Shown here: one piece after another, positions 1-64,000 of the stretch
Layout of the letters: each line of letters opens with the position of its first letter
Numbering within the stretch: position 1 is the stretch's first letter
Assembly: GCA_963707915.1 (NCBI GenBank)
Contig: OY970178.1
Location: 1,536,001 to 1,600,000, forward strand
Reading direction: 5' to 3'
DNA from: Candidatus Eiseniibacteriota bacterium
GTDB taxonomy: Bacteria; Eisenbacteria; RBG-16-71-46
DNA length: 64,000 nt
Position numbers and translations under genes: made by a program
The notes under the pieces: generated by a model
Database searches by the model: none
What the model saw: the letters and a program-made list of their open reading frames with translations, nothing else
Told to the model about the DNA's origin: nothing

Positions 1-393
1 GTGTTCGCCGGCGGCGGCGCCGCGCCGGTGCAGCGGGTCGAGAAGGAGGAGGTCGGCATCAAGCTGCGCATCACGCCGCTCATCAACGCCGACGGCTACA
101 TCACCACGCAGATCACGCCCGAGGTCTCCTCGGTGGTGGGTTACAAGGGGAGCAACAACGACCTGCCGGTGATCGCCACGCGGCAGGCCTCGACCACCGT
201 GCGGCTCAAGGACGGCAACTCGGTCATCATCGGCGGGCTGCTGAGCGAGGAGAAGACCACCGACGTCACCAAGCTGCCCCTGCTCGGCGACATCCCGCTG
301 CTCGGGCTGCTGTTCCAGCACCGCGTCGTCTCGACGACGAAGCGCGACCTGGTGATCGAGGTGACGCCGCATATCATGCCCGAGCAGCAGTAG
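1..393 (+). CDS. Secretin (type II secretion GspD / type IV pilus PilQ family), C-terminal part; 5' end outside window
   Basis: Motifs GIKLRITPLIN, TRQASTTVRLKDG..IIGGL, KLPLLGDIPLLG.LF typical of the secretin C-domain; prepilin peptidase nearby. Confidence 0.9.
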   Translation: MFAGGGAAPVQRVEKEEVGIKLRITPLINADGYITTQITPEVSSVVGYKGSNNDLPVIATRQASTTVRLKDGNSVIIGGLLSEEKTTDVTKLPLLGDIPLLGLLFQHRVVSTTKRDLVIEVTPHIMPEQQ

Positions 394-472
394 CGCTCCG
401 GGCGGCGACGGAGGTCCGGGGGGGGCCGGCCAGGTTCCCCGCCCCGGGCCACGGCCGGGCGCGAGGGGGACG

Positions 473-793
473 CTACAGGCGCGCGAGCAGGGCGACGTGG
501 ATCACGCCGGCCATCCAGCCCAGCCACTGGCCCACCGCCAGGGTCAGCGCCACCAGCACCACGGCCAGGCCGGCGGAGGCGATCACTGGTGAGCTCGCGC
601 GGAGGAAGTGAAGGCGGACGATCAGCAGCGGCACCAGGAGCCCCTTCACCAGCACGAACAGCAACCAGCTCTGATGCGCCAGGCCGGCGAGCAGCGGATT
701 GCCTTCGCGGTTCCCGAGCCAGTGGATCCCGAGGGTGGTCGCCACGAGGTCGAGACTGTTGGCCAGGACGGCCAGGAAGAGGACGATGCGCAT
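473..793 (-). CDS. Small membrane protein, DUF5658-like
   Basis: MRIVLFLAVLANSLDLVATTLG...EGNPLL; hydrophobic helices; ATG at 793 within the 473..2125 frame. Confidence 0.65.
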   Translation of the reverse strand: MRIVLFLAVLANSLDLVATTLGIHWLGNREGNPLLAGLAHQSWLLFVLVKGLLVPLLIVRLHFLRASSPVIASAGLAVVLVALTLAVGQWLGWMAGVIHVALLARL

Positions 794-886
794 GATTCCC
801 ACCCACGATAGGGGGCTCGCGCGGGCTTCGCGCCTCAGCCGTATCCTCCCAGACCGCGCCACCGCCTGCAACAACGGGCGCCCCTC

Positions 887-1678
887 GTGTTGAGCCTCGA
901 TCTCGCCTCCGGCGCGGCGTTCGCCGCCTTCGGACTGATCATGGGCAGCGCGGTCACCGCGATCGCCTGGCGCGTCCCCCGGAACATCTCCTGGGTGCGC
1001 GGACGCTCGTCCTGCCCCCGATGCGGGAAGGCGTTGGGGCCGGCCGACCTGGTGCCCCTGTTCTCGTTCATCTTCGCGCTCGGCCGCTGCCGAAGCTGCC
1101 ATCAGCCCATCTCCTGGCGCTACCCGCTCACCGAGCTCATGTGCGGCGCCTGGTCGGTGCTTCTCTTCCTCCAGCTGGGGTTCGCCTGGGCGTTCCTGCC
1201 GCTCGCCCTCTGGGGCTTCCTGCTCGTCGCGCTGCTGTGGATCGACCTCGACTTCAAGCTGCTGCCCGACGTGCTCACGTACCCGGGCATGCTGCTCGGG
1301 CTGGCGGCGACCCTGCTCCGCTTCGGCGCCGGACCCGGTGCGTGGCACGCGCTGCTCGGGCTGCTCACGGGCAGCGGCGTGCTCTGGCTGCTGGCCTGGG
1401 TGTGGCTGCGCTTCCGCAGGATCGAGGGCATGGGCGGCGGCGACATCAAGCTCGCCGCGATGTTCGGCGTGGTGCTGGGCTGGCAGCTCACGCTGCTGAC
1501 GATGTTCGTAGCCTCGCTCGCCGGCAGCCTGTGGGGGGCGGCGCTGATGGTGAAGGGGCGCGGCGGCATGAAGAGCGAGCTGCCCTTCGGCACGCTGCTC
1601 GCCCCGGCGGCGATGGTCGTGCTGCTGTGGGGCCACGGCTGGATCGCGTCGTACGTCCGGCTCCTCGGCGGACGGTAG
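887..1678 (+). CDS. pilD: Prepilin peptidase (A24, PilD/GspO)
   Basis: RSSCPRC and GRCRSC zinc motifs, IDL..KLLPD and GMGGGDIKL catalytic Asp motifs, LPFG. Confidence 0.93.
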   Translation: MLSLDLASGAAFAAFGLIMGSAVTAIAWRVPRNISWVRGRSSCPRCGKALGPADLVPLFSFIFALGRCRSCHQPISWRYPLTELMCGAWSVLLFLQLGFAWAFLPLALWGFLLVALLWIDLDFKLLPDVLTYPGMLLGLAATLLRFGAGPGAWHALLGLLTGSGVLWLLAWVWLRFRRIEGMGGGDIKLAAMFGVVLGWQLTLLTMFVASLAGSLWGAALMVKGRGGMKSELPFGTLLAPAAMVVLLWGHGWIASYVRLLGGR

Positions 1679-1793
1679 GCGGCCCCTCCCCCCGCTCCCC
1701 GGGAACGTTGACCGCGCCGCGCCCCGATGGAACAATGCCGGGCCGCGAGCCTGCCCGGGTGACCGTCCGGACCGGCTTTCGCCAGGAGGGCTC

Positions 1794-2789
1794 ATGAGCC
1801 GTTCGCGCATCACCGGCCTCGGCCTGCACCTGCCCGAGCGCGTGGTCACCAACGCCGACCTCGAACGGGTCATGGACACGACCGACGCGTGGATCGTCGA
1901 GCGCACCGGCATCCGTGAGCGCCGCTTCGCCGCGCCCGGGGTCGGCACCACCGACCTCGCCGCCGAGGCCGCCCGCCGGGCGCTGGCGGACGCCGGCCGC
2001 GAGGCCGCGGACGTGGACTTCATCGTCTTCGCGACCATCACGCGCGAGCACGCCTTCCCCGGCTGCGGATCGCTCCTGCAGGACCGCCTGGGCATCCCCG
2101 GCATCGGGGCGCTAGACGTGCACAACGCCTGCTCGGGGTTCGTCTACGCGCTCGCCATGGCCGACGCGGTGGTGCGCGCCGGGCAGTACCGCTGCGTGCT
2201 GGTGGTGGGCGCCGAGGTGCTGAGCACCGGGCTGGACTTCTCGACCCGCGGCCGCGATCTCGCGGTGCTCTTCGGCGACGGCGCGGGCGCGGTGGTGGTC
2301 GAGCCGGGCGCCGACGACGGGCCCGGGGTGCTCGCCTGGGCGCTGCACTCCGACGGCTCGCACGCGCAGGACCTGGTGTGCGAGGCGCCGACCTCGCTGG
2401 CGCAGGGGCGGGTCACGCCGGAGATGCTCGCCGAGGGCCGGCAGTACCCGCGGATGAACGGCCGCCAGGTCTTCAAGCACGCCACCACGCGCTTCCCCGA
2501 GGTGATCCGCGAGGTGCTCGGCCGTTGCGGGCACACGCTCGACGAGGTCCGGCTCATCGTGCCCCACCAGGCCAACCAGCGCATCGGCGACGCCGTGGCC
2601 GAGCGGCTGGGCGTGCCCCCGCAGAAGCTGTTCCAGAACATCCAGGACCGCGGCAACACCACCGCCGCGAGCATCCCCATCGCGCTCGCCGAGGCGCGCG
2701 ACCAGGGCCGTTTCGGCCCCGGCGACCTGGTCGTGCTCGCCGCCTTCGGCAGCGGCTTCACCTGGGGCGCCGTCGCGCTGCGCTGGTGA
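1794..2789 (+). CDS. fabH: 3-oxoacyl-ACP synthase III
   Basis: NACSGFVYAL (Cys), PHQANQRI (His), GNTTAASIP (Asn), FGDGAGA, FGSGFTWG; GGAGG SD. Confidence 0.93.
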   Translation: MSRSRITGLGLHLPERVVTNADLERVMDTTDAWIVERTGIRERRFAAPGVGTTDLAAEAARRALADAGREAADVDFIVFATITREHAFPGCGSLLQDRLGIPGIGALDVHNACSGFVYALAMADAVVRAGQYRCVLVVGAEVLSTGLDFSTRGRDLAVLFGDGAGAVVVEPGADDGPGVLAWALHSDGSHAQDLVCEAPTSLAQGRVTPEMLAEGRQYPRMNGRQVFKHATTRFPEVIREVLGRCGHTLDEVRLIVPHQANQRIGDAVAERLGVPPQKLFQNIQDRGNTTAASIPIALAEARDQGRFGPGDLVVLAAFGSGFTWGAVALRW

Positions 2790-2826
2790 CGTCCCTCCCA
2801 TCCCTCATCCCCGAGAGGCCCATCCC

Positions 2827-4155
2827 ATGAAGTCCCCGAGCTGCGCCGCTCCACCCGCCGCCCGCACCCCGCGACCCCGCCGCGCCGGGCCGCTCGCCGC
2901 CCGGTGGCTGATCTGCGCCGTCGCGGCGGCCACGCAACTCGGCGCCGCCGTCGCGGCCGAGCCCCCCATCGGCCTGGTCGAGACCCGTCCGGTCGAGACC
3001 GCGCTCGGCAACCCCACGCTGCCCTCGGCGCTCGGCACCTGGACCAAGCTCTTCGAGGGCGCGCGGCGCACCATCGACATCGAGCAGTTCTACCTCTCGA
3101 CCTGGCCGCACGAGTCCATGGACGACGTGCTGCGGACCCTGGGCGACGCGACGAAGCGCGGCGTGCGCGTGCGCCTGCTGCTCGACGCCGGCATGATCCG
3201 CACCTACCCGCGCGCCGCCGACTCGCTGGCGAAGCTGCCCGGCTTCGCGGTGCGGCTGGTGGACTACCGGCGCATCGCGGGGGGCGTGCAGCACTCGAAG
3301 TTCTTCCTGGTGGACGGCGAGACCGCCTTCCTCGGCAGCCAGAACTTCGACTGGCGCGCGCTCAAGCACATCCACGAGCTGGGCGTGCGCATCCGCGACC
3401 CGCGCGTGGCGGCCGACTTCCAGCGGGTCTTCGAGATGGACTGGGACATGGGCACGCCCGTCGGCCAGGCCCCGGACACCACCCGCGTGGCGCTCGCCGT
3501 GCAGGTCCCGCACGCGCCCGGCACGCTGCCCTACCGCATCGCGCAGGCGCCGGGCGACACCGTGCTGCTCTGGCCCTCGTGGAGCCCGCGGCGCTTCGTC
3601 CCCGACACCACCCTGTGGGACCAGGACATGATCGTGCGCACGCTCGACGGGGCGAAGCACGAGATCGTGCTCCAGCTGCTCTCCTACTCGCTCGGCGACC
3701 GGCGGCTGCGCGACGAGACGCTCGACCAGGCCCTGCGGCGCGCCGCCGCCCGCGGCACGAAGGTGAAGCTGATCGTCTCGGACTGGGAGACCGGCTCCTC
3801 GGGGCTCAAGGCGATGCAGGCGCTCACCCGCGTGCCCGGCATCGAGGTGCGGATGTCCACGGTGCCCGAGTGGAGCGGCGGCTACATCCCCTTCGGCCGC
3901 GTCGAGCACTGCAAGTACGTGGTCGCGGACACGCTCTGGACCTGGGTGGGAACGAGCAACTGGTCGCCCGACTACTTCCACTCCAGCCGCAACATCGCGG
4001 TGACCATGAAGAACCGCCAGATCGCCCGCGATGCGCGCGAGATCTTCGAGACCAGCTGGCGGACGGTGGCCGTCCCGCTGGCCCCGGACTCGACCTACAC
4101 GCCCAAGGTCCGCGGCGAGGATCCGCCGCCGGGACGGGTCAAGTACGGAGGCTAG
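2827..4155 (+). CDS. Phospholipase D family protein (two HKD motifs), probably exported
   Basis: HSKFFLVDG and HCKYVVAD, GSQNFDW / GTSNWS; N-terminal signal-like hydrophobic stretch. Confidence 0.88.
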   Translation: MKSPSCAAPPAARTPRPRRAGPLAARWLICAVAAATQLGAAVAAEPPIGLVETRPVETALGNPTLPSALGTWTKLFEGARRTIDIEQFYLSTWPHESMDDVLRTLGDATKRGVRVRLLLDAGMIRTYPRAADSLAKLPGFAVRLVDYRRIAGGVQHSKFFLVDGETAFLGSQNFDWRALKHIHELGVRIRDPRVAADFQRVFEMDWDMGTPVGQAPDTTRVALAVQVPHAPGTLPYRIAQAPGDTVLLWPSWSPRRFVPDTTLWDQDMIVRTLDGAKHEIVLQLLSYSLGDRRLRDETLDQALRRAAARGTKVKLIVSDWETGSSGLKAMQALTRVPGIEVRMSTVPEWSGGYIPFGRVEHCKYVVADTLWTWVGTSNWSPDYFHSSRNIAVTMKNRQIARDAREIFETSWRTVAVPLAPDSTYTPKVRGEDPPPGRVKYGG

Positions 4156-4185
4156 CCTGGACGGCTCACGAATCGTCCAGGCTAG
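4152..4185. terminator. Hairpin between convergent PLD and Flp genes (possible bidirectional terminator)
   Basis: Perfect 12-bp inverted repeat CTAGCCTGGACG (4152-4163) / CGTCCAGGCTAG (4174-4185), 10-nt loop; no U-tract. Confidence 0.5.
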
Positions 4186-4355
4186 GCACCCAGCGCGGCG
4201 ACGACCCGGGCCATCACGCCCCGCAGGGCTTCGTGGAGGCCGCCGTGGGCCATCAACACGATGAAGATCGCGGCGGCGAAGGCGGCGAGCAGGCCGTACT
4301 CGATCAGGTCCTCGCCCTGCTGGTCCCGGACCAGGCTGCGGATGAGATGCTTCAT
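4182..4355 (-). CDS. flp: Flp/Fap (type IVb/Tad) pilin
   Basis: MKHLIRSLVRDQQG/EDLIEYGLLAAFAA: G cleavage site plus EY motif and hydrophobic helix; GAGGAG SD upstream. Confidence 0.85.
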   Translation of the reverse strand: MKHLIRSLVRDQQGEDLIEYGLLAAFAAAIFIVLMAHGGLHEALRGVMARVVAALGA

Positions 4356-4517
4356 GGGGTCTGGCGCTCCTCGCAGAGGTGGCATCCCGGCGTCACGCCG
4401 GTGTGAGCGTGTCGTACGGCCGGCGCAGGCGGCCCGCCGTACGACACGTCCCGGCCGGCCCCCGCGTTCGCTCCCTTCGCGAGTCCGGCAGCCGGGCACA
4501 CGGGCCACCGGGGAACA

Positions 4518-4533
4518 CGCAAGCGGCGGGCCA
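4518..4533 (-). promoter_or_regulatory. Putative sigma-54 (-24/-12) promoter for flp
   Basis: Minus strand TGGCCCGCCGCTTGCG = GG-N10-GC, close to TGGCAC-N5-TTGC consensus, ~160 nt upstream of the flp start. Confidence 0.5.
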
Positions 4534-4790
4534 GCCGCGCCCGGTCCCGGCCGCCCGGTTGCAACCCGGGACGCCCGAACCACCTGACGCGGTGCGGCCC
4601 GCCGGCGTCCGCGACGAGCCGCGGCGGCAGGATTGCAGAGCGCGATCCGGGCGACGCGGCACGCGCCAGGATGCGGGCGATCCGGCCCGGCGGTCCTCCC
4701 GCGGAGCCGGCGCAACGGCGGGCGCCGTCCGCGCTATACTGCCGCCCGGTCGTCGCCCGCGCTTCCCATCCCTGGCCCGGAATCCTTCCC

Positions 4791-5177
4791 ATGCTGCTGA
4801 ACGTCCCGACGTCGCCCGGTGAGTTCCTCGACAAGCTCACGATCCTCGAGATCAAGTCTGAGCGCATCGCCGACGCCGCGAAGCTGGCGAACGTGCGAAG
4901 GGAACTGGAGCAGTTCCGCGCCGCCTGGGCCGGCTCGCCGCTGGCCGGGCGGGACGTGTCGCGGCTGCTCGCCGATCTCAAGGCGGTCAACGTGACGCTG
5001 TGGGAGATCGAGGACGGGATCCGTCGCCACGAGGCCGAGCGGCGCTTCGACGAGGCGTTCGTCGAGCTGGCCCGCGCGGTCTACCGGAACAACGACCGGC
5101 GCGCGGCGCTCAAGCGCGAACTCAACCTCGCGCTGGGCTCCGACCTGCTCGAGGAGAAGTCCTACACCGCCTACTGA
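4791..5177 (+). CDS. DUF6165-family protein
   Basis: MLLNVPTSPGEFLDKLTILEIK...LWEIED.IR...ELARAVY..ND.RA...EEKSY. Confidence 0.8.
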   Translation: MLLNVPTSPGEFLDKLTILEIKSERIADAAKLANVRRELEQFRAAWAGSPLAGRDVSRLLADLKAVNVTLWEIEDGIRRHEAERRFDEAFVELARAVYRNNDRRAALKRELNLALGSDLLEEKSYTAY

Positions 5178-5211
5178 GCCGCGGCCCGTCGGGGAGGCCC
5201 CGCCGCTCCGC

Positions 5212-6774
5212 TCAGGCGCCGGAGGAGCGCAGGCGGGCGACCAGGGCGGCAGCCAGCACGCGCGTGTCCCGCCAGCCGACGGCGGTGAGCAGCGAACCGG
5301 CCAGGCAGAGCACGCCGCCCACCACCCCCGCGATCAGGACCGACGCCAGCGACTGCGAGAAGTAGGGCTTGAGGAAGTAGAGGAGCAGGAGCGCGGGCGC
5401 CCCGCCCGCCAGCGCGGCCGGCAGCGTGAGCAGCGTGGCCTGCATCGACGGCAGCGCCGTCTCGGAGCGATTCAGCAGCGGCCGCAGCAGCAGGTTCTTG
5501 GCCAGCAGCGCGGCGGTGTTGCCGAGCGCGAAGCCCAGCAACCCGAGATGGAAGTGCAGGGCCAGGACCAGGCTCAGCACGGGGTTGGCCACGGCCACGC
5601 TGATGTCGCTCAGGGCGATCCAGCCGATCCTCCCCCGCGCGACCAGGGTCATCCAGATCGGCTCCAGCGTGATGGCGACCAGCGTCGGCGCCAGCATGGC
5701 GATCATGTAGACGGCGCTGCCGCGGTACTCGGGGCCGACCCAGCGCGCGAGGAAGACGTCCCCGATCACGCAAGGCACGAGGCAGAGCGGCACGCCCAGC
5801 GCGGAGCTGAATCCCACCGCGCGCAGCACCACCCGCCGGGTCCGGTCCACCTCGCCCCGGGCGTCCATCTGGGTCAGGAGCGGGGCCAGGGCCGAGACGC
5901 CGGCGTAGAGGAAGCCGGAGATGAGCGGCGCCCAGCGCGTGCCGAGCGAGTACTCGGTGACCTGGGCGGGACCGTAGATGCGCCCGATCAGCAGATTGTC
6001 CGTGGCCAGGTAGAGGATGCCCGCCGCCTGCGAGACCAGGCCCAGGCTGGCGAACTGGAAGAGCGACTTGCGCAGCGCCGGCGAGCCGAAATCCGGCCGC
6101 GGGAAGACCGCGACGACGATCCGCTTCCTCGCGCTCCAGATGCCGAGGGTGACGGCCACGACCAGTTCGGCGACGCAGACCGTCACCCCGTACAGGGTGA
6201 GGCTCGGCACGAAGACCAGGAACGCCGGGACCACGAGCGCGATCTTGAGCAGCGCGCCGCAGGCGCGCACCAGGGACACCGAGGCGGTGTGGCCGGTGAC
6301 GTAGATCGGCATCTCGAGGATGCCGCCCGTGTCGCTCAGCCCCGCGGCGACGAAGACCAGGATCATGCCGCCGGTGGCGTCCGCGACGAGGCTGGTCGGG
6401 ACCCGCATGAACAGGCAGAGGCCGTGCGCCAGGGCCACGCCGGTCAGCACGACCACGGTGCGCAGGACGGCGGTCCACCAGAAACCGGCGGAGTAATAGC
6501 GCTCCGCCAGCTCGCGGTCCCCCGCGTGGTAGTGGACCGTCACGTAGCGCCGCATCGCGCTGCCGAGCCCCCCGCGCAGCAGCCAGAGGTACTCGAGCAG
6601 GGCGCCGGCGGCCGCGGCGATGCCGTAGAGCTCCCGGCCCAGCCGGTGGAGGACGAACGGCGTCAGGACGATGCCGACGGCCAGCGTCAGGAACCGCGCA
6701 GCCAGGCTGGCGGCGGCATTCAGCGCCGCGACTCCGGTCAGGCCGTGGGACCGCTTCGCCACCGGCTCGCTCAC
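5212..6774 (-). CDS. Polysaccharide/oligosaccharide flippase (Wzx/MOP superfamily)
   Basis: Many TM helices, TPFVLHRLGRELYG, TDNLLIG..YGP.QV..Y; GTG start at 6774 is an estimate. Confidence 0.8.
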   Translation of the reverse strand: MSEPVAKRSHGLTGVAALNAAASLAARFLTLAVGIVLTPFVLHRLGRELYGIAAAAGALLEYLWLLRGGLGSAMRRYVTVHYHAGDRELAERYYSAGFWWTAVLRTVVVLTGVALAHGLCLFMRVPTSLVADATGGMILVFVAAGLSDTGGILEMPIYVTGHTASVSLVRACGALLKIALVVPAFLVFVPSLTLYGVTVCVAELVVAVTLGIWSARKRIVVAVFPRPDFGSPALRKSLFQFASLGLVSQAAGILYLATDNLLIGRIYGPAQVTEYSLGTRWAPLISGFLYAGVSALAPLLTQMDARGEVDRTRRVVLRAVGFSSALGVPLCLVPCVIGDVFLARWVGPEYRGSAVYMIAMLAPTLVAITLEPIWMTLVARGRIGWIALSDISVAVANPVLSLVLALHFHLGLLGFALGNTAALLAKNLLLRPLLNRSETALPSMQATLLTLPAALAGGAPALLLLYFLKPYFSQSLASVLIAGVVGGVLCLAGSLLTAVGWRDTRVLAAALVARLRSSGA

Positions 6775-6820
6775 GACGTCACCCGGTTCGCCGAGCCGGC
6801 CGCTTCGGGCCGCACCGGCC

Positions 6821-7957
6821 TCACGGGCGGGCCGGCCCGGCGCCGGCCCCCGTCCCCGACGCGTAGGGCAACAGCGGCGCATCGGAGTGATTGTAGGTGA
6901 TGTGCAGCGCGGCGGACCGGTCCCAGGCGCCCTTCGGCCAGACGTGGATCGGGACGTCGTAGCCGATGGGCCCGAAGTGGTTGGCGAGCAGCGCCGACTG
7001 CAGGACCGGGCAGCTGGCCCGGGCGTGGATCAGCAGCGGCCGGTCGGCCATGAGCTCCGTGGCGGCTTCCGACACCATCCAGGTGTAGAGGGCGACGTCG
7101 GGCCGCGGGGCGAACAGCTCGACGATGCCCGCCTCGAGCCCATGGTCCCCGATGTAGGTGCGGGTCATCACCCAGCCGCGCAGGCGCCCCTCGACGAGGA
7201 ACGTCAGGAAGCGGTACGTCCCGCTCCAGCGGCCGTCCGTCATCCAGCGGAGGACCTCGGCGTCGGGCTCCTGCACGAAGCCGTAGCCCGTCTCGTCCTG
7301 GTAGAGCCGGCCGATCTCGTCTCCCGGCATCTCGACGCGCTCCACCCGGCCGGTCGCGGGGACCTCGCGCCGCCGGGGCGCGTGGTAGCCCGCCACGACC
7401 AGGTCGAGCGCCCGGCGGGGGAGCACGGAGTGCAGCCCCATGCGGCGCTCGAGGCGTTCCGCCAGGATGTCGCCCGACACCGGCAACTCGTACTTCCTGG
7501 CCATGCCGATCGGCTCCCACTTCATCATGGGCAGCGTCGCGAGCACGTCCCCCGTCCCGCCGACCGAGACCACGGTCTCGGGCTGCCGCATCATGGCCCG
7601 CATCAGGCGGATCCCGATCCCGGAGCCGCGCAGTCCCGGCAGGCAGTGCCAGTCGAAGACCTCCAGGCACGCGACGGACCGGCCGCCGACCCGGTACCGC
7701 TTGCGCAGCGCGAACAGCATGCCGAGGCAGTCGTCGTCCTGCATCGCCACGAACATCCGGCTGTGCGGCTGCGACTGCAGGTAGCGCCAGTCGTAGTAGG
7801 CCTCGGTCCGCGGGCGGGACCAGTAACGCTCGCCGAAGCCGCGCACCGCGGGCAGCAGGTCCGGGGCGAACGGCACGACCCGGGCCGGCCGCTCCCGGTC
7901 CATCGGCACCGCGTCGCGGCCCTCGACGCGCGGGGTCTTCTCCTCGGGCTCGTTCAC
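6821..7957 (-). CDS. GNAT-fold acyltransferase
   Basis: YYDWRY, DWHCLPGLRGSGIGIRLM acetyl-CoA binding motif. Confidence 0.7.
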   Translation of the reverse strand: MNEPEEKTPRVEGRDAVPMDRERPARVVPFAPDLLPAVRGFGERYWSRPRTEAYYDWRYLQSQPHSRMFVAMQDDDCLGMLFALRKRYRVGGRSVACLEVFDWHCLPGLRGSGIGIRLMRAMMRQPETVVSVGGTGDVLATLPMMKWEPIGMARKYELPVSGDILAERLERRMGLHSVLPRRALDLVVAGYHAPRRREVPATGRVERVEMPGDEIGRLYQDETGYGFVQEPDAEVLRWMTDGRWSGTYRFLTFLVEGRLRGWVMTRTYIGDHGLEAGIVELFAPRPDVALYTWMVSEAATELMADRPLLIHARASCPVLQSALLANHFGPIGYDVPIHVWPKGAWDRSAALHITYNHSDAPLLPYASGTGAGAGPARP

Positions 7958-8003
7958 GGCTGCACCGCGGTCCGCGGGCGCCCGGCAGGCCCCGCGAGCC
8001 CTC

Positions 8004-8855
8004 TCACTTCGGCCCGGGGAGCCGCGCGAGGAACACCAGCAGCTCCTCCGCCACCCGGCGCCGGCCCGGCCCGTTGAGGTGCGAGCCGTCCGTCGTGTAG
8101 GCCGGGACCAGCGCGTAGCCGCTGCGGTTCCCGAGGCGGATGGTCTCGCGGCTGCCGTCCGGGCGGGTGGACTCGATGGCGGCGAGGTCGAACAGCGGCT
8201 CCGTGCCGCGGTAGGCGCCGCGCATCAGGTCGTTGAAGCGCTCCCGCGCGAGGTTGGCGCCGTAGCGGCCCGGGTCCCGCCCGAGCAGCCGCTTGAGCGC
8301 CGCCCGCGGCCCGGACCCCACCCGCACCAGCGGGGTCGTCACGTGCACGAAGACGACCCCGGGGAACTGGGCACGCAGGTCCGCCATCGTCCTCCGGTAC
8401 TTCTCGAACACGGCCGCGACATCGGTCTTCTCGGTGATGTCCACGTAGCAGTACTTGTGGAACGCCACGTCGACCTTGCCGCGGAGCGGGCCTTCGAGCC
8501 GCCGGGCGAAGTCGTCGGTTTTGCCCCCGGGATCGCCGTTCCGGCCGACCGTCCCGTGCGCGAAGACCCCGCCGCCGCCGTCCAGCGCGCCCTCGCCTGA
8601 GGCCACGCGCAGCCCGATGCGCGGCTCGTCACGGAGGACGTCGGCCACGCCGTCCATGATGTTGGCGCCGACCGACTGGTGGCCGAAGAACACGCGTTTC
8701 CCGGCCAGGCTCTGCCAGGCCGTATCGGGCACCTCGCCGAGCGATGCCCGGCGCACGGATCCCTGTTTCACGGCTCCACCTCGACATGCTCCCGTCAGCA
8801 GCGCTGCAGAGAGCAGCAAGAGACCCACCCAGCGCGTCGCAGCCGGCTTCGCCAT
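8004..8855 (-). CDS. Putative lipoprotein, SGNH-hydrolase-like
   Basis: Lipobox LTGAC; FFGHQSVG, KYCYVD, TDGSHLN motifs. Confidence 0.65.
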   Translation of the reverse strand: MAKPAATRWVGLLLLSAALLTGACRGGAVKQGSVRRASLGEVPDTAWQSLAGKRVFFGHQSVGANIMDGVADVLRDEPRIGLRVASGEGALDGGGGVFAHGTVGRNGDPGGKTDDFARRLEGPLRGKVDVAFHKYCYVDITEKTDVAAVFEKYRRTMADLRAQFPGVVFVHVTTPLVRVGSGPRAALKRLLGRDPGRYGANLARERFNDLMRGAYRGTEPLFDLAAIESTRPDGSRETIRLGNRSGYALVPAYTTDGSHLNGPGRRRVAEELLVFLARLPGPK

Positions 8856-8871
8856 GCCCGTTCGCCTCCCG

Positions 8872-9141
8872 CTACGCCCGATCGCTTCCGGTCACGCGAC
8901 CCCGCGCTTCCGCTCCACGAACGCCGGCGATCCGGACGATGGAGTCCAGGTTCGCCGGCACGATCTCGTCGTCCTCGACCTGCACGGCGAACGCCTGCTC
9001 GAGGAAACCGATGATCTCGAGCACGCCGGTGGAATCTACCACGCCCAGGTCCAGCAAGGACGCATCGTCGGTCAGGCGGGCGGCATCCGAGACGAAGAAG
9101 TTGCTGGTGATGAATTCGCGAACGCGCTGCTTGGTCTCCAT
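8872..9141 (-). CDS. Acyl carrier protein (3' end may be frameshifted)
   Basis: LLDLGVVDSTGVLE phosphopantetheine Ser motif, NLDSI. Confidence 0.88.
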   Translation of the reverse strand: METKQRVREFITSNFFVSDAARLTDDASLLDLGVVDSTGVLEIIGFLEQAFAVQVEDDEIVPANLDSIVRIAGVRGAEARGRVTGSDRA

Positions 9142-9148
9142 CGGCTGG

Positions 9149-10719
9149 CTACCTCAGGTCGGTCTTCTTGATCTTGCCCCCGCTGGTGCGCGGCAGGTCG
9201 CTCACGATCTCGACCACCTTGGGCACCAGGAAGGCCTCCAGGCGCTTCCCGCACTCGATCTGAACTGCCTTCCCGGTGAGCGCCGCGCCCTGATCGAGGA
9301 TGACGAACGCCTTCACCGCCTGCCCCAGGATCGGGTCGGGCACGCCGATGACGGCCGCCTCCCGCACGCCCGGGATGTCCACCAGGGCGTTCTCCACCTC
9401 CCGGGGGGAGACCTTCTCGCCGCGGCTCTTGATGATGTCGTCCATGCGGCTGACGAAGTAGAGGTAGCCCTCCTCGTCGAAGCGGCCGTAGTCGCCGGTG
9501 TAGAGCACGAACTCGCCCGGCAGGGGCCCGGGCCGCAGCCGCTCGGCGGTGTCCTCCGGCTTCTCCCAGTAGCCCCGCATGACCGTCGCGCCGCGGATGA
9601 CCAGCTGGCCGATCTCGCCGGGACCGACCTTCCGGTCGTTCTCGTCGACCAGCCAGAGCTCGGTGTTCGGGAGGGCGATGCCGATGCTGTCCGGCTTGCG
9701 GTCCACGTCCTCCGGCGGCAGGTAGGCGCCCCGCGCGCACTCGGTCAGGCCGTACATCGAGTAGACCTGCGCCTGCGGCAGCCAGCTCCCGCAGCATGCG
9801 GATGTACTTCACCGGCAGCGCCGCCGCCGCGTTGGTCACGTAGCGCAGCTTCGAGAGATCGTAGTTCCTCAGCGTCTTCAGCTCGCCGAGCATGGCGAAC
9901 ATCGTGGGCACGCCCGGCAACCCGGTGACGCCCTCCGCCACCAGCGTGCTCCAGCACCTGCGCCGGGTAGGCGAACGAGCGCTCAGCACCAGCCGCGCCC
10001 CCACCTTGACCGAGATGATGAGCTGGTAGAGCCCGTAGTCGAACGCCAGCGGCAGGACGCTGAGGATGACGTCGTCCTCGACGTTCTCCAGGTAGGTGGT
10101 GATCGACGTCGCCGCGGTGAGCATGTTGCGGTGGGTCAGCATGATCGCCTTGGGCGTGCCGGTGGTGCCCGACGTGTAGACGATCGCGGCCAGATCGATG
10201 TCGAGGTTCAGGCGCGGCGGCGGCGCGTCGTGCCGCTCGGCGGCCAGCGCCTCGTCCCAGGCCGCGACCTGCGGCAGGCCGGCGGTGCGCTCCCGGTCGA
10301 TGGCGCCCGGACGATCACGGTGCGCAGGTGCGGCGAGCCGGCCGCCGCCTCGGCGAACGTGGCGGCGTGGCGGGCGTCGCGTGACCAGCGCCGTCGGCCG
10401 GCAGTCGTTGAGCAGGCTGGCGAGCTTGTCGCTCTTGACCTGGGAGGTTGACGATGGCGGTCACCGCGTTGGCCTTGAGCACGGCCCAGAAGGCGATGAC
10501 GGTCTGCGGCGTGTTGTCGGCGAAGATCACGACGCGGTCGCCGCGCTGCGACGCCGCGGCGCACCAGCGCGTGGGCCAGCGCGTTGGACTGGGCCTCGAT
10601 CTCGGCGTAGGTGAGGCGCTGGCCGTCACAGACCAGCGCGATCTTGCCGGGCAACCGCGCGGCCGTCTCGTGGAGGTAGTCGTGGAGCTGCGGCACGGCT
10701 GCGGGCCACCGCTGGACAT
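9149..10719 (-). pseudogene. AMP-dependent acyl-CoA/acyl-ACP ligase, split over several frames
   Basis: Fragments: [28 protein letters not shown] region, MLTHRNM, YGLTEC, TGDYG, IKSRGEKVSPREVE, LPRTSGGKI; frameshifts probably sequencing error. Confidence 0.8.
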
Positions 10720-10731
10720 GCTGGAACGGAC

Positions 10732-12749
10732 TCACGCCGGGCCCTCCCGCAGGCGGTCTGCCACCGTGTGAAACGTGGCCGGCCGGACCGCCCGGACTCC
10801 GCCACCGACGAACGACTCGTGCAGCAGCTGGGTCGAGAGGACGCCGACCAACGCCATGTTGTCGGCGTTCGAGAACTGGGACTCGTCCCGCCGCCCCACG
10901 CACTTCCGACAGAGCTGGCCCGCGACCCCGGGTCGAAGACCCCCGCCCGCGCCAGGGCCTGCTCCGACATCGCTTCCGCCACCCAGCCGGGCGCGTCCGG
11001 CCCGACGAACGAGAGCGCGTCCGGGGCGCGGTACGGCTGCTTCTTCCTCGTCAGGATATCGGCCGGCAGGAGGTCGCGCGCCACGCGTTTGAGGACGTGC
11101 TTCTCGTCGAGGCCGGCCAGCTTGTACGCCGTCCGGCAGCGAGTCGGCAAGCGCCACGACCTCGCGGTCGAGGAACGGGAAGCGGCCCTCCACGGAGTGG
11201 GCCATGAGCATCCGGTCGCCCTGCGACGAAAGGAGGTAGCCCGACAGCAGCGTGCGCACCTCGAGGTACTGGTCCCGGGCGAGGGGGGTCCAGCGCCCGA
11301 ACTCCGGGGGCAGCGTGGCGAGCAGCTCCGCCACCGGATCGAAGTCCCCGACGGCCGCCCGCATCTCCGCCGAGAACAGGCGCTGCAGGGCCGCCGCCGA
11401 GCGCCAGCGCGGCCCGTGGCCGAAGCCCGGCTCCCGCCAGCGGGCCAGGTCCTGGCCGAAGAACTGGCGGGCCATCGCCTCCTGCGCCACCGGCGAGCGC
11501 GCCAGGTACGGGTAGAGGCGCTGCGAGCAGCCGCGGCCGCGACGGCGACTCCGGCTGCCGCGCCCAGAAGCGGCGCAGCCTGCGCCTCGCGGAACAGGTC
11601 GTAGCCGGCGAACATCTCGTCGGCGCCCTCGCCGGTCAGCACCACCTTGATGCCGGCGTCGCGCACCAGCTTCGAGAGCAGGAAGAGCGGCGCGGGCGCG
11701 GTGCGCAGAACGGCCGCTCGGCGTGCGCGACGACGTCGGGGAAGACGCGCGGCGATGTCGGCCCGCGGTGACCGACGATCTCGCGGTGCTCGCTGCCGAG
11801 GCGCTCGACCATCAGCCGCTGGAAGCGCGTCTCGTCGTACTCGGCGTCGTCGAAGCGCAGCGAGAAGGTTGAAGAACCGCTCGCCCTTGGCCCGCAGCCC
11901 GAGCGCGGCGACGAGCGAGCTGTCGAGGCCGCCCGAGAGGTAGCTGCCCACCGGCACGTCGGAGCGCAGCATGCGCAGCCGCGTCGCCTCCTCGAGCGCG
12001 GCGCGGGACGCCGTCGTCGGCGTCGTCCAGCGTGCCGCCGAAGCGCCCCTGGTCGCCCTCGGGGTAGCGCGGCGGAGCGTAGGCGCGGTCGGTGACCCGC
12101 CCGTTCGCGTAGATGCGGACGTGCCCCGGCTCGAGCTCGGCCACCCCGGCGAAGACGCGTCCGGGGCGGCAGCGCGGACCAGAAGGTGAAGACCTCGGCG
12201 AGCCCGCGCGGGTCGAACGCGCGCGGGATGCCGCGGTCGGCGGCGAAGATCGCCTTCACCTCGCTGGCGAAGTAGAGCCGCCCGTCGTGCTCGCAGGTGC
12301 AGAGCGGCCGGACCCCGAGCGGGTCGCGCGACAGCACCAGCGTGGCCGACCGGCGGTCCCACAGGGCGACGGCCCACTGCCCGTTGAAGCGCGCGGAACG
12401 CGCCCTCGCCCCACGCCTCCCAGGCGTGGACGATCACCTCGGTGTCGCTGCGGGTCCGGAAGCGGTGCCCGAGCGCCTCGAGCTCGTCGCGCAGCTCGAG
12501 GTAGTTGAAGATCTCGCCGTTGAAGACGATCCACAGCGTGCCGTCCTCGTTGCGAGAGCGGCTGCTGGCCGGTGGCCAGGTCGATGATCGAGAGGCGCGC
12601 GTGTGCCGAGCCCGGCGCGCGCGTCACGGTAGACGCCGCAGCTCGTCGGGCCCGCGGTGCCGCAGGGCGCCGACCATGCGCGAGAGCTGCTCCAGGCCCG
12701 GCGGCTCGATCCCGTCGCGCAGCGACAGGATCCCGGCGATGCCGCACAT
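10732..12749 (-). pseudogene. asnB: Asparagine synthase (glutamine-hydrolysing, AsnB-like amidotransferase), split over several frames
   Basis: MCGIAG N-terminal Ntn Cys, [57 protein letters not shown] in different frames. Confidence 0.85.
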
Positions 12750-13735
12750 CAGCCGCGGGTCCCGCCCGGGGTCCGGACGAGGAGCGGCCCGAGGTGCAGG
12801 GGGCGCGTCGTGCGCCGCTTCTGGTCGATGTCGCGGTAGACCCGCTCGACCTGCGCGGCGGTCGAGCCCGATCGCGGCCGCCACCTCGGCGGCGGGCACG
12901 CTCGTGGCTGCGGCCGTAGAGGCAGAGGTCCATCGGCCCGTAGGGCAGGCGCGAAGTAGAACTCCTCCTGCGTCTGCGGCAGCGAGAACGTGTCGGTGGT
13001 CGGCAGCTGGCTGCGGATCTCCTGCGGCACGCCGAGGTACTCCGCGAGCTGGTAGACCTGCGTCTTGTACAGGTGCGCGATCGGCTTGAAGTCCGCGGCG
13101 CCGTCGCCCTGCTTCACGAAGAAGCCCTGGTCGTACTCCAGCCGGTTGGGCGTGCCCGCCACCGCGTAGTGCAGCCGGTCGGCGTGGTAGTACTCCATCA
13201 TCTTGCGCATCCGCTGCTTGAAGTTCGTGGCCGCGATCAGCTGCAGGTAGGCCTGCAGCGGCAGCCGCGCGGACTTCCGCTCGCCCGAGGGCGTCTCGAT
13301 GACCAGCTGGGTGACGTTCATGCGATCGTCGTCCATGACCGGCGGCAGGGCCACCTTGCAGCGCCAGCCGTCGCCGTACTCGGGGAAGACCATCCGGATG
13401 GCCTCCGTCCTGGCGCCCGTAGCAACCGGCCGCCGCGAGGATCGGGCCGATGTCCTCCACCCGGGTCTCGACCCCGAGGTGCGCGCCCAGCAGGCGGCCC
13501 AGCGCCAGCGCCGGTGTCGCCCGAGTCGCGCTCGGGCATCAGCAGCGCCAGCACGCGCTCGCGGCCCAGGGCGCGGGCGCAGAGCGCGGCGACCACCGAG
13601 CTGTCGATCGCCGCCCGAGACGCCGACGACCGCGCCACGGCGGCGCAGCGTGCCGAGCACCTGTTCACGGATGGCCTGCTCGATCTCGGCGACCGCGGCG
13701 GCCGCATCCAGCTTCAGCGTGTCCATGGAGAGCAT
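12749..13735 (-). pseudogene. nadE: NAD(+) synthase-like (NadE family) protein, frameshifted
   Basis: VVGVSGG/IDSSVVAALC split by frameshift, NFKQRMRK, GTPNRLEYDQGFFVKQGDG, PIAHLYKTQVY; stop overlaps asnB start (TGATG). Confidence 0.8.
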
Positions 13736-13802
13736 GGTTCGAGGGTTCCCCTTTCGAGCCGGCAGGATAGCATCCCCGGCACGATCCGCACACGCCGCCG
13801 GC

Positions 13803-14345
13803 CTAGCCCCCGAGCCGGTGCGCGGTCACGGGGCCGGTGAGCAGATCCGCGCCCAGCGTGAGGTAGAGCATGCCGTCCGCCACCGACAGGTCGAACGCCA
13901 TGCGCCGCTCGAGGCGTTCGACCAGCGCGGCGACCAGCGCGCGGTCCAGCCCGTAGAGCTCCAGGGCCTCCGCGCGGTGGATGCGCCCGCCCGCCAGCGA
14001 GTCCCAGTAGCGGGCGGCGTCGCGGTGCGAGTAGACCGCCACGCGCGGCGCGGCCTTGCTGGCCCGGTGCAGCCGGGCGGCATCGGGTGTGCCGATCTCG
14101 ATCCAGGCCTGCAGGGCACCGGTCAGGTCCCGCACCTCGAGCGCCGGCTGGTCGGGGTCCGCCAGGCCCCGGGAGAAGGCGAGCCCCTCCCGGCACTCGA
14201 GGCAGTAGGCGAGCACGCGGGCACAGAGGAACTCCTCGCTCTCCGAGGGATGCCGCGCGGCGCGCAGGTCGAGCGACTCGTAGACCCCGCGGTCCACGTG
14301 GGAGAGTCGCACGGCGAACTGGTGGATCACGGCACCGAGAGCCAG
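13803..14345 (-). CDS. yaeQ: YaeQ family protein (start uncertain; CTG at 14345 after GAGGT)
   Basis: ALGAVIH...VDRGVY...ARHPSES...RVLAY...FSRGL...WIEIG.PD..RLHRASK. Confidence 0.85.
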   Translation of the reverse strand: MALGAVIHQFAVRLSHVDRGVYESLDLRAARHPSESEEFLCARVLAYCLECREGLAFSRGLADPDQPALEVRDLTGALQAWIEIGTPDAARLHRASKAAPRVAVYSHRDAARYWDSLAGGRIHRAEALELYGLDRALVAALVERLERRMAFDLSVADGMLYLTLGADLLTGPVTAHRLGG

Positions 14346-14456
14346 GGGGACCTCGACTTCGGTTATGGTGGTTCGAGTCGGTGACCGGGTGAGACTACAC
14401 CGGCCGGGCCCGGCGCGTGCAGGTCGCGAACCTTCGAGCGAGGAGATCCGCAGGAC

Positions 14457-16247
14457 ATGGCGCTGATCAGCCTGAACGGTGTGAGCCTCACCTACGCCGG
14501 GCCTCCCCTGCTCGACGCGGTGAGCCTGCAGATCGACGACGGCGAACGGCTCGGGCTGCTGGGCCGGAACGGGGCCGGCAAGTCCACGCTGCTCAAGGTC
14601 CTCGAGGGCACGCTCGCCCCCGACGCCGGCGACGTGGTCCGCCAGCCGGGGCTGCGCGTGGCCGGCCTGCGGCAGGAGGTCCCGCTCGACCTCCCCGGCA
14701 CCGTGCGGGAGCACCTGCACGAGGCCTGCGGCGTCACCCGCAGCGACGCGGCGTGGCGGATCGAGACGCGCATCGACCAGGCCGCCGCCGACCTGGCGCT
14801 CGACCTCGACGCCACCATCGCCACGCTGTCGGCCGGCTCCAAGCGCCGCGTCCTGCTGGCCGCCACGCTGGTGCGCGACCCGGACCTGATGCTCCTGGAC
14901 GAGCCGACCAACCACCTCGACCTCGAGGCCATCCGCCATCTCGAGGAGTCGCTGCTGCAGCGGCGCGGCACGCTGGTGTTCGTCACCCACGACCGCAGCT
15001 TCCTGCGCCGCCTCGCCACCCGCATCCTCGACCTGGACCGCGGCGTGGTCCGCAGCTACCGCTCCGGCTACGACGCCTACCTCGCGACGCGCGACCAGGA
15101 GCTGCGCGTCGAGGGCGAACAGGCCGCGCTCTTCGACCGCAAGCTGGCGCAGGAGGAGACCTGGGTGCGCCGCGGGATCAAGGCGCGGCGCACGCGGAAC
15201 GAGGGCCGGGTGCGGGCGCTCGAGGCGCTGCGGGCCGAGCACGGCGCGCGCCGCGAGGAGGTGGCGCGCGTGAAGGCGCAGCTCCAGGAGGCGGAGCGCT
15301 CGGGACGCGTGGTGCTGCGCTGCACCGGCCTCGGCCACGCCTACGACGGGCCGCCGATCGTGCGCGACCTCACCGCGACGATCCTGCGCGGGGATCGCGT
15401 CGGCATCCTGGGGCCCAACGGCTGCGGCAAGACCACGCTGATCCGCCTGTTGCTCGGGGAGCTCGCGCCGCAGCAGGGCTCGGTGAGCGCGGGCACCAAG
15501 CTCGAGATCGCGCACTTCGAGCAGTTGCACGACGTGCTCGACGACACCAAGACCGTCGTCGAGACCCTGGGAGAAGGGCGCGACACGGTCACCGTGGGCG
15601 GCGTGGAGCGCCACGTCGTCGGGTACCTGCGCGACTTCCTCTTCAGCCCCGAGCAGATCCAGGGCCCGGTCCTGCGCCTGTCGGGGGGCGAGCGCAAGCG
15701 GCTCCAGCTCGCGAAGGTCCTCTCGCGACCCTGCAACCTCCTGGTCCTCGACGAGCCGACCAACGACCTCGACCTGGAGACGCTCGAGCTGCTCGAGGAG
15801 CTGCTGCTGGAGTTCCGGGGCACGCTGCTGCTGGTCTCGCACGACCGCGCGTTCCTCGACAACGTCGTCACCTCGACCCTGGTCTTCGAGGGGGCCGGGC
15901 GGTGGCGCGAGTACGTCGGCGGCTACCAGGACTGGCTGCGCCAGCGGAAGCCAGCGGAGCCGGCGCCCGCCGCGAAGCCGGACCGGCCCAGGCCCGAGCG
16001 GGCCGCGCCCCGACCGCGGCGCATCGGCTTCATGGAGAAGCGCGAGCTGGCCGGGCTCCCCGCACGGATCGAGCACCTCGAGGGCGAGAGGCAGCAACTC
16101 TTCGCGTTGATGGCCTCACCGGGCTTCTACGCCTCGCGGGGCGACGAGGTCGGTGCCACCCGGTCGCGCCTCTCCGCGGTCGAGGCCGAGATCCACGAGG
16201 CCTACGCGCGGTGGGTCGAACTCGAGAGCCTGGCCGGCGGCGACTGA
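14457..16247 (+). CDS. uup: ABC-F family ATPase, Uup-like
   Basis: Two ABC domains (GRNGAGKS, GPNGCGKT, LSGGE, DEPTN), GIKARRTRNEGRVRAL linker, C-terminal coiled coil ending RW.ELE. Confidence 0.92.
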   Translation: MALISLNGVSLTYAGPPLLDAVSLQIDDGERLGLLGRNGAGKSTLLKVLEGTLAPDAGDVVRQPGLRVAGLRQEVPLDLPGTVREHLHEACGVTRSDAAWRIETRIDQAAADLALDLDATIATLSAGSKRRVLLAATLVRDPDLMLLDEPTNHLDLEAIRHLEESLLQRRGTLVFVTHDRSFLRRLATRILDLDRGVVRSYRSGYDAYLATRDQELRVEGEQAALFDRKLAQEETWVRRGIKARRTRNEGRVRALEALRAEHGARREEVARVKAQLQEAERSGRVVLRCTGLGHAYDGPPIVRDLTATILRGDRVGILGPNGCGKTTLIRLLLGELAPQQGSVSAGTKLEIAHFEQLHDVLDDTKTVVETLGEGRDTVTVGGVERHVVGYLRDFLFSPEQIQGPVLRLSGGERKRLQLAKVLSRPCNLLVLDEPTNDLDLETLELLEELLLEFRGTLLLVSHDRAFLDNVVTSTLVFEGAGRWREYVGGYQDWLRQRKPAEPAPAAKPDRPRPERAAPRPRRIGFMEKRELAGLPARIEHLEGERQQLFALMASPGFYASRGDEVGATRSRLSAVEAEIHEAYARWVELESLAGGD

Positions 16248-16276
16248 GCGAGGCGCCCCGCCGGGGAGCGCCTCGC
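16248..16276. terminator. GC-rich hairpin between convergent uup and C69 peptidase genes
   Basis: GCGAGGCGC (16248-16256) / GCGCCTCGC (16268-16276) inverted repeat right after the uup stop. Confidence 0.45.
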
Positions 16277-16298
16277 GCGTGCGGACCGGCCGTCCGGC

Positions 16299-18014
16299 TC
16301 AGCGCGCCGTGGCCGGCGCCGGGGCTCCCGACGGCACCGGGGGATCGGGCGTGAGCTGCCTCACCCGCCCGCCGGCATCGCGCACGATGGCGCGGTACCA
16401 GGAGTCCGGGTACTTCGGGTGGGTCACCTTCCCCTGCGCGTCGCGCACGTTTCCGTCGAGGTACTTCCAGACCAGGTGCTCGCCCAGCTTGCGCCATCGC
16501 GCGACCACCCTCTCGCCCTGCCGGTCGCAGTGGTCGGTGAGGTAGTCGATCGCGAGCTGCGGGGCCTGGGCATGGAGCTTCAGCGCCGCGGCCTCGATCG
16601 CCGGCTGCTCGGCCACGAAGCCGCCCTCCAGCTCGCGCTGCACCCCCTGCAGGTCCACGACCATGTCGGCGTAGCGCGAGTACACCCAGTTGGAGACGAA
16701 GTTGAACACCCAGAACGCCGACTCCCAGGAGAACGAGCCGAAGTCGGCCGTGCCCGCGTCCCAGCTGTGCGGCGCCCGGGTGATGGCGCAGTAGAACGGC
16801 GTGTAGACCGTCAGGTAGGTGTCGTCCACGCCGAACCACAGGACGCCGCCGATCGGGTCGGGCAGCGCGGCACGGGACTGGGCCACGAACGAGAAGCCGG
16901 TCTGCTGCGTCGAGATCGCCCGCTCGTGCAGGTACTTCACGCTGTCGACCTCCCAGGTCATCGGCCGCCAGCGGTACGGCGACGCGTGGGGCCCCGCCCC
17001 CACGTCCAGCGCCATGTCGAACGGCGTGCCCTCGTAGTGGTCGCGCATCAGCGCCGCGGCGTCCATCACCGAGAGCTTGCGGTCGGGCTTGACCCACAGC
17101 GGCAGGCGCTTCTTCAGAGTGCTGCCGTCCACCATGTCGCTGGTCAGCCCGAGCGACGGGGCGGCGCGGCGGAACACGCTCCAGACGCGCGCCTCGCAGC
17201 TGCGCAGCTTGCCAGCGGTGAGCGGCGCGTAGGTGTCGCAGAACGAGAAGTCCTCGTCGCGGCCGGTGAACCAGCCCTTCTGCCGCGCGAAGGAGATCAC
17301 GTCGGGCGAGTACAGGCAGTTGGCCGGGTCGTTCAGCGGGAACTGCCGGATGCGCGGGTGGTTCGCGTGCGCCGAGAGGTAACCGTCGGGAACGCGGCGC
17401 GCGACCCATACCGCGCCCTTCGCCTTCTCGCCCTTGCCGATCATCTCCAGGAGCCAGACCTCCCTCGGGTCCGAGACCGAGAAGGACTCGCCGGTCGAGG
17501 CGTAGCCGTGCTCCGCCACCAGCGTGGTCATCACCTGGATCGCCTCGCGGGCGCTGGCCGCGCGTTCCAGCGCGATGTAGATGAGCGAGCCGTAGTCGAT
17601 GACGCCGGCCGGGCCCTTGAGCGAGTCGCGCCCGCCGAAGGTGGTCTCGCCGATCGCCACCTGGCGCTCGTTGATGTTGCCGACCACCCGCCAGGTGCGC
17701 GGCGCCTGCGGGATCCGCCCGAGGAACCTGCCGGTGTCCCACTCGACGATGTCGCGCATCGTGCCCGGCGCGAACACCCCCGGGGGCCGCAGCACCAGCT
17801 CGCCGTAGAACGTGTGCGAATCGGCGGAATAGGTGATCAGGCTCGAGCCGTCGGTCGACGCGCCCGGGGTGACCAGGATGTTGGTGCAGGCGCTCGCGGT
17901 TCCGGGCGCGGACAGCGCCAGGGCCAGCAGCAGCGCGCCCCGGATCCGGCTCCGGAGCGCGGCGTTCTTCGCGGCGCGGGGACAGCGGGGGGCTTCGGGC
18001 ATGGTCGGCTCCAT
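16299..18014 (-). CDS. C69 family dipeptidase (Ntn hydrolase), exported
   Basis: Signal peptide then ACTNILVTPGASTDGS, NERQVAIGETTFGGR, YGSLIYIALERA, ERAISTQQT. Confidence 0.88.
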   Translation of the reverse strand: MEPTMPEAPRCPRAAKNAALRSRIRGALLLALALSAPGTASACTNILVTPGASTDGSSLITYSADSHTFYGELVLRPPGVFAPGTMRDIVEWDTGRFLGRIPQAPRTWRVVGNINERQVAIGETTFGGRDSLKGPAGVIDYGSLIYIALERAASAREAIQVMTTLVAEHGYASTGESFSVSDPREVWLLEMIGKGEKAKGAVWVARRVPDGYLSAHANHPRIRQFPLNDPANCLYSPDVISFARQKGWFTGRDEDFSFCDTYAPLTAGKLRSCEARVWSVFRRAAPSLGLTSDMVDGSTLKKRLPLWVKPDRKLSVMDAAALMRDHYEGTPFDMALDVGAGPHASPYRWRPMTWEVDSVKYLHERAISTQQTGFSFVAQSRAALPDPIGGVLWFGVDDTYLTVYTPFYCAITRAPHSWDAGTADFGSFSWESAFWVFNFVSNWVYSRYADMVVDLQGVQRELEGGFVAEQPAIEAAALKLHAQAPQLAIDYLTDHCDRQGERVVARWRKLGEHLVWKYLDGNVRDAQGKVTHPKYPDSWYRAIVRDAGGRVRQLTPDPPVPSGAPAPATAR

Positions 18015-18034
18015 GAGGGGTTCGTTTCCTCTCG

Positions 18035-19381
18035 TCAGCGCTTGAGCGGGTGCGTCTCGCGCGCCATCGTCCCGGTGCGGAGCACCTCTTCGATCTTGTA
18101 GACTCCGAGCTTGCGGTTCTTGACGAAGCCGCTGAACGCCTTCTCGGCGAGCACGCCGTCCTTCAGCATGTCGGACAGCCACTCCAGCGCCAGCGAGGGC
18201 GTGTACTGCGGCAGCGCGGCGCCCTTGTCCATCAGCCAGCGCATGTTCTTGTCCTCCTGCGAGCCGAGCGGCGGGGCCATCACGATCGGGATGCCGAGCC
18301 CCGAGTAGAACGACAGCTCGCTCGGCTTGGTCCACAGGATGTCGGTCTCGCGCATCAGCGCGTCGAACCGGTCGAAGTAGGCGGGCTTGTGCGCCTCGCG
18401 GAGGATCAGCACTCCGTCGCCGAGCGCGGCCTCCAACCCGAGGCGGACCACGCACTCGCGCAACATCTGCTCGACCAGCGGATTCACGCCCGCCACCAGC
18501 GCGAGCCGGAAGCGGCCATCCAGGATGCCGGGCTTCAGGCTCTCCGCCAGCTGCATGCCGATCTCGACCTGCGCGCCCGCCCCGCCGACCGCGAAGGTCA
18601 CCGTGACGCGGGCGCCACCGGCCGCGGGCCGCGGCCGCTCCCCCAGCATCTCCTCGACCGTCGAGCCGAAGACCGAGGCGAACCGCCCCTGCGGGTCGAG
18701 CCGCGCCAGCCGCTGCAGCAGGTCCGCGCGAAGGACCTCCATCCCCGGCCCGCCGATGTTCTCGCGCGGGAGCGGGAAGCCGGTGATGAAGATGCGCTCG
18801 TCGGGGACGCCGTACTGGCGCAGGCGCCGCATGACCCGGCCGCAGGGCGCGAAGTACTGGATGCGGCTGCGCGCCGCGTTCGACGCCACCCACACGCGGT
18901 TCAGGTCGGCGTCGCAGATGACGCTGAACACCGGGGCATAGCGGGCGTGCTCGGCGACCAGCGACGGAGCGTAGAAGGTCGAGATCACCGGCAGCCAGCG
19001 GGTGCGCAGCCGTTCGAGCATCGAGCGGCCCAGCCCCTGCCGGATCAGGTAGTCCACGAAGTAGTTGTTAAGCGAGGGCTTCGAGAGGTCCCGCAGCGGG
19101 TAGAAGGGCGGGATGTGCAGCATCTTGTCGAGCACCCCGAAGAGCGCGCCGCCCACGAACGGCAGGTTCCGGGCGCGCGAGAGGGTCTCGTAGGTCCAGG
19201 TGAGGCGTCGCCAGAAGCGGGCCTCGTCGGCATCGGTGAAGTCCGGGCTGCCGGCGGTGAGCACGCCATCGTGCGCGAGGTAGGCCAGCGCGTGCGCGGC
19301 ACGCTGGTGGCCCAGCCCCATGTCGGCGGTCACGATCCAGGCGCGAAGGATGTCCAGGTTGGTGGTCACGATGGTGCCCAT
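18035..19381 (-). CDS. GT-B-like protein (MGDG-synthase-like / DUF6938)
   Basis: ADMGLGHQRAA, TGFPLP, GGAGAQ, DILWTKPSELSFY. Confidence 0.65.
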   Translation of the reverse strand: MGTIVTTNLDILRAWIVTADMGLGHQRAAHALAYLAHDGVLTAGSPDFTDADEARFWRRLTWTYETLSRARNLPFVGGALFGVLDKMLHIPPFYPLRDLSKPSLNNYFVDYLIRQGLGRSMLERLRTRWLPVISTFYAPSLVAEHARYAPVFSVICDADLNRVWVASNAARSRIQYFAPCGRVMRRLRQYGVPDERIFITGFPLPRENIGGPGMEVLRADLLQRLARLDPQGRFASVFGSTVEEMLGERPRPAAGGARVTVTFAVGGAGAQVEIGMQLAESLKPGILDGRFRLALVAGVNPLVEQMLRECVVRLGLEAALGDGVLILREAHKPAYFDRFDALMRETDILWTKPSELSFYSGLGIPIVMAPPLGSQEDKNMRWLMDKGAALPQYTPSLALEWLSDMLKDGVLAEKAFSGFVKNRKLGVYKIEEVLRTGTMARETHPLKR

Positions 19382-19598
19382 GCTAAGCGATAGCCGGCAC
19401 GCGCGTCATCCCGCGGCGGAGAGCGCCGCCAGGGTCCGTTCGCAGGGCTATCGGCAGGGCGGTGCGGATGGCGCACGGAGGCGCGGAATGCGGCACTCGA
19501 CCGGGGACGCCACGGGCGCCGCGGACGCGGCTTCCATCGTCCCCCGAGGCGCAGACGGCTTCCTGGGATCGCGCAGGAGCCGCGCCCACCTGAGGGGT

Positions 19599-22178
19599 TC
19601 AACGCAAGACGACCAATTTCCTCACGCCCACGTCGCGCCCGGCGCGGACTTGCACGAGGTAGACGCCATCACGCACGGGGGCGCCTGAACCGTCCCGTCC
19701 ATCCCAGCGGATGTCGTGCTCGCCCGGGGTCGAGCGTTCGCCAGCCACCAACGATCGCACCTTGCGTCCGGCGAGGTCGAACAGGGCCACATCGACGGTG
19801 CAAGCCGAGGGCAGCAGGAAGCGGATCCCGCTCGTCCCACGCGAGGGATTCGGCCTCGGTGCTGCGAGCTGAAAGGTCCGCGGGAGGCCGGGCGCTGCCG
19901 TTCCGACACCGAGCAGGGTGCGCCCGCCCGTGTTCATCAGCACCGAGACCGAGGCGTAGTTCGCGGTCACGAGGTCGAGCTTGCCATCGCGATTGAGGTC
20001 CCCGACCGCGACGAAGTGGGGGCCAGGGCCGGTCGGGTACAGGCCCTGGGCGCTGAAGGTGCCGTCGCCCTCGCCGAGCAGCACGAAGACAAAGTCCCCC
20101 GCGCCGAAAGTCCATCTAGCGTTGGTCGCCACCAGGTCGGGTTTGCCATCGCCGTCCAGGTCGCCGATCGCCACGGAGCCCGGAATGATCATCCACGTGT
20201 CGTAGTCGGTCTTCATCCCGAAGGTTCCGTCGCCGTTGCCGAGCAGCACCGAGACCCTGGTGGAGCCGGAGTTCGCCGTAACCAGGTCGGGCTTGCCGTC
20301 ACCGTTCAGGTCCCCGATCGCCACCGAGCTGGGACCTGACCCGGTGGCGAAGTCGCTCTTCGGGCCGAAGTCGCCATCACCGCGGCCAAGCAGCACCGAG
20401 ACCGTGTTGGAGCCGAGATTCGCCGTCACCAGGTCAGGCATGCCGTCGCCGTTCAGGTCCCCGATTGCCGCGCAGTAGGGTTCGATCCCCGTGCCGAAGT
20501 CGCTCTTCATCCCGAAGGTTCCGTCGCCGTTGCCGGGCAGCACCGAGACCGTGTTGGAGCCGGAGTTCGCCGTCACCAGGTCGAGCTTGCTGTCGCCGTT
20601 CAGGTCCCCGGTCACCACGGAGTAGGGTTCGGTCCCCGTGCCGAAGTCGCTCTTCAGGCCGAAGTCGCCATCGCCGCGGCCGAGCAGCACCGAGACCGTG
20701 TTGGAGCCGACATTCGCCGTCACCAGGTCACGCTTGCCGTCGCCGTTCAGGTCCCCGGTCGCCACGGAGTAGGGTTCGGTCCCCGTGCCGAAGTCGCTCT
20801 TCATCCCGAAGGTTCCGTCGCCGCTGCCGAGCAGCACCGAGATCGTGTTGGAGCCGGAGTTCGCCGCCACCAAGTCGGGCTTGAGGTCACCGTTCAGGTC
20901 CGCGATCGCGACGGAGGCGGGGGAGCTCCCGATGCCGAGCGTCCTCGCGCCGAAGCTACCGTCGCCGTTGCCGAGCAGAACCGAGACCGTGCCCGGGTCG
21001 TCAGAGTAGCCTTCGTCCGCTGTTGCCAGGTCAAGCTTGCCGTCACCGTTCACGTCTCCGACCGCGAGGGACACAGGAACTCCCGCACCGCCGACGGCAG
21101 TGGGGAACGCAGTCACCACGCCGAAAGTGCCGTCGCCGTTGCCGAGCCAAACGTCGACCTCCGCGCGGTACCCCATCGGGATCACCATGTAGCGGGTGTT
21201 CGGCACCGCCAGATCGGGCTTCCCATCGCCGTTCAGGTCGCAGATCGCGACAGAGCCCGCACCCATCTGAGCCATCCCCCCGTCGAACGGGTAGCCGCTC
21301 GCTGCGTCGAAACTGCCATCGCCTTGGCCGAGGAGCACCGAGACGTTGCTGGAGATGCGGTTCCCCACCACCAGGTCGGGCGCTCCGTCGCCGTTCAGGT
21401 CTCCGATCGCCACCGAGAGGGGACCTGTCCCGGTCGCGAAGTCGGTCTTTGAGCCGAAGCCGCCATCGCCGCGGCCGAGCAGCACCGAGACCCCGTTGGA
21501 GCTCTGGTCCGTCACCGCCAGATCGGGCGCTCCGTCTCCGTTCAGGTCCCCGATCGCCACCGAACTGGGCCCTGATCCGGTGGCGAAGTCGGTCCTCGCT
21601 CCGAAGGCGCCCTCGCCGCTGCCGAGCAGCACCGAGACCGTATTGGAACCCTGGTTGGCCACCACCAGGTCGGGCATTCCGTCATCGTTCAGGTCCCCGA
21701 TCGCCACCGAGCGGGGATTCCCCCCGACGTCGGAGATCCAGCCTTCCCAATACGTCCCATCGCCGTTGCCGTCCAGCACCGAGACCGTGTTGGAGCCCTG
21801 GTTCGCCACCGCCAGTTCGGGAGTTCCGTCACCGTCCAGGTCCCCGATCGCCACCGACGATGGCGCAGTCTCGGTGTCAGAGTCCTGCTTCGTCCCGAAG
21901 CCACCATCGCCGTCACCAAGCAGCACCGAGACCGTGTTGGAGCCCCGGTTCGCCGCCACCAGATCGGCAATTCCGTCATGGTTCAGGTCGCCGATCGCCA
22001 CGGACGAGGGCCAGATCCCGACGCCGAAACCTCGAGGTGCGGAAAAGAGCGGATCGGCGGTGGTTCTGCGCGGAACCGCAGTGGAGGCAGCGAGCAGGAC
22101 GAACACGAGCCAGCCGTTGATCAGGGCGCGGCGTGGAAGCACTCCGCGCACCCGCTCTGGAACATCCTGATGGAACAT
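19599..22178 (-). CDS. FG-GAP/VCBS repeat exported protein with C-terminal FlgD-type Ig domain
   Basis: About 14 GDLNGDG.PDL repeats; C-terminal PNP...LFDLAGRKVRSL...WDGRD..G....GVY motif; start approximate. Confidence 0.88.
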   Translation of the reverse strand: MFHQDVPERVRGVLPRRALINGWLVFVLLAASTAVPRRTTADPLFSAPRGFGVGIWPSSVAIGDLNHDGIADLVAANRGSNTVSVLLGDGDGGFGTKQDSDTETAPSSVAIGDLDGDGTPELAVANQGSNTVSVLDGNGDGTYWEGWISDVGGNPRSVAIGDLNDDGMPDLVVANQGSNTVSVLLGSGEGAFGARTDFATGSGPSSVAIGDLNGDGAPDLAVTDQSSNGVSVLLGRGDGGFGSKTDFATGTGPLSVAIGDLNGDGAPDLVVGNRISSNVSVLLGQGDGSFDAASGYPFDGGMAQMGAGSVAICDLNGDGKPDLAVPNTRYMVIPMGYRAEVDVWLGNGDGTFGVVTAFPTAVGGAGVPVSLAVGDVNGDGKLDLATADEGYSDDPGTVSVLLGNGDGSFGARTLGIGSSPASVAIADLNGDLKPDLVAANSGSNTISVLLGSGDGTFGMKSDFGTGTEPYSVATGDLNGDGKRDLVTANVGSNTVSVLLGRGDGDFGLKSDFGTGTEPYSVVTGDLNGDSKLDLVTANSGSNTVSVLPGNGDGTFGMKSDFGTGIEPYCAAIGDLNGDGMPDLVTANLGSNTVSVLLGRGDGDFGPKSDFATGSGPSSVAIGDLNGDGKPDLVTANSGSTRVSVLLGNGDGTFGMKTDYDTWMIIPGSVAIGDLDGDGKPDLVATNARWTFGAGDFVFVLLGEGDGTFSAQGLYPTGPGPHFVAVGDLNRDGKLDLVTANYASVSVLMNTGGRTLLGVGTAAPGLPRTFQLAAPRPNPSRGTSGIRFLLPSACTVDVALFDLAGRKVRSLVAGERSTPGEHDIRWDGRDGSGAPVRDGVYLVQVRAGRDVGVRKLVVLR
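20210..20900 (-). repeat. Near-identical 147-nt coding tandem repeats (294-nt higher-order unit) inside the FG-GAP gene
   Basis: CAGCACCGAGACCGTGTTGGAGCCG-like segments recur every 147 nt; alternating GRGDGDFG / G(S/N)GDGTFGMK units. Confidence 0.8.
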
Positions 22179-22384
22179 GAGCGGCCTGCTCCTGCCGCAG
22201 GATGGGCAAGTCCCCCGGCGGGAGCGGCTGCCCCGAAGCGGGCGACTGCGACGACACCGATAACATGTAGAGGTGAGCGCCGGCCGACTCGGCCGAGCCC
22301 GTTCCTAGAGCGTAGCCCCGGACCGCCCGCCCACCTAGCAAAATGCCCATGGATGGCAAGCCCGGCGTCGGCTGGTGGACGCTC

Positions 22385-22535
22385 AGCGCCCCGCCCTCGA
22401 CGAGCTTCAAGGCCTGGGCGAGCTGCTCGACCGTGAACTTGCTCGTCTTCATCCTGGGTCCTCCTCCTTCCGGTTCAGGAGGCCCCGAGGTTAGCGCACG
22501 ATGAGAGTCCGGCTGCTCCAGGAAACCGGGTTCGG
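22385..22535 (-). mobile_element. IS3-family remnant: left end and first ~22 codons of orfA
   Basis: MKTSKFTVEQLAQALKLVEGGA at 22452 with GGAGGAGG SD; upstream GAACCCGGTTTCCTGGAG resembles an IS3-family terminal IR; no orfB. Confidence 0.6.
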
Positions 22536-22575
22536 ATCAGCCCCACCGTGGACAACGCGGAGAAGTCCTCGTGAT

Positions 22576-22636
22576 TCAACGTCCTGCTGCGCTTCCCGCC
22601 ACCGTCCCGCTCGACCACGCCCACTGGAAGTTGAAT
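22576..22636 (-). pseudogene. Displaced 3' end of the HI0933-family gene
   Basis: Minus strand reads FNFQWAWSSGTVAGSAAGR-stop, matching the C-terminus of the gene at 62881-64000. Confidence 0.88.
22615..22636 (+). repeat. att core, left copy (22-bp direct repeat)
   Basis: CCACGCCCACTGGAAGTTGAAT identical to 62950-62971. Confidence 0.95.
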
Positions 22637-22749
22637 GCTAGCCCCGGGGTGGACACAGAGGTCGAAAGCGGCGAGAAGCCCGCTGAATGTGTGCAAAGCG
22701 ACGAGGTCGAAGAGACCCGTTCGGACCCATAGAACCGGGGTCAAACTAG

Positions 22750-22773
22750 CAGTTCGAGCACAGAACCAGCACA
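22750..22773 (+). promoter_or_regulatory. Putative integrase arm-type sites, left arm
   Basis: CAGTTCGAGCACA + AACCAGCACA; the same two motifs occur at 62791-62811. Confidence 0.6.
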
Positions 22774-23010
22774 ACCAGGGTCGCCGCTACGCACGCAGGA
22801 GAGCCACTTGAAGGTGACCTCTGGCGCCGGGCTCTAGAGGATCCGGCCAGCCCGAGGACTCCCCCCGAGAGTGCGGTGAAGGCCTCGGTTGGACGTGCTG
22901 GAAAGCTCCACTTGGCCAGCCTGCCATCTTCAGGGATTCCGGTTGTTTGCTGCCGCGCTCTGCGATCGAAGCGCTAGACAACCAGTAACCCGCGTGTTCT
23001 TCTGACCGCC

Positions 23011-26000
23011 ATGAGTGAACTCCATGGACCCCGGCAGTTCAGATTCTCTGATCCGCGGCACGAGCGCATCCACCGCCGACTTGCACGGTTGATCGGACCG
23101 GGCGCCGCTGCGTTCTTCCGTGACGCCTGCAAGGTCGTGGAGGAGGCCCCGGCATTTCAGACCACGAGCCACATAGTTGGGCACCTGCTCCGGGAGACTG
23201 AGAGCTCCATCCGCTACGCCTTTCAGCCATTGATCAAGTCTGCGGGGCCGAGACCGAAGGATGCCGGCCATCGCTTTCAAATCGAGCAGACGCTCAGTGC
23301 ACTGAACATCCCGCTTACTGACCCGGTGGCCAAGGCGTGGTTGGCGATCGCCGGCAAGGAGAACGACAAGGGGCTTGCCGGGTTGGCGCATCGCAGAGAC
23401 CTCGGGCCGCCGCGTCCGTTCGATGGTGGCGCTCGGCAGGCGGTTGAGCAGATTGTGACGGTGCTCGATGCCGTCCTCGAGAAAGTCGAGGCGAGGTGGG
23501 AGGTGTTCCTTGCCACCTTTGACGCTCTTGCGAAGACAGAGCACCCGAACGCTAAGCACGCCGAAGAGCTGCGCCTTCGTCTGCCCAATAGCCTTCAAGC
23601 CAGGAGTCACTTCTTCGGACAGCTCGGGAACCCTGAGTGGCTGGACCCGCTCGGGCGAGAGGGCTTCTTCAAACAACCGCCGGAACCGGTCGTCGACGAT
23701 GAGGCGGATACGATCCTCTTTCCCCCCTGGCCCGAGTCACAGTTCTTGCTCAGGATGGCTCAGGCCGGTGTTCGTGCGGTACAGGAACAGGTCGTCGCGA
23801 TAGCTGGCGGTATCCCCGATGCAGATAATGTCCGCGTCTACGACGACTTGGCCTCGATCGCTCTCGCGGTTCCACCTGACCTCGCGAATCGCCTTGTGCC
23901 GCGCATTCAAGCGAAGCTACCGCTCCCGTATTCGTCGCAGTTTCCGCTGCACGTTGCTGACCTCGTTGTTCACTTGACGACAGCGGGGCTGGTCACCGAA
24001 GCCCTTGGCCTAGCGCGCACTCTCCTTGCGCTAGACTCCGATCCGCGGGCCGAGCGCTACGAAACGCCACCGGAGCACCAGATCGCTCCATTGCCCGGTC
24101 CCCAGCCCCGAATGCACCCGGCGTTCTATGACGATGTCTTGGAGAAGATGGTCCCGGCCCTCTTCAAGGCGAGCCCACACCAGACGACAGAGCTGCTGGC
24201 GGACCTTCTCGAGCAAGGGCTCCGTCTGGCGCAGCGGACGGCATCCCAGGCCGGCCCCGAGGCACAGTCGCAGGTATGGTGGCCGGACTTGACGCTCGCG
24301 CGCCCGAGTGTGGCCGACGACCCGCCGGCCATGCTGCTCGATGCTCTGCGCGGGTGCGTCATGGAGCTCGTGGCGAAGGATGCGGGGGCTGCTCTCGGAC
24401 TTGTCGCTGCCTTCGAGGCCAAGCCGTGGCATGTCTTCCGGCGTCTCTCTCTTCTGCTCCTTCGGCTCACTCCTGACCTTCCGGTCGGGGAGATTGAACG
24501 CCGCCTCCTGAGACTCGAGGACCACGAGATTCGAGAGTTCCACCGCGAGTACGTGGACCTGCTTCGCGAGTCGTACCCGAATCTCGGCGCCCCGGCCCAG
24601 CACACCATTCGCGAGTACCTGGCTCGGGAAAGGGACCAGGAGTCGTTGGTCGAGAACTTCCGATTCTGGTCTGGTCGTGACCCCTCTCCCCAGGACATCG
24701 CACAGCGCCAAGATGAATGGCGAGCAGCGCGTCTGGAACCCGTTGCGGAGTACCTGCCGGCCGAGATCAGGGACCAGTACGACGTGTGGGCGAGAACCCT
24801 TGAACCTCGGAGCGAGCCCACCCCTCCCGCCGCCGGCTGGGGATCACCGCGTTCGCCAAGGAAGTCGGAGGACCTTGCCGGCATGGAAGACGACGCGCTT
24901 GTGAACTACCTGGCGAACGTCGACTTGGGCGACGAACGCTTCGGACTCTCCCGGGAAGGGCTGGGCGAGTCCCTGACGCAGGCCGTCACGAGCGATCCGG
25001 ACCGATTTGTTCGCCTTGCCCCCCGGTTTCGCGACTTGGACCCAGCCTATCAACACGCACTATTCGCGGGACTCCACGACGTCTTGGCCAGGCAATCTGT
25101 CTTCAGCTGGCCTCCGATCCTAGACTTGGCAGTCGTAGTCACGTCCTCCACACCCGACCCAGCGAGTAGGCGAGGGGGCGGTCACTCCCCCGATGACCTG
25201 TGGGTCCGGCGAGCGATTCTGGATCTCGTCGCCCGAGGGTTGGAACCCGGACCTGGGGAGCTGCCTTTCGAACTCCGTCCGCGCATCTGGTCGGTCCTTG
25301 AGCCGCTCACGGCTGACCCCGATCCGACGCCGGACGAAGATGCCAAGCACACGAGCGCGGAAGAACGCGAGACGTTGTACCTGAACAGTCTCCGCGGCCG
25401 CGCGCTGGACGCTGTCTGGGGATACTCGGTCTGGATCTACAGGCATGATCACAAGGATGGCAGCAGGCCCATGACCTTCGGGCCCATCCCGGAGGTCCGC
25501 AGCATCCTCGGACGGCACCTCGACCCCGAGCACGAGCCGTCGCCGGCGATTCGTGTCTTCTATGGGCAGCACCTGCAGCAACTCCGCCGCCTCGACCCCG
25601 AGTGGCTGCACAACCAGGTGAAGCGGATCCTCCCTCGGGACCTCGAGTTGCTCTCCCAGAGCGCCTGGCAAGCGTACCTCTCCAGTGCCCAGGTTCAGCC
25701 ACCCGACTTCGAGATTCTCCGGCCCTGGTACGAGCAGGCCGTGGCGGAGGTCGGCTCCGACCTCTCAGGGGACACCCAGCGCTCCGCCGAACACCTGGGG
25801 CGCCACCTCGCAAGACTCCAGTGGCTGGGAGTGATCTCGCCGCGTGAGCCCGGCGGCTTGCTGGAGCGCTACTTCGCTCAGGCATCTCCAGCACTGCGCG
25901 GGGAGACGCTTGAGTTTGTCGCGCTCACGCTCAACAACACTAGCGACGCGCCTGCGCCCGTGCTCGAGCGCATGAGAATGCTCTGGGAGTGGCGGAGAGA

Positions 26001-26391
26001 AACCGCGGAAGGCACTGTTGAGCGGGAACAAGTCGCCGAGGAGATGGCTGCCTTTGGCCGGTGGTTTGCCTGCCCGCAGTTGGACCCCGAGTGGACACTT
26101 CGGGAGCTGAACGCGGCATTGCGGCTGAGTGGGCGCGTGGAACTCGCACCGACTGTCGTCAGCCGGCTGGCAATCCTCTCCGAGCGGTTCCCGAAAGCTG
26201 CCATCGAATGCTTGGATCTGATGGTGGGGGGCCGTGACCGCGACTTTGGCCCCGACTTCTGGCTACACGATGCCAGGCCAGTTCTTGAGAACGCTCGCCG
26301 CAGTCCCGACCCCGCGACTCAACAGGCGGCGATTGTGGTCATTAACCGCCTCTCCGCGCTCGGCTTCACGCAGTTTCGGGATCTCCTCTAG
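23011..26391 (+). CDS. 1126-aa helical protein, possible HEPN-like N-terminal nuclease domain; candidate defence protein
   Basis: Long open frame with protein-like composition; HIVGHLLRE and GLAHRR motifs; WLDPL...GFF..PP...WPES.FL.R segment recalled from large defence-island proteins. Confidence 0.7.
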   Translation: MSELHGPRQFRFSDPRHERIHRRLARLIGPGAAAFFRDACKVVEEAPAFQTTSHIVGHLLRETESSIRYAFQPLIKSAGPRPKDAGHRFQIEQTLSALNIPLTDPVAKAWLAIAGKENDKGLAGLAHRRDLGPPRPFDGGARQAVEQIVTVLDAVLEKVEARWEVFLATFDALAKTEHPNAKHAEELRLRLPNSLQARSHFFGQLGNPEWLDPLGREGFFKQPPEPVVDDEADTILFPPWPESQFLLRMAQAGVRAVQEQVVAIAGGIPDADNVRVYDDLASIALAVPPDLANRLVPRIQAKLPLPYSSQFPLHVADLVVHLTTAGLVTEALGLARTLLALDSDPRAERYETPPEHQIAPLPGPQPRMHPAFYDDVLEKMVPALFKASPHQTTELLADLLEQGLRLAQRTASQAGPEAQSQVWWPDLTLARPSVADDPPAMLLDALRGCVMELVAKDAGAALGLVAAFEAKPWHVFRRLSLLLLRLTPDLPVGEIERRLLRLEDHEIREFHREYVDLLRESYPNLGAPAQHTIREYLARERDQESLVENFRFWSGRDPSPQDIAQRQDEWRAARLEPVAEYLPAEIRDQYDVWARTLEPRSEPTPPAAGWGSPRSPRKSEDLAGMEDDALVNYLANVDLGDERFGLSREGLGESLTQAVTSDPDRFVRLAPRFRDLDPAYQHALFAGLHDVLARQSVFSWPPILDLAVVVTSSTPDPASRRGGGHSPDDLWVRRAILDLVARGLEPGPGELPFELRPRIWSVLEPLTADPDPTPDEDAKHTSAEERETLYLNSLRGRALDAVWGYSVWIYRHDHKDGSRPMTFGPIPEVRSILGRHLDPEHEPSPAIRVFYGQHLQQLRRLDPEWLHNQVKRILPRDLELLSQSAWQAYLSSAQVQPPDFEILRPWYEQAVAEVGSDLSGDTQRSAEHLGRHLARLQWLGVISPREPGGLLERYFAQASPALRGETLEFVALTLNNTSDAPAPVLERMRMLWEWRRETAEGTVEREQVAEEMAAFGRWFACPQLDPEWTLRELNAALRLSGRVELAPTVVSRLAILSERFPKAAIECLDLMVGGRDRDFGPDFWLHDARPVLENARRSPDPATQQAAIVVINRLSALGFTQFRDLL

Positions 26392-26488
26392 CCTTCGTCG
26401 GCGGGGTCTTCGGGAGTGGCGGCACGCCCCGCAAGAATGCCAAGGAGGCAGTTCAAGATGGCCGAGCTCAGCAAGCCACAGCTTCAAT

Positions 26489-26596
26489 TGCGAGTTTCGG
26501 ACCATCGTGAATACCCAGATCGGAGCATCGTGAACACCTGGACCGGCATGGTGAACAGCCAGATCGGGATCGTGAACACCTAGATCGGTGATCGTG
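26489..26596 (+). mobile_element. Orphan IS21-family-like terminus with tandem 21-23-nt repeats
   Basis: Begins TGCGAGTTTCGGACC then four ATCGTGAACACC.AGATCGG-like units (26504, 26527, 26548, 26569) and a partial fifth; no istA/istB. Confidence 0.6.
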
Positions 26597-26812
26597 TACA
26601 GGCCATCTTGCCCCGGAGGGGGCAGGAGTCTGGTGCCTCAGCTCCGACCAGACGCTCGGCACCCGCGCAGCCAGTAAGCTCCGCGGCTGGGCCCACGCAC
26701 GCCGAATCCGTGCACTCCTTCAACCACCACCCGCTCCCCGAACGAGAGCACCTGAGCCCTCGGCGGATGTTGAACCCGGTCTTGCCTTCTTCAATCCCCC
26801 AAGAGCGACCTA

Positions 26813-27946
26813 CTAACGGGTAGCAAGCGCGGCATGCGCCTCCGCAACGCATTGCCGGAGACGGCAGAACGCCAGCAGGAAGTGCCTCCTGGGTTCGACG
26901 ACCGCCATGAGCCCTGCATGTGCGGAAGCAATCGCGAGGGGCAGTCGCCAACTCATGGTCGCATCATCCAGATTGTGTCCGAGACGTTGGATCTCTCTAT
27001 CGAGCGCGTCGGCGCACATCTGCCTACGGCGTTCAATGATACCTGAGCGCCTGCCAGTCCCCGTGCGGATCGCCCACGTCATCCGCCCGTCTGCCACCGT
27101 GACATCGAATGCCCTGCGCCCACGGCGCCCACCCTTGCTTCGCCGCGCCTCGTGGTTGATATAACCCAACACATCCAGCCAGTGGTACAACTTGCCCACG
27201 TCAAACAGATAGTCCGTTTCACCGGCCGCCGGGTTCGGGTCGATCAGCCGCAGTCGATGTCGTCGCACCTGTTCGCGAACGAGGATGTTGCCAAGGTGCA
27301 GGTCGCCATGCGCCCGTCGTACCGGCACGCACACGCGCCGCGAAGCGGCCGCCAGCACCCGCAGCGACGTCTGAAGCGGAGGTACGCCCCCCCCGCCGAT
27401 GGTCACAGGTCCCATGACCACCGCTGCACCATGTCTCTTGCGTGCGGCTGCCAGGCGCGTCCGAATCCGATGCACGTATGGAAGCTCGATAGTGCGCCTT
27501 CGGAGTCCCACACTGAGATGCTGAGTAATCTGCTGCATGGCGCTCGTGACGATGGGAGCGACGGCGGACGTCGGGCGCGGGTCCTCATAGACCAGGGTGT
27601 AGAGGGAGCGATAGCCCTCAAGACGCTCGATCAGCATCCCATGCCGGCCGTCACCCAAGGGGAACGTCCCGAGCACGGCTGGCGTCAGTCGCGGCTGCGT
27701 CGTACGAAACAGCTCCTCCATGAGCGCAGCCTGTTCCACGATTTCCTCGCCGCCGAGCTTCAGGACGACATGCAGTTCGATTCCAAGGTCAGCAACCAGC
27801 GGACTCATGAATCCATCCGAGTATGGGATCCCATCCCCGAGGCGTACGTTAGGCCCAAGGTCTGTGCGCTTCACTCCGTTGGCGACAAGCGCGATCAACT
27901 CCCGACGGACCTTCCCGAAGTCGTCCTTGCTCAGGAGCTTGCTCAT
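26813..27946 (-). CDS. Aminoglycoside/choline-kinase-like phosphotransferase
   Basis: HGDLHLGNIL catalytic loop, LIDP, DYLFDVGKL; ATG at 27946 after GAGGG. Confidence 0.8.
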   Translation of the reverse strand: MSKLLSKDDFGKVRRELIALVANGVKRTDLGPNVRLGDGIPYSDGFMSPLVADLGIELHVVLKLGGEEIVEQAALMEELFRTTQPRLTPAVLGTFPLGDGRHGMLIERLEGYRSLYTLVYEDPRPTSAVAPIVTSAMQQITQHLSVGLRRRTIELPYVHRIRTRLAAARKRHGAAVVMGPVTIGGGGVPPLQTSLRVLAAASRRVCVPVRRAHGDLHLGNILVREQVRRHRLRLIDPNPAAGETDYLFDVGKLYHWLDVLGYINHEARRSKGGRRGRRAFDVTVADGRMTWAIRTGTGRRSGIIERRRQMCADALDREIQRLGHNLDDATMSWRLPLAIASAHAGLMAVVEPRRHFLLAFCRLRQCVAEAHAALATR

Positions 27947-28207
27947 GACACCCTCACAGGGTCTGCGCGACGACGAGTGATTCGCGACACTCTCTCGTGT
28001 CCCTGCCAGCCCCGCCCGTTCATGGCTCGGGCCAGCATGCAGACACGAGCAGCTCCCGTCCCGGAGCATGCGGCTGATGCAACCCGGCTCGCGTGTTTGC
28101 CACGATCCCGCCCGTCCCCGCGAGTAGGCCACGGTACTCCTGGCAGAGTGACATCACGTTGCTGCGCCCCCCACACGCGCCGCACGGAGACAGCGGCATC
28201 GGGTCCC

Positions 28208-29392
28208 TCAGGACCCGCCACGATCGGGGCCACTTTCCAGCGGGTGCACCGCACCGCCGGGCGGTCGCCCGAGCAGTTCATCGAGACGGTCGAGATCAGC
28301 ACTTGAGCAGATCCGCACGAGATCCTGCAGCTCGTTCGCGGTTTGCCAGATATCGCGAAGCCGGCGCATCTCGGAGCGCGACCGGCTTGCAGAGGTCCCA
28401 AGCCACCGAGGCATCTGATAGGCAATGCTCCCGTAGCCCCCCATCACCGACAGATCCTGATAGAGCCCTCTCTTCTGGAGGACGTTCCCCTCCACGAAGC
28501 TGATCGGGGCCCCGACGCGGCCGAACATCGTGGCCAGCCTTCGAAGGGACGCGGCCTGTGGCGTCCCTCGAAGTGCGTCAAACGACGACACCGTCACGAT
28601 CGTCTTGTATGAGCCAGGAGCTCTCTGCGCAGCCTCCATCGCGGTGTTGAGTAGGTGCGAGAATGGGCCAAAGGACTCCCAATAGTCGTAGCCCACTTGT
28701 TCGAGACTGGTGTCGAGGCAAAGGACCTCCCCACCGGATGGCAGTGTACACAGGTAGCCATGCTCCTCGAATGTCAGCAGTTCCGATTTGAGTAGCGCTA
28801 GCACTTCGGCGCGCTGTGACTTGAACCGTGGGAGGAGTGCGGGATCATCGTTCGCCGCTATGAGCTCGTCCATCTGACTGACCATTTCCTGGAGTCGCGA
28901 TCCCTCACCCACGCCGGGCAGAACCGTATATCCCGAGTCACCGAGAAGGAAGCAATAGAGTGGATGACTGTTGAGAAACGTGACGAGCTCCTGAACGTCC
29001 CAGATCAGAACGGTCGGACGTCCAGTGAACTGTTCGCCAAGGACGGCCGCTTCGTCATGGCATTGGGCCGAGCATCGGAAGTTGACGATCATGATGTAGT
29101 ACGCAGGAAGATGCAGGCGCCGCTCAAGCTCCGCCAGAGCTCGCGTCAGCAGTTGCAGGACACCACGCCGCGCAAGACTCTTCGTCCTGAACTTGAGCTG
29201 GAACACCCACTCGCCGCTCATGCCGGCGAAGTCTCCCCGACCAGGACCTGAGTAGGTTGCATCGCGTCCCCGGTCCTTCCCACTCACAGGATGAAGCCGC
29301 ACGCGCTCCGAGATGCGTCGCTTCAGCATCACAAGTGCGAGTTGATTGAAGGCGTCTTCCGTCAGGGTGGCGAGGCGCGCTTCGTCGATCAT
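28208..29392 (-). CDS. Restriction-endonuclease-like (Mrr-type PD-(D/E)xK) domain fused to a DUF6879-like putative sensor domain
   Basis: N-term F..L...L...GKDRGRDA...WVFQLKF and IWD..EL...L; C-term YW...AAQR...DLSVMG...IW pattern; ATG overlaps upstream stop (ATGA 29389-29392). Confidence 0.65.
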   Translation of the reverse strand: MIDEARLATLTEDAFNQLALVMLKRRISERVRLHPVSGKDRGRDATYSGPGRGDFAGMSGEWVFQLKFRTKSLARRGVLQLLTRALAELERRLHLPAYYIMIVNFRCSAQCHDEAAVLGEQFTGRPTVLIWDVQELVTFLNSHPLYCFLLGDSGYTVLPGVGEGSRLQEMVSQMDELIAANDDPALLPRFKSQRAEVLALLKSELLTFEEHGYLCTLPSGGEVLCLDTSLEQVGYDYWESFGPFSHLLNTAMEAAQRAPGSYKTIVTVSSFDALRGTPQAASLRRLATMFGRVGAPISFVEGNVLQKRGLYQDLSVMGGYGSIAYQMPRWLGTSASRSRSEMRRLRDIWQTANELQDLVRICSSADLDRLDELLGRPPGGAVHPLESGPDRGGS

Positions 29393-30510
29393 GGGTCTCG
29401 CTCGAAGGAGCCTCGGAGACGCGCGACTGCTTTGTGGAGATAGGGCACCGGTCGCGCGAAGACGATGCGCACGTGACGCGGGCATGGAGGCCAGAACGCC
29501 GTGCCCGGCAAGAGCACCACTTCTGCCCTCCGAATGGCGTGGCGGCATAGACGGCGGGCGTCCCATCCGGGCTTCACGACACGCGCCCAACAGAAGAGTC
29601 CGCCGTCCGGGGACCTCGGGAGGATGAGTCGCAAGAGACCTGAGCGCAGTGCGTCCACAAGAGCAGCGCGCGAACGGGCGAAACGGCCGGAGAGCAGGTC
29701 GAGCGGCGACCGCAGAAGATGCAGCGCAGCCTCCTGGCTGAGACCGGAAACACCGATACGCAGCGTTTCCGCTGTCGCCGCAAAGGCCCGTGAGAGCGCA
29801 CCCGACGCTGTGATCCACCCGATGCGGAGTCCGGGCGCACCGAATGTCTTCGACACGGAGTTCACCTTCACCAGCCACCCGTGCGCGAGGACCGCCCGCG
29901 GCTCGTGGCTTCGCGCACTCTCGTACAGGAACTCATCATAGACCTGATCGAGGATGAGAAACGTCCGGGCCCGCTCGCATTCTCGTGCCAGCCGAGTCAG
30001 AGTCGACTGCGCGTAGACGACGCCGGTCGGGTTGGATGGACAGTGGAGAAGCAGAGCTCTCGCCTGCCGCAATTGAGCGGCGGTCAAACGCTCGGGATGA
30101 CGAACCGGGACGGCATCCGCACCCAGCCGGTGGACGACTTGAGCGTAGAAGGCGAGCGCCGGAGCTTGGATCAGGACACGACAGCCACGTGACAGCACGC
30201 AGAGGAGGATGATGGACAATGCCTCGGACGCACCATTGGTGACGGTTATGTGCTCCGCGGACACATTAAGTGCGTACTTGCTGTTCTCCCGCGCGGCGAT
30301 GGAATCACGCAGCCGCGCGTCACCGCGGGTGTCCGGGTAGCTCCACGCACGGGACGCCGGAAGCCGCGGAAGCCCAATGCGCACCGACGGCACGGGCTCC
30401 GCCAGATCCAGAAGGGGGCGTCCGGTCGCCCGCGCCAGTCGGGCCAGGCCCTCCATGGGTGACGGGGAGCCACCCGACATCCACACCAAGCCGCGATGCG
30501 GTCGCATCAT
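29389..30510 (-). CDS. PLP-dependent aminotransferase class I/II
   Basis: YPDTRGD..LR, ITVTNGASEAL, PSNPTG, DQVYDEF, NSVSKTFGAPGLRIGW; ATG overlaps upstream stop (ATGA 30507-30510). Confidence 0.9.
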   Translation of the reverse strand: MMRPHRGLVWMSGGSPSPMEGLARLARATGRPLLDLAEPVPSVRIGLPRLPASRAWSYPDTRGDARLRDSIAARENSKYALNVSAEHITVTNGASEALSIILLCVLSRGCRVLIQAPALAFYAQVVHRLGADAVPVRHPERLTAAQLRQARALLLHCPSNPTGVVYAQSTLTRLARECERARTFLILDQVYDEFLYESARSHEPRAVLAHGWLVKVNSVSKTFGAPGLRIGWITASGALSRAFAATAETLRIGVSGLSQEAALHLLRSPLDLLSGRFARSRAALVDALRSGLLRLILPRSPDGGLFCWARVVKPGWDARRLCRHAIRRAEVVLLPGTAFWPPCPRHVRIVFARPVPYLHKAVARLRGSFERDP

Positions 30511-31526
30511 CGACCCTGTAGCGCAAGGGCGTGCTCCAACTCTGTTGGGTCGAGCCGATGATCGACGATTGTCTCGGCCAAGAGGTTGAAGCCACATTCT
30601 GAGAACAGCGTGCGCCAGAACGTGAGAGGGCGCAGCGCCTGTCGAGTCAGCTCGTGGAGCAGGAAGTATCCGTTGTAGTACCCAAGTCCTGAGGGGGTGG
30701 CCATCGCGGCCGGCGCGGCGGCGCGGTCCACTTCGACCACGATGACGAGTGCTCGCGGATGCTCCTTCGCTAGCGTCGTCAGCAGGAGCCGCACGGCCTC
30801 TTCCCCGTAGGTCCCGAGCAGCTCGTGCAACAGGAAGGCAAAGACGAAGACGTCCGCCCCCTTGGATGACGCGCTGCTCAAGAAGTGGACCGCATCTTCG
30901 CAGACAACGCTGACGCGGTCCGTCAGCCCCATGCGTGCCACCAATGCCTCAGCGCCGGCCGTGCTCACCGTGTTCCCCTCGACACCGATCGCTCGGATAC
31001 TCGGTAGCGCGGTGCACAGATCCACCAGGTACTGCGCATTGCCACAGCCGACATCAACGACCAGCTTCGCGTGAGGGCGGAAGCGATTGACATGACCAAG
31101 CACAAGCGGAATGGAATCGTGCGCGCTGATGGCGCAGCTGGCTCGACTGACCTCCCCGATGTTGCGACGTTGCGGAATCGGCCCCGTGCGAAGCGCGTCA
31201 GGAATGTGCGCAAAGACATCGCCATACCCACCGCAGAAGAGCGTGAGCCACCCCTCATGGCTTCGGATGTCGGCAAGCAACTCCGTGGTCCAGTAGTGTC
31301 CGGACTCCTGCACGGCGAGCCCCTCGGTTACAAGGAACTCCAACACCGCCCGAGTGATCGAGGGATCGAACCCAAGCCGCTCAGCCACGGACTCAGACGT
31401 GGCGCCCTCGTGGGTGAGCGCTCCTGCAAGACCAGATGTCACGACCGCATTCAAGACGTGGGTAACAACATAACCCCTGGACTGTGCGAGCAAGTACGCG
31501 AGGCCGTTGCTTGGCGCGAGTGGCAT
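30507..31526 (-). CDS. SAM-dependent methyltransferase resembling 2-keto-acid C3-methyltransferases (MrsA/MppJ type)
   Basis: N-terminal wHTH dimerisation region, GWLTLFCGGY, VDVGCGNA, FLLHE, YYNGYFLLHELTRQ; AGGAG SD. Confidence 0.75.
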   Translation of the reverse strand: MPLAPSNGLAYLLAQSRGYVVTHVLNAVVTSGLAGALTHEGATSESVAERLGFDPSITRAVLEFLVTEGLAVQESGHYWTTELLADIRSHEGWLTLFCGGYGDVFAHIPDALRTGPIPQRRNIGEVSRASCAISAHDSIPLVLGHVNRFRPHAKLVVDVGCGNAQYLVDLCTALPSIRAIGVEGNTVSTAGAEALVARMGLTDRVSVVCEDAVHFLSSASSKGADVFVFAFLLHELLGTYGEEAVRLLLTTLAKEHPRALVIVVEVDRAAAPAAMATPSGLGYYNGYFLLHELTRQALRPLTFWRTLFSECGFNLLAETIVDHRLDPTELEHALALQGR

Positions 31527-31696
31527 TGCGGCTCTTGTGCTCCTTCTCCGAGTAGGTTGGCTTGTCAATGGTCGTCGGCATCGAACCACATCTCAGAATG
31601 GTAGCCATCCCGGTGCGGGTATGCAGAACAGGCGTGCGCCGGCGCCGGCGCCACCAGCATAGGCATCCAGCGACTGCTCACTCGCTTTGTACTACT

Positions 31697-33661
31697 TCAT
31701 GTTTCGGTGGTGTCGCTCTCGCTCCTGTAGTAGGGGTCACCGGATCGCGACCACTCGACGACCTTGCGGTCGAGAAGCGTCTCGAATCGGAGCTTGCCAT
31801 CCATGATCGCGTCCCACTCTTCCCCGTCCATCAAGATGACTGCATGGTGCTCGCCCATTCGGCGCGCAGACTCCACAGCCGTGGACCTATAGCCTGACAT
31901 CGAGATGACGATGCCACGCACCTCAGCTTGCTTGAGCCTTGCCTCCAACCCGTCAAGATCGCTCTGATCCAGCGGCTCCTTCTGCCACTTGACCTCGACG
32001 CGATAGTACTTGTCTTGGTCGAAGAAGGCCGCATCCACCTGACGGCCTCTATACTGGTGACTGCCCACCGCCTGATAGCTGATCGCGAGCGTATCCGCCA
32101 CGATCGACTCCAGGAGGTATCCGCGCTGCTGCGGGTTGGTCGAGTCGTTCTCCACGCCAGCCTTCAGCACCCGGAACCGGCGCTGCACGTCGCGGAACTG
32201 GATCTTCGTCGTCTCGCTGCGCCCCACGGGACCACGCTTTGGGGCGGCCGGCGCAGACCCCCTCGCGAGCGCGACCTCCGAGCGGATGGCACGCCACCAG
32301 AGAAACGTTCGTGGTGCATGCGCCGCAGCCAAGTCGAGGACGTCGTCTGCACGCGCCAGGTCCCCGACCGTCCCGCGTCTCAGATACACGCGAGCAATGT
32401 TCGTGAGAATCACGGGGTCAGTTGGCCGCAGGCGCTTGGCGATTTCGTAGAGCCGCAGCGCCACGTCATCGTCCTCCATGAACCTTGCTGCAAACGTCCC
32501 CAACGCATTCCACACCGATGCATCTGCAACGCCGAGCGAGAATGCCGTCCTCAGCGGAGCGCGATCTCTGCCGTCGAGAGCAGTTTCGGCGCGGGAGACG
32601 ATCTCCACCCAGGACGACACCGGCTCGATCGAAAGCCGCTGAAGCGTCAGGTCAGAGCTCTCCCGGCGCCCCAACGCTGCTTGGGTGAAGGCAAGCGCGC
32701 AGAAGATCCTGGCATTTTCGTACCCCGCACCGGCCGCTTCCGAGAGCAGCGCAAAGGCTGAATCGAGGGCCGCCTTCGTTGTCTCCTCGGGGTACCCGTT
32801 GAACCACATCTGCACGGCGGCCTCACCCAGGACGAATGACTCCGATAGCCCTCGGCGGCGATGTGCGTAGTCCTTGAGCATGTAGTCCCGGAACACAGAC
32901 ACCGCCTGGGCCGGGCGATACGACAAGCGATAGAACCGAGCGAGGACGAGGAGGGCGACCGCCCCACCGCTCTGGCAAGCCCGCACGATCGAGTCCTCAG
33001 CGCGCTGCAGGGCCCGATAGCAGTCCTCATCGCTCGAAGCCCACCGAGCCGACGCCCAAAGCGCCTGGCCGAGCTCGAGGTGTGCAAAGGGATCCGCCGG
33101 GCATTCCGTTGTCGCGAGTTCAGCACATCGAATGGCTTCGGCGATCCTTGTCGCTCTTGTCTCCCGCGGTGTGATCATCGCCTGGCAGCGAATCAAGGAG
33201 GACCTCTGGCTCAGCGCTTGAGCGCGGTCGTGTGCCGGCAGTTCCGCGGTCGCCACGATCCCTCCAAGCATCTGCGAGACCTGGGCAAGCGCAGAGACCA
33301 TGGTGGGCCTGTCCTCATGCGCATACATGTCGTAGAAGTGATCCACGATGCGGTTTGCGAAGCTGATCGCGACACGAGACGATGCACCTCCGGAATGCGC
33401 TCGTCGCCTGCACACCTCTATGGCCTGTCTTCGGAGGGCAAGCCGCGCATCCGCATCACCTTCCATCGCCGCCAGGTCTGCCAAGGCAGCTGACGCCACG
33501 GTCGCGGCCTCATCGGCTTCCCCGACACTGCGGTCGACATGTTGGGCGTCAGACACGATCTGACGCAGGGCGGCGCGGGCCACAGGGGCGGATAGCTCGG
33601 AACGTGCACTGGCAAGGCACATCTGCAGATCTTGGAGTGTCAGGATCTTCCTCTCAGCCAT
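31697..33661 (-). CDS. TPR-repeat protein with C-terminal Mrr-like restriction endonuclease domain
   Basis: Ala-rich TPR-like helices; C-term PQQRGYLLE...QVDAAF...VEVKW...GIVISMSGY. Confidence 0.75.
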   Translation of the reverse strand: MAERKILTLQDLQMCLASARSELSAPVARAALRQIVSDAQHVDRSVGEADEAATVASAALADLAAMEGDADARLALRRQAIEVCRRRAHSGGASSRVAISFANRIVDHFYDMYAHEDRPTMVSALAQVSQMLGGIVATAELPAHDRAQALSQRSSLIRCQAMITPRETRATRIAEAIRCAELATTECPADPFAHLELGQALWASARWASSDEDCYRALQRAEDSIVRACQSGGAVALLVLARFYRLSYRPAQAVSVFRDYMLKDYAHRRRGLSESFVLGEAAVQMWFNGYPEETTKAALDSAFALLSEAAGAGYENARIFCALAFTQAALGRRESSDLTLQRLSIEPVSSWVEIVSRAETALDGRDRAPLRTAFSLGVADASVWNALGTFAARFMEDDDVALRLYEIAKRLRPTDPVILTNIARVYLRRGTVGDLARADDVLDLAAAHAPRTFLWWRAIRSEVALARGSAPAAPKRGPVGRSETTKIQFRDVQRRFRVLKAGVENDSTNPQQRGYLLESIVADTLAISYQAVGSHQYRGRQVDAAFFDQDKYYRVEVKWQKEPLDQSDLDGLEARLKQAEVRGIVISMSGYRSTAVESARRMGEHHAVILMDGEEWDAIMDGKLRFETLLDRKVVEWSRSGDPYYRSESDTTET

Positions 33662-33976
33662 CGAGGGGCTCCTATGCTGCGGTTGTAACGCCCACGCCGA
33701 ATGCACCTACGTCGGCGAGGACACGCCCAACCCAAAGCTGGATGACCACACGGAGGTCGATATGCCAGTGTGGCCATCTTGGACATTCGGCTACTCTACT
33801 ATCAGAGCTGCTGCGGTGCAGGACCGGCGCGGCCGGCGCGTAGGGGACAGGGTAGCGTATGGCACTCGCCGGACCGACCGTTGTTGCACATCGAGGCCAT
33901 CTTCAAGACGTTCGCAAGAAGCCACGAATCGTGCGATCCTACGCTTCGCATGGACGGCTGGCAATCGCACGCTTAG

Positions 33977-35660
33977 CCAGCATTACTCGTGAATCGTAGT
34001 GAACACGAAGGCCTCCGTGTGGTAGAAAGGCTGTGTCGATGCAACTTTCTTCCACGGACGGAAGTCTTCGCGTGCGCCACTCTACCACGACACCGCGTCT
34101 GCTGTTCCCGAGTCCTTTCAGCCGGTCGCTGCCCGCCACCTTCGACGTCCCCAACGCCAGTTCCGACGGCGGCGCAGTGCTGCTCAAGGCGGCCGATCGC
34201 CGGCTTGGCCTGATCCCGCGACTGGCGGCGGCGCTGGTCGACGAGCGGCAACCTGGCAAGGTGCTCCACGCCCTCGCGGACCTGCTCGGCCAGCGCATCT
34301 ACGGCCTGGTGCTTGGTTACGAAGACGCCAACGACGCCGCGCGACTGGCCGACGATCCCCTGCACAAGCTCTTGCTCGACCGCAACCCGGTCACGGGCGA
34401 TGCCCTGGCTTCGCAGCCGACGCTGTCGCGGTTCGAGAACGACGTCAGGCGTGGCGAGTTGCTGCGGATGAGCGAGGCGCTGTTCGAGGCGGTGCTGGCG
34501 CGACATGCGCGCCGCCGCCGCAAGGTGCGCCGCATCACCATCGACCTCGATGTCACCGACGATCCCACGCACGGTGCCCAGCAGTTGGCGTTCTTCAACG
34601 GCTTCTACGGCAGCTGGTGCTACCTGCCGCTGCTGGCGTTCCTGACCTTCGACCGTGAGTGCGAGCAGTACCTGTGCGCCGCTGCACTGCGGCCGGGGAA
34701 CGCAGCCACCCAACGCGGCACGCTGACCCTGCTCACCCGCATCGTCGGCCGCCTGCAGGAGCGCTTCCCGAGCGCCCGCATCCTGGTGCGCCTTGATGGC
34801 GGCTTCGCCGCGCCCGAACTGTTCGAGTTCCTCGACTGCGTCGGCGTCGACTACGTGGTTGCGATGGCCAAGAACGACCTCCTTGAACGCCAGGTCGACC
34901 TTGACATGGTCGTCGCCCGCGTGCTCATTGAGTCCTCCGGCCAGACCGGGCACGTCTACACCGACTTCCGCTACGCCGCCGGCACCAGGAGCCACGAGCG
35001 TCGGGTCGTCTGCAAGGCCGAGGTGGTTCGGCTCGAATGGCGCAAGCCGCGCCTGAATGCGCGCTTCGTGGTCACCAACCTGCCGGGTAAGCAGCAGCGG
35101 ATCTACGAGCGCATCTATTGCCAGCGGGGCGAGGTCGAGAACCGCATCAAGGGACTCTTCGACGTCACCCTCGACCGCACCAGTTGCTCGCGCTTCCTGG
35201 CCAACCAGTTGCGCGTGCTGCTCGCGGCTGCGGTCTACGTGCTGCTGCAGGAACTGCGCCTCGCTGCCCGCGGCACCGCCTGGGCACGGGCGCAGGTCGC
35301 GACGCTGCGACTCGAGCTGCTCACAATCGGCGTTCAGGTCATCGCCTCGGTGCGCCGGCTCGTCCTGCGATTGCCGGCCGCGTTCCCGTACGAGATGGTT
35401 GGCGAGTGATCGCCCTGATGATCGGCGCCGTTCCCGGCTGAGATCGAGCACATCACCCGCATCGCGAAGCCTCGTCGTGATCCTGCGGGGCGGAGCTCTG
35501 TCCGTGTAATCCCTCGAACGCCTCCGCTGCTGCCGTCACTCCCCTCAGATCCGCTCTTGCAGCCCGCCCAGATTTCAGCGCATTCGTGCGTGCGTCTTCA
35601 ATCCACAACATGGCCCCGGCTACTCCGGCGCCTCGACGAGCCGTTGATCAGTAACGAAAT
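33977..35660 (+). mobile_element. IS1380-family element (degenerate right end)
   Basis: Left IR CCAGCATTACTCGTGAA at 33977 preceded by TTAG; partial match TTGATCAGTAACG at 35644-35656; transposase inside. Confidence 0.75.
34033..35441 (+). CDS. IS1380-family DDE transposase; likely 1-nt frameshift near 35390
   Basis: SSDGGAVLLK.ADRRLGL, GYEDAND, SQPTLSRFEN, DLDVTDDPTHG, RLDGGF, YCQRGEVENRIK; expected tail WRVIALMIGAVPG is in another frame ending 35441. Confidence 0.88.
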
Positions 35661-35690
35661 GCGAGGTCCGATCCCTAGGACGGGCAACAC

Positions 35691-37832
35691 CTAGTCTCCA
35701 CTAGGAGCAAGACCGGGCGGTGGCACCACATCCAAGGCCCCAGGGCGCGGCGCGCTGCCTACCCAGGCCTGCTCGACCTTGGACCAGTCGATCCTACGCT
35801 CCTCCTCCCCCGTCCAGACGCTCCAGAACGGCGGGTCGGGCGAGTGAGGTTGCTGCGCCTTCGGGAGCTCCTGGACCTCAACAAGCAGCGGCGCGGGTGC
35901 TGCCCACCCCAGGACGATAGCCCGCCTTGACGGCAGACTCGGCAGATCGCGGAGAAGGGCCCCCAGCCCGTCAGGAACCAAGCTCCTGACGAGCTTCTGG
36001 TCGTGGTCATTGACGATGCGATGCAGCAAGAATGTGTTGCATTGCGAGAGCGCAGTCGGCGACAGCTCCGAAGGGCGCTGCGAGGCCAGCACGAGACCAA
36101 GTCCGAACTTGCGGCCCTCGCGGGCGATACGTTCGAATACGCGGCAGCATGCACGACCTGCGGGCGTGCTTGATTCTGCTGCGAGCTCGCTATGGACGAA
36201 CGTGTGTGCCTCTTCGAGAACGAGGACCGTAGGCAGTTCCTGGCCGGTCTCTCTCCTATGTCGCTGGACTGCCTCGAAGACAATCCTGGCCAACACAGCC
36301 ACGAGGATGTGGACGACCTCAGAGGGTACCAAGGAGAAGTCGACTATGGTAATGGGGCCTGTCGATGCGCTGTCCGCTCCGATGATATCGGACAACAAGT
36401 CGTGGAGAGAGATTGAGCCAGGGTCCTCCGGCTGTAGAATCGAGGCCAAACGGCCGCGGGCCAAGAGGGCGCGGATCCGCAAGTTCAGTGAGTCCACGAA
36501 CTGCGCCAGATCGCGACCACTTGTGTCTGCTGCGAGGGCTTGGACGAAACCGGGAAGTTGATCGACCGCAAAAGGCACTGGGTCGTCTTCGCCCGGTCCG
36601 GGTTCGTCCGCAACAATGCCGACCTTTGTCCCTACAGCCTCCAAGGCGCCGATAACGGACTCGAGGCCTGTCTCGGTGAAGTTGTTGTGCCAGAAGCCTC
36701 CAGTGTCCTTTGCTTTTCCTCTTGCGGCATCTTCGGTCTTCCGGGCCAGCTCCACGACCGCAGTGAGAAGCGGCCGCACGTCTCGGTCTGCAGCATCTAC
36801 GATGAGGGGCGCGAAGTCTCTCACGATGCCTAGGAGGTCATCGGCGAGGCCCTCGCGCCTGCCGAATTGTAGATGATCGCCCGCGTCGAGTTTCGTCTTC
36901 AAAGCGAACCTATATCGTCTTGTGCGACCGCCGATCTTGGTCTCGAGGGGATCCGGGGAACCTCCGGTGGACCGCAGGCGCCGCAGAGCCTCAAACAGAA
37001 TGGGGCGCTGAACTCCAGGAGAGGCCCCGGAGAAGGCCGCCCACTCCTCTCCGTTCCAGAGCCACGCGGGAACCTTCAGTGGACGCCCCGGGTCTCGCGG
37101 CTCGACTTGGAAGAGTCGGATGTTCAGGTCACTGAAGGCAGTGGCATACTCTCCGTTCGGATCAAGCACGATGAAGCGCGCATTAGGCGGGCCCGCGCGC
37201 TTGCTCCTCTCCCGAGCGGCGGCCGCGGCAGCGATTGACCATCGAATGAGCCCGGCAACCGTACAGGACTTGCCAGCTCCGGTGTTGCCGAGGACGGCAA
37301 GATGCCTTCCGAACAGCTTGTCTGGGTCGACGTAGACGGGGGCATTGCCGGCTGTCGGGCACCTGCCTAGGAGGATTCGACCCGTAGTCCGCCCACTCTC
37401 ACCCTCGACTATTGCACGGAGTTGGTCGGGGGTGGGCAGGAGCACGGGGTCCCCGACGGACGGGAAGACATCGACGCCTCGTCGGACCACGAAGGAAGTG
37501 TCAGACTCTGCGTGACGCAACGTCCCAAGGGGTGTGACCGTCATGACCCGGAACGGGAGCGGCAGATCTATAAGTCCGCCAGCCTTCTCTCTCATCCGCA
37601 CCGGATGCGGCAGCCTCTCAATCTGGACCGCCGAGACGATGCCCACAGTGGCGCCAGACTCGTTGGGGACCAGGACATAGCCATTGAGCCGCGGGAACCC
37701 AACAGGAACGCCCGTGTTCAGGGCAGTAGCCTGCGGCGCATCGAGTTCGAGGAGCACCAATATGCGATCGGGGGAAACCTCCTGGACGGTGCCAATCACG
37801 CGGTCACCAAGCATCTGAACCAAGGAGGTCAT
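35691..37832 (-). CDS. herA: HerA-family ATPase (Sir2-HerA defence system)
   Basis: HAS-barrel N-term, HLAVLGNTGAGKS Walker A, LDPNGEY, VLEEAH Walker B, FERIAREGRKFG, SQRPSEL. Confidence 0.92.
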   Translation of the reverse strand: MTSLVQMLGDRVIGTVQEVSPDRILVLLELDAPQATALNTGVPVGFPRLNGYVLVPNESGATVGIVSAVQIERLPHPVRMREKAGGLIDLPLPFRVMTVTPLGTLRHAESDTSFVVRRGVDVFPSVGDPVLLPTPDQLRAIVEGESGRTTGRILLGRCPTAGNAPVYVDPDKLFGRHLAVLGNTGAGKSCTVAGLIRWSIAAAAAARERSKRAGPPNARFIVLDPNGEYATAFSDLNIRLFQVEPRDPGRPLKVPAWLWNGEEWAAFSGASPGVQRPILFEALRRLRSTGGSPDPLETKIGGRTRRYRFALKTKLDAGDHLQFGRREGLADDLLGIVRDFAPLIVDAADRDVRPLLTAVVELARKTEDAARGKAKDTGGFWHNNFTETGLESVIGALEAVGTKVGIVADEPGPGEDDPVPFAVDQLPGFVQALAADTSGRDLAQFVDSLNLRIRALLARGRLASILQPEDPGSISLHDLLSDIIGADSASTGPITIVDFSLVPSEVVHILVAVLARIVFEAVQRHRRETGQELPTVLVLEEAHTFVHSELAAESSTPAGRACCRVFERIAREGRKFGLGLVLASQRPSELSPTALSQCNTFLLHRIVNDHDQKLVRSLVPDGLGALLRDLPSLPSRRAIVLGWAAPAPLLVEVQELPKAQQPHSPDPPFWSVWTGEEERRIDWSKVEQAWVGSAPRPGALDVVPPPGLAPSGD

Positions 37833-39262
37833 TGCGTTGCCTCTCCTTCACCCGAGGACGCACCGCTCTTCTGTTCCGGCAGATGGGGCCTCGCTCGCCT
37901 TGTGAGCAGCTCGACCATACGCCACGTCGTCCGGTCGATGGCTGGCTTGGGCAAGTAGTTCGCTGAGAGCGTCGGAAGGTGACCAAAATGCGGCCCAATC
38001 AACAGCGTTATCTGTTCGTCGCGGCCGCAGCTCTCGCAGAAGCGTGCGATTCGTCCCGCGGCCCCGTCGAAGGACATCACCACTACGTGGGTTGATGGAA
38101 TGGTCAGCATGTCCCGGAGGACCCTGTTTATGTGGTCATCTCCAAACCCATACCCATACGTGAACAGAACGGCGTTGGGCTGGCATGTCGCTGCTGCAAA
38201 GTCTCGGAACAGCTCGGCATAGGGGTACTCAAGGGTCTCAACGTCTTTCGCGGGATTGGGGTAGATCAGGAGGCTGTCGCCAGGTCGCTTTGGAATCGAT
38301 GGATGGCCGGGCACCGCCCCGAATGGAAGTGAGGACCGCTTCACTTCGCGGTTGCCTGAAGGCCCAGCCTCCCACACCCAGTCGATGGAGCCATGGAGCT
38401 TTGTTAGCCGAACTACACCCTCGAGGTAGTGTGGCTCCCCACGCAGCCCCGGCGGGCTGTAGTGGAGATCAATGCTCACACGCGATGAACGAAACACGGG
38501 TCCAAGGGTGCCGACGAAACGGTCGATGACGCGAAGCCCAAGCAAGTCGCAACCGAACTCCACGACGCGATCGTAGTTCGTGGTGAAGATGTGCAGCCGC
38601 TCCCTAGACGCGGTGCGGCTAGCGAAGCTCAACAGGAAGCTACCCAACAGGCGGCGCAGCTCATTGGCCCTGATGGACGGTTCTTCGAGGGCGTGAAGAA
38701 TCCCGCGCTCGGTTTCGAGCACTTCACCGAGAAAGCGTAGGAGCTGCGAATCAAGGGCCGCATCCCATTCAGCTAGCAGGTGAGCGCATTCAACTTGCAG
38801 ACGCGGGGGACTGCCAGCATCGGCACCGGCGACGGCCCCCGAGGCAAGCACCCTCAAGCCTCCCGTCAGATCCCGCACAGCTCGGATCTGGTCCTCAAAG
38901 TTCGGTTCGCCGCGGCCGAGCGATTCGGCACTTGCCTTTGCGGCCCGTTGAACGACGTCAGCGTGCTCACACGCGAAATCAGCCCCATGCATGTCAAGCG
39001 CGCGGCTGCCAGCCTCACTTGCCACGGCCGTAGCCAGTCCACTGCCAAGGAGGAGAGCCAAGTGCTCCGCCTGAAGAAGTGCGGAGAGCCAGGGTTCAAT
39101 CTGCCTGCGATACTCGCGCAATTTCTCCGATGGCGGCTCGTCAGATCCGTTCCATTGGAGGTCTCCAGCGCGAATAACGTGAGTCGGCCACGCCGTCTCC
39201 CCGAGCCCTTCTCTCGGTTGAGCCGTTGAACCAATTGCGGACTCACCAGGCGGATTCGTCAT
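37829..39262 (-). CDS. SIR2-like NADase (Sir2-HerA defence system)
   Basis: LLLGSGL, FTTNYDRVVE, KLHGSIDW, GYGFGDDHIN; GAGGAGG SD before ATG 39262; ATGA coupling to herA. Confidence 0.9.
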   Translation of the reverse strand: MTNPPGESAIGSTAQPREGLGETAWPTHVIRAGDLQWNGSDEPPSEKLREYRRQIEPWLSALLQAEHLALLLGSGLATAVASEAGSRALDMHGADFACEHADVVQRAAKASAESLGRGEPNFEDQIRAVRDLTGGLRVLASGAVAGADAGSPPRLQVECAHLLAEWDAALDSQLLRFLGEVLETERGILHALEEPSIRANELRRLLGSFLLSFASRTASRERLHIFTTNYDRVVEFGCDLLGLRVIDRFVGTLGPVFRSSRVSIDLHYSPPGLRGEPHYLEGVVRLTKLHGSIDWVWEAGPSGNREVKRSSLPFGAVPGHPSIPKRPGDSLLIYPNPAKDVETLEYPYAELFRDFAAATCQPNAVLFTYGYGFGDDHINRVLRDMLTIPSTHVVVMSFDGAAGRIARFCESCGRDEQITLLIGPHFGHLPTLSANYLPKPAIDRTTWRMVELLTRRARPHLPEQKSGASSGEGEATQ

Positions 39263-39357
39263 TAGTGCCTCCTCGAGGAAGTCACGAGCGCGTTGGATCA
39301 CACGCCGATATGCGCCGAACTAGCCAGCTCAGCTGTGCGCCAAGGACGCAGGGTACT

Positions 39358-39780
39358 TCAATCGCTTGCGGCCAATGCAGCGATGACGAGCACGCCGACG
39401 ACCACACATAGCCCGACCTGCCCGCTCTGGGCTTGCCCATCAAGTACGTAGGTCGCAAGGTGCTCGCAGTTGTAGTTCAAGGCGTCATAGTCCGGGCGGC
39501 GCTGAAGCACTTCACGCGCTCGAACAACTACTTCTTGCGCCTCTTTGGGAGGTCGTCCCCGATGGACGGAGACCGTCTTGCCAGCTGCAAAAGCTGATAT
39601 AGAAATGACGCGAACGCCGGACTCCTGGAGGTCAATCACTTCATCAGTAGATCTACCGATTCCGGTGACCAGCACGCCATAGTGCGTCATGGGCCCGCGG
39701 AGCTTCGATCGGCTGATAAGGTAGACGCCCGGGGCTACTGGTGAAACCTGTCCGTGTTCATCTCGTAGAACGACGCTCAT
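39358..39780 (-). CDS. LRAT-like (permuted NlpC/P60) protein with C-terminal TM helix
   Basis: HYGVLV and YDALNYNCEHLA motifs; hydrophobic C-terminus. Confidence 0.8.
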   Translation of the reverse strand: MSVVLRDEHGQVSPVAPGVYLISRSKLRGPMTHYGVLVTGIGRSTDEVIDLQESGVRVISISAFAAGKTVSVHRGRPPKEAQEVVVRAREVLQRRPDYDALNYNCEHLATYVLDGQAQSGQVGLCVVVGVLVIAALAASD

Positions 39781-39885
39781 TTCAAGCCTCTCCGCCGCAC
39801 TGTTGTCGTGACCCCGGATGCTCTGTGCTTCTCTCAGGAACAAACCAGTCGGGTAACGGTCGTCTGTCAGCCACGAGCGCCCCGT

Positions 39886-42800
39886 TCAGCTGTGACCGTC
39901 CTCAAACCACTGCGCATCGCTCCGCACCCGCTGCGCCTCCTCCTTCCCCACCAACCACCGCACGATTCGGCTGAAGTGCGACGCCATGGCCTCACGGTCA
40001 TCAAGGTCGCTGTGCGGGATGGCGATGACCTCGTAGCCACGGGCCCGCAGTTCCTCCCGAATCGCTCGGTCTCTAGCGGCGGTCTCGGGGTTCCCGTGCA
40101 GCTTGCCGCTCAGTCCATCGAGATAGACACAGACGCTCGGAGTGTCTGAGTCACCGGGGAAGTATGCATCCGGCGTGGTCGAGCCGAGTGGCTGGCCCAG
40201 GTGAATCTGGTGCTGCCACTCGAAGGCCGGCAGGCCTGCACGCAGCATCATCTGCCGCAGGCGCTCTTCGCCCTCATTCACGGGCTGCGCCGTTCCCTTC
40301 GGCGCGTCGGCCTGCATCCTGGGCGGGATGGGATGGGCCGGTGCCAACTCATTGCCCCAGCTCTTCAGCCGCTCCGCGGCCAACTTGCGATTCAAGTGCT
40401 GGTGGAAGAACGCATTCCGGAAGGTCTGCAGGCAATCTACGCAGGAACGCCCGCAGGCTGACGGACATCCATCCACGGCTTCGAGCGCGGCCTCGACAAC
40501 CTCCGGCCAGCGCGCACAGGCCTGCTCCAGCAGGCCTGACCCTCCGGGCATGGGATCATAGAGGAATCCGTCGACTTCCTCGGTGCCGGCGTGGGCGACC
40601 ACGAGGAGCTCCAAGTCCTCGCGCTCCATCTCGAGGACCTGGGCCATCCCAATCCGGAGCGTTTCCAGCACCGAGAACGCCTCCTCGCGCCCCGTGCACC
40701 CCTGCAGAGTCAGAGCATCGGCCGTCACCTCGGCGAAGAAGCCAACGTGGTCCACGGGCTTGCCGTAGCGATCCTGCTGGTTCTTGGAGAACTCTTGGAG
40801 CTCGCGATCAGAACTGAAGGGAGACCGGCACTGGCCACTTAGGAGCGAGACGGGATAGCCCAGAGTGCCCTGCTGCATTCTCGATGCGGGCCCCACATTC
40901 ACCAGGCGCATGAGGAGATTGCGGCGGAACAGCAGCTCCCGGGCGCCCCACATATAGGCCTGGCCAGGACCGTGTCGCTCCAGCTCCTCGCCATAGACCG
41001 CCACAGGCAGCTGGAAGCGGTGCTCCTCCTCATCCGTGATCCGGGATTGGTGAGCCAGGTCGCAGTCGCAGATGGGCACCGCTTTCAGGCCGATGGCGCC
41101 GAGCGCAGCAAGGGCACCCTCCGACGGCCTCCCGACTTCCCTGACCGCGCCCTTCGCGGTGTCTACCTCGAACAACAGAGGCTCGGTCGCCTCCAGATGG
41201 AAGTAGCGTGGCACGAAGCGGTGGCCGTTTGCGTAGAGGAGATTCCCCGGCACGTACTCGCGCAACGCGGTCGCCGGGGGGCGTGGCAGATCGAAGTCGT
41301 CCAGCGTCCCAATCATCCTGGGCATGATGGCGGTGCCGACGATCTGGCCGGTCTCAAGGCCATAGCCGGGCAGGAAACCTTCCACCGCCAGCACACCGTA
41401 GGTGTTGGTGTCGTCGTAGCCCTCGGTGTCGCGGCGCCGCCTAGTCTCGACGCCCTTGAGGCGCTTCACGATCACGGTGCAGCGGTCATAGAGCGCCTGC
41501 TCGTCAGGATCGAGTGCGCCCTTCTGGCTCCGCACCGTCTCTAAGCGGCTCATCTGCCTCAGACACCAGTCCAGTCGCTTCTTCAGGGTGGTGATCACGC
41601 GCTCGAGCTCGGCCGCCATTCCAAGCACGCAGGCCTCGAGGCGCTCCGCGGCCACGACCTCGGCGTCCGACTCCGGCCATCTGTCACGGAACGTTCGTGT
41701 GACGGATCCGACCAAGTCCGGAGCATGCTTCGTGACGACTGTGTTGAGCGTGGAAACATCGTAGGGGCCGGTCCGCACCATCCCCGACTCGTTGAACAGG
41801 TACTCCTTCACTCTCGGCGGGAGCGCATTCTTCAGCGCGTCCTGGATCTCAGTGCGGTCGAACTCACCCAAGCCGCCTTCTGTTTGCGTCAGATGGTGAA
41901 GCCGCGTGAGCACAGCCGCACGGACGTGTTTGCCAACCATTACCTCGTTTCGCAGGTTGAAGCGCGGCGGCTCGACGCGCCCGTGAAGGAGCTTCAGCGG
42001 CTCGGCGAAGTAGGCGCGATCGTGGCTGGTGTCGCGCGCATAAGTGATGTTCACCGCCAGCCGGTGTCGCCGACCGGCTCGGCCCACCCGCTGCCAGTAG
42101 TTCGCCGGAAGAGGGGGAACGTTTCGGAGCAGGACGGTGTCCAGCCCGCCAATGTCGACCCCCATCTCCAGGGTCGGCGTGCAGACGAGGGTGTTGACGG
42201 CCTCGCCAGTCCCCTTGAACTGCCGTTCAAGACGCTCCCGAACGTCACCCGGAACCTGCGCCGAGTGCTCGGCCGGTCTGAGCATGGCGAACCGTTGGTC
42301 GAGGGCAATGAGGTCGTAGTTCTCCTCATCCTTGGCCTCGAAGGAGAGCTGCCCATCGCAGCGCCAGGCGAGGCATCGGTCGTTCGGAGTCGGGCGCACC
42401 TGCGCGCGCCGGCACCGGGAGCAGCGCCATCGTCCGCGATGCGGCGCGATGAGCAATCGATCAGCGTCGATCTGCCTTACCCCGCCGCAGTTGGGCAGCG
42501 CCCTGCCCTTCGATCCGGTCAGCGTCACAGGCGCCAAGAGCTGAAGCTCTGCGGACAGCAGTTCCCACAGCTCCCGGAGGAAATCCTCGACGTGGTCCTC
42601 ATCCACGCCGAACGCTCGCGCCGCCTTGCGCAGGGTCGTGTCCCCGCGGGCGCTGATCCACTGTGCGACGCGACCACGGTCGTCCTCGGCGGCACGCTCG
42701 AACTTGAGTCCCTTTGGGACTCCCCGAAGAAGTGGCAGATAGCCGCGCTGAATCTCGCGGTCCCCATCCTGCCAGTAGCGGGAGAAGATCCTTCCATCGC

Positions 42801-45294
42801 GGTCCAGGAGGTGGAATCCGCGCCTTTGCACGTCGAGGAGCGCGGCGATGCCGTCTACCAGACGGTCAGCAGGAACGTTCAGCTGCCCGGCCCAGTGCTT
42901 CACGAACGGGAGGTCCGAATTCAGCCCGAGGTACTCCACCTGGATGCGGCCCCACGGCTCGAGACCGATGCGCTGCTTCGCACCTGTCGCAATCTCGCGG
43001 AGGACAGCAATTCGCAGGAAGTGTTTGCGTTCGCCCGCATGTTCAACACCGGCGCTCTGCTTGCGGGCGACGTTCCAGACCTCCGGCAAGAGGGCCTCTG
43101 AGAGCTCGTCGTCTCCATCCAGCTTGCGATCCAAGAATGCAACCAGGTCCCCGACCGAGACCGGGTCCTGCTCGATGCGTTCCATCATGAGTGAGCGGAG
43201 GCGGAACCGACGAGCATGGTCGCGCATCCAGCCGGCCTGGAAAGCCGCGTCCTGTCGGTTGTCGGCAAACACGAGAAGCCGCCTGCGCTCGGCCTGCTGA
43301 ATCATGTTCTGGGCGAGGACATGCACATCCGAAACGTTCACGGCACGAACCGGGCGTGCTGGCTCGCGGACAAGCCCAGCATAGTCACGGCCCGGCGCTT
43401 TGCAGCACAGGCAGGAGCTGAGGTAACCGGAGTTCCTCTCCCCGGACTCGACCGCGTAGAGGCGAACGAGTGGCCCCGGTCTCCCGCAGGCGTCGCAGCG
43501 GTCGAGCGTGGCAGGGTGCAGCGCCCCGCATGACGCGCACAGGAATACGGGGTGGGTGCGCCCCGGCGCCTCTTCAGGGTCCTCGTCGTCTTCCGACGAG
43601 ATGAGGTGATCAACAAGAACGACTCGCTTGCCGCCCTGCGTGCGGTCCAACGACCTCCAGACCCGCCGTTCCGCGACCGCCTCGCCACCGTCCAGCCCTT
43701 TGGACCCAACTCGGATGTCGGCAACGTGGTGGACGAAGTAGTGTTGCCCGCACGTGCTGCACGTGGTCACGGGCAGGAACACTTGCCTGTCGGCAGGCGC
43801 CCCCGCACCATCCGCCGTCACCGAAAGGTGCAGCACCGGCGAGTCGCTACCGGGCGTAAAGCTGACCACTGCACCACCCACGCCGCGCACGAATGCGTGG
43901 GCGACTGGTCGCAACAGCGGTCGTCCCTCACGGCGAGAAGCAGAACCCAGCACGAGCCAGCACAGGACTTCCTCTTCGCTGATGGTCCGGCCCGCTGTCT
44001 TCGACATGTGTTCGGCAAGCTGACTGAGGGCCATCGGGCGTTCGACCGCCGCGACGATTTGGAAACACAGCTCATTCCCGGCAAGGGCGGAGTAGAGGTG
44101 CCCCGGCCAGTCCTCGCGGCTGAGCGACTCGCCAGCGAACTTCTCCCATGCGTTGGCCACCTGCTCGCCAGATTCGTCATCAGCCCCGACAGCAGCAAGG
44201 ATGGAGCTGAGATGCGCCGCGGCCTCGTCCTTTGGCGGGGATGGCCAGGCTCGTTCGGCTGCCCAGTCATCTTCGCGGTACTGCTCGCTGACCACCTCCA
44301 CATCCGACGGGTTCGCGCCGAAGAAGCGTGCGGCGAACTCCTTTGGCGCCTCCGTGCCACGCCTTGGGTCAGCCAAAGTCGCAGAGGTTCCGATGCACAC
44401 CGTCTGCGACGCTTCACGGCCACAGAACGCTGTCAGCCGTCGAATCAGGCAGGCCGTCTCAGCGCCCTCCACACCTCCGTAGGTGTGCGCTTCGTCGAAG
44501 ACGAGGTAGTGAAGCCGTGCGCCGTCGAACAGGTGGACATCCGCCTGCCGCGTGAGGAGCAATTCGAGCTGCTTCACGTTGGTGAGAAGGATTCTGGGTT
44601 GAAGGCCCGGGGTGCGCATCTCCTCGCGCGATGCCCGCTCTTCGGCCGGATGGACCGCCGTGCTGCGCTTCTCTCGTCGAGCCTTCTCGAGCGCGGCGCG
44701 ATAGTCGGCAGCAGAGGCCCCCGCACGAAGTCGCTCTCCAGTGACTTCCGCCTTCCTGTCAGGCGTGCGACCGACATACATACCGAAGGGAATGCCCGTT
44801 CCAGCCAGCAGCTCCCGGAGCCGGCCAAGCTGGTCCTCGGCAAGCGCGTTCATGGGGTACACGAAGACGGCAACGATCCCGGGAGGCGCACCCTCGTCCC
44901 GCAGTTGGAGACAACGACTGATCACCGGGTAGAGGAAGCACTCCGTCTTCCCAGATCCGGTCCCCGTCGAGACCAGCGTCGTTCGCCCCGCCGTGATGGA
45001 ACGAATGGCTGCTTCCTGGTGTCCATAGAGGCTCGGGAAGGGCACCAAGTTCAGCATGTGGGGATGCAGCAGGCCTTCCTCGACCAAGCGATTGACCTGG
45101 CCACCCGTGGCGTAGGCCCTGGACAGGCTGATGTAGGGCCCGCGCACCAGCGGTGACTTGCGTGTCTCCGCGAGGGAGAGCAACCGCCGCATCTGAGCGT
45201 GGAGGTTCTCGTCGGCGAAGGGGTAGGCCGTAAGCTGGTACCGCAGGAAGTCACCGACGACCTGCTCCGTGAAGCGGATGGGGTTCAGTGACAT
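39886..45294 (-). CDS. YprA/Hrq1-type DEAD/DEAH helicase with DUF1998 and C-terminal Vsr/DUF559-like nuclease
   Basis: TGTGSGKTE, YPMNALAEDQ, DEAH, TSATL, TPTLEMGVDIG, QRVGRAGR, YDPMPGGSG..C...C..SC.DCL, PDAYF...YLDG...H. Confidence 0.92.
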   Translation of the reverse strand: MSLNPIRFTEQVVGDFLRYQLTAYPFADENLHAQMRRLLSLAETRKSPLVRGPYISLSRAYATGGQVNRLVEEGLLHPHMLNLVPFPSLYGHQEAAIRSITAGRTTLVSTGTGSGKTECFLYPVISRCLQLRDEGAPPGIVAVFVYPMNALAEDQLGRLRELLAGTGIPFGMYVGRTPDRKAEVTGERLRAGASAADYRAALEKARREKRSTAVHPAEERASREEMRTPGLQPRILLTNVKQLELLLTRQADVHLFDGARLHYLVFDEAHTYGGVEGAETACLIRRLTAFCGREASQTVCIGTSATLADPRRGTEAPKEFAARFFGANPSDVEVVSEQYREDDWAAERAWPSPPKDEAAAHLSSILAAVGADDESGEQVANAWEKFAGESLSREDWPGHLYSALAGNELCFQIVAAVERPMALSQLAEHMSKTAGRTISEEEVLCWLVLGSASRREGRPLLRPVAHAFVRGVGGAVVSFTPGSDSPVLHLSVTADGAGAPADRQVFLPVTTCSTCGQHYFVHHVADIRVGSKGLDGGEAVAERRVWRSLDRTQGGKRVVLVDHLISSEDDEDPEEAPGRTHPVFLCASCGALHPATLDRCDACGRPGPLVRLYAVESGERNSGYLSSCLCCKAPGRDYAGLVREPARPVRAVNVSDVHVLAQNMIQQAERRRLLVFADNRQDAAFQAGWMRDHARRFRLRSLMMERIEQDPVSVGDLVAFLDRKLDGDDELSEALLPEVWNVARKQSAGVEHAGERKHFLRIAVLREIATGAKQRIGLEPWGRIQVEYLGLNSDLPFVKHWAGQLNVPADRLVDGIAALLDVQRRGFHLLDRDGRIFSRYWQDGDREIQRGYLPLLRGVPKGLKFERAAEDDRGRVAQWISARGDTTLRKAARAFGVDEDHVEDFLRELWELLSAELQLLAPVTLTGSKGRALPNCGGVRQIDADRLLIAPHRGRWRCSRCRRAQVRPTPNDRCLAWRCDGQLSFEAKDEENYDLIALDQRFAMLRPAEHSAQVPGDVRERLERQFKGTGEAVNTLVCTPTLEMGVDIGGLDTVLLRNVPPLPANYWQRVGRAGRRHRLAVNITYARDTSHDRAYFAEPLKLLHGRVEPPRFNLRNEVMVGKHVRAAVLTRLHHLTQTEGGLGEFDRTEIQDALKNALPPRVKEYLFNESGMVRTGPYDVSTLNTVVTKHAPDLVGSVTRTFRDRWPESDAEVVAAERLEACVLGMAAELERVITTLKKRLDWCLRQMSRLETVRSQKGALDPDEQALYDRCTVIVKRLKGVETRRRRDTEGYDDTNTYGVLAVEGFLPGYGLETGQIVGTAIMPRMIGTLDDFDLPRPPATALREYVPGNLLYANGHRFVPRYFHLEATEPLLFEVDTAKGAVREVGRPSEGALAALGAIGLKAVPICDCDLAHQSRITDEEEHRFQLPVAVYGEELERHGPGQAYMWGARELLFRRNLLMRLVNVGPASRMQQGTLGYPVSLLSGQCRSPFSSDRELQEFSKNQQDRYGKPVDHVGFFAEVTADALTLQGCTGREEAFSVLETLRIGMAQVLEMEREDLELLVVAHAGTEEVDGFLYDPMPGGSGLLEQACARWPEVVEAALEAVDGCPSACGRSCVDCLQTFRNAFFHQHLNRKLAAERLKSWGNELAPAHPIPPRMQADAPKGTAQPVNEGEERLRQMMLRAGLPAFEWQHQIHLGQPLGSTTPDAYFPGDSDTPSVCVYLDGLSGKLHGNPETAARDRAIREELRARGYEVIAIPHSDLDDREAMASHFSRIVRWLVGKEEAQRVRSDAQWFEDGHS

Positions 45295-45358
45295 GCCACT
45301 CTCCGACACTTGGTGGCCCTCGTTGACGTGCCCGACCGAACCGCCGCTGACAGTGAGG

Positions 45359-46306
45359 TCATGCGCTGCCCCCATCTTCTTCCCTTGGGCTGGTGCTCGG
45401 CGGCATTGCGGACTGTAGCCGTTGCGTCGGCAGCACGCCCACCATCAGCTTCTTCAACTTCGATAGCGACATTGGCTTCTGGCCGTTCTTCTGCCTCTCA
45501 CCTGCAGCCTCCCACGCGAGACTCCCAGGTCCGTTGTAGAACTCCTCGAGGCCCCCGTCTCGTTGAAGGCGGAGCACAAGCAGGTGCTCACTCTCGCTCG
45601 AGAAACCGATCGAGTCGCCCTGGGTGAGCTTCACTTGGACCAGCCGGCCATCAGGGGTTCTTGCGTCGTGCGTCGGCGTTGAAGGTGGCAGCAGCTCGAG
45701 CCCGTACCTCTCCGCGGCAAGCACCTCTCCGATGCTGCCGACAAGATGTCCGTCCAGAGTAAAGGGGCGGCCAGGAAAGAGCGTCTCGAGTTGGGTCACT
45801 GCTTCCCTTAGCCGCTCCACGATGGGGGCCACTGAGGCATGGCTGTTCGCCCGCAGAGCCGAGACACCGTCGCGTTGGGCCTCGCGGGCGGCAAACGCTC
45901 GACACGACTCGCGCAGAGCCGCAATCACGGGGGCCGGCAGTGTCTCTCCAAGCTCAACCCGCTGGTACTCGAAGCGGTCTCCGAGGATCGTCGCCATCCG
46001 CGCGCCAGCCCACTCAGCGAGGTGCCCGCGATTGCTTGTTAGCCCTGGGCTACCTGGCAGATACACCTGAAGCAGCAGCACCCGCGCCTGTGGATGTTCC
46101 TCGAGCCAAGGCCAGAGCTTGAGGACATTGGTGCACGGGTGTTTCTGACGGCCTTCGACTTCGAGGACGATGAACGCGGATGGGCCGACGTGTGCATAGC
46201 CGTCTGCCTCCCCCCAATCACCTAGGCGGAGCTTCCCGGTATCAATCCGAAGGCCGAGAAGCAGGCCGAGTTTCTTCGCAGCAGCTTCCTCATCGGCCTT
46301 GCTCAT
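45359..46306 (-). CDS. Two-domain protein: PD-(D/E)xK-like N-terminus plus DUF6998-like domain
   Basis: ADG...LEVE; FTLDGHLVGSIGEV...HDA...VQVK...YNGPG; ATGA coupling to methyltransferase stop. Confidence 0.7.
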   Translation of the reverse strand: MSKADEEAAAKKLGLLLGLRIDTGKLRLGDWGEADGYAHVGPSAFIVLEVEGRQKHPCTNVLKLWPWLEEHPQARVLLLQVYLPGSPGLTSNRGHLAEWAGARMATILGDRFEYQRVELGETLPAPVIAALRESCRAFAAREAQRDGVSALRANSHASVAPIVERLREAVTQLETLFPGRPFTLDGHLVGSIGEVLAAERYGLELLPPSTPTHDARTPDGRLVQVKLTQGDSIGFSSESEHLLVLRLQRDGGLEEFYNGPGSLAWEAAGERQKNGQKPMSLSKLKKLMVGVLPTQRLQSAMPPSTSPREEDGGSA

Positions 46307-49300
46307 CGCTTTCCTCTGCCTGGACGACTGCGCCTTCCGGTGGCAGGAGGATCTTCCATCGCCTCTCCGAACAAGGTGGGTTCCCCTGGGAAGAGCCTAC
46401 GCTGCGTGCCCGCCCGTTCATCGTAGGGGGGCGCCGAAGGCTCGGCGGCAAGGGGCAAGGCGGGCTTGTCGTCGCCCCTCGCGATCTGGTCCTTGAGCCG
46501 CGTGTATCCGGCTTCCCCGAGGACGTTCCGCGCGTGGCGTTCGCACTCCGCCCACGATTCCTCGACCGACTGCTCGAGCTGCCACGGGAGGAAACGCTCG
46601 CCAAGCCGGGCAGCGACGGGCTGAGGCTCCTTCGCACGATCGTCGTGGCCGAGACCGTAGTCGGCGAGCCGGACGGCTTCAGGCAGCATCCAGCCGTCGC
46701 CCTCGTTCTGCGCGCAGAACGCCTCGATGCCACGGTCCCGGTCATTGCCGTTGGCCGCGATGGTCTCCTTCAGATCGTGGAAGGCGACCAGACTCAGCAC
46801 GCTATGCCGTAGTTCGGGAACCTTCTCCTTGTCCACGCGCCAGAAGCCCTTCGGATCGAGCGTTCGAGCGAACGCCCTGTCACCCACACGATCGGCCGGG
46901 TGGTCGCAGTCGCGCAGGATCCAGGCGAGGTCGTTCCAGTCGAGGCCGTAGAGTTCTGCCACGATGGCGTCTAGGAGGCAACGTAGGCGCAGGCGTTCGT
47001 GGTCTGTGATTGCCCAGAGCTGTCGCCAGGCCGAAGTCCTTCTGCGCCGCGCGGACACTGTTGCAATCCAAATGGCAGCCCAACACACCGACGGCAATGC
47101 GAGTGCAGCCGCGTGGTCTGCGATCGTTGAGTGGTTGAGTGTACTTCGAAGGCTCGGCAGAGGGTTTTGCTCGAAGACATGGTAATCTAGGTGGAGGCCT
47201 CCGAGACGCACTCTCATCACGCTATCGAATGCGAAGCTGTTCAGTAGGGCACAGAGGACGGTATCGGCAGTCGACGATTCGGTCCAGAAGATCGCTGCCG
47301 TATCTCCTGTGGGCACACCCTCGAGTACTGCTGCTCCGCTTGACCGTTCGTTCGTCGCCGATCCAATTCGCATGTGAGCGACCTTGGTGCCTATCGGCCT
47401 GGCTGCAGCATCAAGGTAGCTCGAACGAGCCATCAGGTACTGTGATTCAATTCGCTTCGTGTCCCACGGCACGTCCCGCCAAACCGCCCCGCGCCCCTTC
47501 CCGCTGACCCAACCCTTTTGGCTGAAGTCGAACTGCCCGATCATCCGCCCCTCGTAAAGCGGCAGCGCCACGTCCTCGATATCCCCCTCCCACACCACCG
47601 CGCTGCCGTCCGCCAGCTTGATCCAGCCGGGATCGCGGGCGCGGGCGAGGTCGGGGGACGACTTGCTGAACTTGAGCCACCGCCCGTACTCGTCGGGCCG
47701 AAAGCCCTGCGCCTCCCACTTCGGCCGCGGCGGGAAGAGCTTTGAGTCGTTGGTCATGTCGAATTCGCGCGCGTACTGGATCCGCCAGCCGTCCTCGGAG
47801 CCATCGCCCAGCAGCACCGAGTTCGCGTAGATCTTCTCCAGCACCTCGAGATCACGCCGCTCACGAATCTCGAGTATGGCGAGGGTGCGGGGGCTGAAGC
47901 GGTCGACCTGGGCGCGCGAGTAAGGGATCGCGTGCTTCTCCGCTTCCTCCCAGTCCGCGAGCCGGCGCCGCATGAAGGCGGTTCGCACCGCCGTAGTCTC
48001 ACCACCCTTTTCAACGATGACCGGGCAGAACTTGAAGCGACCGTCCACGTCGGGAAAGATCCCATCCCGATTCTCGAACCCGAACAGCCACTCCCAGCTG
48101 CAGCGGGTGAGGAATAGGTTGCGCAGGTCGGTTGTTCCCTTGTCGGTGTAGAGCCCAGAGGGCACGATGAAACCCATGCGCCCGCCGCTGCACAATAGGG
48201 CGTGGCCAGCCTCGAGGAACATCTTGTACGTATTGAGGTCCGCCGAGCCCTGCCAACGAAATGGATGCGCCGGGTCGGCGTAGCCCTGTCGCCGAGCGCG
48301 CCGCGACGCCCAGGCCTGGTGGAGATCCCGGCTGCCCTGACCGAGCGCGAAGACCGTGCCGCCATCGGTGCCGTCACCGAATGGATACGCCGCGGCCTGG
48401 GCGAAGTTCGCAAGCCCCTTGAAGCCAGCGCAGTAGAGAAGCCAGTCGCGCTCGTCCTTGGCCGAGGCTGCGAACATCTCGGCCTGTCGATCGAGTGCAT
48501 GCTGCTTGCCGTAGGCCCGGTAGAGCGGATCGAGGTTGGAGAAGAACTCCTTCGAGGCAGGCTTCTGGATCTCCCACGGCGGGTTCCCGACGATGGCGTC
48601 GAAGCCCGCACCGGCTCGCGCGAACACCTCGGGAAACTCCAGTTCCCAGTGGAAGAATCTCTGCTTGCGCGCGATCTCGGCCGCCAGCGCGCGGCTCGCT
48701 TCCCGCGGGGCGGCGATGTCGCCGGGAAGGGGTGCATCGTCCAGCCCGTCGGCGGGCCAAAACCAGAGCGCGCACCAAGTGTCGAACGCCTCCCGGAGTC
48801 GCGCCAGCGCGGGGTCGGCGGCGAAACGTTCGCGGTAGAGCCGGGCCCGCTCCTCTGCCTCGTGCACGGGCAGGGCGTGGATACCCTCCATCAGCAGCAG
48901 AGACTGCTCGTGCAGGGACTCGGCGCTCGCACCCTGCTGCTCGAACGCAAAGGCCTCCTGCCCGGCCGAGCGCACGATCCACTCGCGCAACCCGCTCTTC
49001 ACCACGCCATTGCGCTTCTCTTTGATGGCTCTTGTCCACGCCTCCGCCTTGAAGTGCGTGCCGCGCGTGTGCTCCTTGTCGCCGCCCTCGCGGCACCACG
49101 CCAGCGCCGGGTAATCGCGGAAGTGATCGAACCAGCAGCCAACCAGGCTGTTCCCGCACTTCACCTTGTGATCAAGGAACGAGAACGGCAGGCGGCGCTC
49201 CATGGTCTCGACCCACAGCGAGAGCCGGGCCAGCTCAACCGCGAGTGGGTCAAGGTCCACGCCGTAGAGGCAACGCTCCACCACGACGCGCTTGAGTAAT

Positions 49301-51492
49301 GCTTCGAGGTGACCTTCGGCGTCTTCGGAGGTCGCTGGCACGTCGCGAAGGCAGTCGGCGAGCCAGGGCGGCATAGCGTCTTCGGCCAGCATGGGCCGCA
49401 GCCCCTCGTCCCGCACCTCGATCCAGCGGTGGTGGAACAAGCTCTTCTTGAGCCCTTCAGCCAGGAATCGCAGGACCGCCACGAGGAACGAGCCCGAGCC
49501 GCAGGCCGGATCGCAGACCTTAAGGGCCAGCACTTGATCAGGTTGCTTCGGCGTCCAGCGCTCGGCCGGGGCATCGAGGTCTGGCTGGCCGTTAGCATCA
49601 GCAGGCGGCTCGTAGGCTAGCGGCCGAAGCGTGCGCTGCACGGTCGGGACGGCCAGCTGTGGGCGCGTGTAGAACGTGCCCGCGCCCTTGCGGGTGCCGC
49701 CAAAGCGAACAAGGAACCATTCTCCGGGCAAGACCACGCGCACCAAGTTCGCCGCCGTTCTGGCGACTGCGTCTTCCTGCTCGCGCAGAGCATCGGGCTT
49801 CTTCGAACGAGGCCGGGGCACGAGGCCCCCGGCCAGGACCGCCCGCCGGGCCCATGCGAGCGAGCGATTATGGGCTGCTTCGCCCGGGCCGTCGGGCTCT
49901 GCCTCCGGTTGGGCAGCTTCCGCCTCGGACGCCGGCGGTGGTCCGCCTCCGGCTTCAGCGTCTTCCGCATCCTCGCCGAGAGGCTCTTCCTCGTCGCCCG
50001 CGTCCTCTTCATCCTCGGCCGCGGCCACCTTGCGCTTCGTCTTCGCCTTCTCGACCAGCGAGGCGAGCGTTTCATCATCCATCGCTTCAAGCCGCGACAA
50101 CGGCAGCGCGGGCTCATCACCGAGCCGCAGGAACAGTACCGGGTCGCCTTCGGGCGCGCGGCGCAGCTCGAAATCGAGCAAGCCCTCGTAGAGGATCCCG
50201 ATGTACTCGGAGGAAAGATCCGAGAAATCCACCGGCGAGTCCACGATCGCAGCGCCTCGGCCCATACGCACCCTCATGGGACACCTGGTCAGCAGCTCCA
50301 GCATCCGCTGAACCGAGGCATCGGGCATGACCGGCTGCTCGGAACTGAAGCACCCGTTCTCGAATGCGCGGATCGTCCTCAAGACAGGATCCGGCGATTG
50401 CGCGTCTCCCGCTTCGAAGAGCCCTCCCCCGTAGGCTGGCACAGCAAGTCCACTGTGCGACGAACCGCGGTGGATGAGGCGAAAGAGCCCAAGCACGCGG
50501 GGCCACGCGCTGTAGCGATGGCGGAGTCTTTCGCGACCCGTTGCCCCGCCGGCTCGATCGAGCTGCTCACGAAGGCCTGAAAGTCCGTAGGACCCGAAGT
50601 AGACCGGGTTCTCTACCGGCAACAGACCCGGGCGCGCTTCCGCGAAGAGGACCACCACCATCCTCATCACCATGCGAACGGCTGCAAGATAGATGTGGCG
50701 CGGCGAGATCTCCTTGTCTGCCTGGAGGAGACTCGAGAGCTGCTGGCCGTGCTCGCGGATCAGGAGCTCCACTGCGAGACGTACCCGCTCACCCAAGACC
50801 TGCGACAGCTCCGCCTGCCCCCGCCTGGTGGCATCAATGGCCGCGAAGAGCGGTGACGGCTCGCTCGGCGCCGCAGGGGTGAGCGAGGCCTGGGCCAAGA
50901 GCGTCCGCAGCGCCGTGACTTGCGGGCCGGCCGCCCCTTCCTCGAACCAGAGCTTCGCGTCGGCCTCGGCGAATGCATCGTGGTCCAGGCCCGCGTACAC
51001 GATTCGCCATTGCTGTCCATTCGTCAGGACAGCGACCTTGTGACCGGCCTGTCTGAGCCACTCCACCACGCGAGCCGCGGGGCGGCGGCCCCGCCCAATG
51101 CCGAGGTGGGGCGAATCATCGAAGAACACCGGGAGCGTGGCACCGTGGGCCCCGTTCCAGACCCGGCGCGGCTTGACTACCTCGCCCGAGATGGCCCGTC
51201 GGGTCCACTCGGAGGGCACATCGCCAGCCTTGAGCCAGTACCCGCTGCTGGGTTCGGCGCTGCGCCCCAGGCCGATGACCTGCTCGAGAACGGTGTCCAG
51301 CAACGCGATGTCAGCGTTGTGTTGACGAGTCTCGAATCGAATGAGGTCCCGGCGCAGACGCTCTTCGAGGTAGGCCGGGATCGGTGGAGCCTCGGTCGGG
51401 AAGAACTCAGTCAGTCGCGACGGGGCAATCAAGAGCCCCCCGTGTCTCAGGGAGCCCCACCAGCTCCGGGTTTCTTCCGCGACCGGGGGCAT
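46303..51492 (-). CDS. Large type IIG/Eco57I-like adenine DNA methyltransferase (DrmMI-related)
   Basis: LTNG..WR, YEGLL, RKGAGTFYT, DPACGSGSFL (motif I), GNPPW (motif IV), FHWELEFPEVF, C-terminal TRD. Confidence 0.92.
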   Translation of the reverse strand: MPPVAEETRSWWGSLRHGGLLIAPSRLTEFFPTEAPPIPAYLEERLRRDLIRFETRQHNADIALLDTVLEQVIGLGRSAEPSSGYWLKAGDVPSEWTRRAISGEVVKPRRVWNGAHGATLPVFFDDSPHLGIGRGRRPAARVVEWLRQAGHKVAVLTNGQQWRIVYAGLDHDAFAEADAKLWFEEGAAGPQVTALRTLLAQASLTPAAPSEPSPLFAAIDATRRGQAELSQVLGERVRLAVELLIREHGQQLSSLLQADKEISPRHIYLAAVRMVMRMVVVLFAEARPGLLPVENPVYFGSYGLSGLREQLDRAGGATGRERLRHRYSAWPRVLGLFRLIHRGSSHSGLAVPAYGGGLFEAGDAQSPDPVLRTIRAFENGCFSSEQPVMPDASVQRMLELLTRCPMRVRMGRGAAIVDSPVDFSDLSSEYIGILYEGLLDFELRRAPEGDPVLFLRLGDEPALPLSRLEAMDDETLASLVEKAKTKRKVAAAEDEEDAGDEEEPLGEDAEDAEAGGGPPPASEAEAAQPEAEPDGPGEAAHNRSLAWARRAVLAGGLVPRPRSKKPDALREQEDAVARTAANLVRVVLPGEWFLVRFGGTRKGAGTFYTRPQLAVPTVQRTLRPLAYEPPADANGQPDLDAPAERWTPKQPDQVLALKVCDPACGSGSFLVAVLRFLAEGLKKSLFHHRWIEVRDEGLRPMLAEDAMPPWLADCLRDVPATSEDAEGHLEALLKRVVVERCLYGVDLDPLAVELARLSLWVETMERRLPFSFLDHKVKCGNSLVGCWFDHFRDYPALAWCREGGDKEHTRGTHFKAEAWTRAIKEKRNGVVKSGLREWIVRSAGQEAFAFEQQGASAESLHEQSLLLMEGIHALPVHEAEERARLYRERFAADPALARLREAFDTWCALWFWPADGLDDAPLPGDIAAPREASRALAAEIARKQRFFHWELEFPEVFARAGAGFDAIVGNPPWEIQKPASKEFFSNLDPLYRAYGKQHALDRQAEMFAASAKDERDWLLYCAGFKGLANFAQAAAYPFGDGTDGGTVFALGQGSRDLHQAWASRRARRQGYADPAHPFRWQGSADLNTYKMFLEAGHALLCSGGRMGFIVPSGLYTDKGTTDLRNLFLTRCSWEWLFGFENRDGIFPDVDGRFKFCPVIVEKGGETTAVRTAFMRRRLADWEEAEKHAIPYSRAQVDRFSPRTLAILEIRERRDLEVLEKIYANSVLLGDGSEDGWRIQYAREFDMTNDSKLFPPRPKWEAQGFRPDEYGRWLKFSKSSPDLARARDPGWIKLADGSAVVWEGDIEDVALPLYEGRMIGQFDFSQKGWVSGKGRGAVWRDVPWDTKRIESQYLMARSSYLDAAARPIGTKVAHMRIGSATNERSSGAAVLEGVPTGDTAAIFWTESSTADTVLCALLNSFAFDSVMRVRLGGLHLDYHVFEQNPLPSLRSTLNHSTIADHAAALALPSVCWAAIWIATVSARRRRTSAWRQLWAITDHERLRLRCLLDAIVAELYGLDWNDLAWILRDCDHPADRVGDRAFARTLDPKGFWRVDKEKVPELRHSVLSLVAFHDLKETIAANGNDRDRGIEAFCAQNEGDGWMLPEAVRLADYGLGHDDRAKEPQPVAARLGERFLPWQLEQSVEESWAECERHARNVLGEAGYTRLKDQIARGDDKPALPLAAEPSAPPYDERAGTQRRLFPGEPTLFGEAMEDPPATGRRSRPGRGKR

Positions 51493-51496
51493 GGCG

Positions 51497-52954
51497 CTAT
51501 CCGCCCAAGTCCAGGCTGGGCTCGACCGGGGGGGGCACGGTCGGCTCAGGGAGGGTCTTCACTTCTTCGGCTTGCAAATCACGAACAGCCTGGTCGACAA
51601 CCTCGGCCTCTGGAAGGTCCCTCGTCGTCGAGCCCCCCAGCTCTTGGAATTTCCGGGCTGAAACCAGCACACGCGATTCGAGGGATCCGACCGCACTGTT
51701 GTACCCGGTTACTGCGGATGAGAGGCCCTTGCCCACCTTGGAGAAATGTTCGAGCCACGTGGCGATGCGCTCGTAGAGCTCCCTGCCGAGATCACTGATG
51801 GCCTGTGCATTCTCCGCGAGCTTCTCCTGCCTCCAGCCGTAGTGCACGGCCCTGAGAAGCGAAATGAGAGTTGTAGGGCTGGCCGGGATGACCCTTTGTT
51901 CCACGCCGTACTCGATGAGCGTTGGGTCATACTGCAAGGCAGCCGAGAAGAAGGTTTCGCCTGGCAGAAACATCACGACCAGCTCGGGGCTGGGCTGGAA
52001 TTGCTCCCAGTAGCTTTTCGCAGCCAACTTGGTCATGTGGTCCCGCACCTGGCGTGCGTGGTCACGGAGCCGCGCTTCACGCACGGTCTCGTCGGTCGCC
52101 TCGAGAGCCTCCAGATAGGCGGCGAGAGGAGCTTTCGAGTCCACAACGATGTTCTTGCCACCCGGAAGCTTTACGATCACGTCGGGACGCAGGCGGCCCG
52201 CGTCAGTCGGAGCGCCTTCCTGCTCAAAGAAGTCACAGTGGTCAAGCATCCCGGCCAGTTCCACGACACGCTTCAACTGGATCTCGCCCCAGCGGCCGCG
52301 AACCGTGGGCGAGCGAAGCGCCTTCACGAGATTCGCAGTCTCGGATTGCAGCTGCTGCTGGCCCGTGGCCATCGCCCGCACCTGCTCGGTGAGCAGCGTG
52401 TAGGCCGTTTGACGCTCCTTTTCCACCTCTTGGAGCTTCGTCTCGACCTTCCCCAGGGATTCCTGGATCGGGCGGATGACTTCTTCCACCGCCTTGTGCT
52501 TGCCGTCCAGCTCGGCTTTGGCCTGCTCCTGGAACTGACCCAGCGAAGCTCTGGCAAGCTCGAGGAATGACTGGTTGTTGGTCTTCAGAGCCTCCGCCGC
52601 GAGCGCCTGGAAGGCTTCGCGCAGTTTCGTCGTCGCCTCCCCAAGGAGCGCCTCCTTCTGCGCGGAGCTCTCCCTCTCGGCCTTCAGAGCAGCGTCCAAT
52701 TGGCCGCGTTCGTCTCGGAGGCGAGCAATCTCTTCCTGCGAGGCCGTCAGCGTCTTGTCGCGCTCGGCGAGAGTCGCCTGCGCATCCACCGCCCGCTGAT
52801 TCGCCCCCTCCAAGCGCCCCTTCGCCTCGGCGATCTCAGCCCTGGGACCGGCCACCGCCTCCGCGATGTCCTTTCCCGCGCGGGCTCGAGCGAGAAACCA
52901 GCCGAGAAGAAATCCTGCAAGCAGGCACCCCGCACCTACCAGGAGCACGCTCAT
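51497..52954 (-). CDS. rmuC: RmuC-family protein (TM anchor, coiled coil, nuclease fold)
   Basis: RGRWGEIQL, LRPDVIVKLPG, VDSKAP, MFLPGE, SPTTL, YNSAVGSLE. Confidence 0.92.
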   Translation of the reverse strand: MSVLLVGAGCLLAGFLLGWFLARARAGKDIAEAVAGPRAEIAEAKGRLEGANQRAVDAQATLAERDKTLTASQEEIARLRDERGQLDAALKAERESSAQKEALLGEATTKLREAFQALAAEALKTNNQSFLELARASLGQFQEQAKAELDGKHKAVEEVIRPIQESLGKVETKLQEVEKERQTAYTLLTEQVRAMATGQQQLQSETANLVKALRSPTVRGRWGEIQLKRVVELAGMLDHCDFFEQEGAPTDAGRLRPDVIVKLPGGKNIVVDSKAPLAAYLEALEATDETVREARLRDHARQVRDHMTKLAAKSYWEQFQPSPELVVMFLPGETFFSAALQYDPTLIEYGVEQRVIPASPTTLISLLRAVHYGWRQEKLAENAQAISDLGRELYERIATWLEHFSKVGKGLSSAVTGYNSAVGSLESRVLVSARKFQELGGSTTRDLPEAEVVDQAVRDLQAEEVKTLPEPTVPPPVEPSLDLGG

Positions 52955-55900
52955 GTCGCTCCTCCCCGCTCCGCCGGCAGACGAACTTCAACGGACACCG
53001 GGAACACTTGCGCGGTACCACGGAGCGCGTAGCGTTTCGGAAGAAGCAACTCCAACACCCTCTTCCTCTCGCGTTCGAGTTGCAGCCGGAGCTGCTCATA
53101 GTGTGCCCGGCGGCGCCGCACCTCTTCCTCCTTCTCCTCCACTGAGCGCTCGATTTCCGCGACCCGCTCCTCGGGATCGAATAGCGTCCCTTGTTGAGCC
53201 TCCGCCTTCAGCTCATCGATCTCGCGCTGGAGGCGTGTGAGGGTCGTGTTCTGGATGAGCTCAGAGACCTCGGCCTGCCGGCTCTGGAAGCGCTTGGACT
53301 CGCGGTCGCGCTCTGCCTCGAGTTCCGTGGCAAGAGCAGCCTTGACTTGGCGCGTAAGTTCGGCAGCCTGGACTTCGAGGAGCCCCCGAAGCCCCTGCGC
53401 GACCTCGTCCCACAACTCGCGAGCGCGGCGTATCTCAGACGCGGCTGGAGTCGTCGGCGGTACCCGCAAGTTGTGGGCGGGGACGTGAGGCAATGACTGG
53501 CCAAGGTTCCCGCCACGGATGGGCAGCTGAAGCGTGCGCACCCAGTGGTGGAACGTCTCCCGCAGCTCGTTGACCGCCAATTCCTCGACTGTGAGGAGGA
53601 GCAGAGCATCAGCGCCGTCAGGGACCGCACCCAGCCTCACCGACCACCTCGACTGGCCACCGGGCCCCGGGAAGCGAAGCCGCGCGAAGGAGGCGAGGGC
53701 CTGGTGATACATCGGATGACCGAGGTGCAAGAGAGCTGTATCCCGCTCAGGTCTAAAGACCGGCCGGCCCCCGATCGTGGCAATAAGGCGGCTTGGATCG
53801 AAGACCAGGAACGGCAGGGCACCGCGCCGGCCGGCGCGGTCTGGGAGCCGCAGGCAGTCGTTCACCAGCGCGTTCCAGTGTTCGGGGAGTTGGTGCCCCA
53901 GGCGATAGCGACCACGTTCGTCTGGCCCCTCCAGAGCCCGTCCGCCTTGCCCAATGGCCAAGTTCAACGTGTCGCACAGGGACTCGGCGTCGAGGTCAAC
54001 CTCTTCGGCGAGAGCCCGGAGCCGAGCCAATTCCTCCTCGCCTGTCTCGATGCGCGTACTTCGCGGGACCTCTGCCCTGCCACGAGCGGATTCGACCTGG
54101 AGATCGAGGTCAGATTTCACACGCGATGCGTCCTCACCGCGAATGAGGCGGCGTTCCAGCGCCGCGTCGAAAACCTCGCCGGTGGACCCGAGGTCTTCGC
54201 GAATCCGGTGCACCTTGCTCACGACATAGGCCAAGAAGTCCAGGTCGGCATCGTCATCGGTCACGAAGTGATGCACGACGACGTCGCGAGCCTGCCCGTG
54301 ACGGTCAAGCCGCCCGTTGCGCTGCTCGAGTCGCGCTGGATTCCAGGGAACGTCGAAGTGCAGAAGGTAGCGGGCGCTCTCCTGGAGGTTGAGCCCCTCA
54401 GCTGCCGCGTCGGTGGCGACGAGGATTCGCACCGGGTCGGCCGGGTCGTTGAAGGCAGCCTTGATCTCGTCACGGTCGACATCATCCATGCCGCCGTAAA
54501 GGACGCGCACGAGACCATCCCCGGAGAACTCGGAAGACAGCCGCTGGTTCAGGTAGTCGAGCGTCGTCTTGTACTCCGTGAAGATGACGAGGCGTTCGTC
54601 AGCGCGGAAGTCGCTGCCATTCAGGAGCAAACGCTTGATGAGGCCTTCCAGCGCATCGTAGCGAGCGTCGGCGTTCGGCCTTCGAGGTGAGCCCTTCCCG
54701 CTCGGACCGTCGAGCCCAAGCTCGCGCAGGGTGCGCTCAACGAGCTGGACCTCGCTCGCCAGCCCGTCGGCGAGCGGCTTGAGCCAGGCCCCCACCGTCT
54801 GCGCAGCGTGCCTGGCCCGGCTCTCGATCTCCGGGTCGTCGCTGATCCCTTCCCGGGTTGACCGCTCGGCCGCGCGCACCTCGGACACCTCGGCGGTTTC
54901 CTCGCCCGTCATACCGCTGCGGTAGCGCCACCACGATTCAGAGAAGGTCGCGGGGCACGACAGCAGTCGTTTGCCGAGGACCTCGACGGCGAAAGTCCCA
55001 GCGAGTCGCTCTTGCTTCGAGGCACGCCCCACCAGGCTGCGCACCTTCGTCCGGAACTCAGAGAAGGCCGCGGACAGGGCCCGCTCTTGAGCACCAAGCT
55101 GGAGGCGCACGGGATCGAGACTGCGCTCGGCGAATCGCGGCGGATTACTGCGCTCGTTGATCTCGCGTTTGAGCCGCCGGATGACGACTTCTTCCGCTCG
55201 CTCCCGGGCACGAGCCGTCAGCACGCTTTCGCGCGAGAAGCGCACTGGGTCTAGGCACTCGAGCAACCCCGTGAAACACCGCGTATGCCCGTTGTGGGGC
55301 GTCGCGCTCAGGAACAACTTGTGCTCGAACCATGGTGTCAGGTACTGCAGCAGCCGAGAGGCGTCGCTGTCCACTCCGATGGCCGCAGGGGCGAGGTTGT
55401 GTACCTCGTCGACGATGAGTAGGTCCCAGGGAAGGTTCGCCGTGTCGTCCGAAGGAAACGCCGCGCGGAATTGCTCGAGCACATCGGGCTGCTTCAGGTA
55501 ATCGAAAGATGCCACGATGCGCGGGTGGCTTCGCCAAGGATTCGCGTCCATGCCGACCCGCTTGCGGAGAGCCTCGGTGCTCCGGCGGTCTACGATGTCG
55601 AAGGTGAGGGAGAACTTCTCCCACATCTCCTGCTTCCACTGGGTGCGCAGCGAGGCCGGACAGAGCACCAGCACACGCCGGATGCGCCGCCGCTGGATGA
55701 GCTCGGCAACAATCAACCCCGCCTCGATGGTCTTGCCCAGTCCGACATCGTCCGCAAGCATCAGGGACACCCGCGGCATGCGCAGGGCCTTGAGGAGCGG
55801 TACGAGCTGGAAGTCCTCGACCTGAATCGCCCCATAGAAGGGGGCGGCCAGAGGCATGCGCTCAAGGGGGCCTGATCCGTCCGGGTCGACGAAGGGTTGG

Positions 55901-56208
55901 AGGGCCGTCCAGCGAGTCGCGCGCACCAGTGCGTCCAGGTGCTCCGGGACCATGGGCTGGCTCTGGACTACATCGGGCAGCGCCGTTGGCTCCAGGACCT
56001 GGTAGGCCGGCTCCCGCTCCCAGACTAGGAGGTCTTCCGACGGACCATCCGGGTCGACGTACTCGACGGAGACGAGGTGGAGCAGCCCTTCAGCATCGCT
56101 CTGGTGGGGTTCGACGGCAGCGATGACGCCCCGTCGGTTGCGCACCGTGGCGAGTGCGCCGACGCGAGGAATGGCCCCGGTAGGCGACGAGTCGTGTGTA
56201 GGCGGCAT
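52951..56208 (-). CDS. drmD: SNF2-like helicase, DISARM DrmD-related
   Basis: QLVPLLKALRMPRVSLMLADDVGLGKTIEAG, DEVH, LSATPHNG, TDAAAEGLNLQ, PWNPARLEQRNGRLDRHGQ. Confidence 0.9.
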   Translation of the reverse strand: MPPTHDSSPTGAIPRVGALATVRNRRGVIAAVEPHQSDAEGLLHLVSVEYVDPDGPSEDLLVWEREPAYQVLEPTALPDVVQSQPMVPEHLDALVRATRWTALQPFVDPDGSGPLERMPLAAPFYGAIQVEDFQLVPLLKALRMPRVSLMLADDVGLGKTIEAGLIVAELIQRRRIRRVLVLCPASLRTQWKQEMWEKFSLTFDIVDRRSTEALRKRVGMDANPWRSHPRIVASFDYLKQPDVLEQFRAAFPSDDTANLPWDLLIVDEVHNLAPAAIGVDSDASRLLQYLTPWFEHKLFLSATPHNGHTRCFTGLLECLDPVRFSRESVLTARARERAEEVVIRRLKREINERSNPPRFAERSLDPVRLQLGAQERALSAAFSEFRTKVRSLVGRASKQERLAGTFAVEVLGKRLLSCPATFSESWWRYRSGMTGEETAEVSEVRAAERSTREGISDDPEIESRARHAAQTVGAWLKPLADGLASEVQLVERTLRELGLDGPSGKGSPRRPNADARYDALEGLIKRLLLNGSDFRADERLVIFTEYKTTLDYLNQRLSSEFSGDGLVRVLYGGMDDVDRDEIKAAFNDPADPVRILVATDAAAEGLNLQESARYLLHFDVPWNPARLEQRNGRLDRHGQARDVVVHHFVTDDDADLDFLAYVVSKVHRIREDLGSTGEVFDAALERRLIRGEDASRVKSDLDLQVESARGRAEVPRSTRIETGEEELARLRALAEEVDLDAESLCDTLNLAIGQGGRALEGPDERGRYRLGHQLPEHWNALVNDCLRLPDRAGRRGALPFLVFDPSRLIATIGGRPVFRPERDTALLHLGHPMYHQALASFARLRFPGPGGQSRWSVRLGAVPDGADALLLLTVEELAVNELRETFHHWVRTLQLPIRGGNLGQSLPHVPAHNLRVPPTTPAASEIRRARELWDEVAQGLRGLLEVQAAELTRQVKAALATELEAERDRESKRFQSRQAEVSELIQNTTLTRLQREIDELKAEAQQGTLFDPEERVAEIERSVEEKEEEVRRRRAHYEQLRLQLERERKRVLELLLPKRYALRGTAQVFPVSVEVRLPAERGGAT

Positions 56209-56309
56209 GCGGCCTCACAAGTCTAGGATGCCGAGGAAGATAGCCCTTCCATGCCAGACCTCCAACCGGGGGATCGTGGACCAGTTTGAGTCTGCGGGGC
56301 TGGAGTGCG

Positions 56310-56771
56310 CTACGCCGTGGGTGCGGTTGGCGCCTGCGCTGGGGAAACTGGTGCCTGGAGCCCGGTAGAGGCGGCCGGGACGGTAAAACCGCTTGCGGAC
56401 GGCACCATTTCAATCTGTCCTGTGGTAGGACAGACGAGCAGCTCAAAGCCGAACTTCTTCAGAAAGTCCATCCCGAGCATGACCTGATTGCCCTCATTCT
56501 CAATCACGATCAAGCCCATGTTTTCCACTCCATCCAGCCGAGCCACGCCGAGGCAGGTTAGTCTATTCTCGCTGGCTCCGTTCGCAAATTGCAGGGACAT
56601 GGTGCCGGTAAGGATAAGCCCGATCGGGAATGCCTGAAGCAGCGGGATGGAGAGGAATCCCGTGAATCCCGTGTCAATCAGGCAGGCAAGCTTGGTCGGT
56701 TGGTTGAAGGCTCCGAGCACCTCGATTTCGATGGTCGGATCGCCGTTAGCGCCCAAAGATCCAATCGCCAT
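56310..56771 (-). CDS. Clan AA (retropepsin-like) aspartic protease
   Basis: LIDTGFTGFL catalytic motif, ANG, LGMDFL; GGAG before ATG 56771. Confidence 0.85.
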   Translation of the reverse strand: MAIGSLGANGDPTIEIEVLGAFNQPTKLACLIDTGFTGFLSIPLLQAFPIGLILTGTMSLQFANGASENRLTCLGVARLDGVENMGLIVIENEGNQVMLGMDFLKKFGFELLVCPTTGQIEMVPSASGFTVPAASTGLQAPVSPAQAPTAPTA

Positions 56772-57027
56772 GCCGCACTCCAGACGATGAGTAGCCAACT
56801 CTAAAGACGCCAGGAGAGCCAACCTTGACGAGGTGGAAAAGGCCACGTGGACTCATGGCCTGGGCTAGGCGGAGAGCCTCCTCAGGCGTCGGCGCGTGGA
56901 ACGCTTCCTCCGATTGAACGTCTATTGCTGCGTACTGGCCCGGGAACTGAGCCTCGTACGTTTCCTGGTACTTGGTGGCGTAAATTTGAGCGCCTCGATC
57001 GGCGATTGTCTTGGGGTCGATCGGCAT
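56746..57027 (-). CDS. Small DUF5678-like protein
   Basis: FPGQYAAID...EEALRLA...HLVKVG; AGGAGG SD; overlaps protease start. Confidence 0.7.
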   Translation of the reverse strand: MPIDPKTIADRGAQIYATKYQETYEAQFPGQYAAIDVQSEEAFHAPTPEEALRLAQAMSPRGLFHLVKVGSPGVFRVGYSSSGVRHGDWIFGR

Positions 57028-57283
57028 GACGGCTCGCCCTCCTACCGGGGAGTTATCGGTGGCCTTGGAGGACAAGTAAACCACGGATTTCCTAGTTCAA
57101 CAAGCAGCCCCTACCTAGCGGACTCAAGCCCCCAGGGCGGCGATTTCCTGCACGGCCAAAAGGTGATTGGATCACGCTCGCAGCCATGGTTGGAGTCACC
57201 CGCAGAGTCTGGTGGATGCGTGCAAGGTTGTAGGCCATGAAGTGCACGGCCACCGGCGCGGCGTGGTTCTCGACTCGCAGTCA

Positions 57284-57315
57284 CGCGCGCCTACGCTGGG
57301 AAGAATAGGCGCGCG
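57284..57315. other. Inverted repeat in the divergent intergenic region
   Basis: CGCGCGCCTA (57284-57293) / TAGGCGCGCG (57306-57315), 12-nt loop. Confidence 0.5.
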
Positions 57316-57594
57316 CGACCATTGGAACCCCGCGATCTGAGGCAGCTCGCGCACTGGGAGGCAATTCGAGATGGCATCGCCGGCGAGGACAAGGAAACGT
57401 CCCACGTCTCCTAGGCAAAGGCAGAGGGCTCACCAAGCATCCGATTCTCCCAGCGCCGGTGGCAGCTCCTCGCCGAACCGTGGGCGAAGAGAAGAACTCC
57501 GCAACACGCTGCAGTACGAGCGCCTTTCCGGATGGTGAAAAACGATGGCTTCTGACCTGGGAGGACGTTCGCCGCATTAGGCACAATCCGGGCC

Positions 57595-57620
57595 CCAGAG
57601 TCGAACACCAGAGTCGAACA
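57595..57620 (+). repeat. Perfect 13-bp tandem repeat x2
   Basis: CCAGAGTCGAACA at 57595-57607 and 57608-57620. Confidence 0.85.
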
Positions 57621-57622
57621 AC

Positions 57623-58762
57623 TTGCAGCAAGGAGGTACTTCCGCGATTCTCGATATAAGCGTCCGGGATGGCGAATCCGTGCAGACGGCAGGCCGAACG
57701 TCTGCTGCCTTCGTCAAGCCACAGCGACTCAGGAGGCTGGAGGGTCTCGTGTCGAGAATTGTCTCGCCCTATCCCTCGCTGATCGGCCGGGCTGAGACCT
57801 CGCCCGAGAAGGTCCTCTATCGCGGCATGATCAGCCGCTTTGTCGAGTCCCTGATCCTGCATGCGTGGGGTATCAGCGCGCCTCTTGAGTTCGGCTGGTG
57901 GGCGTTCGCGATCAACCAGCAGACTCCCGCGACCGATCCTCGTGTCATTGTCTACCAAACCGCGAGGTCGCGCCTTGCTTCGCTCTGGCCGGGGCCAGCC
58001 TCAGTCGGACAATTGAGAGCGTTCCAGATCATCTGGTCCGGTGGGCATTGCCAGCTTCGAATCAACCGCCAGGTCCGGGGCAAGTTGACCGGCAGACTGG
58101 AAACGAATCCGAAGGACGGGGCGAAGCCCTGTATGCAGCTACTCTTCGGGTTGCAGCCCGACGAGCCGGATGATGCCGGTCAGTACACCGTGTTCGAATG
58201 GCAGCGTGCCGATGGGCTGAGTGCCATCATCTTCTGGGATCTGGTCCAGCCTATCGTCCGCGGGCATTCACCTGCTGAGGTGGAAGGCATCATCCGACGG
58301 ACGCTGCCGCCGGGTGGTCCACGACGACGCTGGGCTGGGCTCGTGAAGCGTACCTCGGTGGACGAGATTCCGAGCATGTACTGGCAAGCAGCGATCGGGG
58401 CCACGGGCTGGCGGAGCATTGCCTCGCGTACCCTTGAGAGGCTTGAGACGTCCGTACGCGCGGGCGAGCCGTCCCGGAAGACGAATCTCAGCTCAGTTCC
58501 GCTTGAAGATGCGGAGTCCGCTGACTCCAGCGGGGGGGATTCCGTCCAGGCTAGCCCGTCAGGCCGCGAGGGGGACGACAGGCGGATTGACATCGAGCGG
58601 GCTGTCGGTGAACTCAGCCAGCGGGACCAGCGGATCCTCCGCATGTACGGTGAGGGGTACACCGATGAAGAGATTGGCAGTGTCCTCCACGTCAGCCACC
58701 AGGCAGTGAACAAGACGCGCCAGAAAGCGAACCTGAGGTTGCGCAACTTGCTGAGTAGCTGA
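57623..58762 (+). CDS. Protein with C-terminal sigma-70 region 4 HTH (start uncertain)
   Basis: DIERAVGELSQRDQRILRMY.EGYTDEEIG..L.VSHQAVNK. Confidence 0.75.
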   Translation: MQQGGTSAILDISVRDGESVQTAGRTSAAFVKPQRLRRLEGLVSRIVSPYPSLIGRAETSPEKVLYRGMISRFVESLILHAWGISAPLEFGWWAFAINQQTPATDPRVIVYQTARSRLASLWPGPASVGQLRAFQIIWSGGHCQLRINRQVRGKLTGRLETNPKDGAKPCMQLLFGLQPDEPDDAGQYTVFEWQRADGLSAIIFWDLVQPIVRGHSPAEVEGIIRRTLPPGGPRRRWAGLVKRTSVDEIPSMYWQAAIGATGWRSIASRTLERLETSVRAGEPSRKTNLSSVPLEDAESADSSGGDSVQASPSGREGDDRRIDIERAVGELSQRDQRILRMYGEGYTDEEIGSVLHVSHQAVNKTRQKANLRLRNLLSS

Positions 58763-58836
58763 CAGCTACGGGAATCTGCAGAGCCACGGTTGCAAAGTCG
58801 GCCCATCGCACCCCTCTCCCAGGTAAGGAGGGTGAG

Positions 58837-59166
58837 ATGGGCCACTTCATTTTGAGGCTGTTCCCCGACGGAAGAGTCGAGCAGTCAGTCCACGCGAGGA
58901 CTTGGAAGGAGCGCGAGGAACTGATCGCATTCGGCCTCTATCTCCAGCCTGGATTGGCCGCGTTGGATGTCTCGGCTCGGGTCTGGCGCGACTTCGCCAT
59001 CCCGACCAGGCCCACTAGAGGACTTGCCCGGGGTGTGCTCGGGGCGGCGGATTCCAGCGGCAGGCGTGCGCGGCAGCGCGGAAGAGCAAACCAGTTGCAG
59101 GTGCGACTCGGCGAGATCTCGCACAAACGGCCAAAGGCCGGCGTCGCCGCAGAGGGGGCAAGCTGA
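58837..59166 (+). CDS. Hypothetical protein of the element core
   Basis: AAGGAGG SD; stop overlaps Prim-Pol start (TGATG). Confidence 0.6.
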   Translation: MGHFILRLFPDGRVEQSVHARTWKEREELIAFGLYLQPGLAALDVSARVWRDFAIPTRPTRGLARGVLGAADSSGRRARQRGRANQLQVRLGEISHKRPKAGVAAEGAS

Positions 59167-61073
59167 TGGCAACCACCGGGCAGTCCCAGAACGAAGAGGG
59201 CGAGCGGGCTGCACATGCCAATGAGCAGGGAGAGAGCCCTTACGTGCACGGCGAGGACAGCCCCGTGCTCGCAGCGGCACTCAACTACACAGCAAGGGGA
59301 TGGCGCGTTATCCCGGTGAACGGCAAGAGGCCGCTCACGCCACATGGGTACCAGGACGGCGCCACGGAAGAGTCGGTGATTCGCGCCTGGTGGACCACGT
59401 GGCCGGCTGCTGGCGTCGCTATCGTCGTCGGGCCCGAGTCTGGGCTCTCGGTAGTGGACATCGATCCACGCAATGGCGGTAGCGCCACGCTCGAGGCCCT
59501 GCGAGCCCAGCACGGCCTCCTCCCTGAGACCCTCACCGTCAGGACCGGAGGCGACGGGCTGCACCTCTACTTCCGCTACCACCCCCGCGCCGGGCGGCGC
59601 TTGCTCGGGCCCGGGGTCGAGATGAAGGGTGCGGGTGGCTACGTCGTCGCTCCGCCAAGCCCACACCCCAGCGGTGGCACGTACAAGTGGAGTGGCCCCG
59701 AGGATGCGCTGCTGGCCGAGTTGCCTGAGTGGATGCTGGATGATCGGTCGACCGCGTCCGCGGGAGCTCAGCCGCTTCCCAAGAGGATCCCAGAAGGCGA
59801 ACGCCACCGCGCACTGACCTCCCTCGCCGGCAGTATGCGCAGGCGCGATGCCCCGCCCCATGCGATCCAGGCCGCGCTCGCAATCGTCAATCTCGAACGC
59901 TGCGAACCACCACTCTCAGATCCTGAGGTGGCCGGCATTACCAGCTCTGTCGCGCTCTACCCCGCACCCCCACCGACGGAGCCGCGCGGGGGGCTCGAGG
60001 TAGCCGTGCCACCCGGCCAGACTCATTCCGCCGCAACTATAGGTACGAGTTCCGGCAGAGAGAATCTCAGGTTCCGGACCGCCAAGGAGGTCGCGTCGAT
60101 GACGGGCGGCGAGGTGTCCTGGATTGCCGAGCCCTGGGTTGCCCGAGGCTCCATCACGGAGCTAGCTGGGAAGGTCAAGCAGGCGGGCAAGACCACGCTC
60201 CTCGCCCATCTGGTCGCAGCAGTCCTCGATGGTTGCGAGTTCCTCGGCAGGCCGACAACTCGGACGCCCGTCTTCTGGCTCACGGAGCAAAATCCGACCA
60301 GCTTCCGCCAGGTGCTCCGGCGCGCGGGCCTCCTGAATCGAGACGACCTCCATGTCCTGTTTTGGCACGAGACGCTCGGCATCCCGTGGGAAGAAGTCGT
60401 GAGGGCCGTTCTTGCAGAAGCCCAGCGCCAGGGTGCAGGCCTTCTCGCCGTCGATACTCTCGGGCAATTCGCCGGCCTGAAGGGGGACACCGAGAACTCG
60501 TCGGGAGACGCTTTGGCGGCGATCCAACCCCTGCAGGCCGCGGCGGCAGCAGGCCTTGGGATTCTGGTGAATCGTCACGAGCGGAAGGGCGGCGGTGAGG
60601 TTGGGGAATCGGGCCGGGGCTCGTCCGCCTTCTCTGGCGCGGTGGATGTCGTTCTGGTCCTTCGGCGCCCGGAGGGGCAGCCGCGGCCCACCATCCGCCA
60701 AATCGTCGCACTCTCGCGGTTCGACGAGACACCCCCCGAGCTCCTGATTGAGCTGCGAGCAGACGGTTACGTGGCCCTAGGCACGGCGAAGGACATCGCC
60801 CACCGGGAGGCCCGCCAGGCGATTCTGCGAGAAGCGCCAACGGACCAGGCGGACGCACTCACGATCGATGAACTACTCGAGCGGATCTCCGGGATGAAGC
60901 GCACCGTCGCCCAGAAAGCCCTGGCGGAGCTCGTCCAGGACTCGCTGCTGAGACGCATCGGTGCCGGTGTCAAAGGCGATGGCTACCGCTACCTCCGAGT
61001 TGCCATGGACACGGGGACTGACAGTGGCCGTCAGGATTCCTTCTGCCGGAACTCCATCACTGAGGAGGGCTGA
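59166..61073 (+). CDS. Bifunctional primase/polymerase + PriCT + RecA-like AAA helicase (element replicase)
   Basis: GWRVIP..GKRP, VVDID, TGGDGLHLYF, GYVVAPPS.H; IPEGERH..L; GKVKQAGKTT, AVDTL, RGSSAFSGAVD. Confidence 0.9.
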   Translation: MATTGQSQNEEGERAAHANEQGESPYVHGEDSPVLAAALNYTARGWRVIPVNGKRPLTPHGYQDGATEESVIRAWWTTWPAAGVAIVVGPESGLSVVDIDPRNGGSATLEALRAQHGLLPETLTVRTGGDGLHLYFRYHPRAGRRLLGPGVEMKGAGGYVVAPPSPHPSGGTYKWSGPEDALLAELPEWMLDDRSTASAGAQPLPKRIPEGERHRALTSLAGSMRRRDAPPHAIQAALAIVNLERCEPPLSDPEVAGITSSVALYPAPPPTEPRGGLEVAVPPGQTHSAATIGTSSGRENLRFRTAKEVASMTGGEVSWIAEPWVARGSITELAGKVKQAGKTTLLAHLVAAVLDGCEFLGRPTTRTPVFWLTEQNPTSFRQVLRRAGLLNRDDLHVLFWHETLGIPWEEVVRAVLAEAQRQGAGLLAVDTLGQFAGLKGDTENSSGDALAAIQPLQAAAAAGLGILVNRHERKGGGEVGESGRGSSAFSGAVDVVLVLRRPEGQPRPTIRQIVALSRFDETPPELLIELRADGYVALGTAKDIAHREARQAILREAPTDQADALTIDELLERISGMKRTVAQKALAELVQDSLLRRIGAGVKGDGYRYLRVAMDTGTDSGRQDSFCRNSITEEG

Positions 61074-61170
61074 ATGAACGTCCATGCCTTCGAACGCATC
61101 GGCGTCCTGACCGCGAAGCGGGGTCAATTCGTTCTGCCGGAACACGAGTTGGCGCGGCGGAGAGTGGCAA

Positions 61171-61530
61171 GTGGCTCAAACTGACCTCCTCGCCACCGAC
61201 GTAGAGCTGACCGCCTTGCTGGCTGACTCGGCACGTGCGGTTGGCGTTCCACCAGCGCGCGCGGCAGCAATGCTCGTGCGGCTCGCAGCCTTGCAGGTAG
61301 CGCTGGCTGCACAGCTGCAGGCGGCGCCTGTGGCGATCGCGCAGGTCGAGGAGCGCGCGGACACGGATCGGCTCCTGAACGTGCAGCAGGCGGCCGAGGT
61401 TCTCAACGTGACCGTGGGGTGGCTTTACCGCAAGGCGCCCAAGCTACCCTTCACCCGCAAGTTATCGGGCCGACTGCTGCGCTTCTCGGAGCGGGGAATG
61501 CAGGCTTGGGCGGGCAAACAGAGGCCTTGA
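61171..61530 (+). CDS. Excisionase/AlpA-like HTH protein
   Basis: RLLNVQQAAEVLNVTVGWLYR...LPF.RK..R.LRF; directly upstream of integrase. Confidence 0.8.
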   Translation: MAQTDLLATDVELTALLADSARAVGVPPARAAAMLVRLAALQVALAAQLQAAPVAIAQVEERADTDRLLNVQQAAEVLNVTVGWLYRKAPKLPFTRKLSGRLLRFSERGMQAWAGKQRP

Positions 61531-61672
61531 CTGTGCCGTCGCACCAGAGGGAATGGTCGTGACACCAGGTATGGCCTGGGGAATGTCGCAGCGGCCGCCG
61601 GCGAGCGGCGCGCCGACTGCGCGAGACGCATCGATCGAAGTAGTCCGGCCGGGCAGGCCAAAGGGAGTTGGA

Positions 61673-63016
61673 GTGGCGCCGAAGAAGAGGCGGAAGCGGA
61701 GGACCAAGGCGCCCAAGGCCCGCGGGATGGGGCGCACCTACCAGCGCGGCGAGATCTGGTGGGTGCAGTACTCCTTCCGGGGCAAGCTCTACCGCGAATC
61801 CTCGAAATCCGACAAGCAGGCAACGGCCGTGAGCCTCCTGCAGCTGCGGCAGGGGGAGATGGCACAAGGACGGCTTCCCAGGCTTGACGCCGAGAAGGTC
61901 ACCTTCAACGACTTGGTGGCCCTGATCGAGGCCGACTACGTCCAGAAGGGCAACCGGACCTGGTGGCGCGTTGAACGCTCCCTCCTGCACCTGCGCCCGG
62001 TGTTCGAGCACGTGCCGGCCGTGAGCATCGGCTACGGCAACGTCTCGCGCTACATCCAAGACCGGCTCAAGGCAGGCGCCGCACGTGGGACCGTGCACCA
62101 CGAGCTCGCGGCCTTGGGCCGGATGCTCAAGCTGGGCGTTATCGCCGGCCGGCTGCAGGTACGCCCTCCCCTGCCCCCCCTCAAGCTCGACAACGTGCGT
62201 AAGGGGTTCTTCACTGACGAAGAGGTCCGCCGCGTGCTCAACCACCTACCCGACTGGCATGCCCCTGCCATCGAGTTCGCTTGGCGAACTGGCTGGCGCA
62301 GCGGCGAGGTGAAGGGCCTCAGCTGGGCCCAAGTCGACTTTGCTGCCGGGACGGTGCGGCTCGAGCCGGGCACAACCAAGAACCGCGAGGGTCGGACCTT
62401 CCCCTTCGCGACGTTCCCCCCGTTGTCCGACCTCCTTCACCGTCAATGGGAGCGCACTCAGGCCTGGCAGCACGAGCACGGCCAGATCGTGCCGTGGGTC
62501 TTCTGGAAGGAGGGCCGCCAGCTCGGCGATCACCGCGACATCTGGATCGGCGCCTGCAGGAAGGCTGGCCTGCCCGGACGGCTGGTCCACGATCTGCGGC
62601 GCAGTGCCGTGCGCAACCTGGAGCGGGCTGGCGTGCCGCGCTCCTCGGCGATGAAGCTCACTGGCCATCTCACCGAGTCAGTCTACCGCCGCTACGCCAT
62701 CGTCTCCGAGGCGGATCTCGGCGAGGCCGTGCGCAAGCTCGCCACGTTTCAGCAGGCGCAAGTGAGCGCCTCACTGCGCCCGGAAGCGGCAACCAGCACA
62801 GTTCAAGCACAAATCGGCTGGCACCCAAGCGCGTCCCAAGACAATGACGCTTCGCCGCACGATCGCACCGCTACCGGAACTCACGGCGTGTCCGTCGATT
62901 GCGCGAGCGTCCTTTCCCCCGCAGCTCTTCCCGCCACGGTACCCGAGCTCCACGCCCACTGGAAGTTGAATCCCCCCAGCCTCCCGTCCACATCCAGCAT
63001 CTCGCCGCACAGGTAG
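61673..63016 (+). CDS. int: Tyrosine recombinase/integrase (GTG start at 61673 likely; ORF open from 61553)
   Basis: TGWRSGE (R), TTKN (K), HDLRR, LTGH, YRRY; N-terminal arm-binding-like region WWVQYSFRGK..RES. Confidence 0.95.
   Translation: MAPKKRRKRRTKAPKARGMGRTYQRGEIWWVQYSFRGKLYRESSKSDKQATAVSLLQLRQGEMAQGRLPRLDAEKVTFNDLVALIEADYVQKGNRTWWRVERSLLHLRPVFEHVPAVSIGYGNVSRYIQDRLKAGAARGTVHHELAALGRMLKLGVIAGRLQVRPPLPPLKLDNVRKGFFTDEEVRRVLNHLPDWHAPAIEFAWRTGWRSGEVKGLSWAQVDFAAGTVRLEPGTTKNREGRTFPFATFPPLSDLLHRQWERTQAWQHEHGQIVPWVFWKEGRQLGDHRDIWIGACRKAGLPGRLVHDLRRSAVRNLERAGVPRSSAMKLTGHLTESVYRRYAIVSEADLGEAVRKLATFQQAQVSASLRPEAATSTVQAQIGWHPSASQDNDASPHDRTATGTHGVSVDCASVLSPAALPATVPELHAHWKLNPPSLPSTSSISPHR
62791..62811 (+). 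promoter_or_regulatory. Putative integrase arm-type sites, right arm
   Basis: AACCAGCACA + CAGTTCAAGCACA, matching motifs at 22750-22773. Confidence 0.6.
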
Positions 63017-64000
63017 AGCGCCCCCGCCTTGCGCGACTCGAGCGTGCTCGCGTCCACTTCGTCGAGCGCCACGCCGCCGGCGGTGACCTCGGCCTTCTCG
63101 TAGCCCAGCGTGCCGTCCACGGGCAGGGGACGCGCGCAGAGGCGCTCGGCGAGCGCGGCGCGGTGCGCGCGGCCGGTCTGGCTCGCGTACCCGCCAGCGT
63201 CCACGCCGACCTCGGCGCAGAGCGCGAGCACGAGCCGGTCGGGCAGACGGCGGCCGAGCCAGTGCCGCACCTGCAGCCGCGGCTCGGGCGCGGCCTCCCG
63301 CCGCCAGGCGGCCAGCAGGCTCTCGCGGGTCTCGCCCGGCAGGAAGCTCGCGCTCACGGCGCGCTCGCCTCCGCCCTCGGCGCGCAGCCACGAGCGGGAG
63401 AGGTCGAGCGCCGCCGGGCCGGTGTAGCCGAAGTGCGCGAACAGGAACGAGCCGCGCACGGCCTCGACGCGCTTCCCTCCTGCCGCGAGCGTCAACTCCG
63501 CGTCCACCGTGACGCCCTGCAACTGCACGCACAGCGGATCGTCCGAGGTGAGCGGCGTGAGCGCGGGCACGGGGGCCACGATGGTGTGGCCGAGCGCCGC
63601 GGCCAGGGCGTAGCCGGTGCCGTCGCTGCCGGTGCGCGGGAACGAGAGCCCGCCGGTGGCGAGCACGACGGCGTCGGCCTCGATCCACCGGTCGGGCTCG
63701 GCCGCGGGCAGCGGCCAGCGCGTCGCCCCCACGGCGTGCGCGGCGGCGGAGAAGTCGCCGCCGGCGCGGACGGCTTGGATGCCGAGCCGCCAGCGGCCCG
63801 CCGCAGCCCCCGCACCGGCCGCGCCGGCCGAGCGCTCGAGCCTGACCACCCGCGCCCCGCCCTCGAGCGAGACGCCGGCGGCGGCCACCGCGCCGCGCAG
63901 CGCGTCGAGCACGGTCTGCGCGTCGTCGCTCTCCGGGAAGTACTTGCCGCTCTCCTCCAGCACGAGCGGCACGCCCAGCGACTCGAACCACTCGCGCGTC
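62881..64000 (-). CDS. HI0933/YhiN/BaiN-family flavoprotein (5' end outside window); integration target
   Basis: GKYFP, LATGGLSFP.TGSDGTGY, AEVTAGGV, GEMLDVDG.LGGFNFQWAWSSG. Confidence 0.92.
   Translation of the reverse strand, partial: TREWFESLGVPLVLEESGKYFPESDDAQTVLDALRGAVAAAGVSLEGGARVVRLERSAGAAGAGAAAGRWRLGIQAVRAGGDFSAAAHAVGATRWPLPAAEPDRWIEADAVVLATGGLSFPRTGSDGTGYALAAALGHTIVAPVPALTPLTSDDPLCVQLQGVTVDAELTLAAGGKRVEAVRGSFLFAHFGYTGPAALDLSRSWLRAEGGGERAVSASFLPGETRESLLAAWRREAAPEPRLQVRHWLGRRLPDRLVLALCAEVGVDAGGYASQTGRAHRAALAERLCARPLPVDGTLGYEKAEVTAGGVALDEVDASTLESRKAGALYLCGEMLDVDGRLGGFNFQWAWSSGTVAGRAAGERTLAQSTDTP
62950..62971 (+). repeat. att core, right copy (22-bp direct repeat)
   Basis: CCACGCCCACTGGAAGTTGAAT identical to 22615-22636. 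Confidence 0.95.

Follow-up and report, generated by a model that had tools for sequence, protein, structure and literature searches.

A 40-kb genomic island in the 3´ end of an HI0933-family flavoprotein gene that supplies the gene with a replacement tail in a Candidatus Eiseniibacteriota bacterium

Introduction

How can 40 kb of foreign DNA lie within the coding sequence of a conserved protein gene and leave the gene intact? The question is raised by a stretch of 64,000 nucleotides from a Candidatus Eiseniibacteriota bacterium (contig OY970178.1, positions 1,536,001 to 1,600,000), referred to below as the window and numbered from its first nucleotide. An earlier, sequence-only reading had proposed that an element of about 40 kb sits inside a gene of the HI0933 family, flanked by perfect 22-bp repeats. 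We conclude that the insert is very probably a non-conjugative, non-phage island of 40.3 kb, placed in the 3´ end of the flavoprotein gene by a lambda-type tyrosine integrase. In the mechanism that we propose, site-specific recombination would occur with its crossover within a 22-bp segment encoding FNFQWAW. Downstream of the core, attP would carry its own version of the final conserved codons of the gene (SSGTVAGR...), diverged in sequence and closed by a stop codon of its own. Integration would then swap the host tail for the island tail, the flavoprotein ORF would stay intact, and the old tail would be left stranded at the far (attL) end of the island.

Boundaries of the island and the interrupted gene

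The window contains a perfect direct repeat of 22 bp, CCACGCCCACTGGAAGTTGAAT, on the plus strand at 22615–22636 and 62950–62971. On the basis of the repeat search, shuffles and a genome-wide count, these segments of identity are taken as the cores of attL and attR, respectively, neither being assigned to a strand. The whole genome (3,623,634 bp) contains no further copy of the 22-mer, and none of 100 dinucleotide-preserving shuffles contained a match, even at 2 mismatches. At 80% identity the repeat stretches to 54 nt. The copies are spaced by 40,335 bp, and GC content is 0.70–0.74 outside the repeats versus 0.61–0.67 between them; the direct repeats thus bound DNA of foreign composition, as in a site-specific integrative island. 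Both the repeat encoding FNFQWAW at either end and the element of about 40 kb are thereby borne out, with coordinates confirmed. A 158-aa ORF at 21976–22452, tried as a synteny marker, has no homologues at the relatives' loci and is probably not a gene.

On the minus strand the core translates as FNFQWAW and forms part of the 3´ end of a gene of the HI0933/aminoacetone-oxidase family. The body of this gene (62972–64000, minus strand, continuing past the window) matches PF03486 (2.7e-44), PF22780 (2.6e-23) and TIGR00275 (3.7e-109; 365 bits versus a cut-off of 183.8). At locus L003 the ORF is open over its entire length, from a Rossmann motif (VAVIGAGAAG) at the N-terminus to the new tail. Translation and codon comparison place the replacement 3´ tail supplied by the island, SSGTVAGRAAGERTLAQSTDTP, directly after the attR core; it comprises 22 codons and a stop (62881–62949, minus strand, stop codon at 62881–62883). 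The attL core is followed by the displaced original tail, SSGTVAGSAAGR and stop (22576–22614, minus strand, stop codon at 22576–22578), which is now untranslated. The crossover lies inside the coding sequence and the island tail keeps the ORF open, such that the insertion restores the reading frame of the gene.

The integrase and its association with the gene end

The integrase gene adjoins attR. It is an ORF of 487 codons (61553–63016, plus strand), identified by alignment, by phrog_1 (1.9e-42) and by the catalytic domain PF00589 (4.6e-15; 56.3 bits versus a cut-off of 27.1). Two blocks, HDLRR and RRYA, presumably the catalytic His/Arg/Tyr boxes, are invariant in 4/4 aligned homologues.

Homologues of this integrase had been predicted to abut the 3´ ends of HI0933-family genes, and this is what we find. 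All 15 close homologues (at least 60% identity) with undisturbed DNA past the integrase gene lie at an HI0933 gene end, where the loci are relatives, not independent samples, with possible overlap between MAG and metagenome loci, and the search was restricted to proteins sharing two peptide patterns. Fourteen of them are integrated and one, on a 2.3-kb contig, is the attP junction of a sister element. Genome contigs gave 12 loci, and the core together with an HI0933 tail is found at the 3´ end of the integrase gene in 9/9 at 61% identity or above (8/8 if an unpublished genome, G026, the same as G043, is left out). Eight of these are integrated and convergent with the gene (L033, L035–L041), and the ninth is the attP junction (L034). 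Metagenome contigs gave 26 loci, of which 12 reach 60% identity or more; six have undisturbed DNA past the integrase gene, and 6/6 carry the core and HI0933. The match of integrase residues ~425–487 in nearly all relatives was not counted, being the antisense of the conserved HI0933 tail. Two loci with integrases of 69–75% identity and no HI0933 (L070, L072) were considered as counter-examples and set aside as disrupted: L070 lacks the first ~170 integrase codons and has a P arm interrupted ~45 nt past the arm repeats by an apparent tyrosine-recombinase gene on the opposite strand, and in L072 the integrase breaks off at codon 297.

HI0933 is absent from the vicinity of the more distant homologues (35–56% identity) at 19/19 loci (3 genome, 14 metagenome and 2 viral). 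Thirteen such loci were scanned for tRNAs, and eight have the integrase beside a tRNA gene, within about 70–170 nt (Val, Ala, Leu-caa and five Leu-tag). These outgroup integrases share the layout next to a gene end, but not the gene. From the sequence comparison, the clade appears to have switched from tRNA genes to a protein gene; with one conserved flavoprotein motif as its target and tRNA genes as targets of its nearest relatives, it offers a clean case of target change, suited to the study of integrase target switching. On a 37-kb contig of a public run, the 3´ part of the integrase gene differs from the window at 18 of 463 nt, versus 102 of 729 nt in the HI0933 part, which fits transfer between hosts.

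Empty sites, attachment-site arms and mobility

Empty sites, which the sequence-only reading had predicted in relatives, were found in two ways. First, in two genomes of the same genus (G001, G006) the core is followed by the host-type codons TCG AGC GGG ACG GTG GCG GG, as in the displaced tail; loci L009 and L010, of the same genus, are uninterrupted attB sites whose host-type tail codons match those of the displaced tail. Second, in the same-genus relative G004 the homologue of window 19342–18037 lies 1.2 kb past the gene and is followed by that of 16241–6789, with no island between. A homologue of the downstream gene is carried by L011. Orphan copies of the tail, lacking an integrase, occur at L028, L029 and L030.

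An attP junction was seen for a sister element. In L034 the DNA before the core matches attR of an element in G041, whose two cores lie 19.2 kb apart, and the DNA after the core matches the attL side of the same element; for the window copy, no junction appeared among the contigs of relatives. The best public sequencing run held a share of 0.13 of the sampled words of the window, and the contigs obtained are from relatives only. Some contigs of low depth, with host-type tails and loose ends at 62950, come from other organisms and are uninformative on the window copy.

The attP site is about 300 bp long. Homology to the post-core DNA of L034 defines the P´ arm (22637–22775, plus strand), which contains paired AGCACA repeats at 22757–22762 and 22768–22773 and, by eye, a direct repeat GACCCGT/GACCCAT at 22714–22720 and 22724–22730. 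The first AGCACA lies 121 nt past the 21-nt core in four arms (window, L049, L047 and L034); it lies at 122 in L052, and L054 is of a GGCACA type. In the P arm, paired repeats of the form AGCACA n5 AGCACA (62795–62811, plus strand) stand at −155 and −144 nt relative to the core, a spacing that is the same in 9 loci (window, L033–L036, L039, L062, L066 and L067). Other integrase lineages have TGACAC or GGCACA in place of AGCACA. Arm-type repeats are thus present in both arms (−155/−144 and +121/+132), and Int may bind them. A further conserved motif, GGAACTCA (62876–62883, plus strand), lies 74 nt ahead of the core; the stop codon of the replacement tail (TGA, minus strand) coincides with the final three bases of the motif. 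The motif is found at the same position in 9/11 loci of subclade A; the other two, L063 and L068, did not fit the search pattern.

The island may have arrived by the mechanism proposed here and have since become a fixed, immobile resident, in effect a domesticated defence island. We consider this unlikely, while giving it some weight. The displaced tail has S at tail position 8, where 26/27 readable tails have R or K (L004 has A). The change is consistent with drift after displacement, and being non-conservative it implies an insertion of some age, which could be fixed. Junction reads were not found at that best public-run share, and the orphan tails show that elements at this site decay. Against fixation, the integrase ORF is unbroken, the two cores match at all 22 bp, and each arm still has its arm repeats, intact and with the exact spacing of the family. 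Moreover, the P´ arm is by eye ~93% identical to that of a sister element in G045 and a related integrase, 96% identical, is present in another host, both of which point to recent spread. The window copy may still be able to excise.

Gene content and class of the element

The first cargo block (23011–35451; Pfam, PADLOC) begins with a Dsr1-like protein (23011–26391, plus strand; partial match to PADLOC Dsr1, 1e-22) and a kinase-like ORF (26813–28132), whose APH match is weak, at or below the curated cut-off. Pfam further identifies an aminotransferase (29389–30597), a methyltransferase (30507–31589) and a TPR protein (31697–33706) with a Mrr_cat-like match that is likewise weak, at or below the curated cut-off; two ORFs of the block, 28208–29878 and 33973–35451, are of unknown kind. 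Next comes a SIR2-HerA defence pair (35691–39301, minus strand), with HerA at 35691–37832 (PADLOC PDLC04098, 3.7e-251; Pfam DUF87) and SIR2 at 37829–39301 (PADLOC PDLC04079, 4.2e-165; Pfam SIR2_2), both on the minus strand.

The third part is a defence module with its neighbours (39358–56208, all on the minus strand; Pfam, PADLOC). It comprises an LRAT/NlpC-like protein (39358–39843; Pfam), a DEAD helicase with an MZB/DUF1998 domain (39886–45375; Pfam, best PADLOC score DruE, 1e-108), DUF6998 (45359–46306; Pfam), a type IIG/DrmMI-like methyltransferase (46303–51492; PADLOC REase_MTase_IIG, E=0, and DrmMI, 1.1e-131), RmuC (51497–52954; Pfam) and the SNF2 helicase DrmD (52951–56208; PADLOC, 1.2e-205). 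Neither Pfam nor PADLOC finds DrmC/PLD in the module, which we therefore name DISARM-like only.

The backbone is on the plus strand. A regulator with a sigma-70 region 4/LuxR-type HTH (57623–58762; Pfam and PHROGs, NCBIfam below cut-off) is followed by a replication protein with PrimPol, PriCT_1 and an AAA_25 helicase-like domain (59166–61073; PF09250 8.4e-44, PF13481 4.1e-17), which also matches PHROG primase/polymerase families and would replicate the excised circle. A small HTH_17 protein of the AlpA/excisionase type (61171–61530; PF12728, 3.7e-06, 27.5 bits versus a cut-off of 27) has no match in NCBIfam or PHROGs; by its position beside the integrase gene it is a candidate recombination directionality factor. 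We recognised no homologue of it in the sister element of G041, where an ORF first considered as such is the N-terminus of the integrase in another frame. The cargo of that 19.2-kb element consists of a restriction enzyme and metal/RND efflux genes.

As to class, the island has no capsid, tail, terminase or lysis genes (26 ORFs with Pfam, 14 with PHROGs) and is not taken as a prophage. Nor is it taken as an integrative conjugative element: the 26 ORFs include no relaxase, coupling protein or type IV secretion family of Pfam, and the FtsK/HerA-like match belongs to the SIR2-HerA pair. A Tn7-like transposon was also rejected, with no TnsA/B/C/D among the Pfam matches and boundaries formed by a direct repeat beside an integrase gene. 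A phage satellite of the P4 or PICI kind, mobilised by a helper phage, is distinctly improbable. Satellite backbones resemble the order regulator, PrimPol/helicase, small HTH and integrase that is seen in the window, and P4-like satellites have defence hotspots, which the defence cargo resembles. However, 40 kb is far above known satellite sizes, Pfam and PHROGs give no capsid, packaging or helper-interference families, and the closest integrases in IMG/VR are 35–36% identical, those of deposited phages <28%. The class that we retain is that of a non-phage, non-conjugative island.

The two tails and the function of the gene

The codons that the sequence-only reading quoted for both tails are correct. 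Over the first 11 codons past the core, the two tails of the window have 3 identical codons, 7 with synonymous differences only and 1 non-synonymous, with 12/33 nt different. Likewise, the same stretch in 5 attL/attR pairs (55 codons) has 19 identical, 27 synonymous-only and 9 non-synonymous codons, and the changes include serine-family switches of the type TCG AGC to AGC TCG. The claim that the protein is kept while the DNA is mostly synonymously changed is thus upheld in 5/5 pairs, or 4/4 without the unpublished genome (loci L025, L036, L045 and L054). Alignments to Pfam, TIGR00275 and PDB extend at least 8 residues beyond the crossover, to ...SSGTVAGR, and the solved structure 2i0z aligns through the replaced residues. 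The synonymous excess supports the earlier suggestion that selection may keep the target gene functional, and the restored flavoprotein is probably active.

The similarity of the tails could also stem from recognition of the core site by the integrase, or from recent capture of host DNA, with no selection on the flavoprotein. As a rule, core-type Int sites lie on either side of the overlap region, lambda-type attP and attB are expected to share bases beyond their exact identity, and GTGGCGGG is common to both tails of the window. This explanation is nevertheless very unlikely. It is at odds with the preponderance of synonymous changes, with serine codons in which TCG has become AGC, all three bases changed and the residue kept, and with the position of the replaced residues within the alignments. 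In the unpublished genome, furthermore, the host-family tail reads TTGWVAG and so does the island tail. We hold to selection on the gene as the reading of the tails. That the repeat itself arose by chance or through misassembly has a negligible probability, given the shuffles, the same configuration in 14 other assemblies and the assembly of the source genome as a single contig.

Relation to known systems

In E. coli, the lambdoid phage 21 and the e14 element integrate at the 3´ end of icd and carry a diverged copy of the gene end. The island resembles them in its tyrosine integrase, its site in the 3´ end of a conserved protein gene that would stay functional, and the displaced fragment at the other junction. 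It differs in target gene, host phylum and integrase lineage, in not being a phage, and in its short replacement of 8 conserved codons plus a variable tail. A study of dusA-specific integrases describes insertion in the 5´ end of dusA by an integrase clade that, like ours, is tied to one protein gene across many genomes and has varied cargo (PMC4482086); with respect to those elements as described there, the window insertion is at the 3´ end, in another gene and in another phylum.

The E. coli gene yhiN is, we take it, a member of the HI0933 family. Tn6230, a Tn7-like transposon, is reported to land between yhiN and yhiM in E. coli (PMC10121019). It is similarly a defence-carrying mobile element, and its landmark would be an HI0933-family gene. 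Unlike Tn6230, the island has a tyrosine integrase and a crossover within coding DNA, and none of its scanned ORFs encodes a Tns protein.

According to a TIGER/Islander announcement of 2025, 43.4% of islands lie in protein-coding sequences. Literature searches, for which the large TIGER/Islander island tables were outside the scope, returned nothing on HI0933 with an integrase and integration site, in agreement with the earlier remark that this target was not a described one, and nothing on Eisenbacteria with an integrase. The strategy of integration is well known; what is new, as far as these searches go, is the target gene, which we did not find described. For this system of integrase, attP and attB, the boundaries are defined to the base and the arms are described, and there are empty sites and an attP junction from a sister element. 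The flavoprotein family is widespread, and the site-specific integrase, with its conserved chromosomal landing site of roughly 21 bp, could be developed for genetic work in these uncultured bacteria. Since cargo varies between islands, the site is also a predictable place for accessory genes in the phylum.

Read-through of the integrase frame across attP

The conserved part of the integrase ends near codon 400–406 (~62770). From there the ORF extends across the P arm, where it is antisense to the replacement tail, crosses the core and ends 45 nt into host DNA; in the window and 9 related loci it meets no stop in the P arm or the core. In myxophage Mx8, attP lies inside the integrase gene intP and the target is a tRNA gene. 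Here too the integrase ORF spans the core, and the integrated and excised forms would encode different Int C-termini; unlike in Mx8, attP also encodes, on the other strand, the new tail of the host protein. One possibility, which we regard as tentative and on balance doubtful, is that attP is dual-coding and acts as a switch. In the excised form, Int would carry as its last 31 residues an acidic tail encoded in the P´ arm (...EETRSDP*). In the integrated form it would have instead 15 residues antisense from the host gene, whose transcription would converge on the integrase gene. The swap could weaken or silence Int once integrated, as in Mx8 IntP/IntX, and the switch would then sit on DNA that also encodes the C-terminus of a host protein.

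Three observations support dual coding. Between the RYA motif and the core, the distance equals 2 mod 3 in 11/11 subclade loci, at six different lengths (227–287 nt). In 10/11 loci the length changes precede the arm repeats and leave the tail-coding part untouched, L068 differing also by 2 nt between arm and core. Finally, the integrase frame is open for exactly 31 codons, with the same TAG end, in 5/5 P´ arms (4/4 without the unpublished genome). Against it, conservation of the extension tracks the arm repeats and the GGAACTCA motif and is poor elsewhere, open frames are common at 72% GC, and the conserved TAG lies, by eye, within a RACCSRT direct repeat that is present also where there is no read-through. 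In a sister subclade (L037, L038, L040, L041 and L065) the integrase stops ~180 nt before the core and the site is still used; read-through is therefore not needed for targeting.

Repair of the interrupted gene

The island is bounded by a 22-mer, CCACGCCCACTGGAAGTTGAAT, at 22615-22636 and 62950-62971, within a longer repeat of 54 nt at 80% identity. The sequence-only reading had described a perfect 22-bp repeat encoding FNFQWAW at both ends, which proved correct in every detail checked: the core reads FNFQWAW on the minus strand, has exactly two copies in the whole 3.62-Mb single-contig genome, and was matched in none of 100 dinucleotide-preserving shuffles with two mismatches tolerated. At attR, the reading frame belongs to an HI0933-family gene (PF03486, 2.7e-44; TIGR00275 'aminoacetone oxidase family FAD-binding enzyme', 365 bits vs a cut-off of 183.8) and continues after the core as SSGTVAGRAAGERTLAQSTDTP to a stop. 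At attL, an orphan FNFQWAWSSGTVAGSAAGR, likewise followed by a stop, is preceded by unrelated, stop-containing sequence. GC content is 0.61-0.67 between the repeats vs 0.70-0.74 outside, and a tRNA gene scan of the window returned none. The original finding is real and its interpretation supported: the island very likely integrates site-specifically and repairs the gene that it targets.

The flavoprotein ORF is complete, with no interruption between the N-terminal GxGxxG motif and the new stop. Alignments to Pfam, TIGR00275 and the solved structure 2i0z extend beyond the crossover to ...SSGTVAGR or further, so the part exchanged by the island comprises the final ~eight residues of the conserved domain and a variable tail. 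Over the first 11 codons past the core in five attL/attR pairs, one of them from an unpublished genome (n=55), 19 codons are identical, 27 differ synonymously only and 9 non-synonymously, in line with the claim that the protein is conserved and the DNA mostly synonymously different. The serine codons adjoining the core change from TCG AGC to AGC TCG in the window and in the pair from G041, the host of a sister element, and the second of them is switched in two further pairs; in such a switch all three bases change and the residue is kept. The motif [ST][ST]G[TW]VAGR is retained in 5/5 pairs, and island tails follow the host family, TTGWVAG being supplied where family tails read S/T-T-G-W/Y. 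This codon pattern is the apparent signature of protein-level selection; the synonymous excess, the serine switches and the tracking of host family all agree with the selection proposed earlier. In the displaced tail of the window, S occupies a position at which R or K is found in 26 of the 27 tails that can be read that far, as expected of a fragment no longer translated.

Empty sites and possible mobility

Empty sites matching the predicted attB exist in relatives. In two loci of the same genus (L009, L010), the core is followed by TCG AGC GGG AC(G/A) GTG GCG GGG, the codon usage of the displaced tail and not of the island tail. In G004, a genome of the same genus (461-kb contig), window 64000-62917 is matched by the gene, and alignment resumes 1.2 kb past it at window 19342-18037 and then 16241-6789; the island is absent, as is the FG-GAP gene at 19599-22178. 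The latter (minus strand) consists of ~13 tandem 147-nt units and encodes a protein of 859 aa with FG-GAP/VCBS repeats and a FlgD Ig-like C-terminus. The displaced tail lies on one side of it and the conserved flank on the other; its GC is intermediate (0.66-0.69), and it may have entered the same site separately and earlier. A further ~1.8 kb (16241-18037) is missing from the otherwise colinear G004 region. The flavoprotein frame of G004 (L004/L059) extends >75 codons beyond the conserved SSGTV; the site is otherwise empty, and the tail there is either frameshifted or lengthened.

A single contig of G041 carries two perfect cores separated by 19.2 kb. A 2,335-nt contig (L034) carries an integrase, an island-type tail and the core as in the G041 attR; past the core, it has no flavoprotein gene and closely matches the island side of the G041 attL. 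L034 is thus an attP junction, from a circle or a tandem, of a sister element. The island side of the window attL is ~93% like that of the element in another genome, G045 (by eye), and aligns in blocks with L034. On a 37-kb contig from sequencing run X1, the 3' part of the integrase has 18 differences in 463 nt vs 102 in 729 nt for the flavoprotein gene, a pattern that fits movement between hosts. None of the indexed sequencing runs contains the strain itself, and neither attP nor attB was recovered for the window copy.

Orphan tail copies were also seen in three genomes of one genus (another family, same order), at L028 449-529, L029 2787-2840 and L030 348-434. They start at the core (GYNFQWAWSTGWVAGR...), 0.5-1.1 kb downstream of an intact gene and with no integrase, and resemble either remnants left by decayed elements or small att-bounded elements that lack an integrase.

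Association of the integrase with its target

An orthologue of the flavoprotein gene is present in 29 of 40 relatives of the window genome. A full integrase homologue is convergent with the gene 3' end in 3/29 (L005, L015, L025), the contig ends at or just past the core in 2/29 (L006, L019), and a second orphan tail lies 0.5-1.1 kb downstream in 3/29 (L028-L030); the other 21 lack an integrase within the 0.3-1.5 kb of downstream sequence covered.

An alignment of four integrases (A1) was used to scan genome_contigs (12 loci) and metagenome_contigs (26 loci), detecting only proteins that have both of two peptide patterns. The expectation that integrase homologues abut HI0933 3' ends was borne out: core and HI0933 tail are found at the integrase 3' end in 9/9 genome loci at >=61% identity, and core and gene in 6/6 metagenome loci with undisturbed DNA past the integrase among the 12/26 at >=60%, with the reservation that all loci are kin and not independent samples and that metagenome loci may overlap MAGs. 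The other six of these metagenome loci are cut by contig ends (four) or disrupted and for this reason not counted (L070 and L072, both without HI0933). L033, L036 and L038 are probably the genomes of L005, L025 and L015, respectively, because their tblastn figures are identical. At lower identity, the HI0933 gene is absent from 3/3 genome loci (38-56%), two of which adjoin tRNA-Val or tRNA-Ala, and from 14/14 metagenome loci (<=43%), where tRNA-Leu(tag) adjoins five of the eight scanned. IMG/VR holds only two relatives, at 35-36% identity and one of them beside tRNA-Leu, and deposited phages gave no integrase match above 28%. The integrases form a clade specific for the HI0933-family gene, nested among tRNA-targeting integrases. 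Most of the MAG loci carry the name Candidatus Eisenbacteria, probably also the phylum of the window genome.

L070 has, at 3205-3700, a 75%-identical integrase copy without the first ~170 codons, and its P arm is cut ~45 nt past the arm repeats by the apparent 3' end of an opposite-strand tyrosine-recombinase gene, as if a second mobile element had disrupted the first.

Relation to known systems

The island uses the classical mechanism of restoring a gene end upon integration, as phage 21 and e14 reportedly do in icd. In being dedicated to one protein gene, the integrase clade parallels the dusA integrases (PMC4482086). HI0933-family genes already serve as a landmark for the Tn7-like Tn6230 at yhiN; this is a transposon and lands between genes (PMC10121019), whereas the island is a tyrosine-integrase element with its crossover inside coding sequence. 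The sequence-only reading knew of no description of this family as a target, and our literature search likewise found no paper joining HI0933, integrase and integration site, nor one joining Eisenbacteria and integrase; the word HI0933 is absent throughout the literature retrieved for it with prophage/attB terms. The target may be catalogued without comment in the TIGER/Islander resource, in which 43.4% of 1.75 million islands are in coding sequences.

Anatomy of attP and the integrase reading frame

AGCACA n5 AGCACA occurs in the P arm at 62795-62811, 155 and 144 nt before the core, and in the P' arm at 22757-22773, 121 and 132 nt after the 21-nt core. Because the arm repeats flank the core at these distances, attP is ~300 bp. 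Arm-to-core spacing is identical in nine loci, and the same nine have a GGAACTCA motif 74 nt before the core (62876-62883 in the window), which could be a site for a host bending protein or excisionase. The replacement tail has its stop codon within this motif. In other integrase lineages, the positions of AGCACA are taken in both arms by TGACAC or GGCACA; such variation with lineage is what arm-type sites would show, and Int is predicted to bind there. A 7-nt direct repeat, RACCSRT, is also common to the P' arms, its copies 10-11 nt apart near +80 to +95 (by eye).

The conserved integrase ends near codon 400-406, where that of L015 stops. In the window and nine related loci, the int frame is stop-free to or past the core (in L062, to the contig end). 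All 11 loci of this subclade keep the RYA-to-core distance at 2 mod 3, with six different lengths among them; length changes lie upstream of the arm repeats in 10/11, and in L068 there is a further 2-nt difference between arm and core. In 5/5 P' arms of this subclade, a conserved TAG closes the frame after exactly 31 codons. In a second subclade (L037, L038, L040, L041, L065), int terminates ~180 nt short of the core. An Mx8-like switch of the Int C-terminus upon integration, with a functional effect, is possible but less likely than not.

Island content

The right end of the island encodes, all on the plus strand (Pfam, PHROGs), a regulator with sigma-70 region 4 (57623-58762), a PrimPol-PriCT-AAA_25 replication protein (59166-61073), a small HTH_17 protein (61171-61530) and the tyrosine integrase (ORF at 61553-63016). 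The rest, ~33 kb, is cargo and nearly all on the minus strand. It includes a SIR2-HerA pair (PADLOC, 4.2e-165 and 3.7e-251, respectively) and an operon with a DrmD-type SNF2 helicase (PADLOC, 1.2e-205), a type IIG/DrmMI-like methyltransferase (1729 aa) and a DEAD helicase with an MZB/DUF1998 domain (1829 aa), which we call DISARM-like because no PLD protein is present. A DUF6998 gene (45359-46306, minus strand; 1.4e-47; phrog_35225, 7.5e-43) lies between the methyltransferase and the large helicase, and an RmuC gene between the methyltransferase and the SNF2 helicase, an unusual make-up for such a module. Further cargo comprises a partial Dsr1-like protein, an Mrr_cat/TPR protein, an aminotransferase, a methyltransferase and several unknowns. 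Phage structural, relaxase and type IV secretion families are absent among 26 ORFs searched against Pfam and 14 against PHROGs.

The sister element of G041 (L057 = G041:C4:26000-45999, and L058) spans 19.2 kb between its two perfect cores. A Type ISP restriction enzyme, a P-type ATPase, an RND/CusABC-like efflux trio, an HTH-M78 regulator and an AAA_25 protein there take the place of the defence genes of the window.
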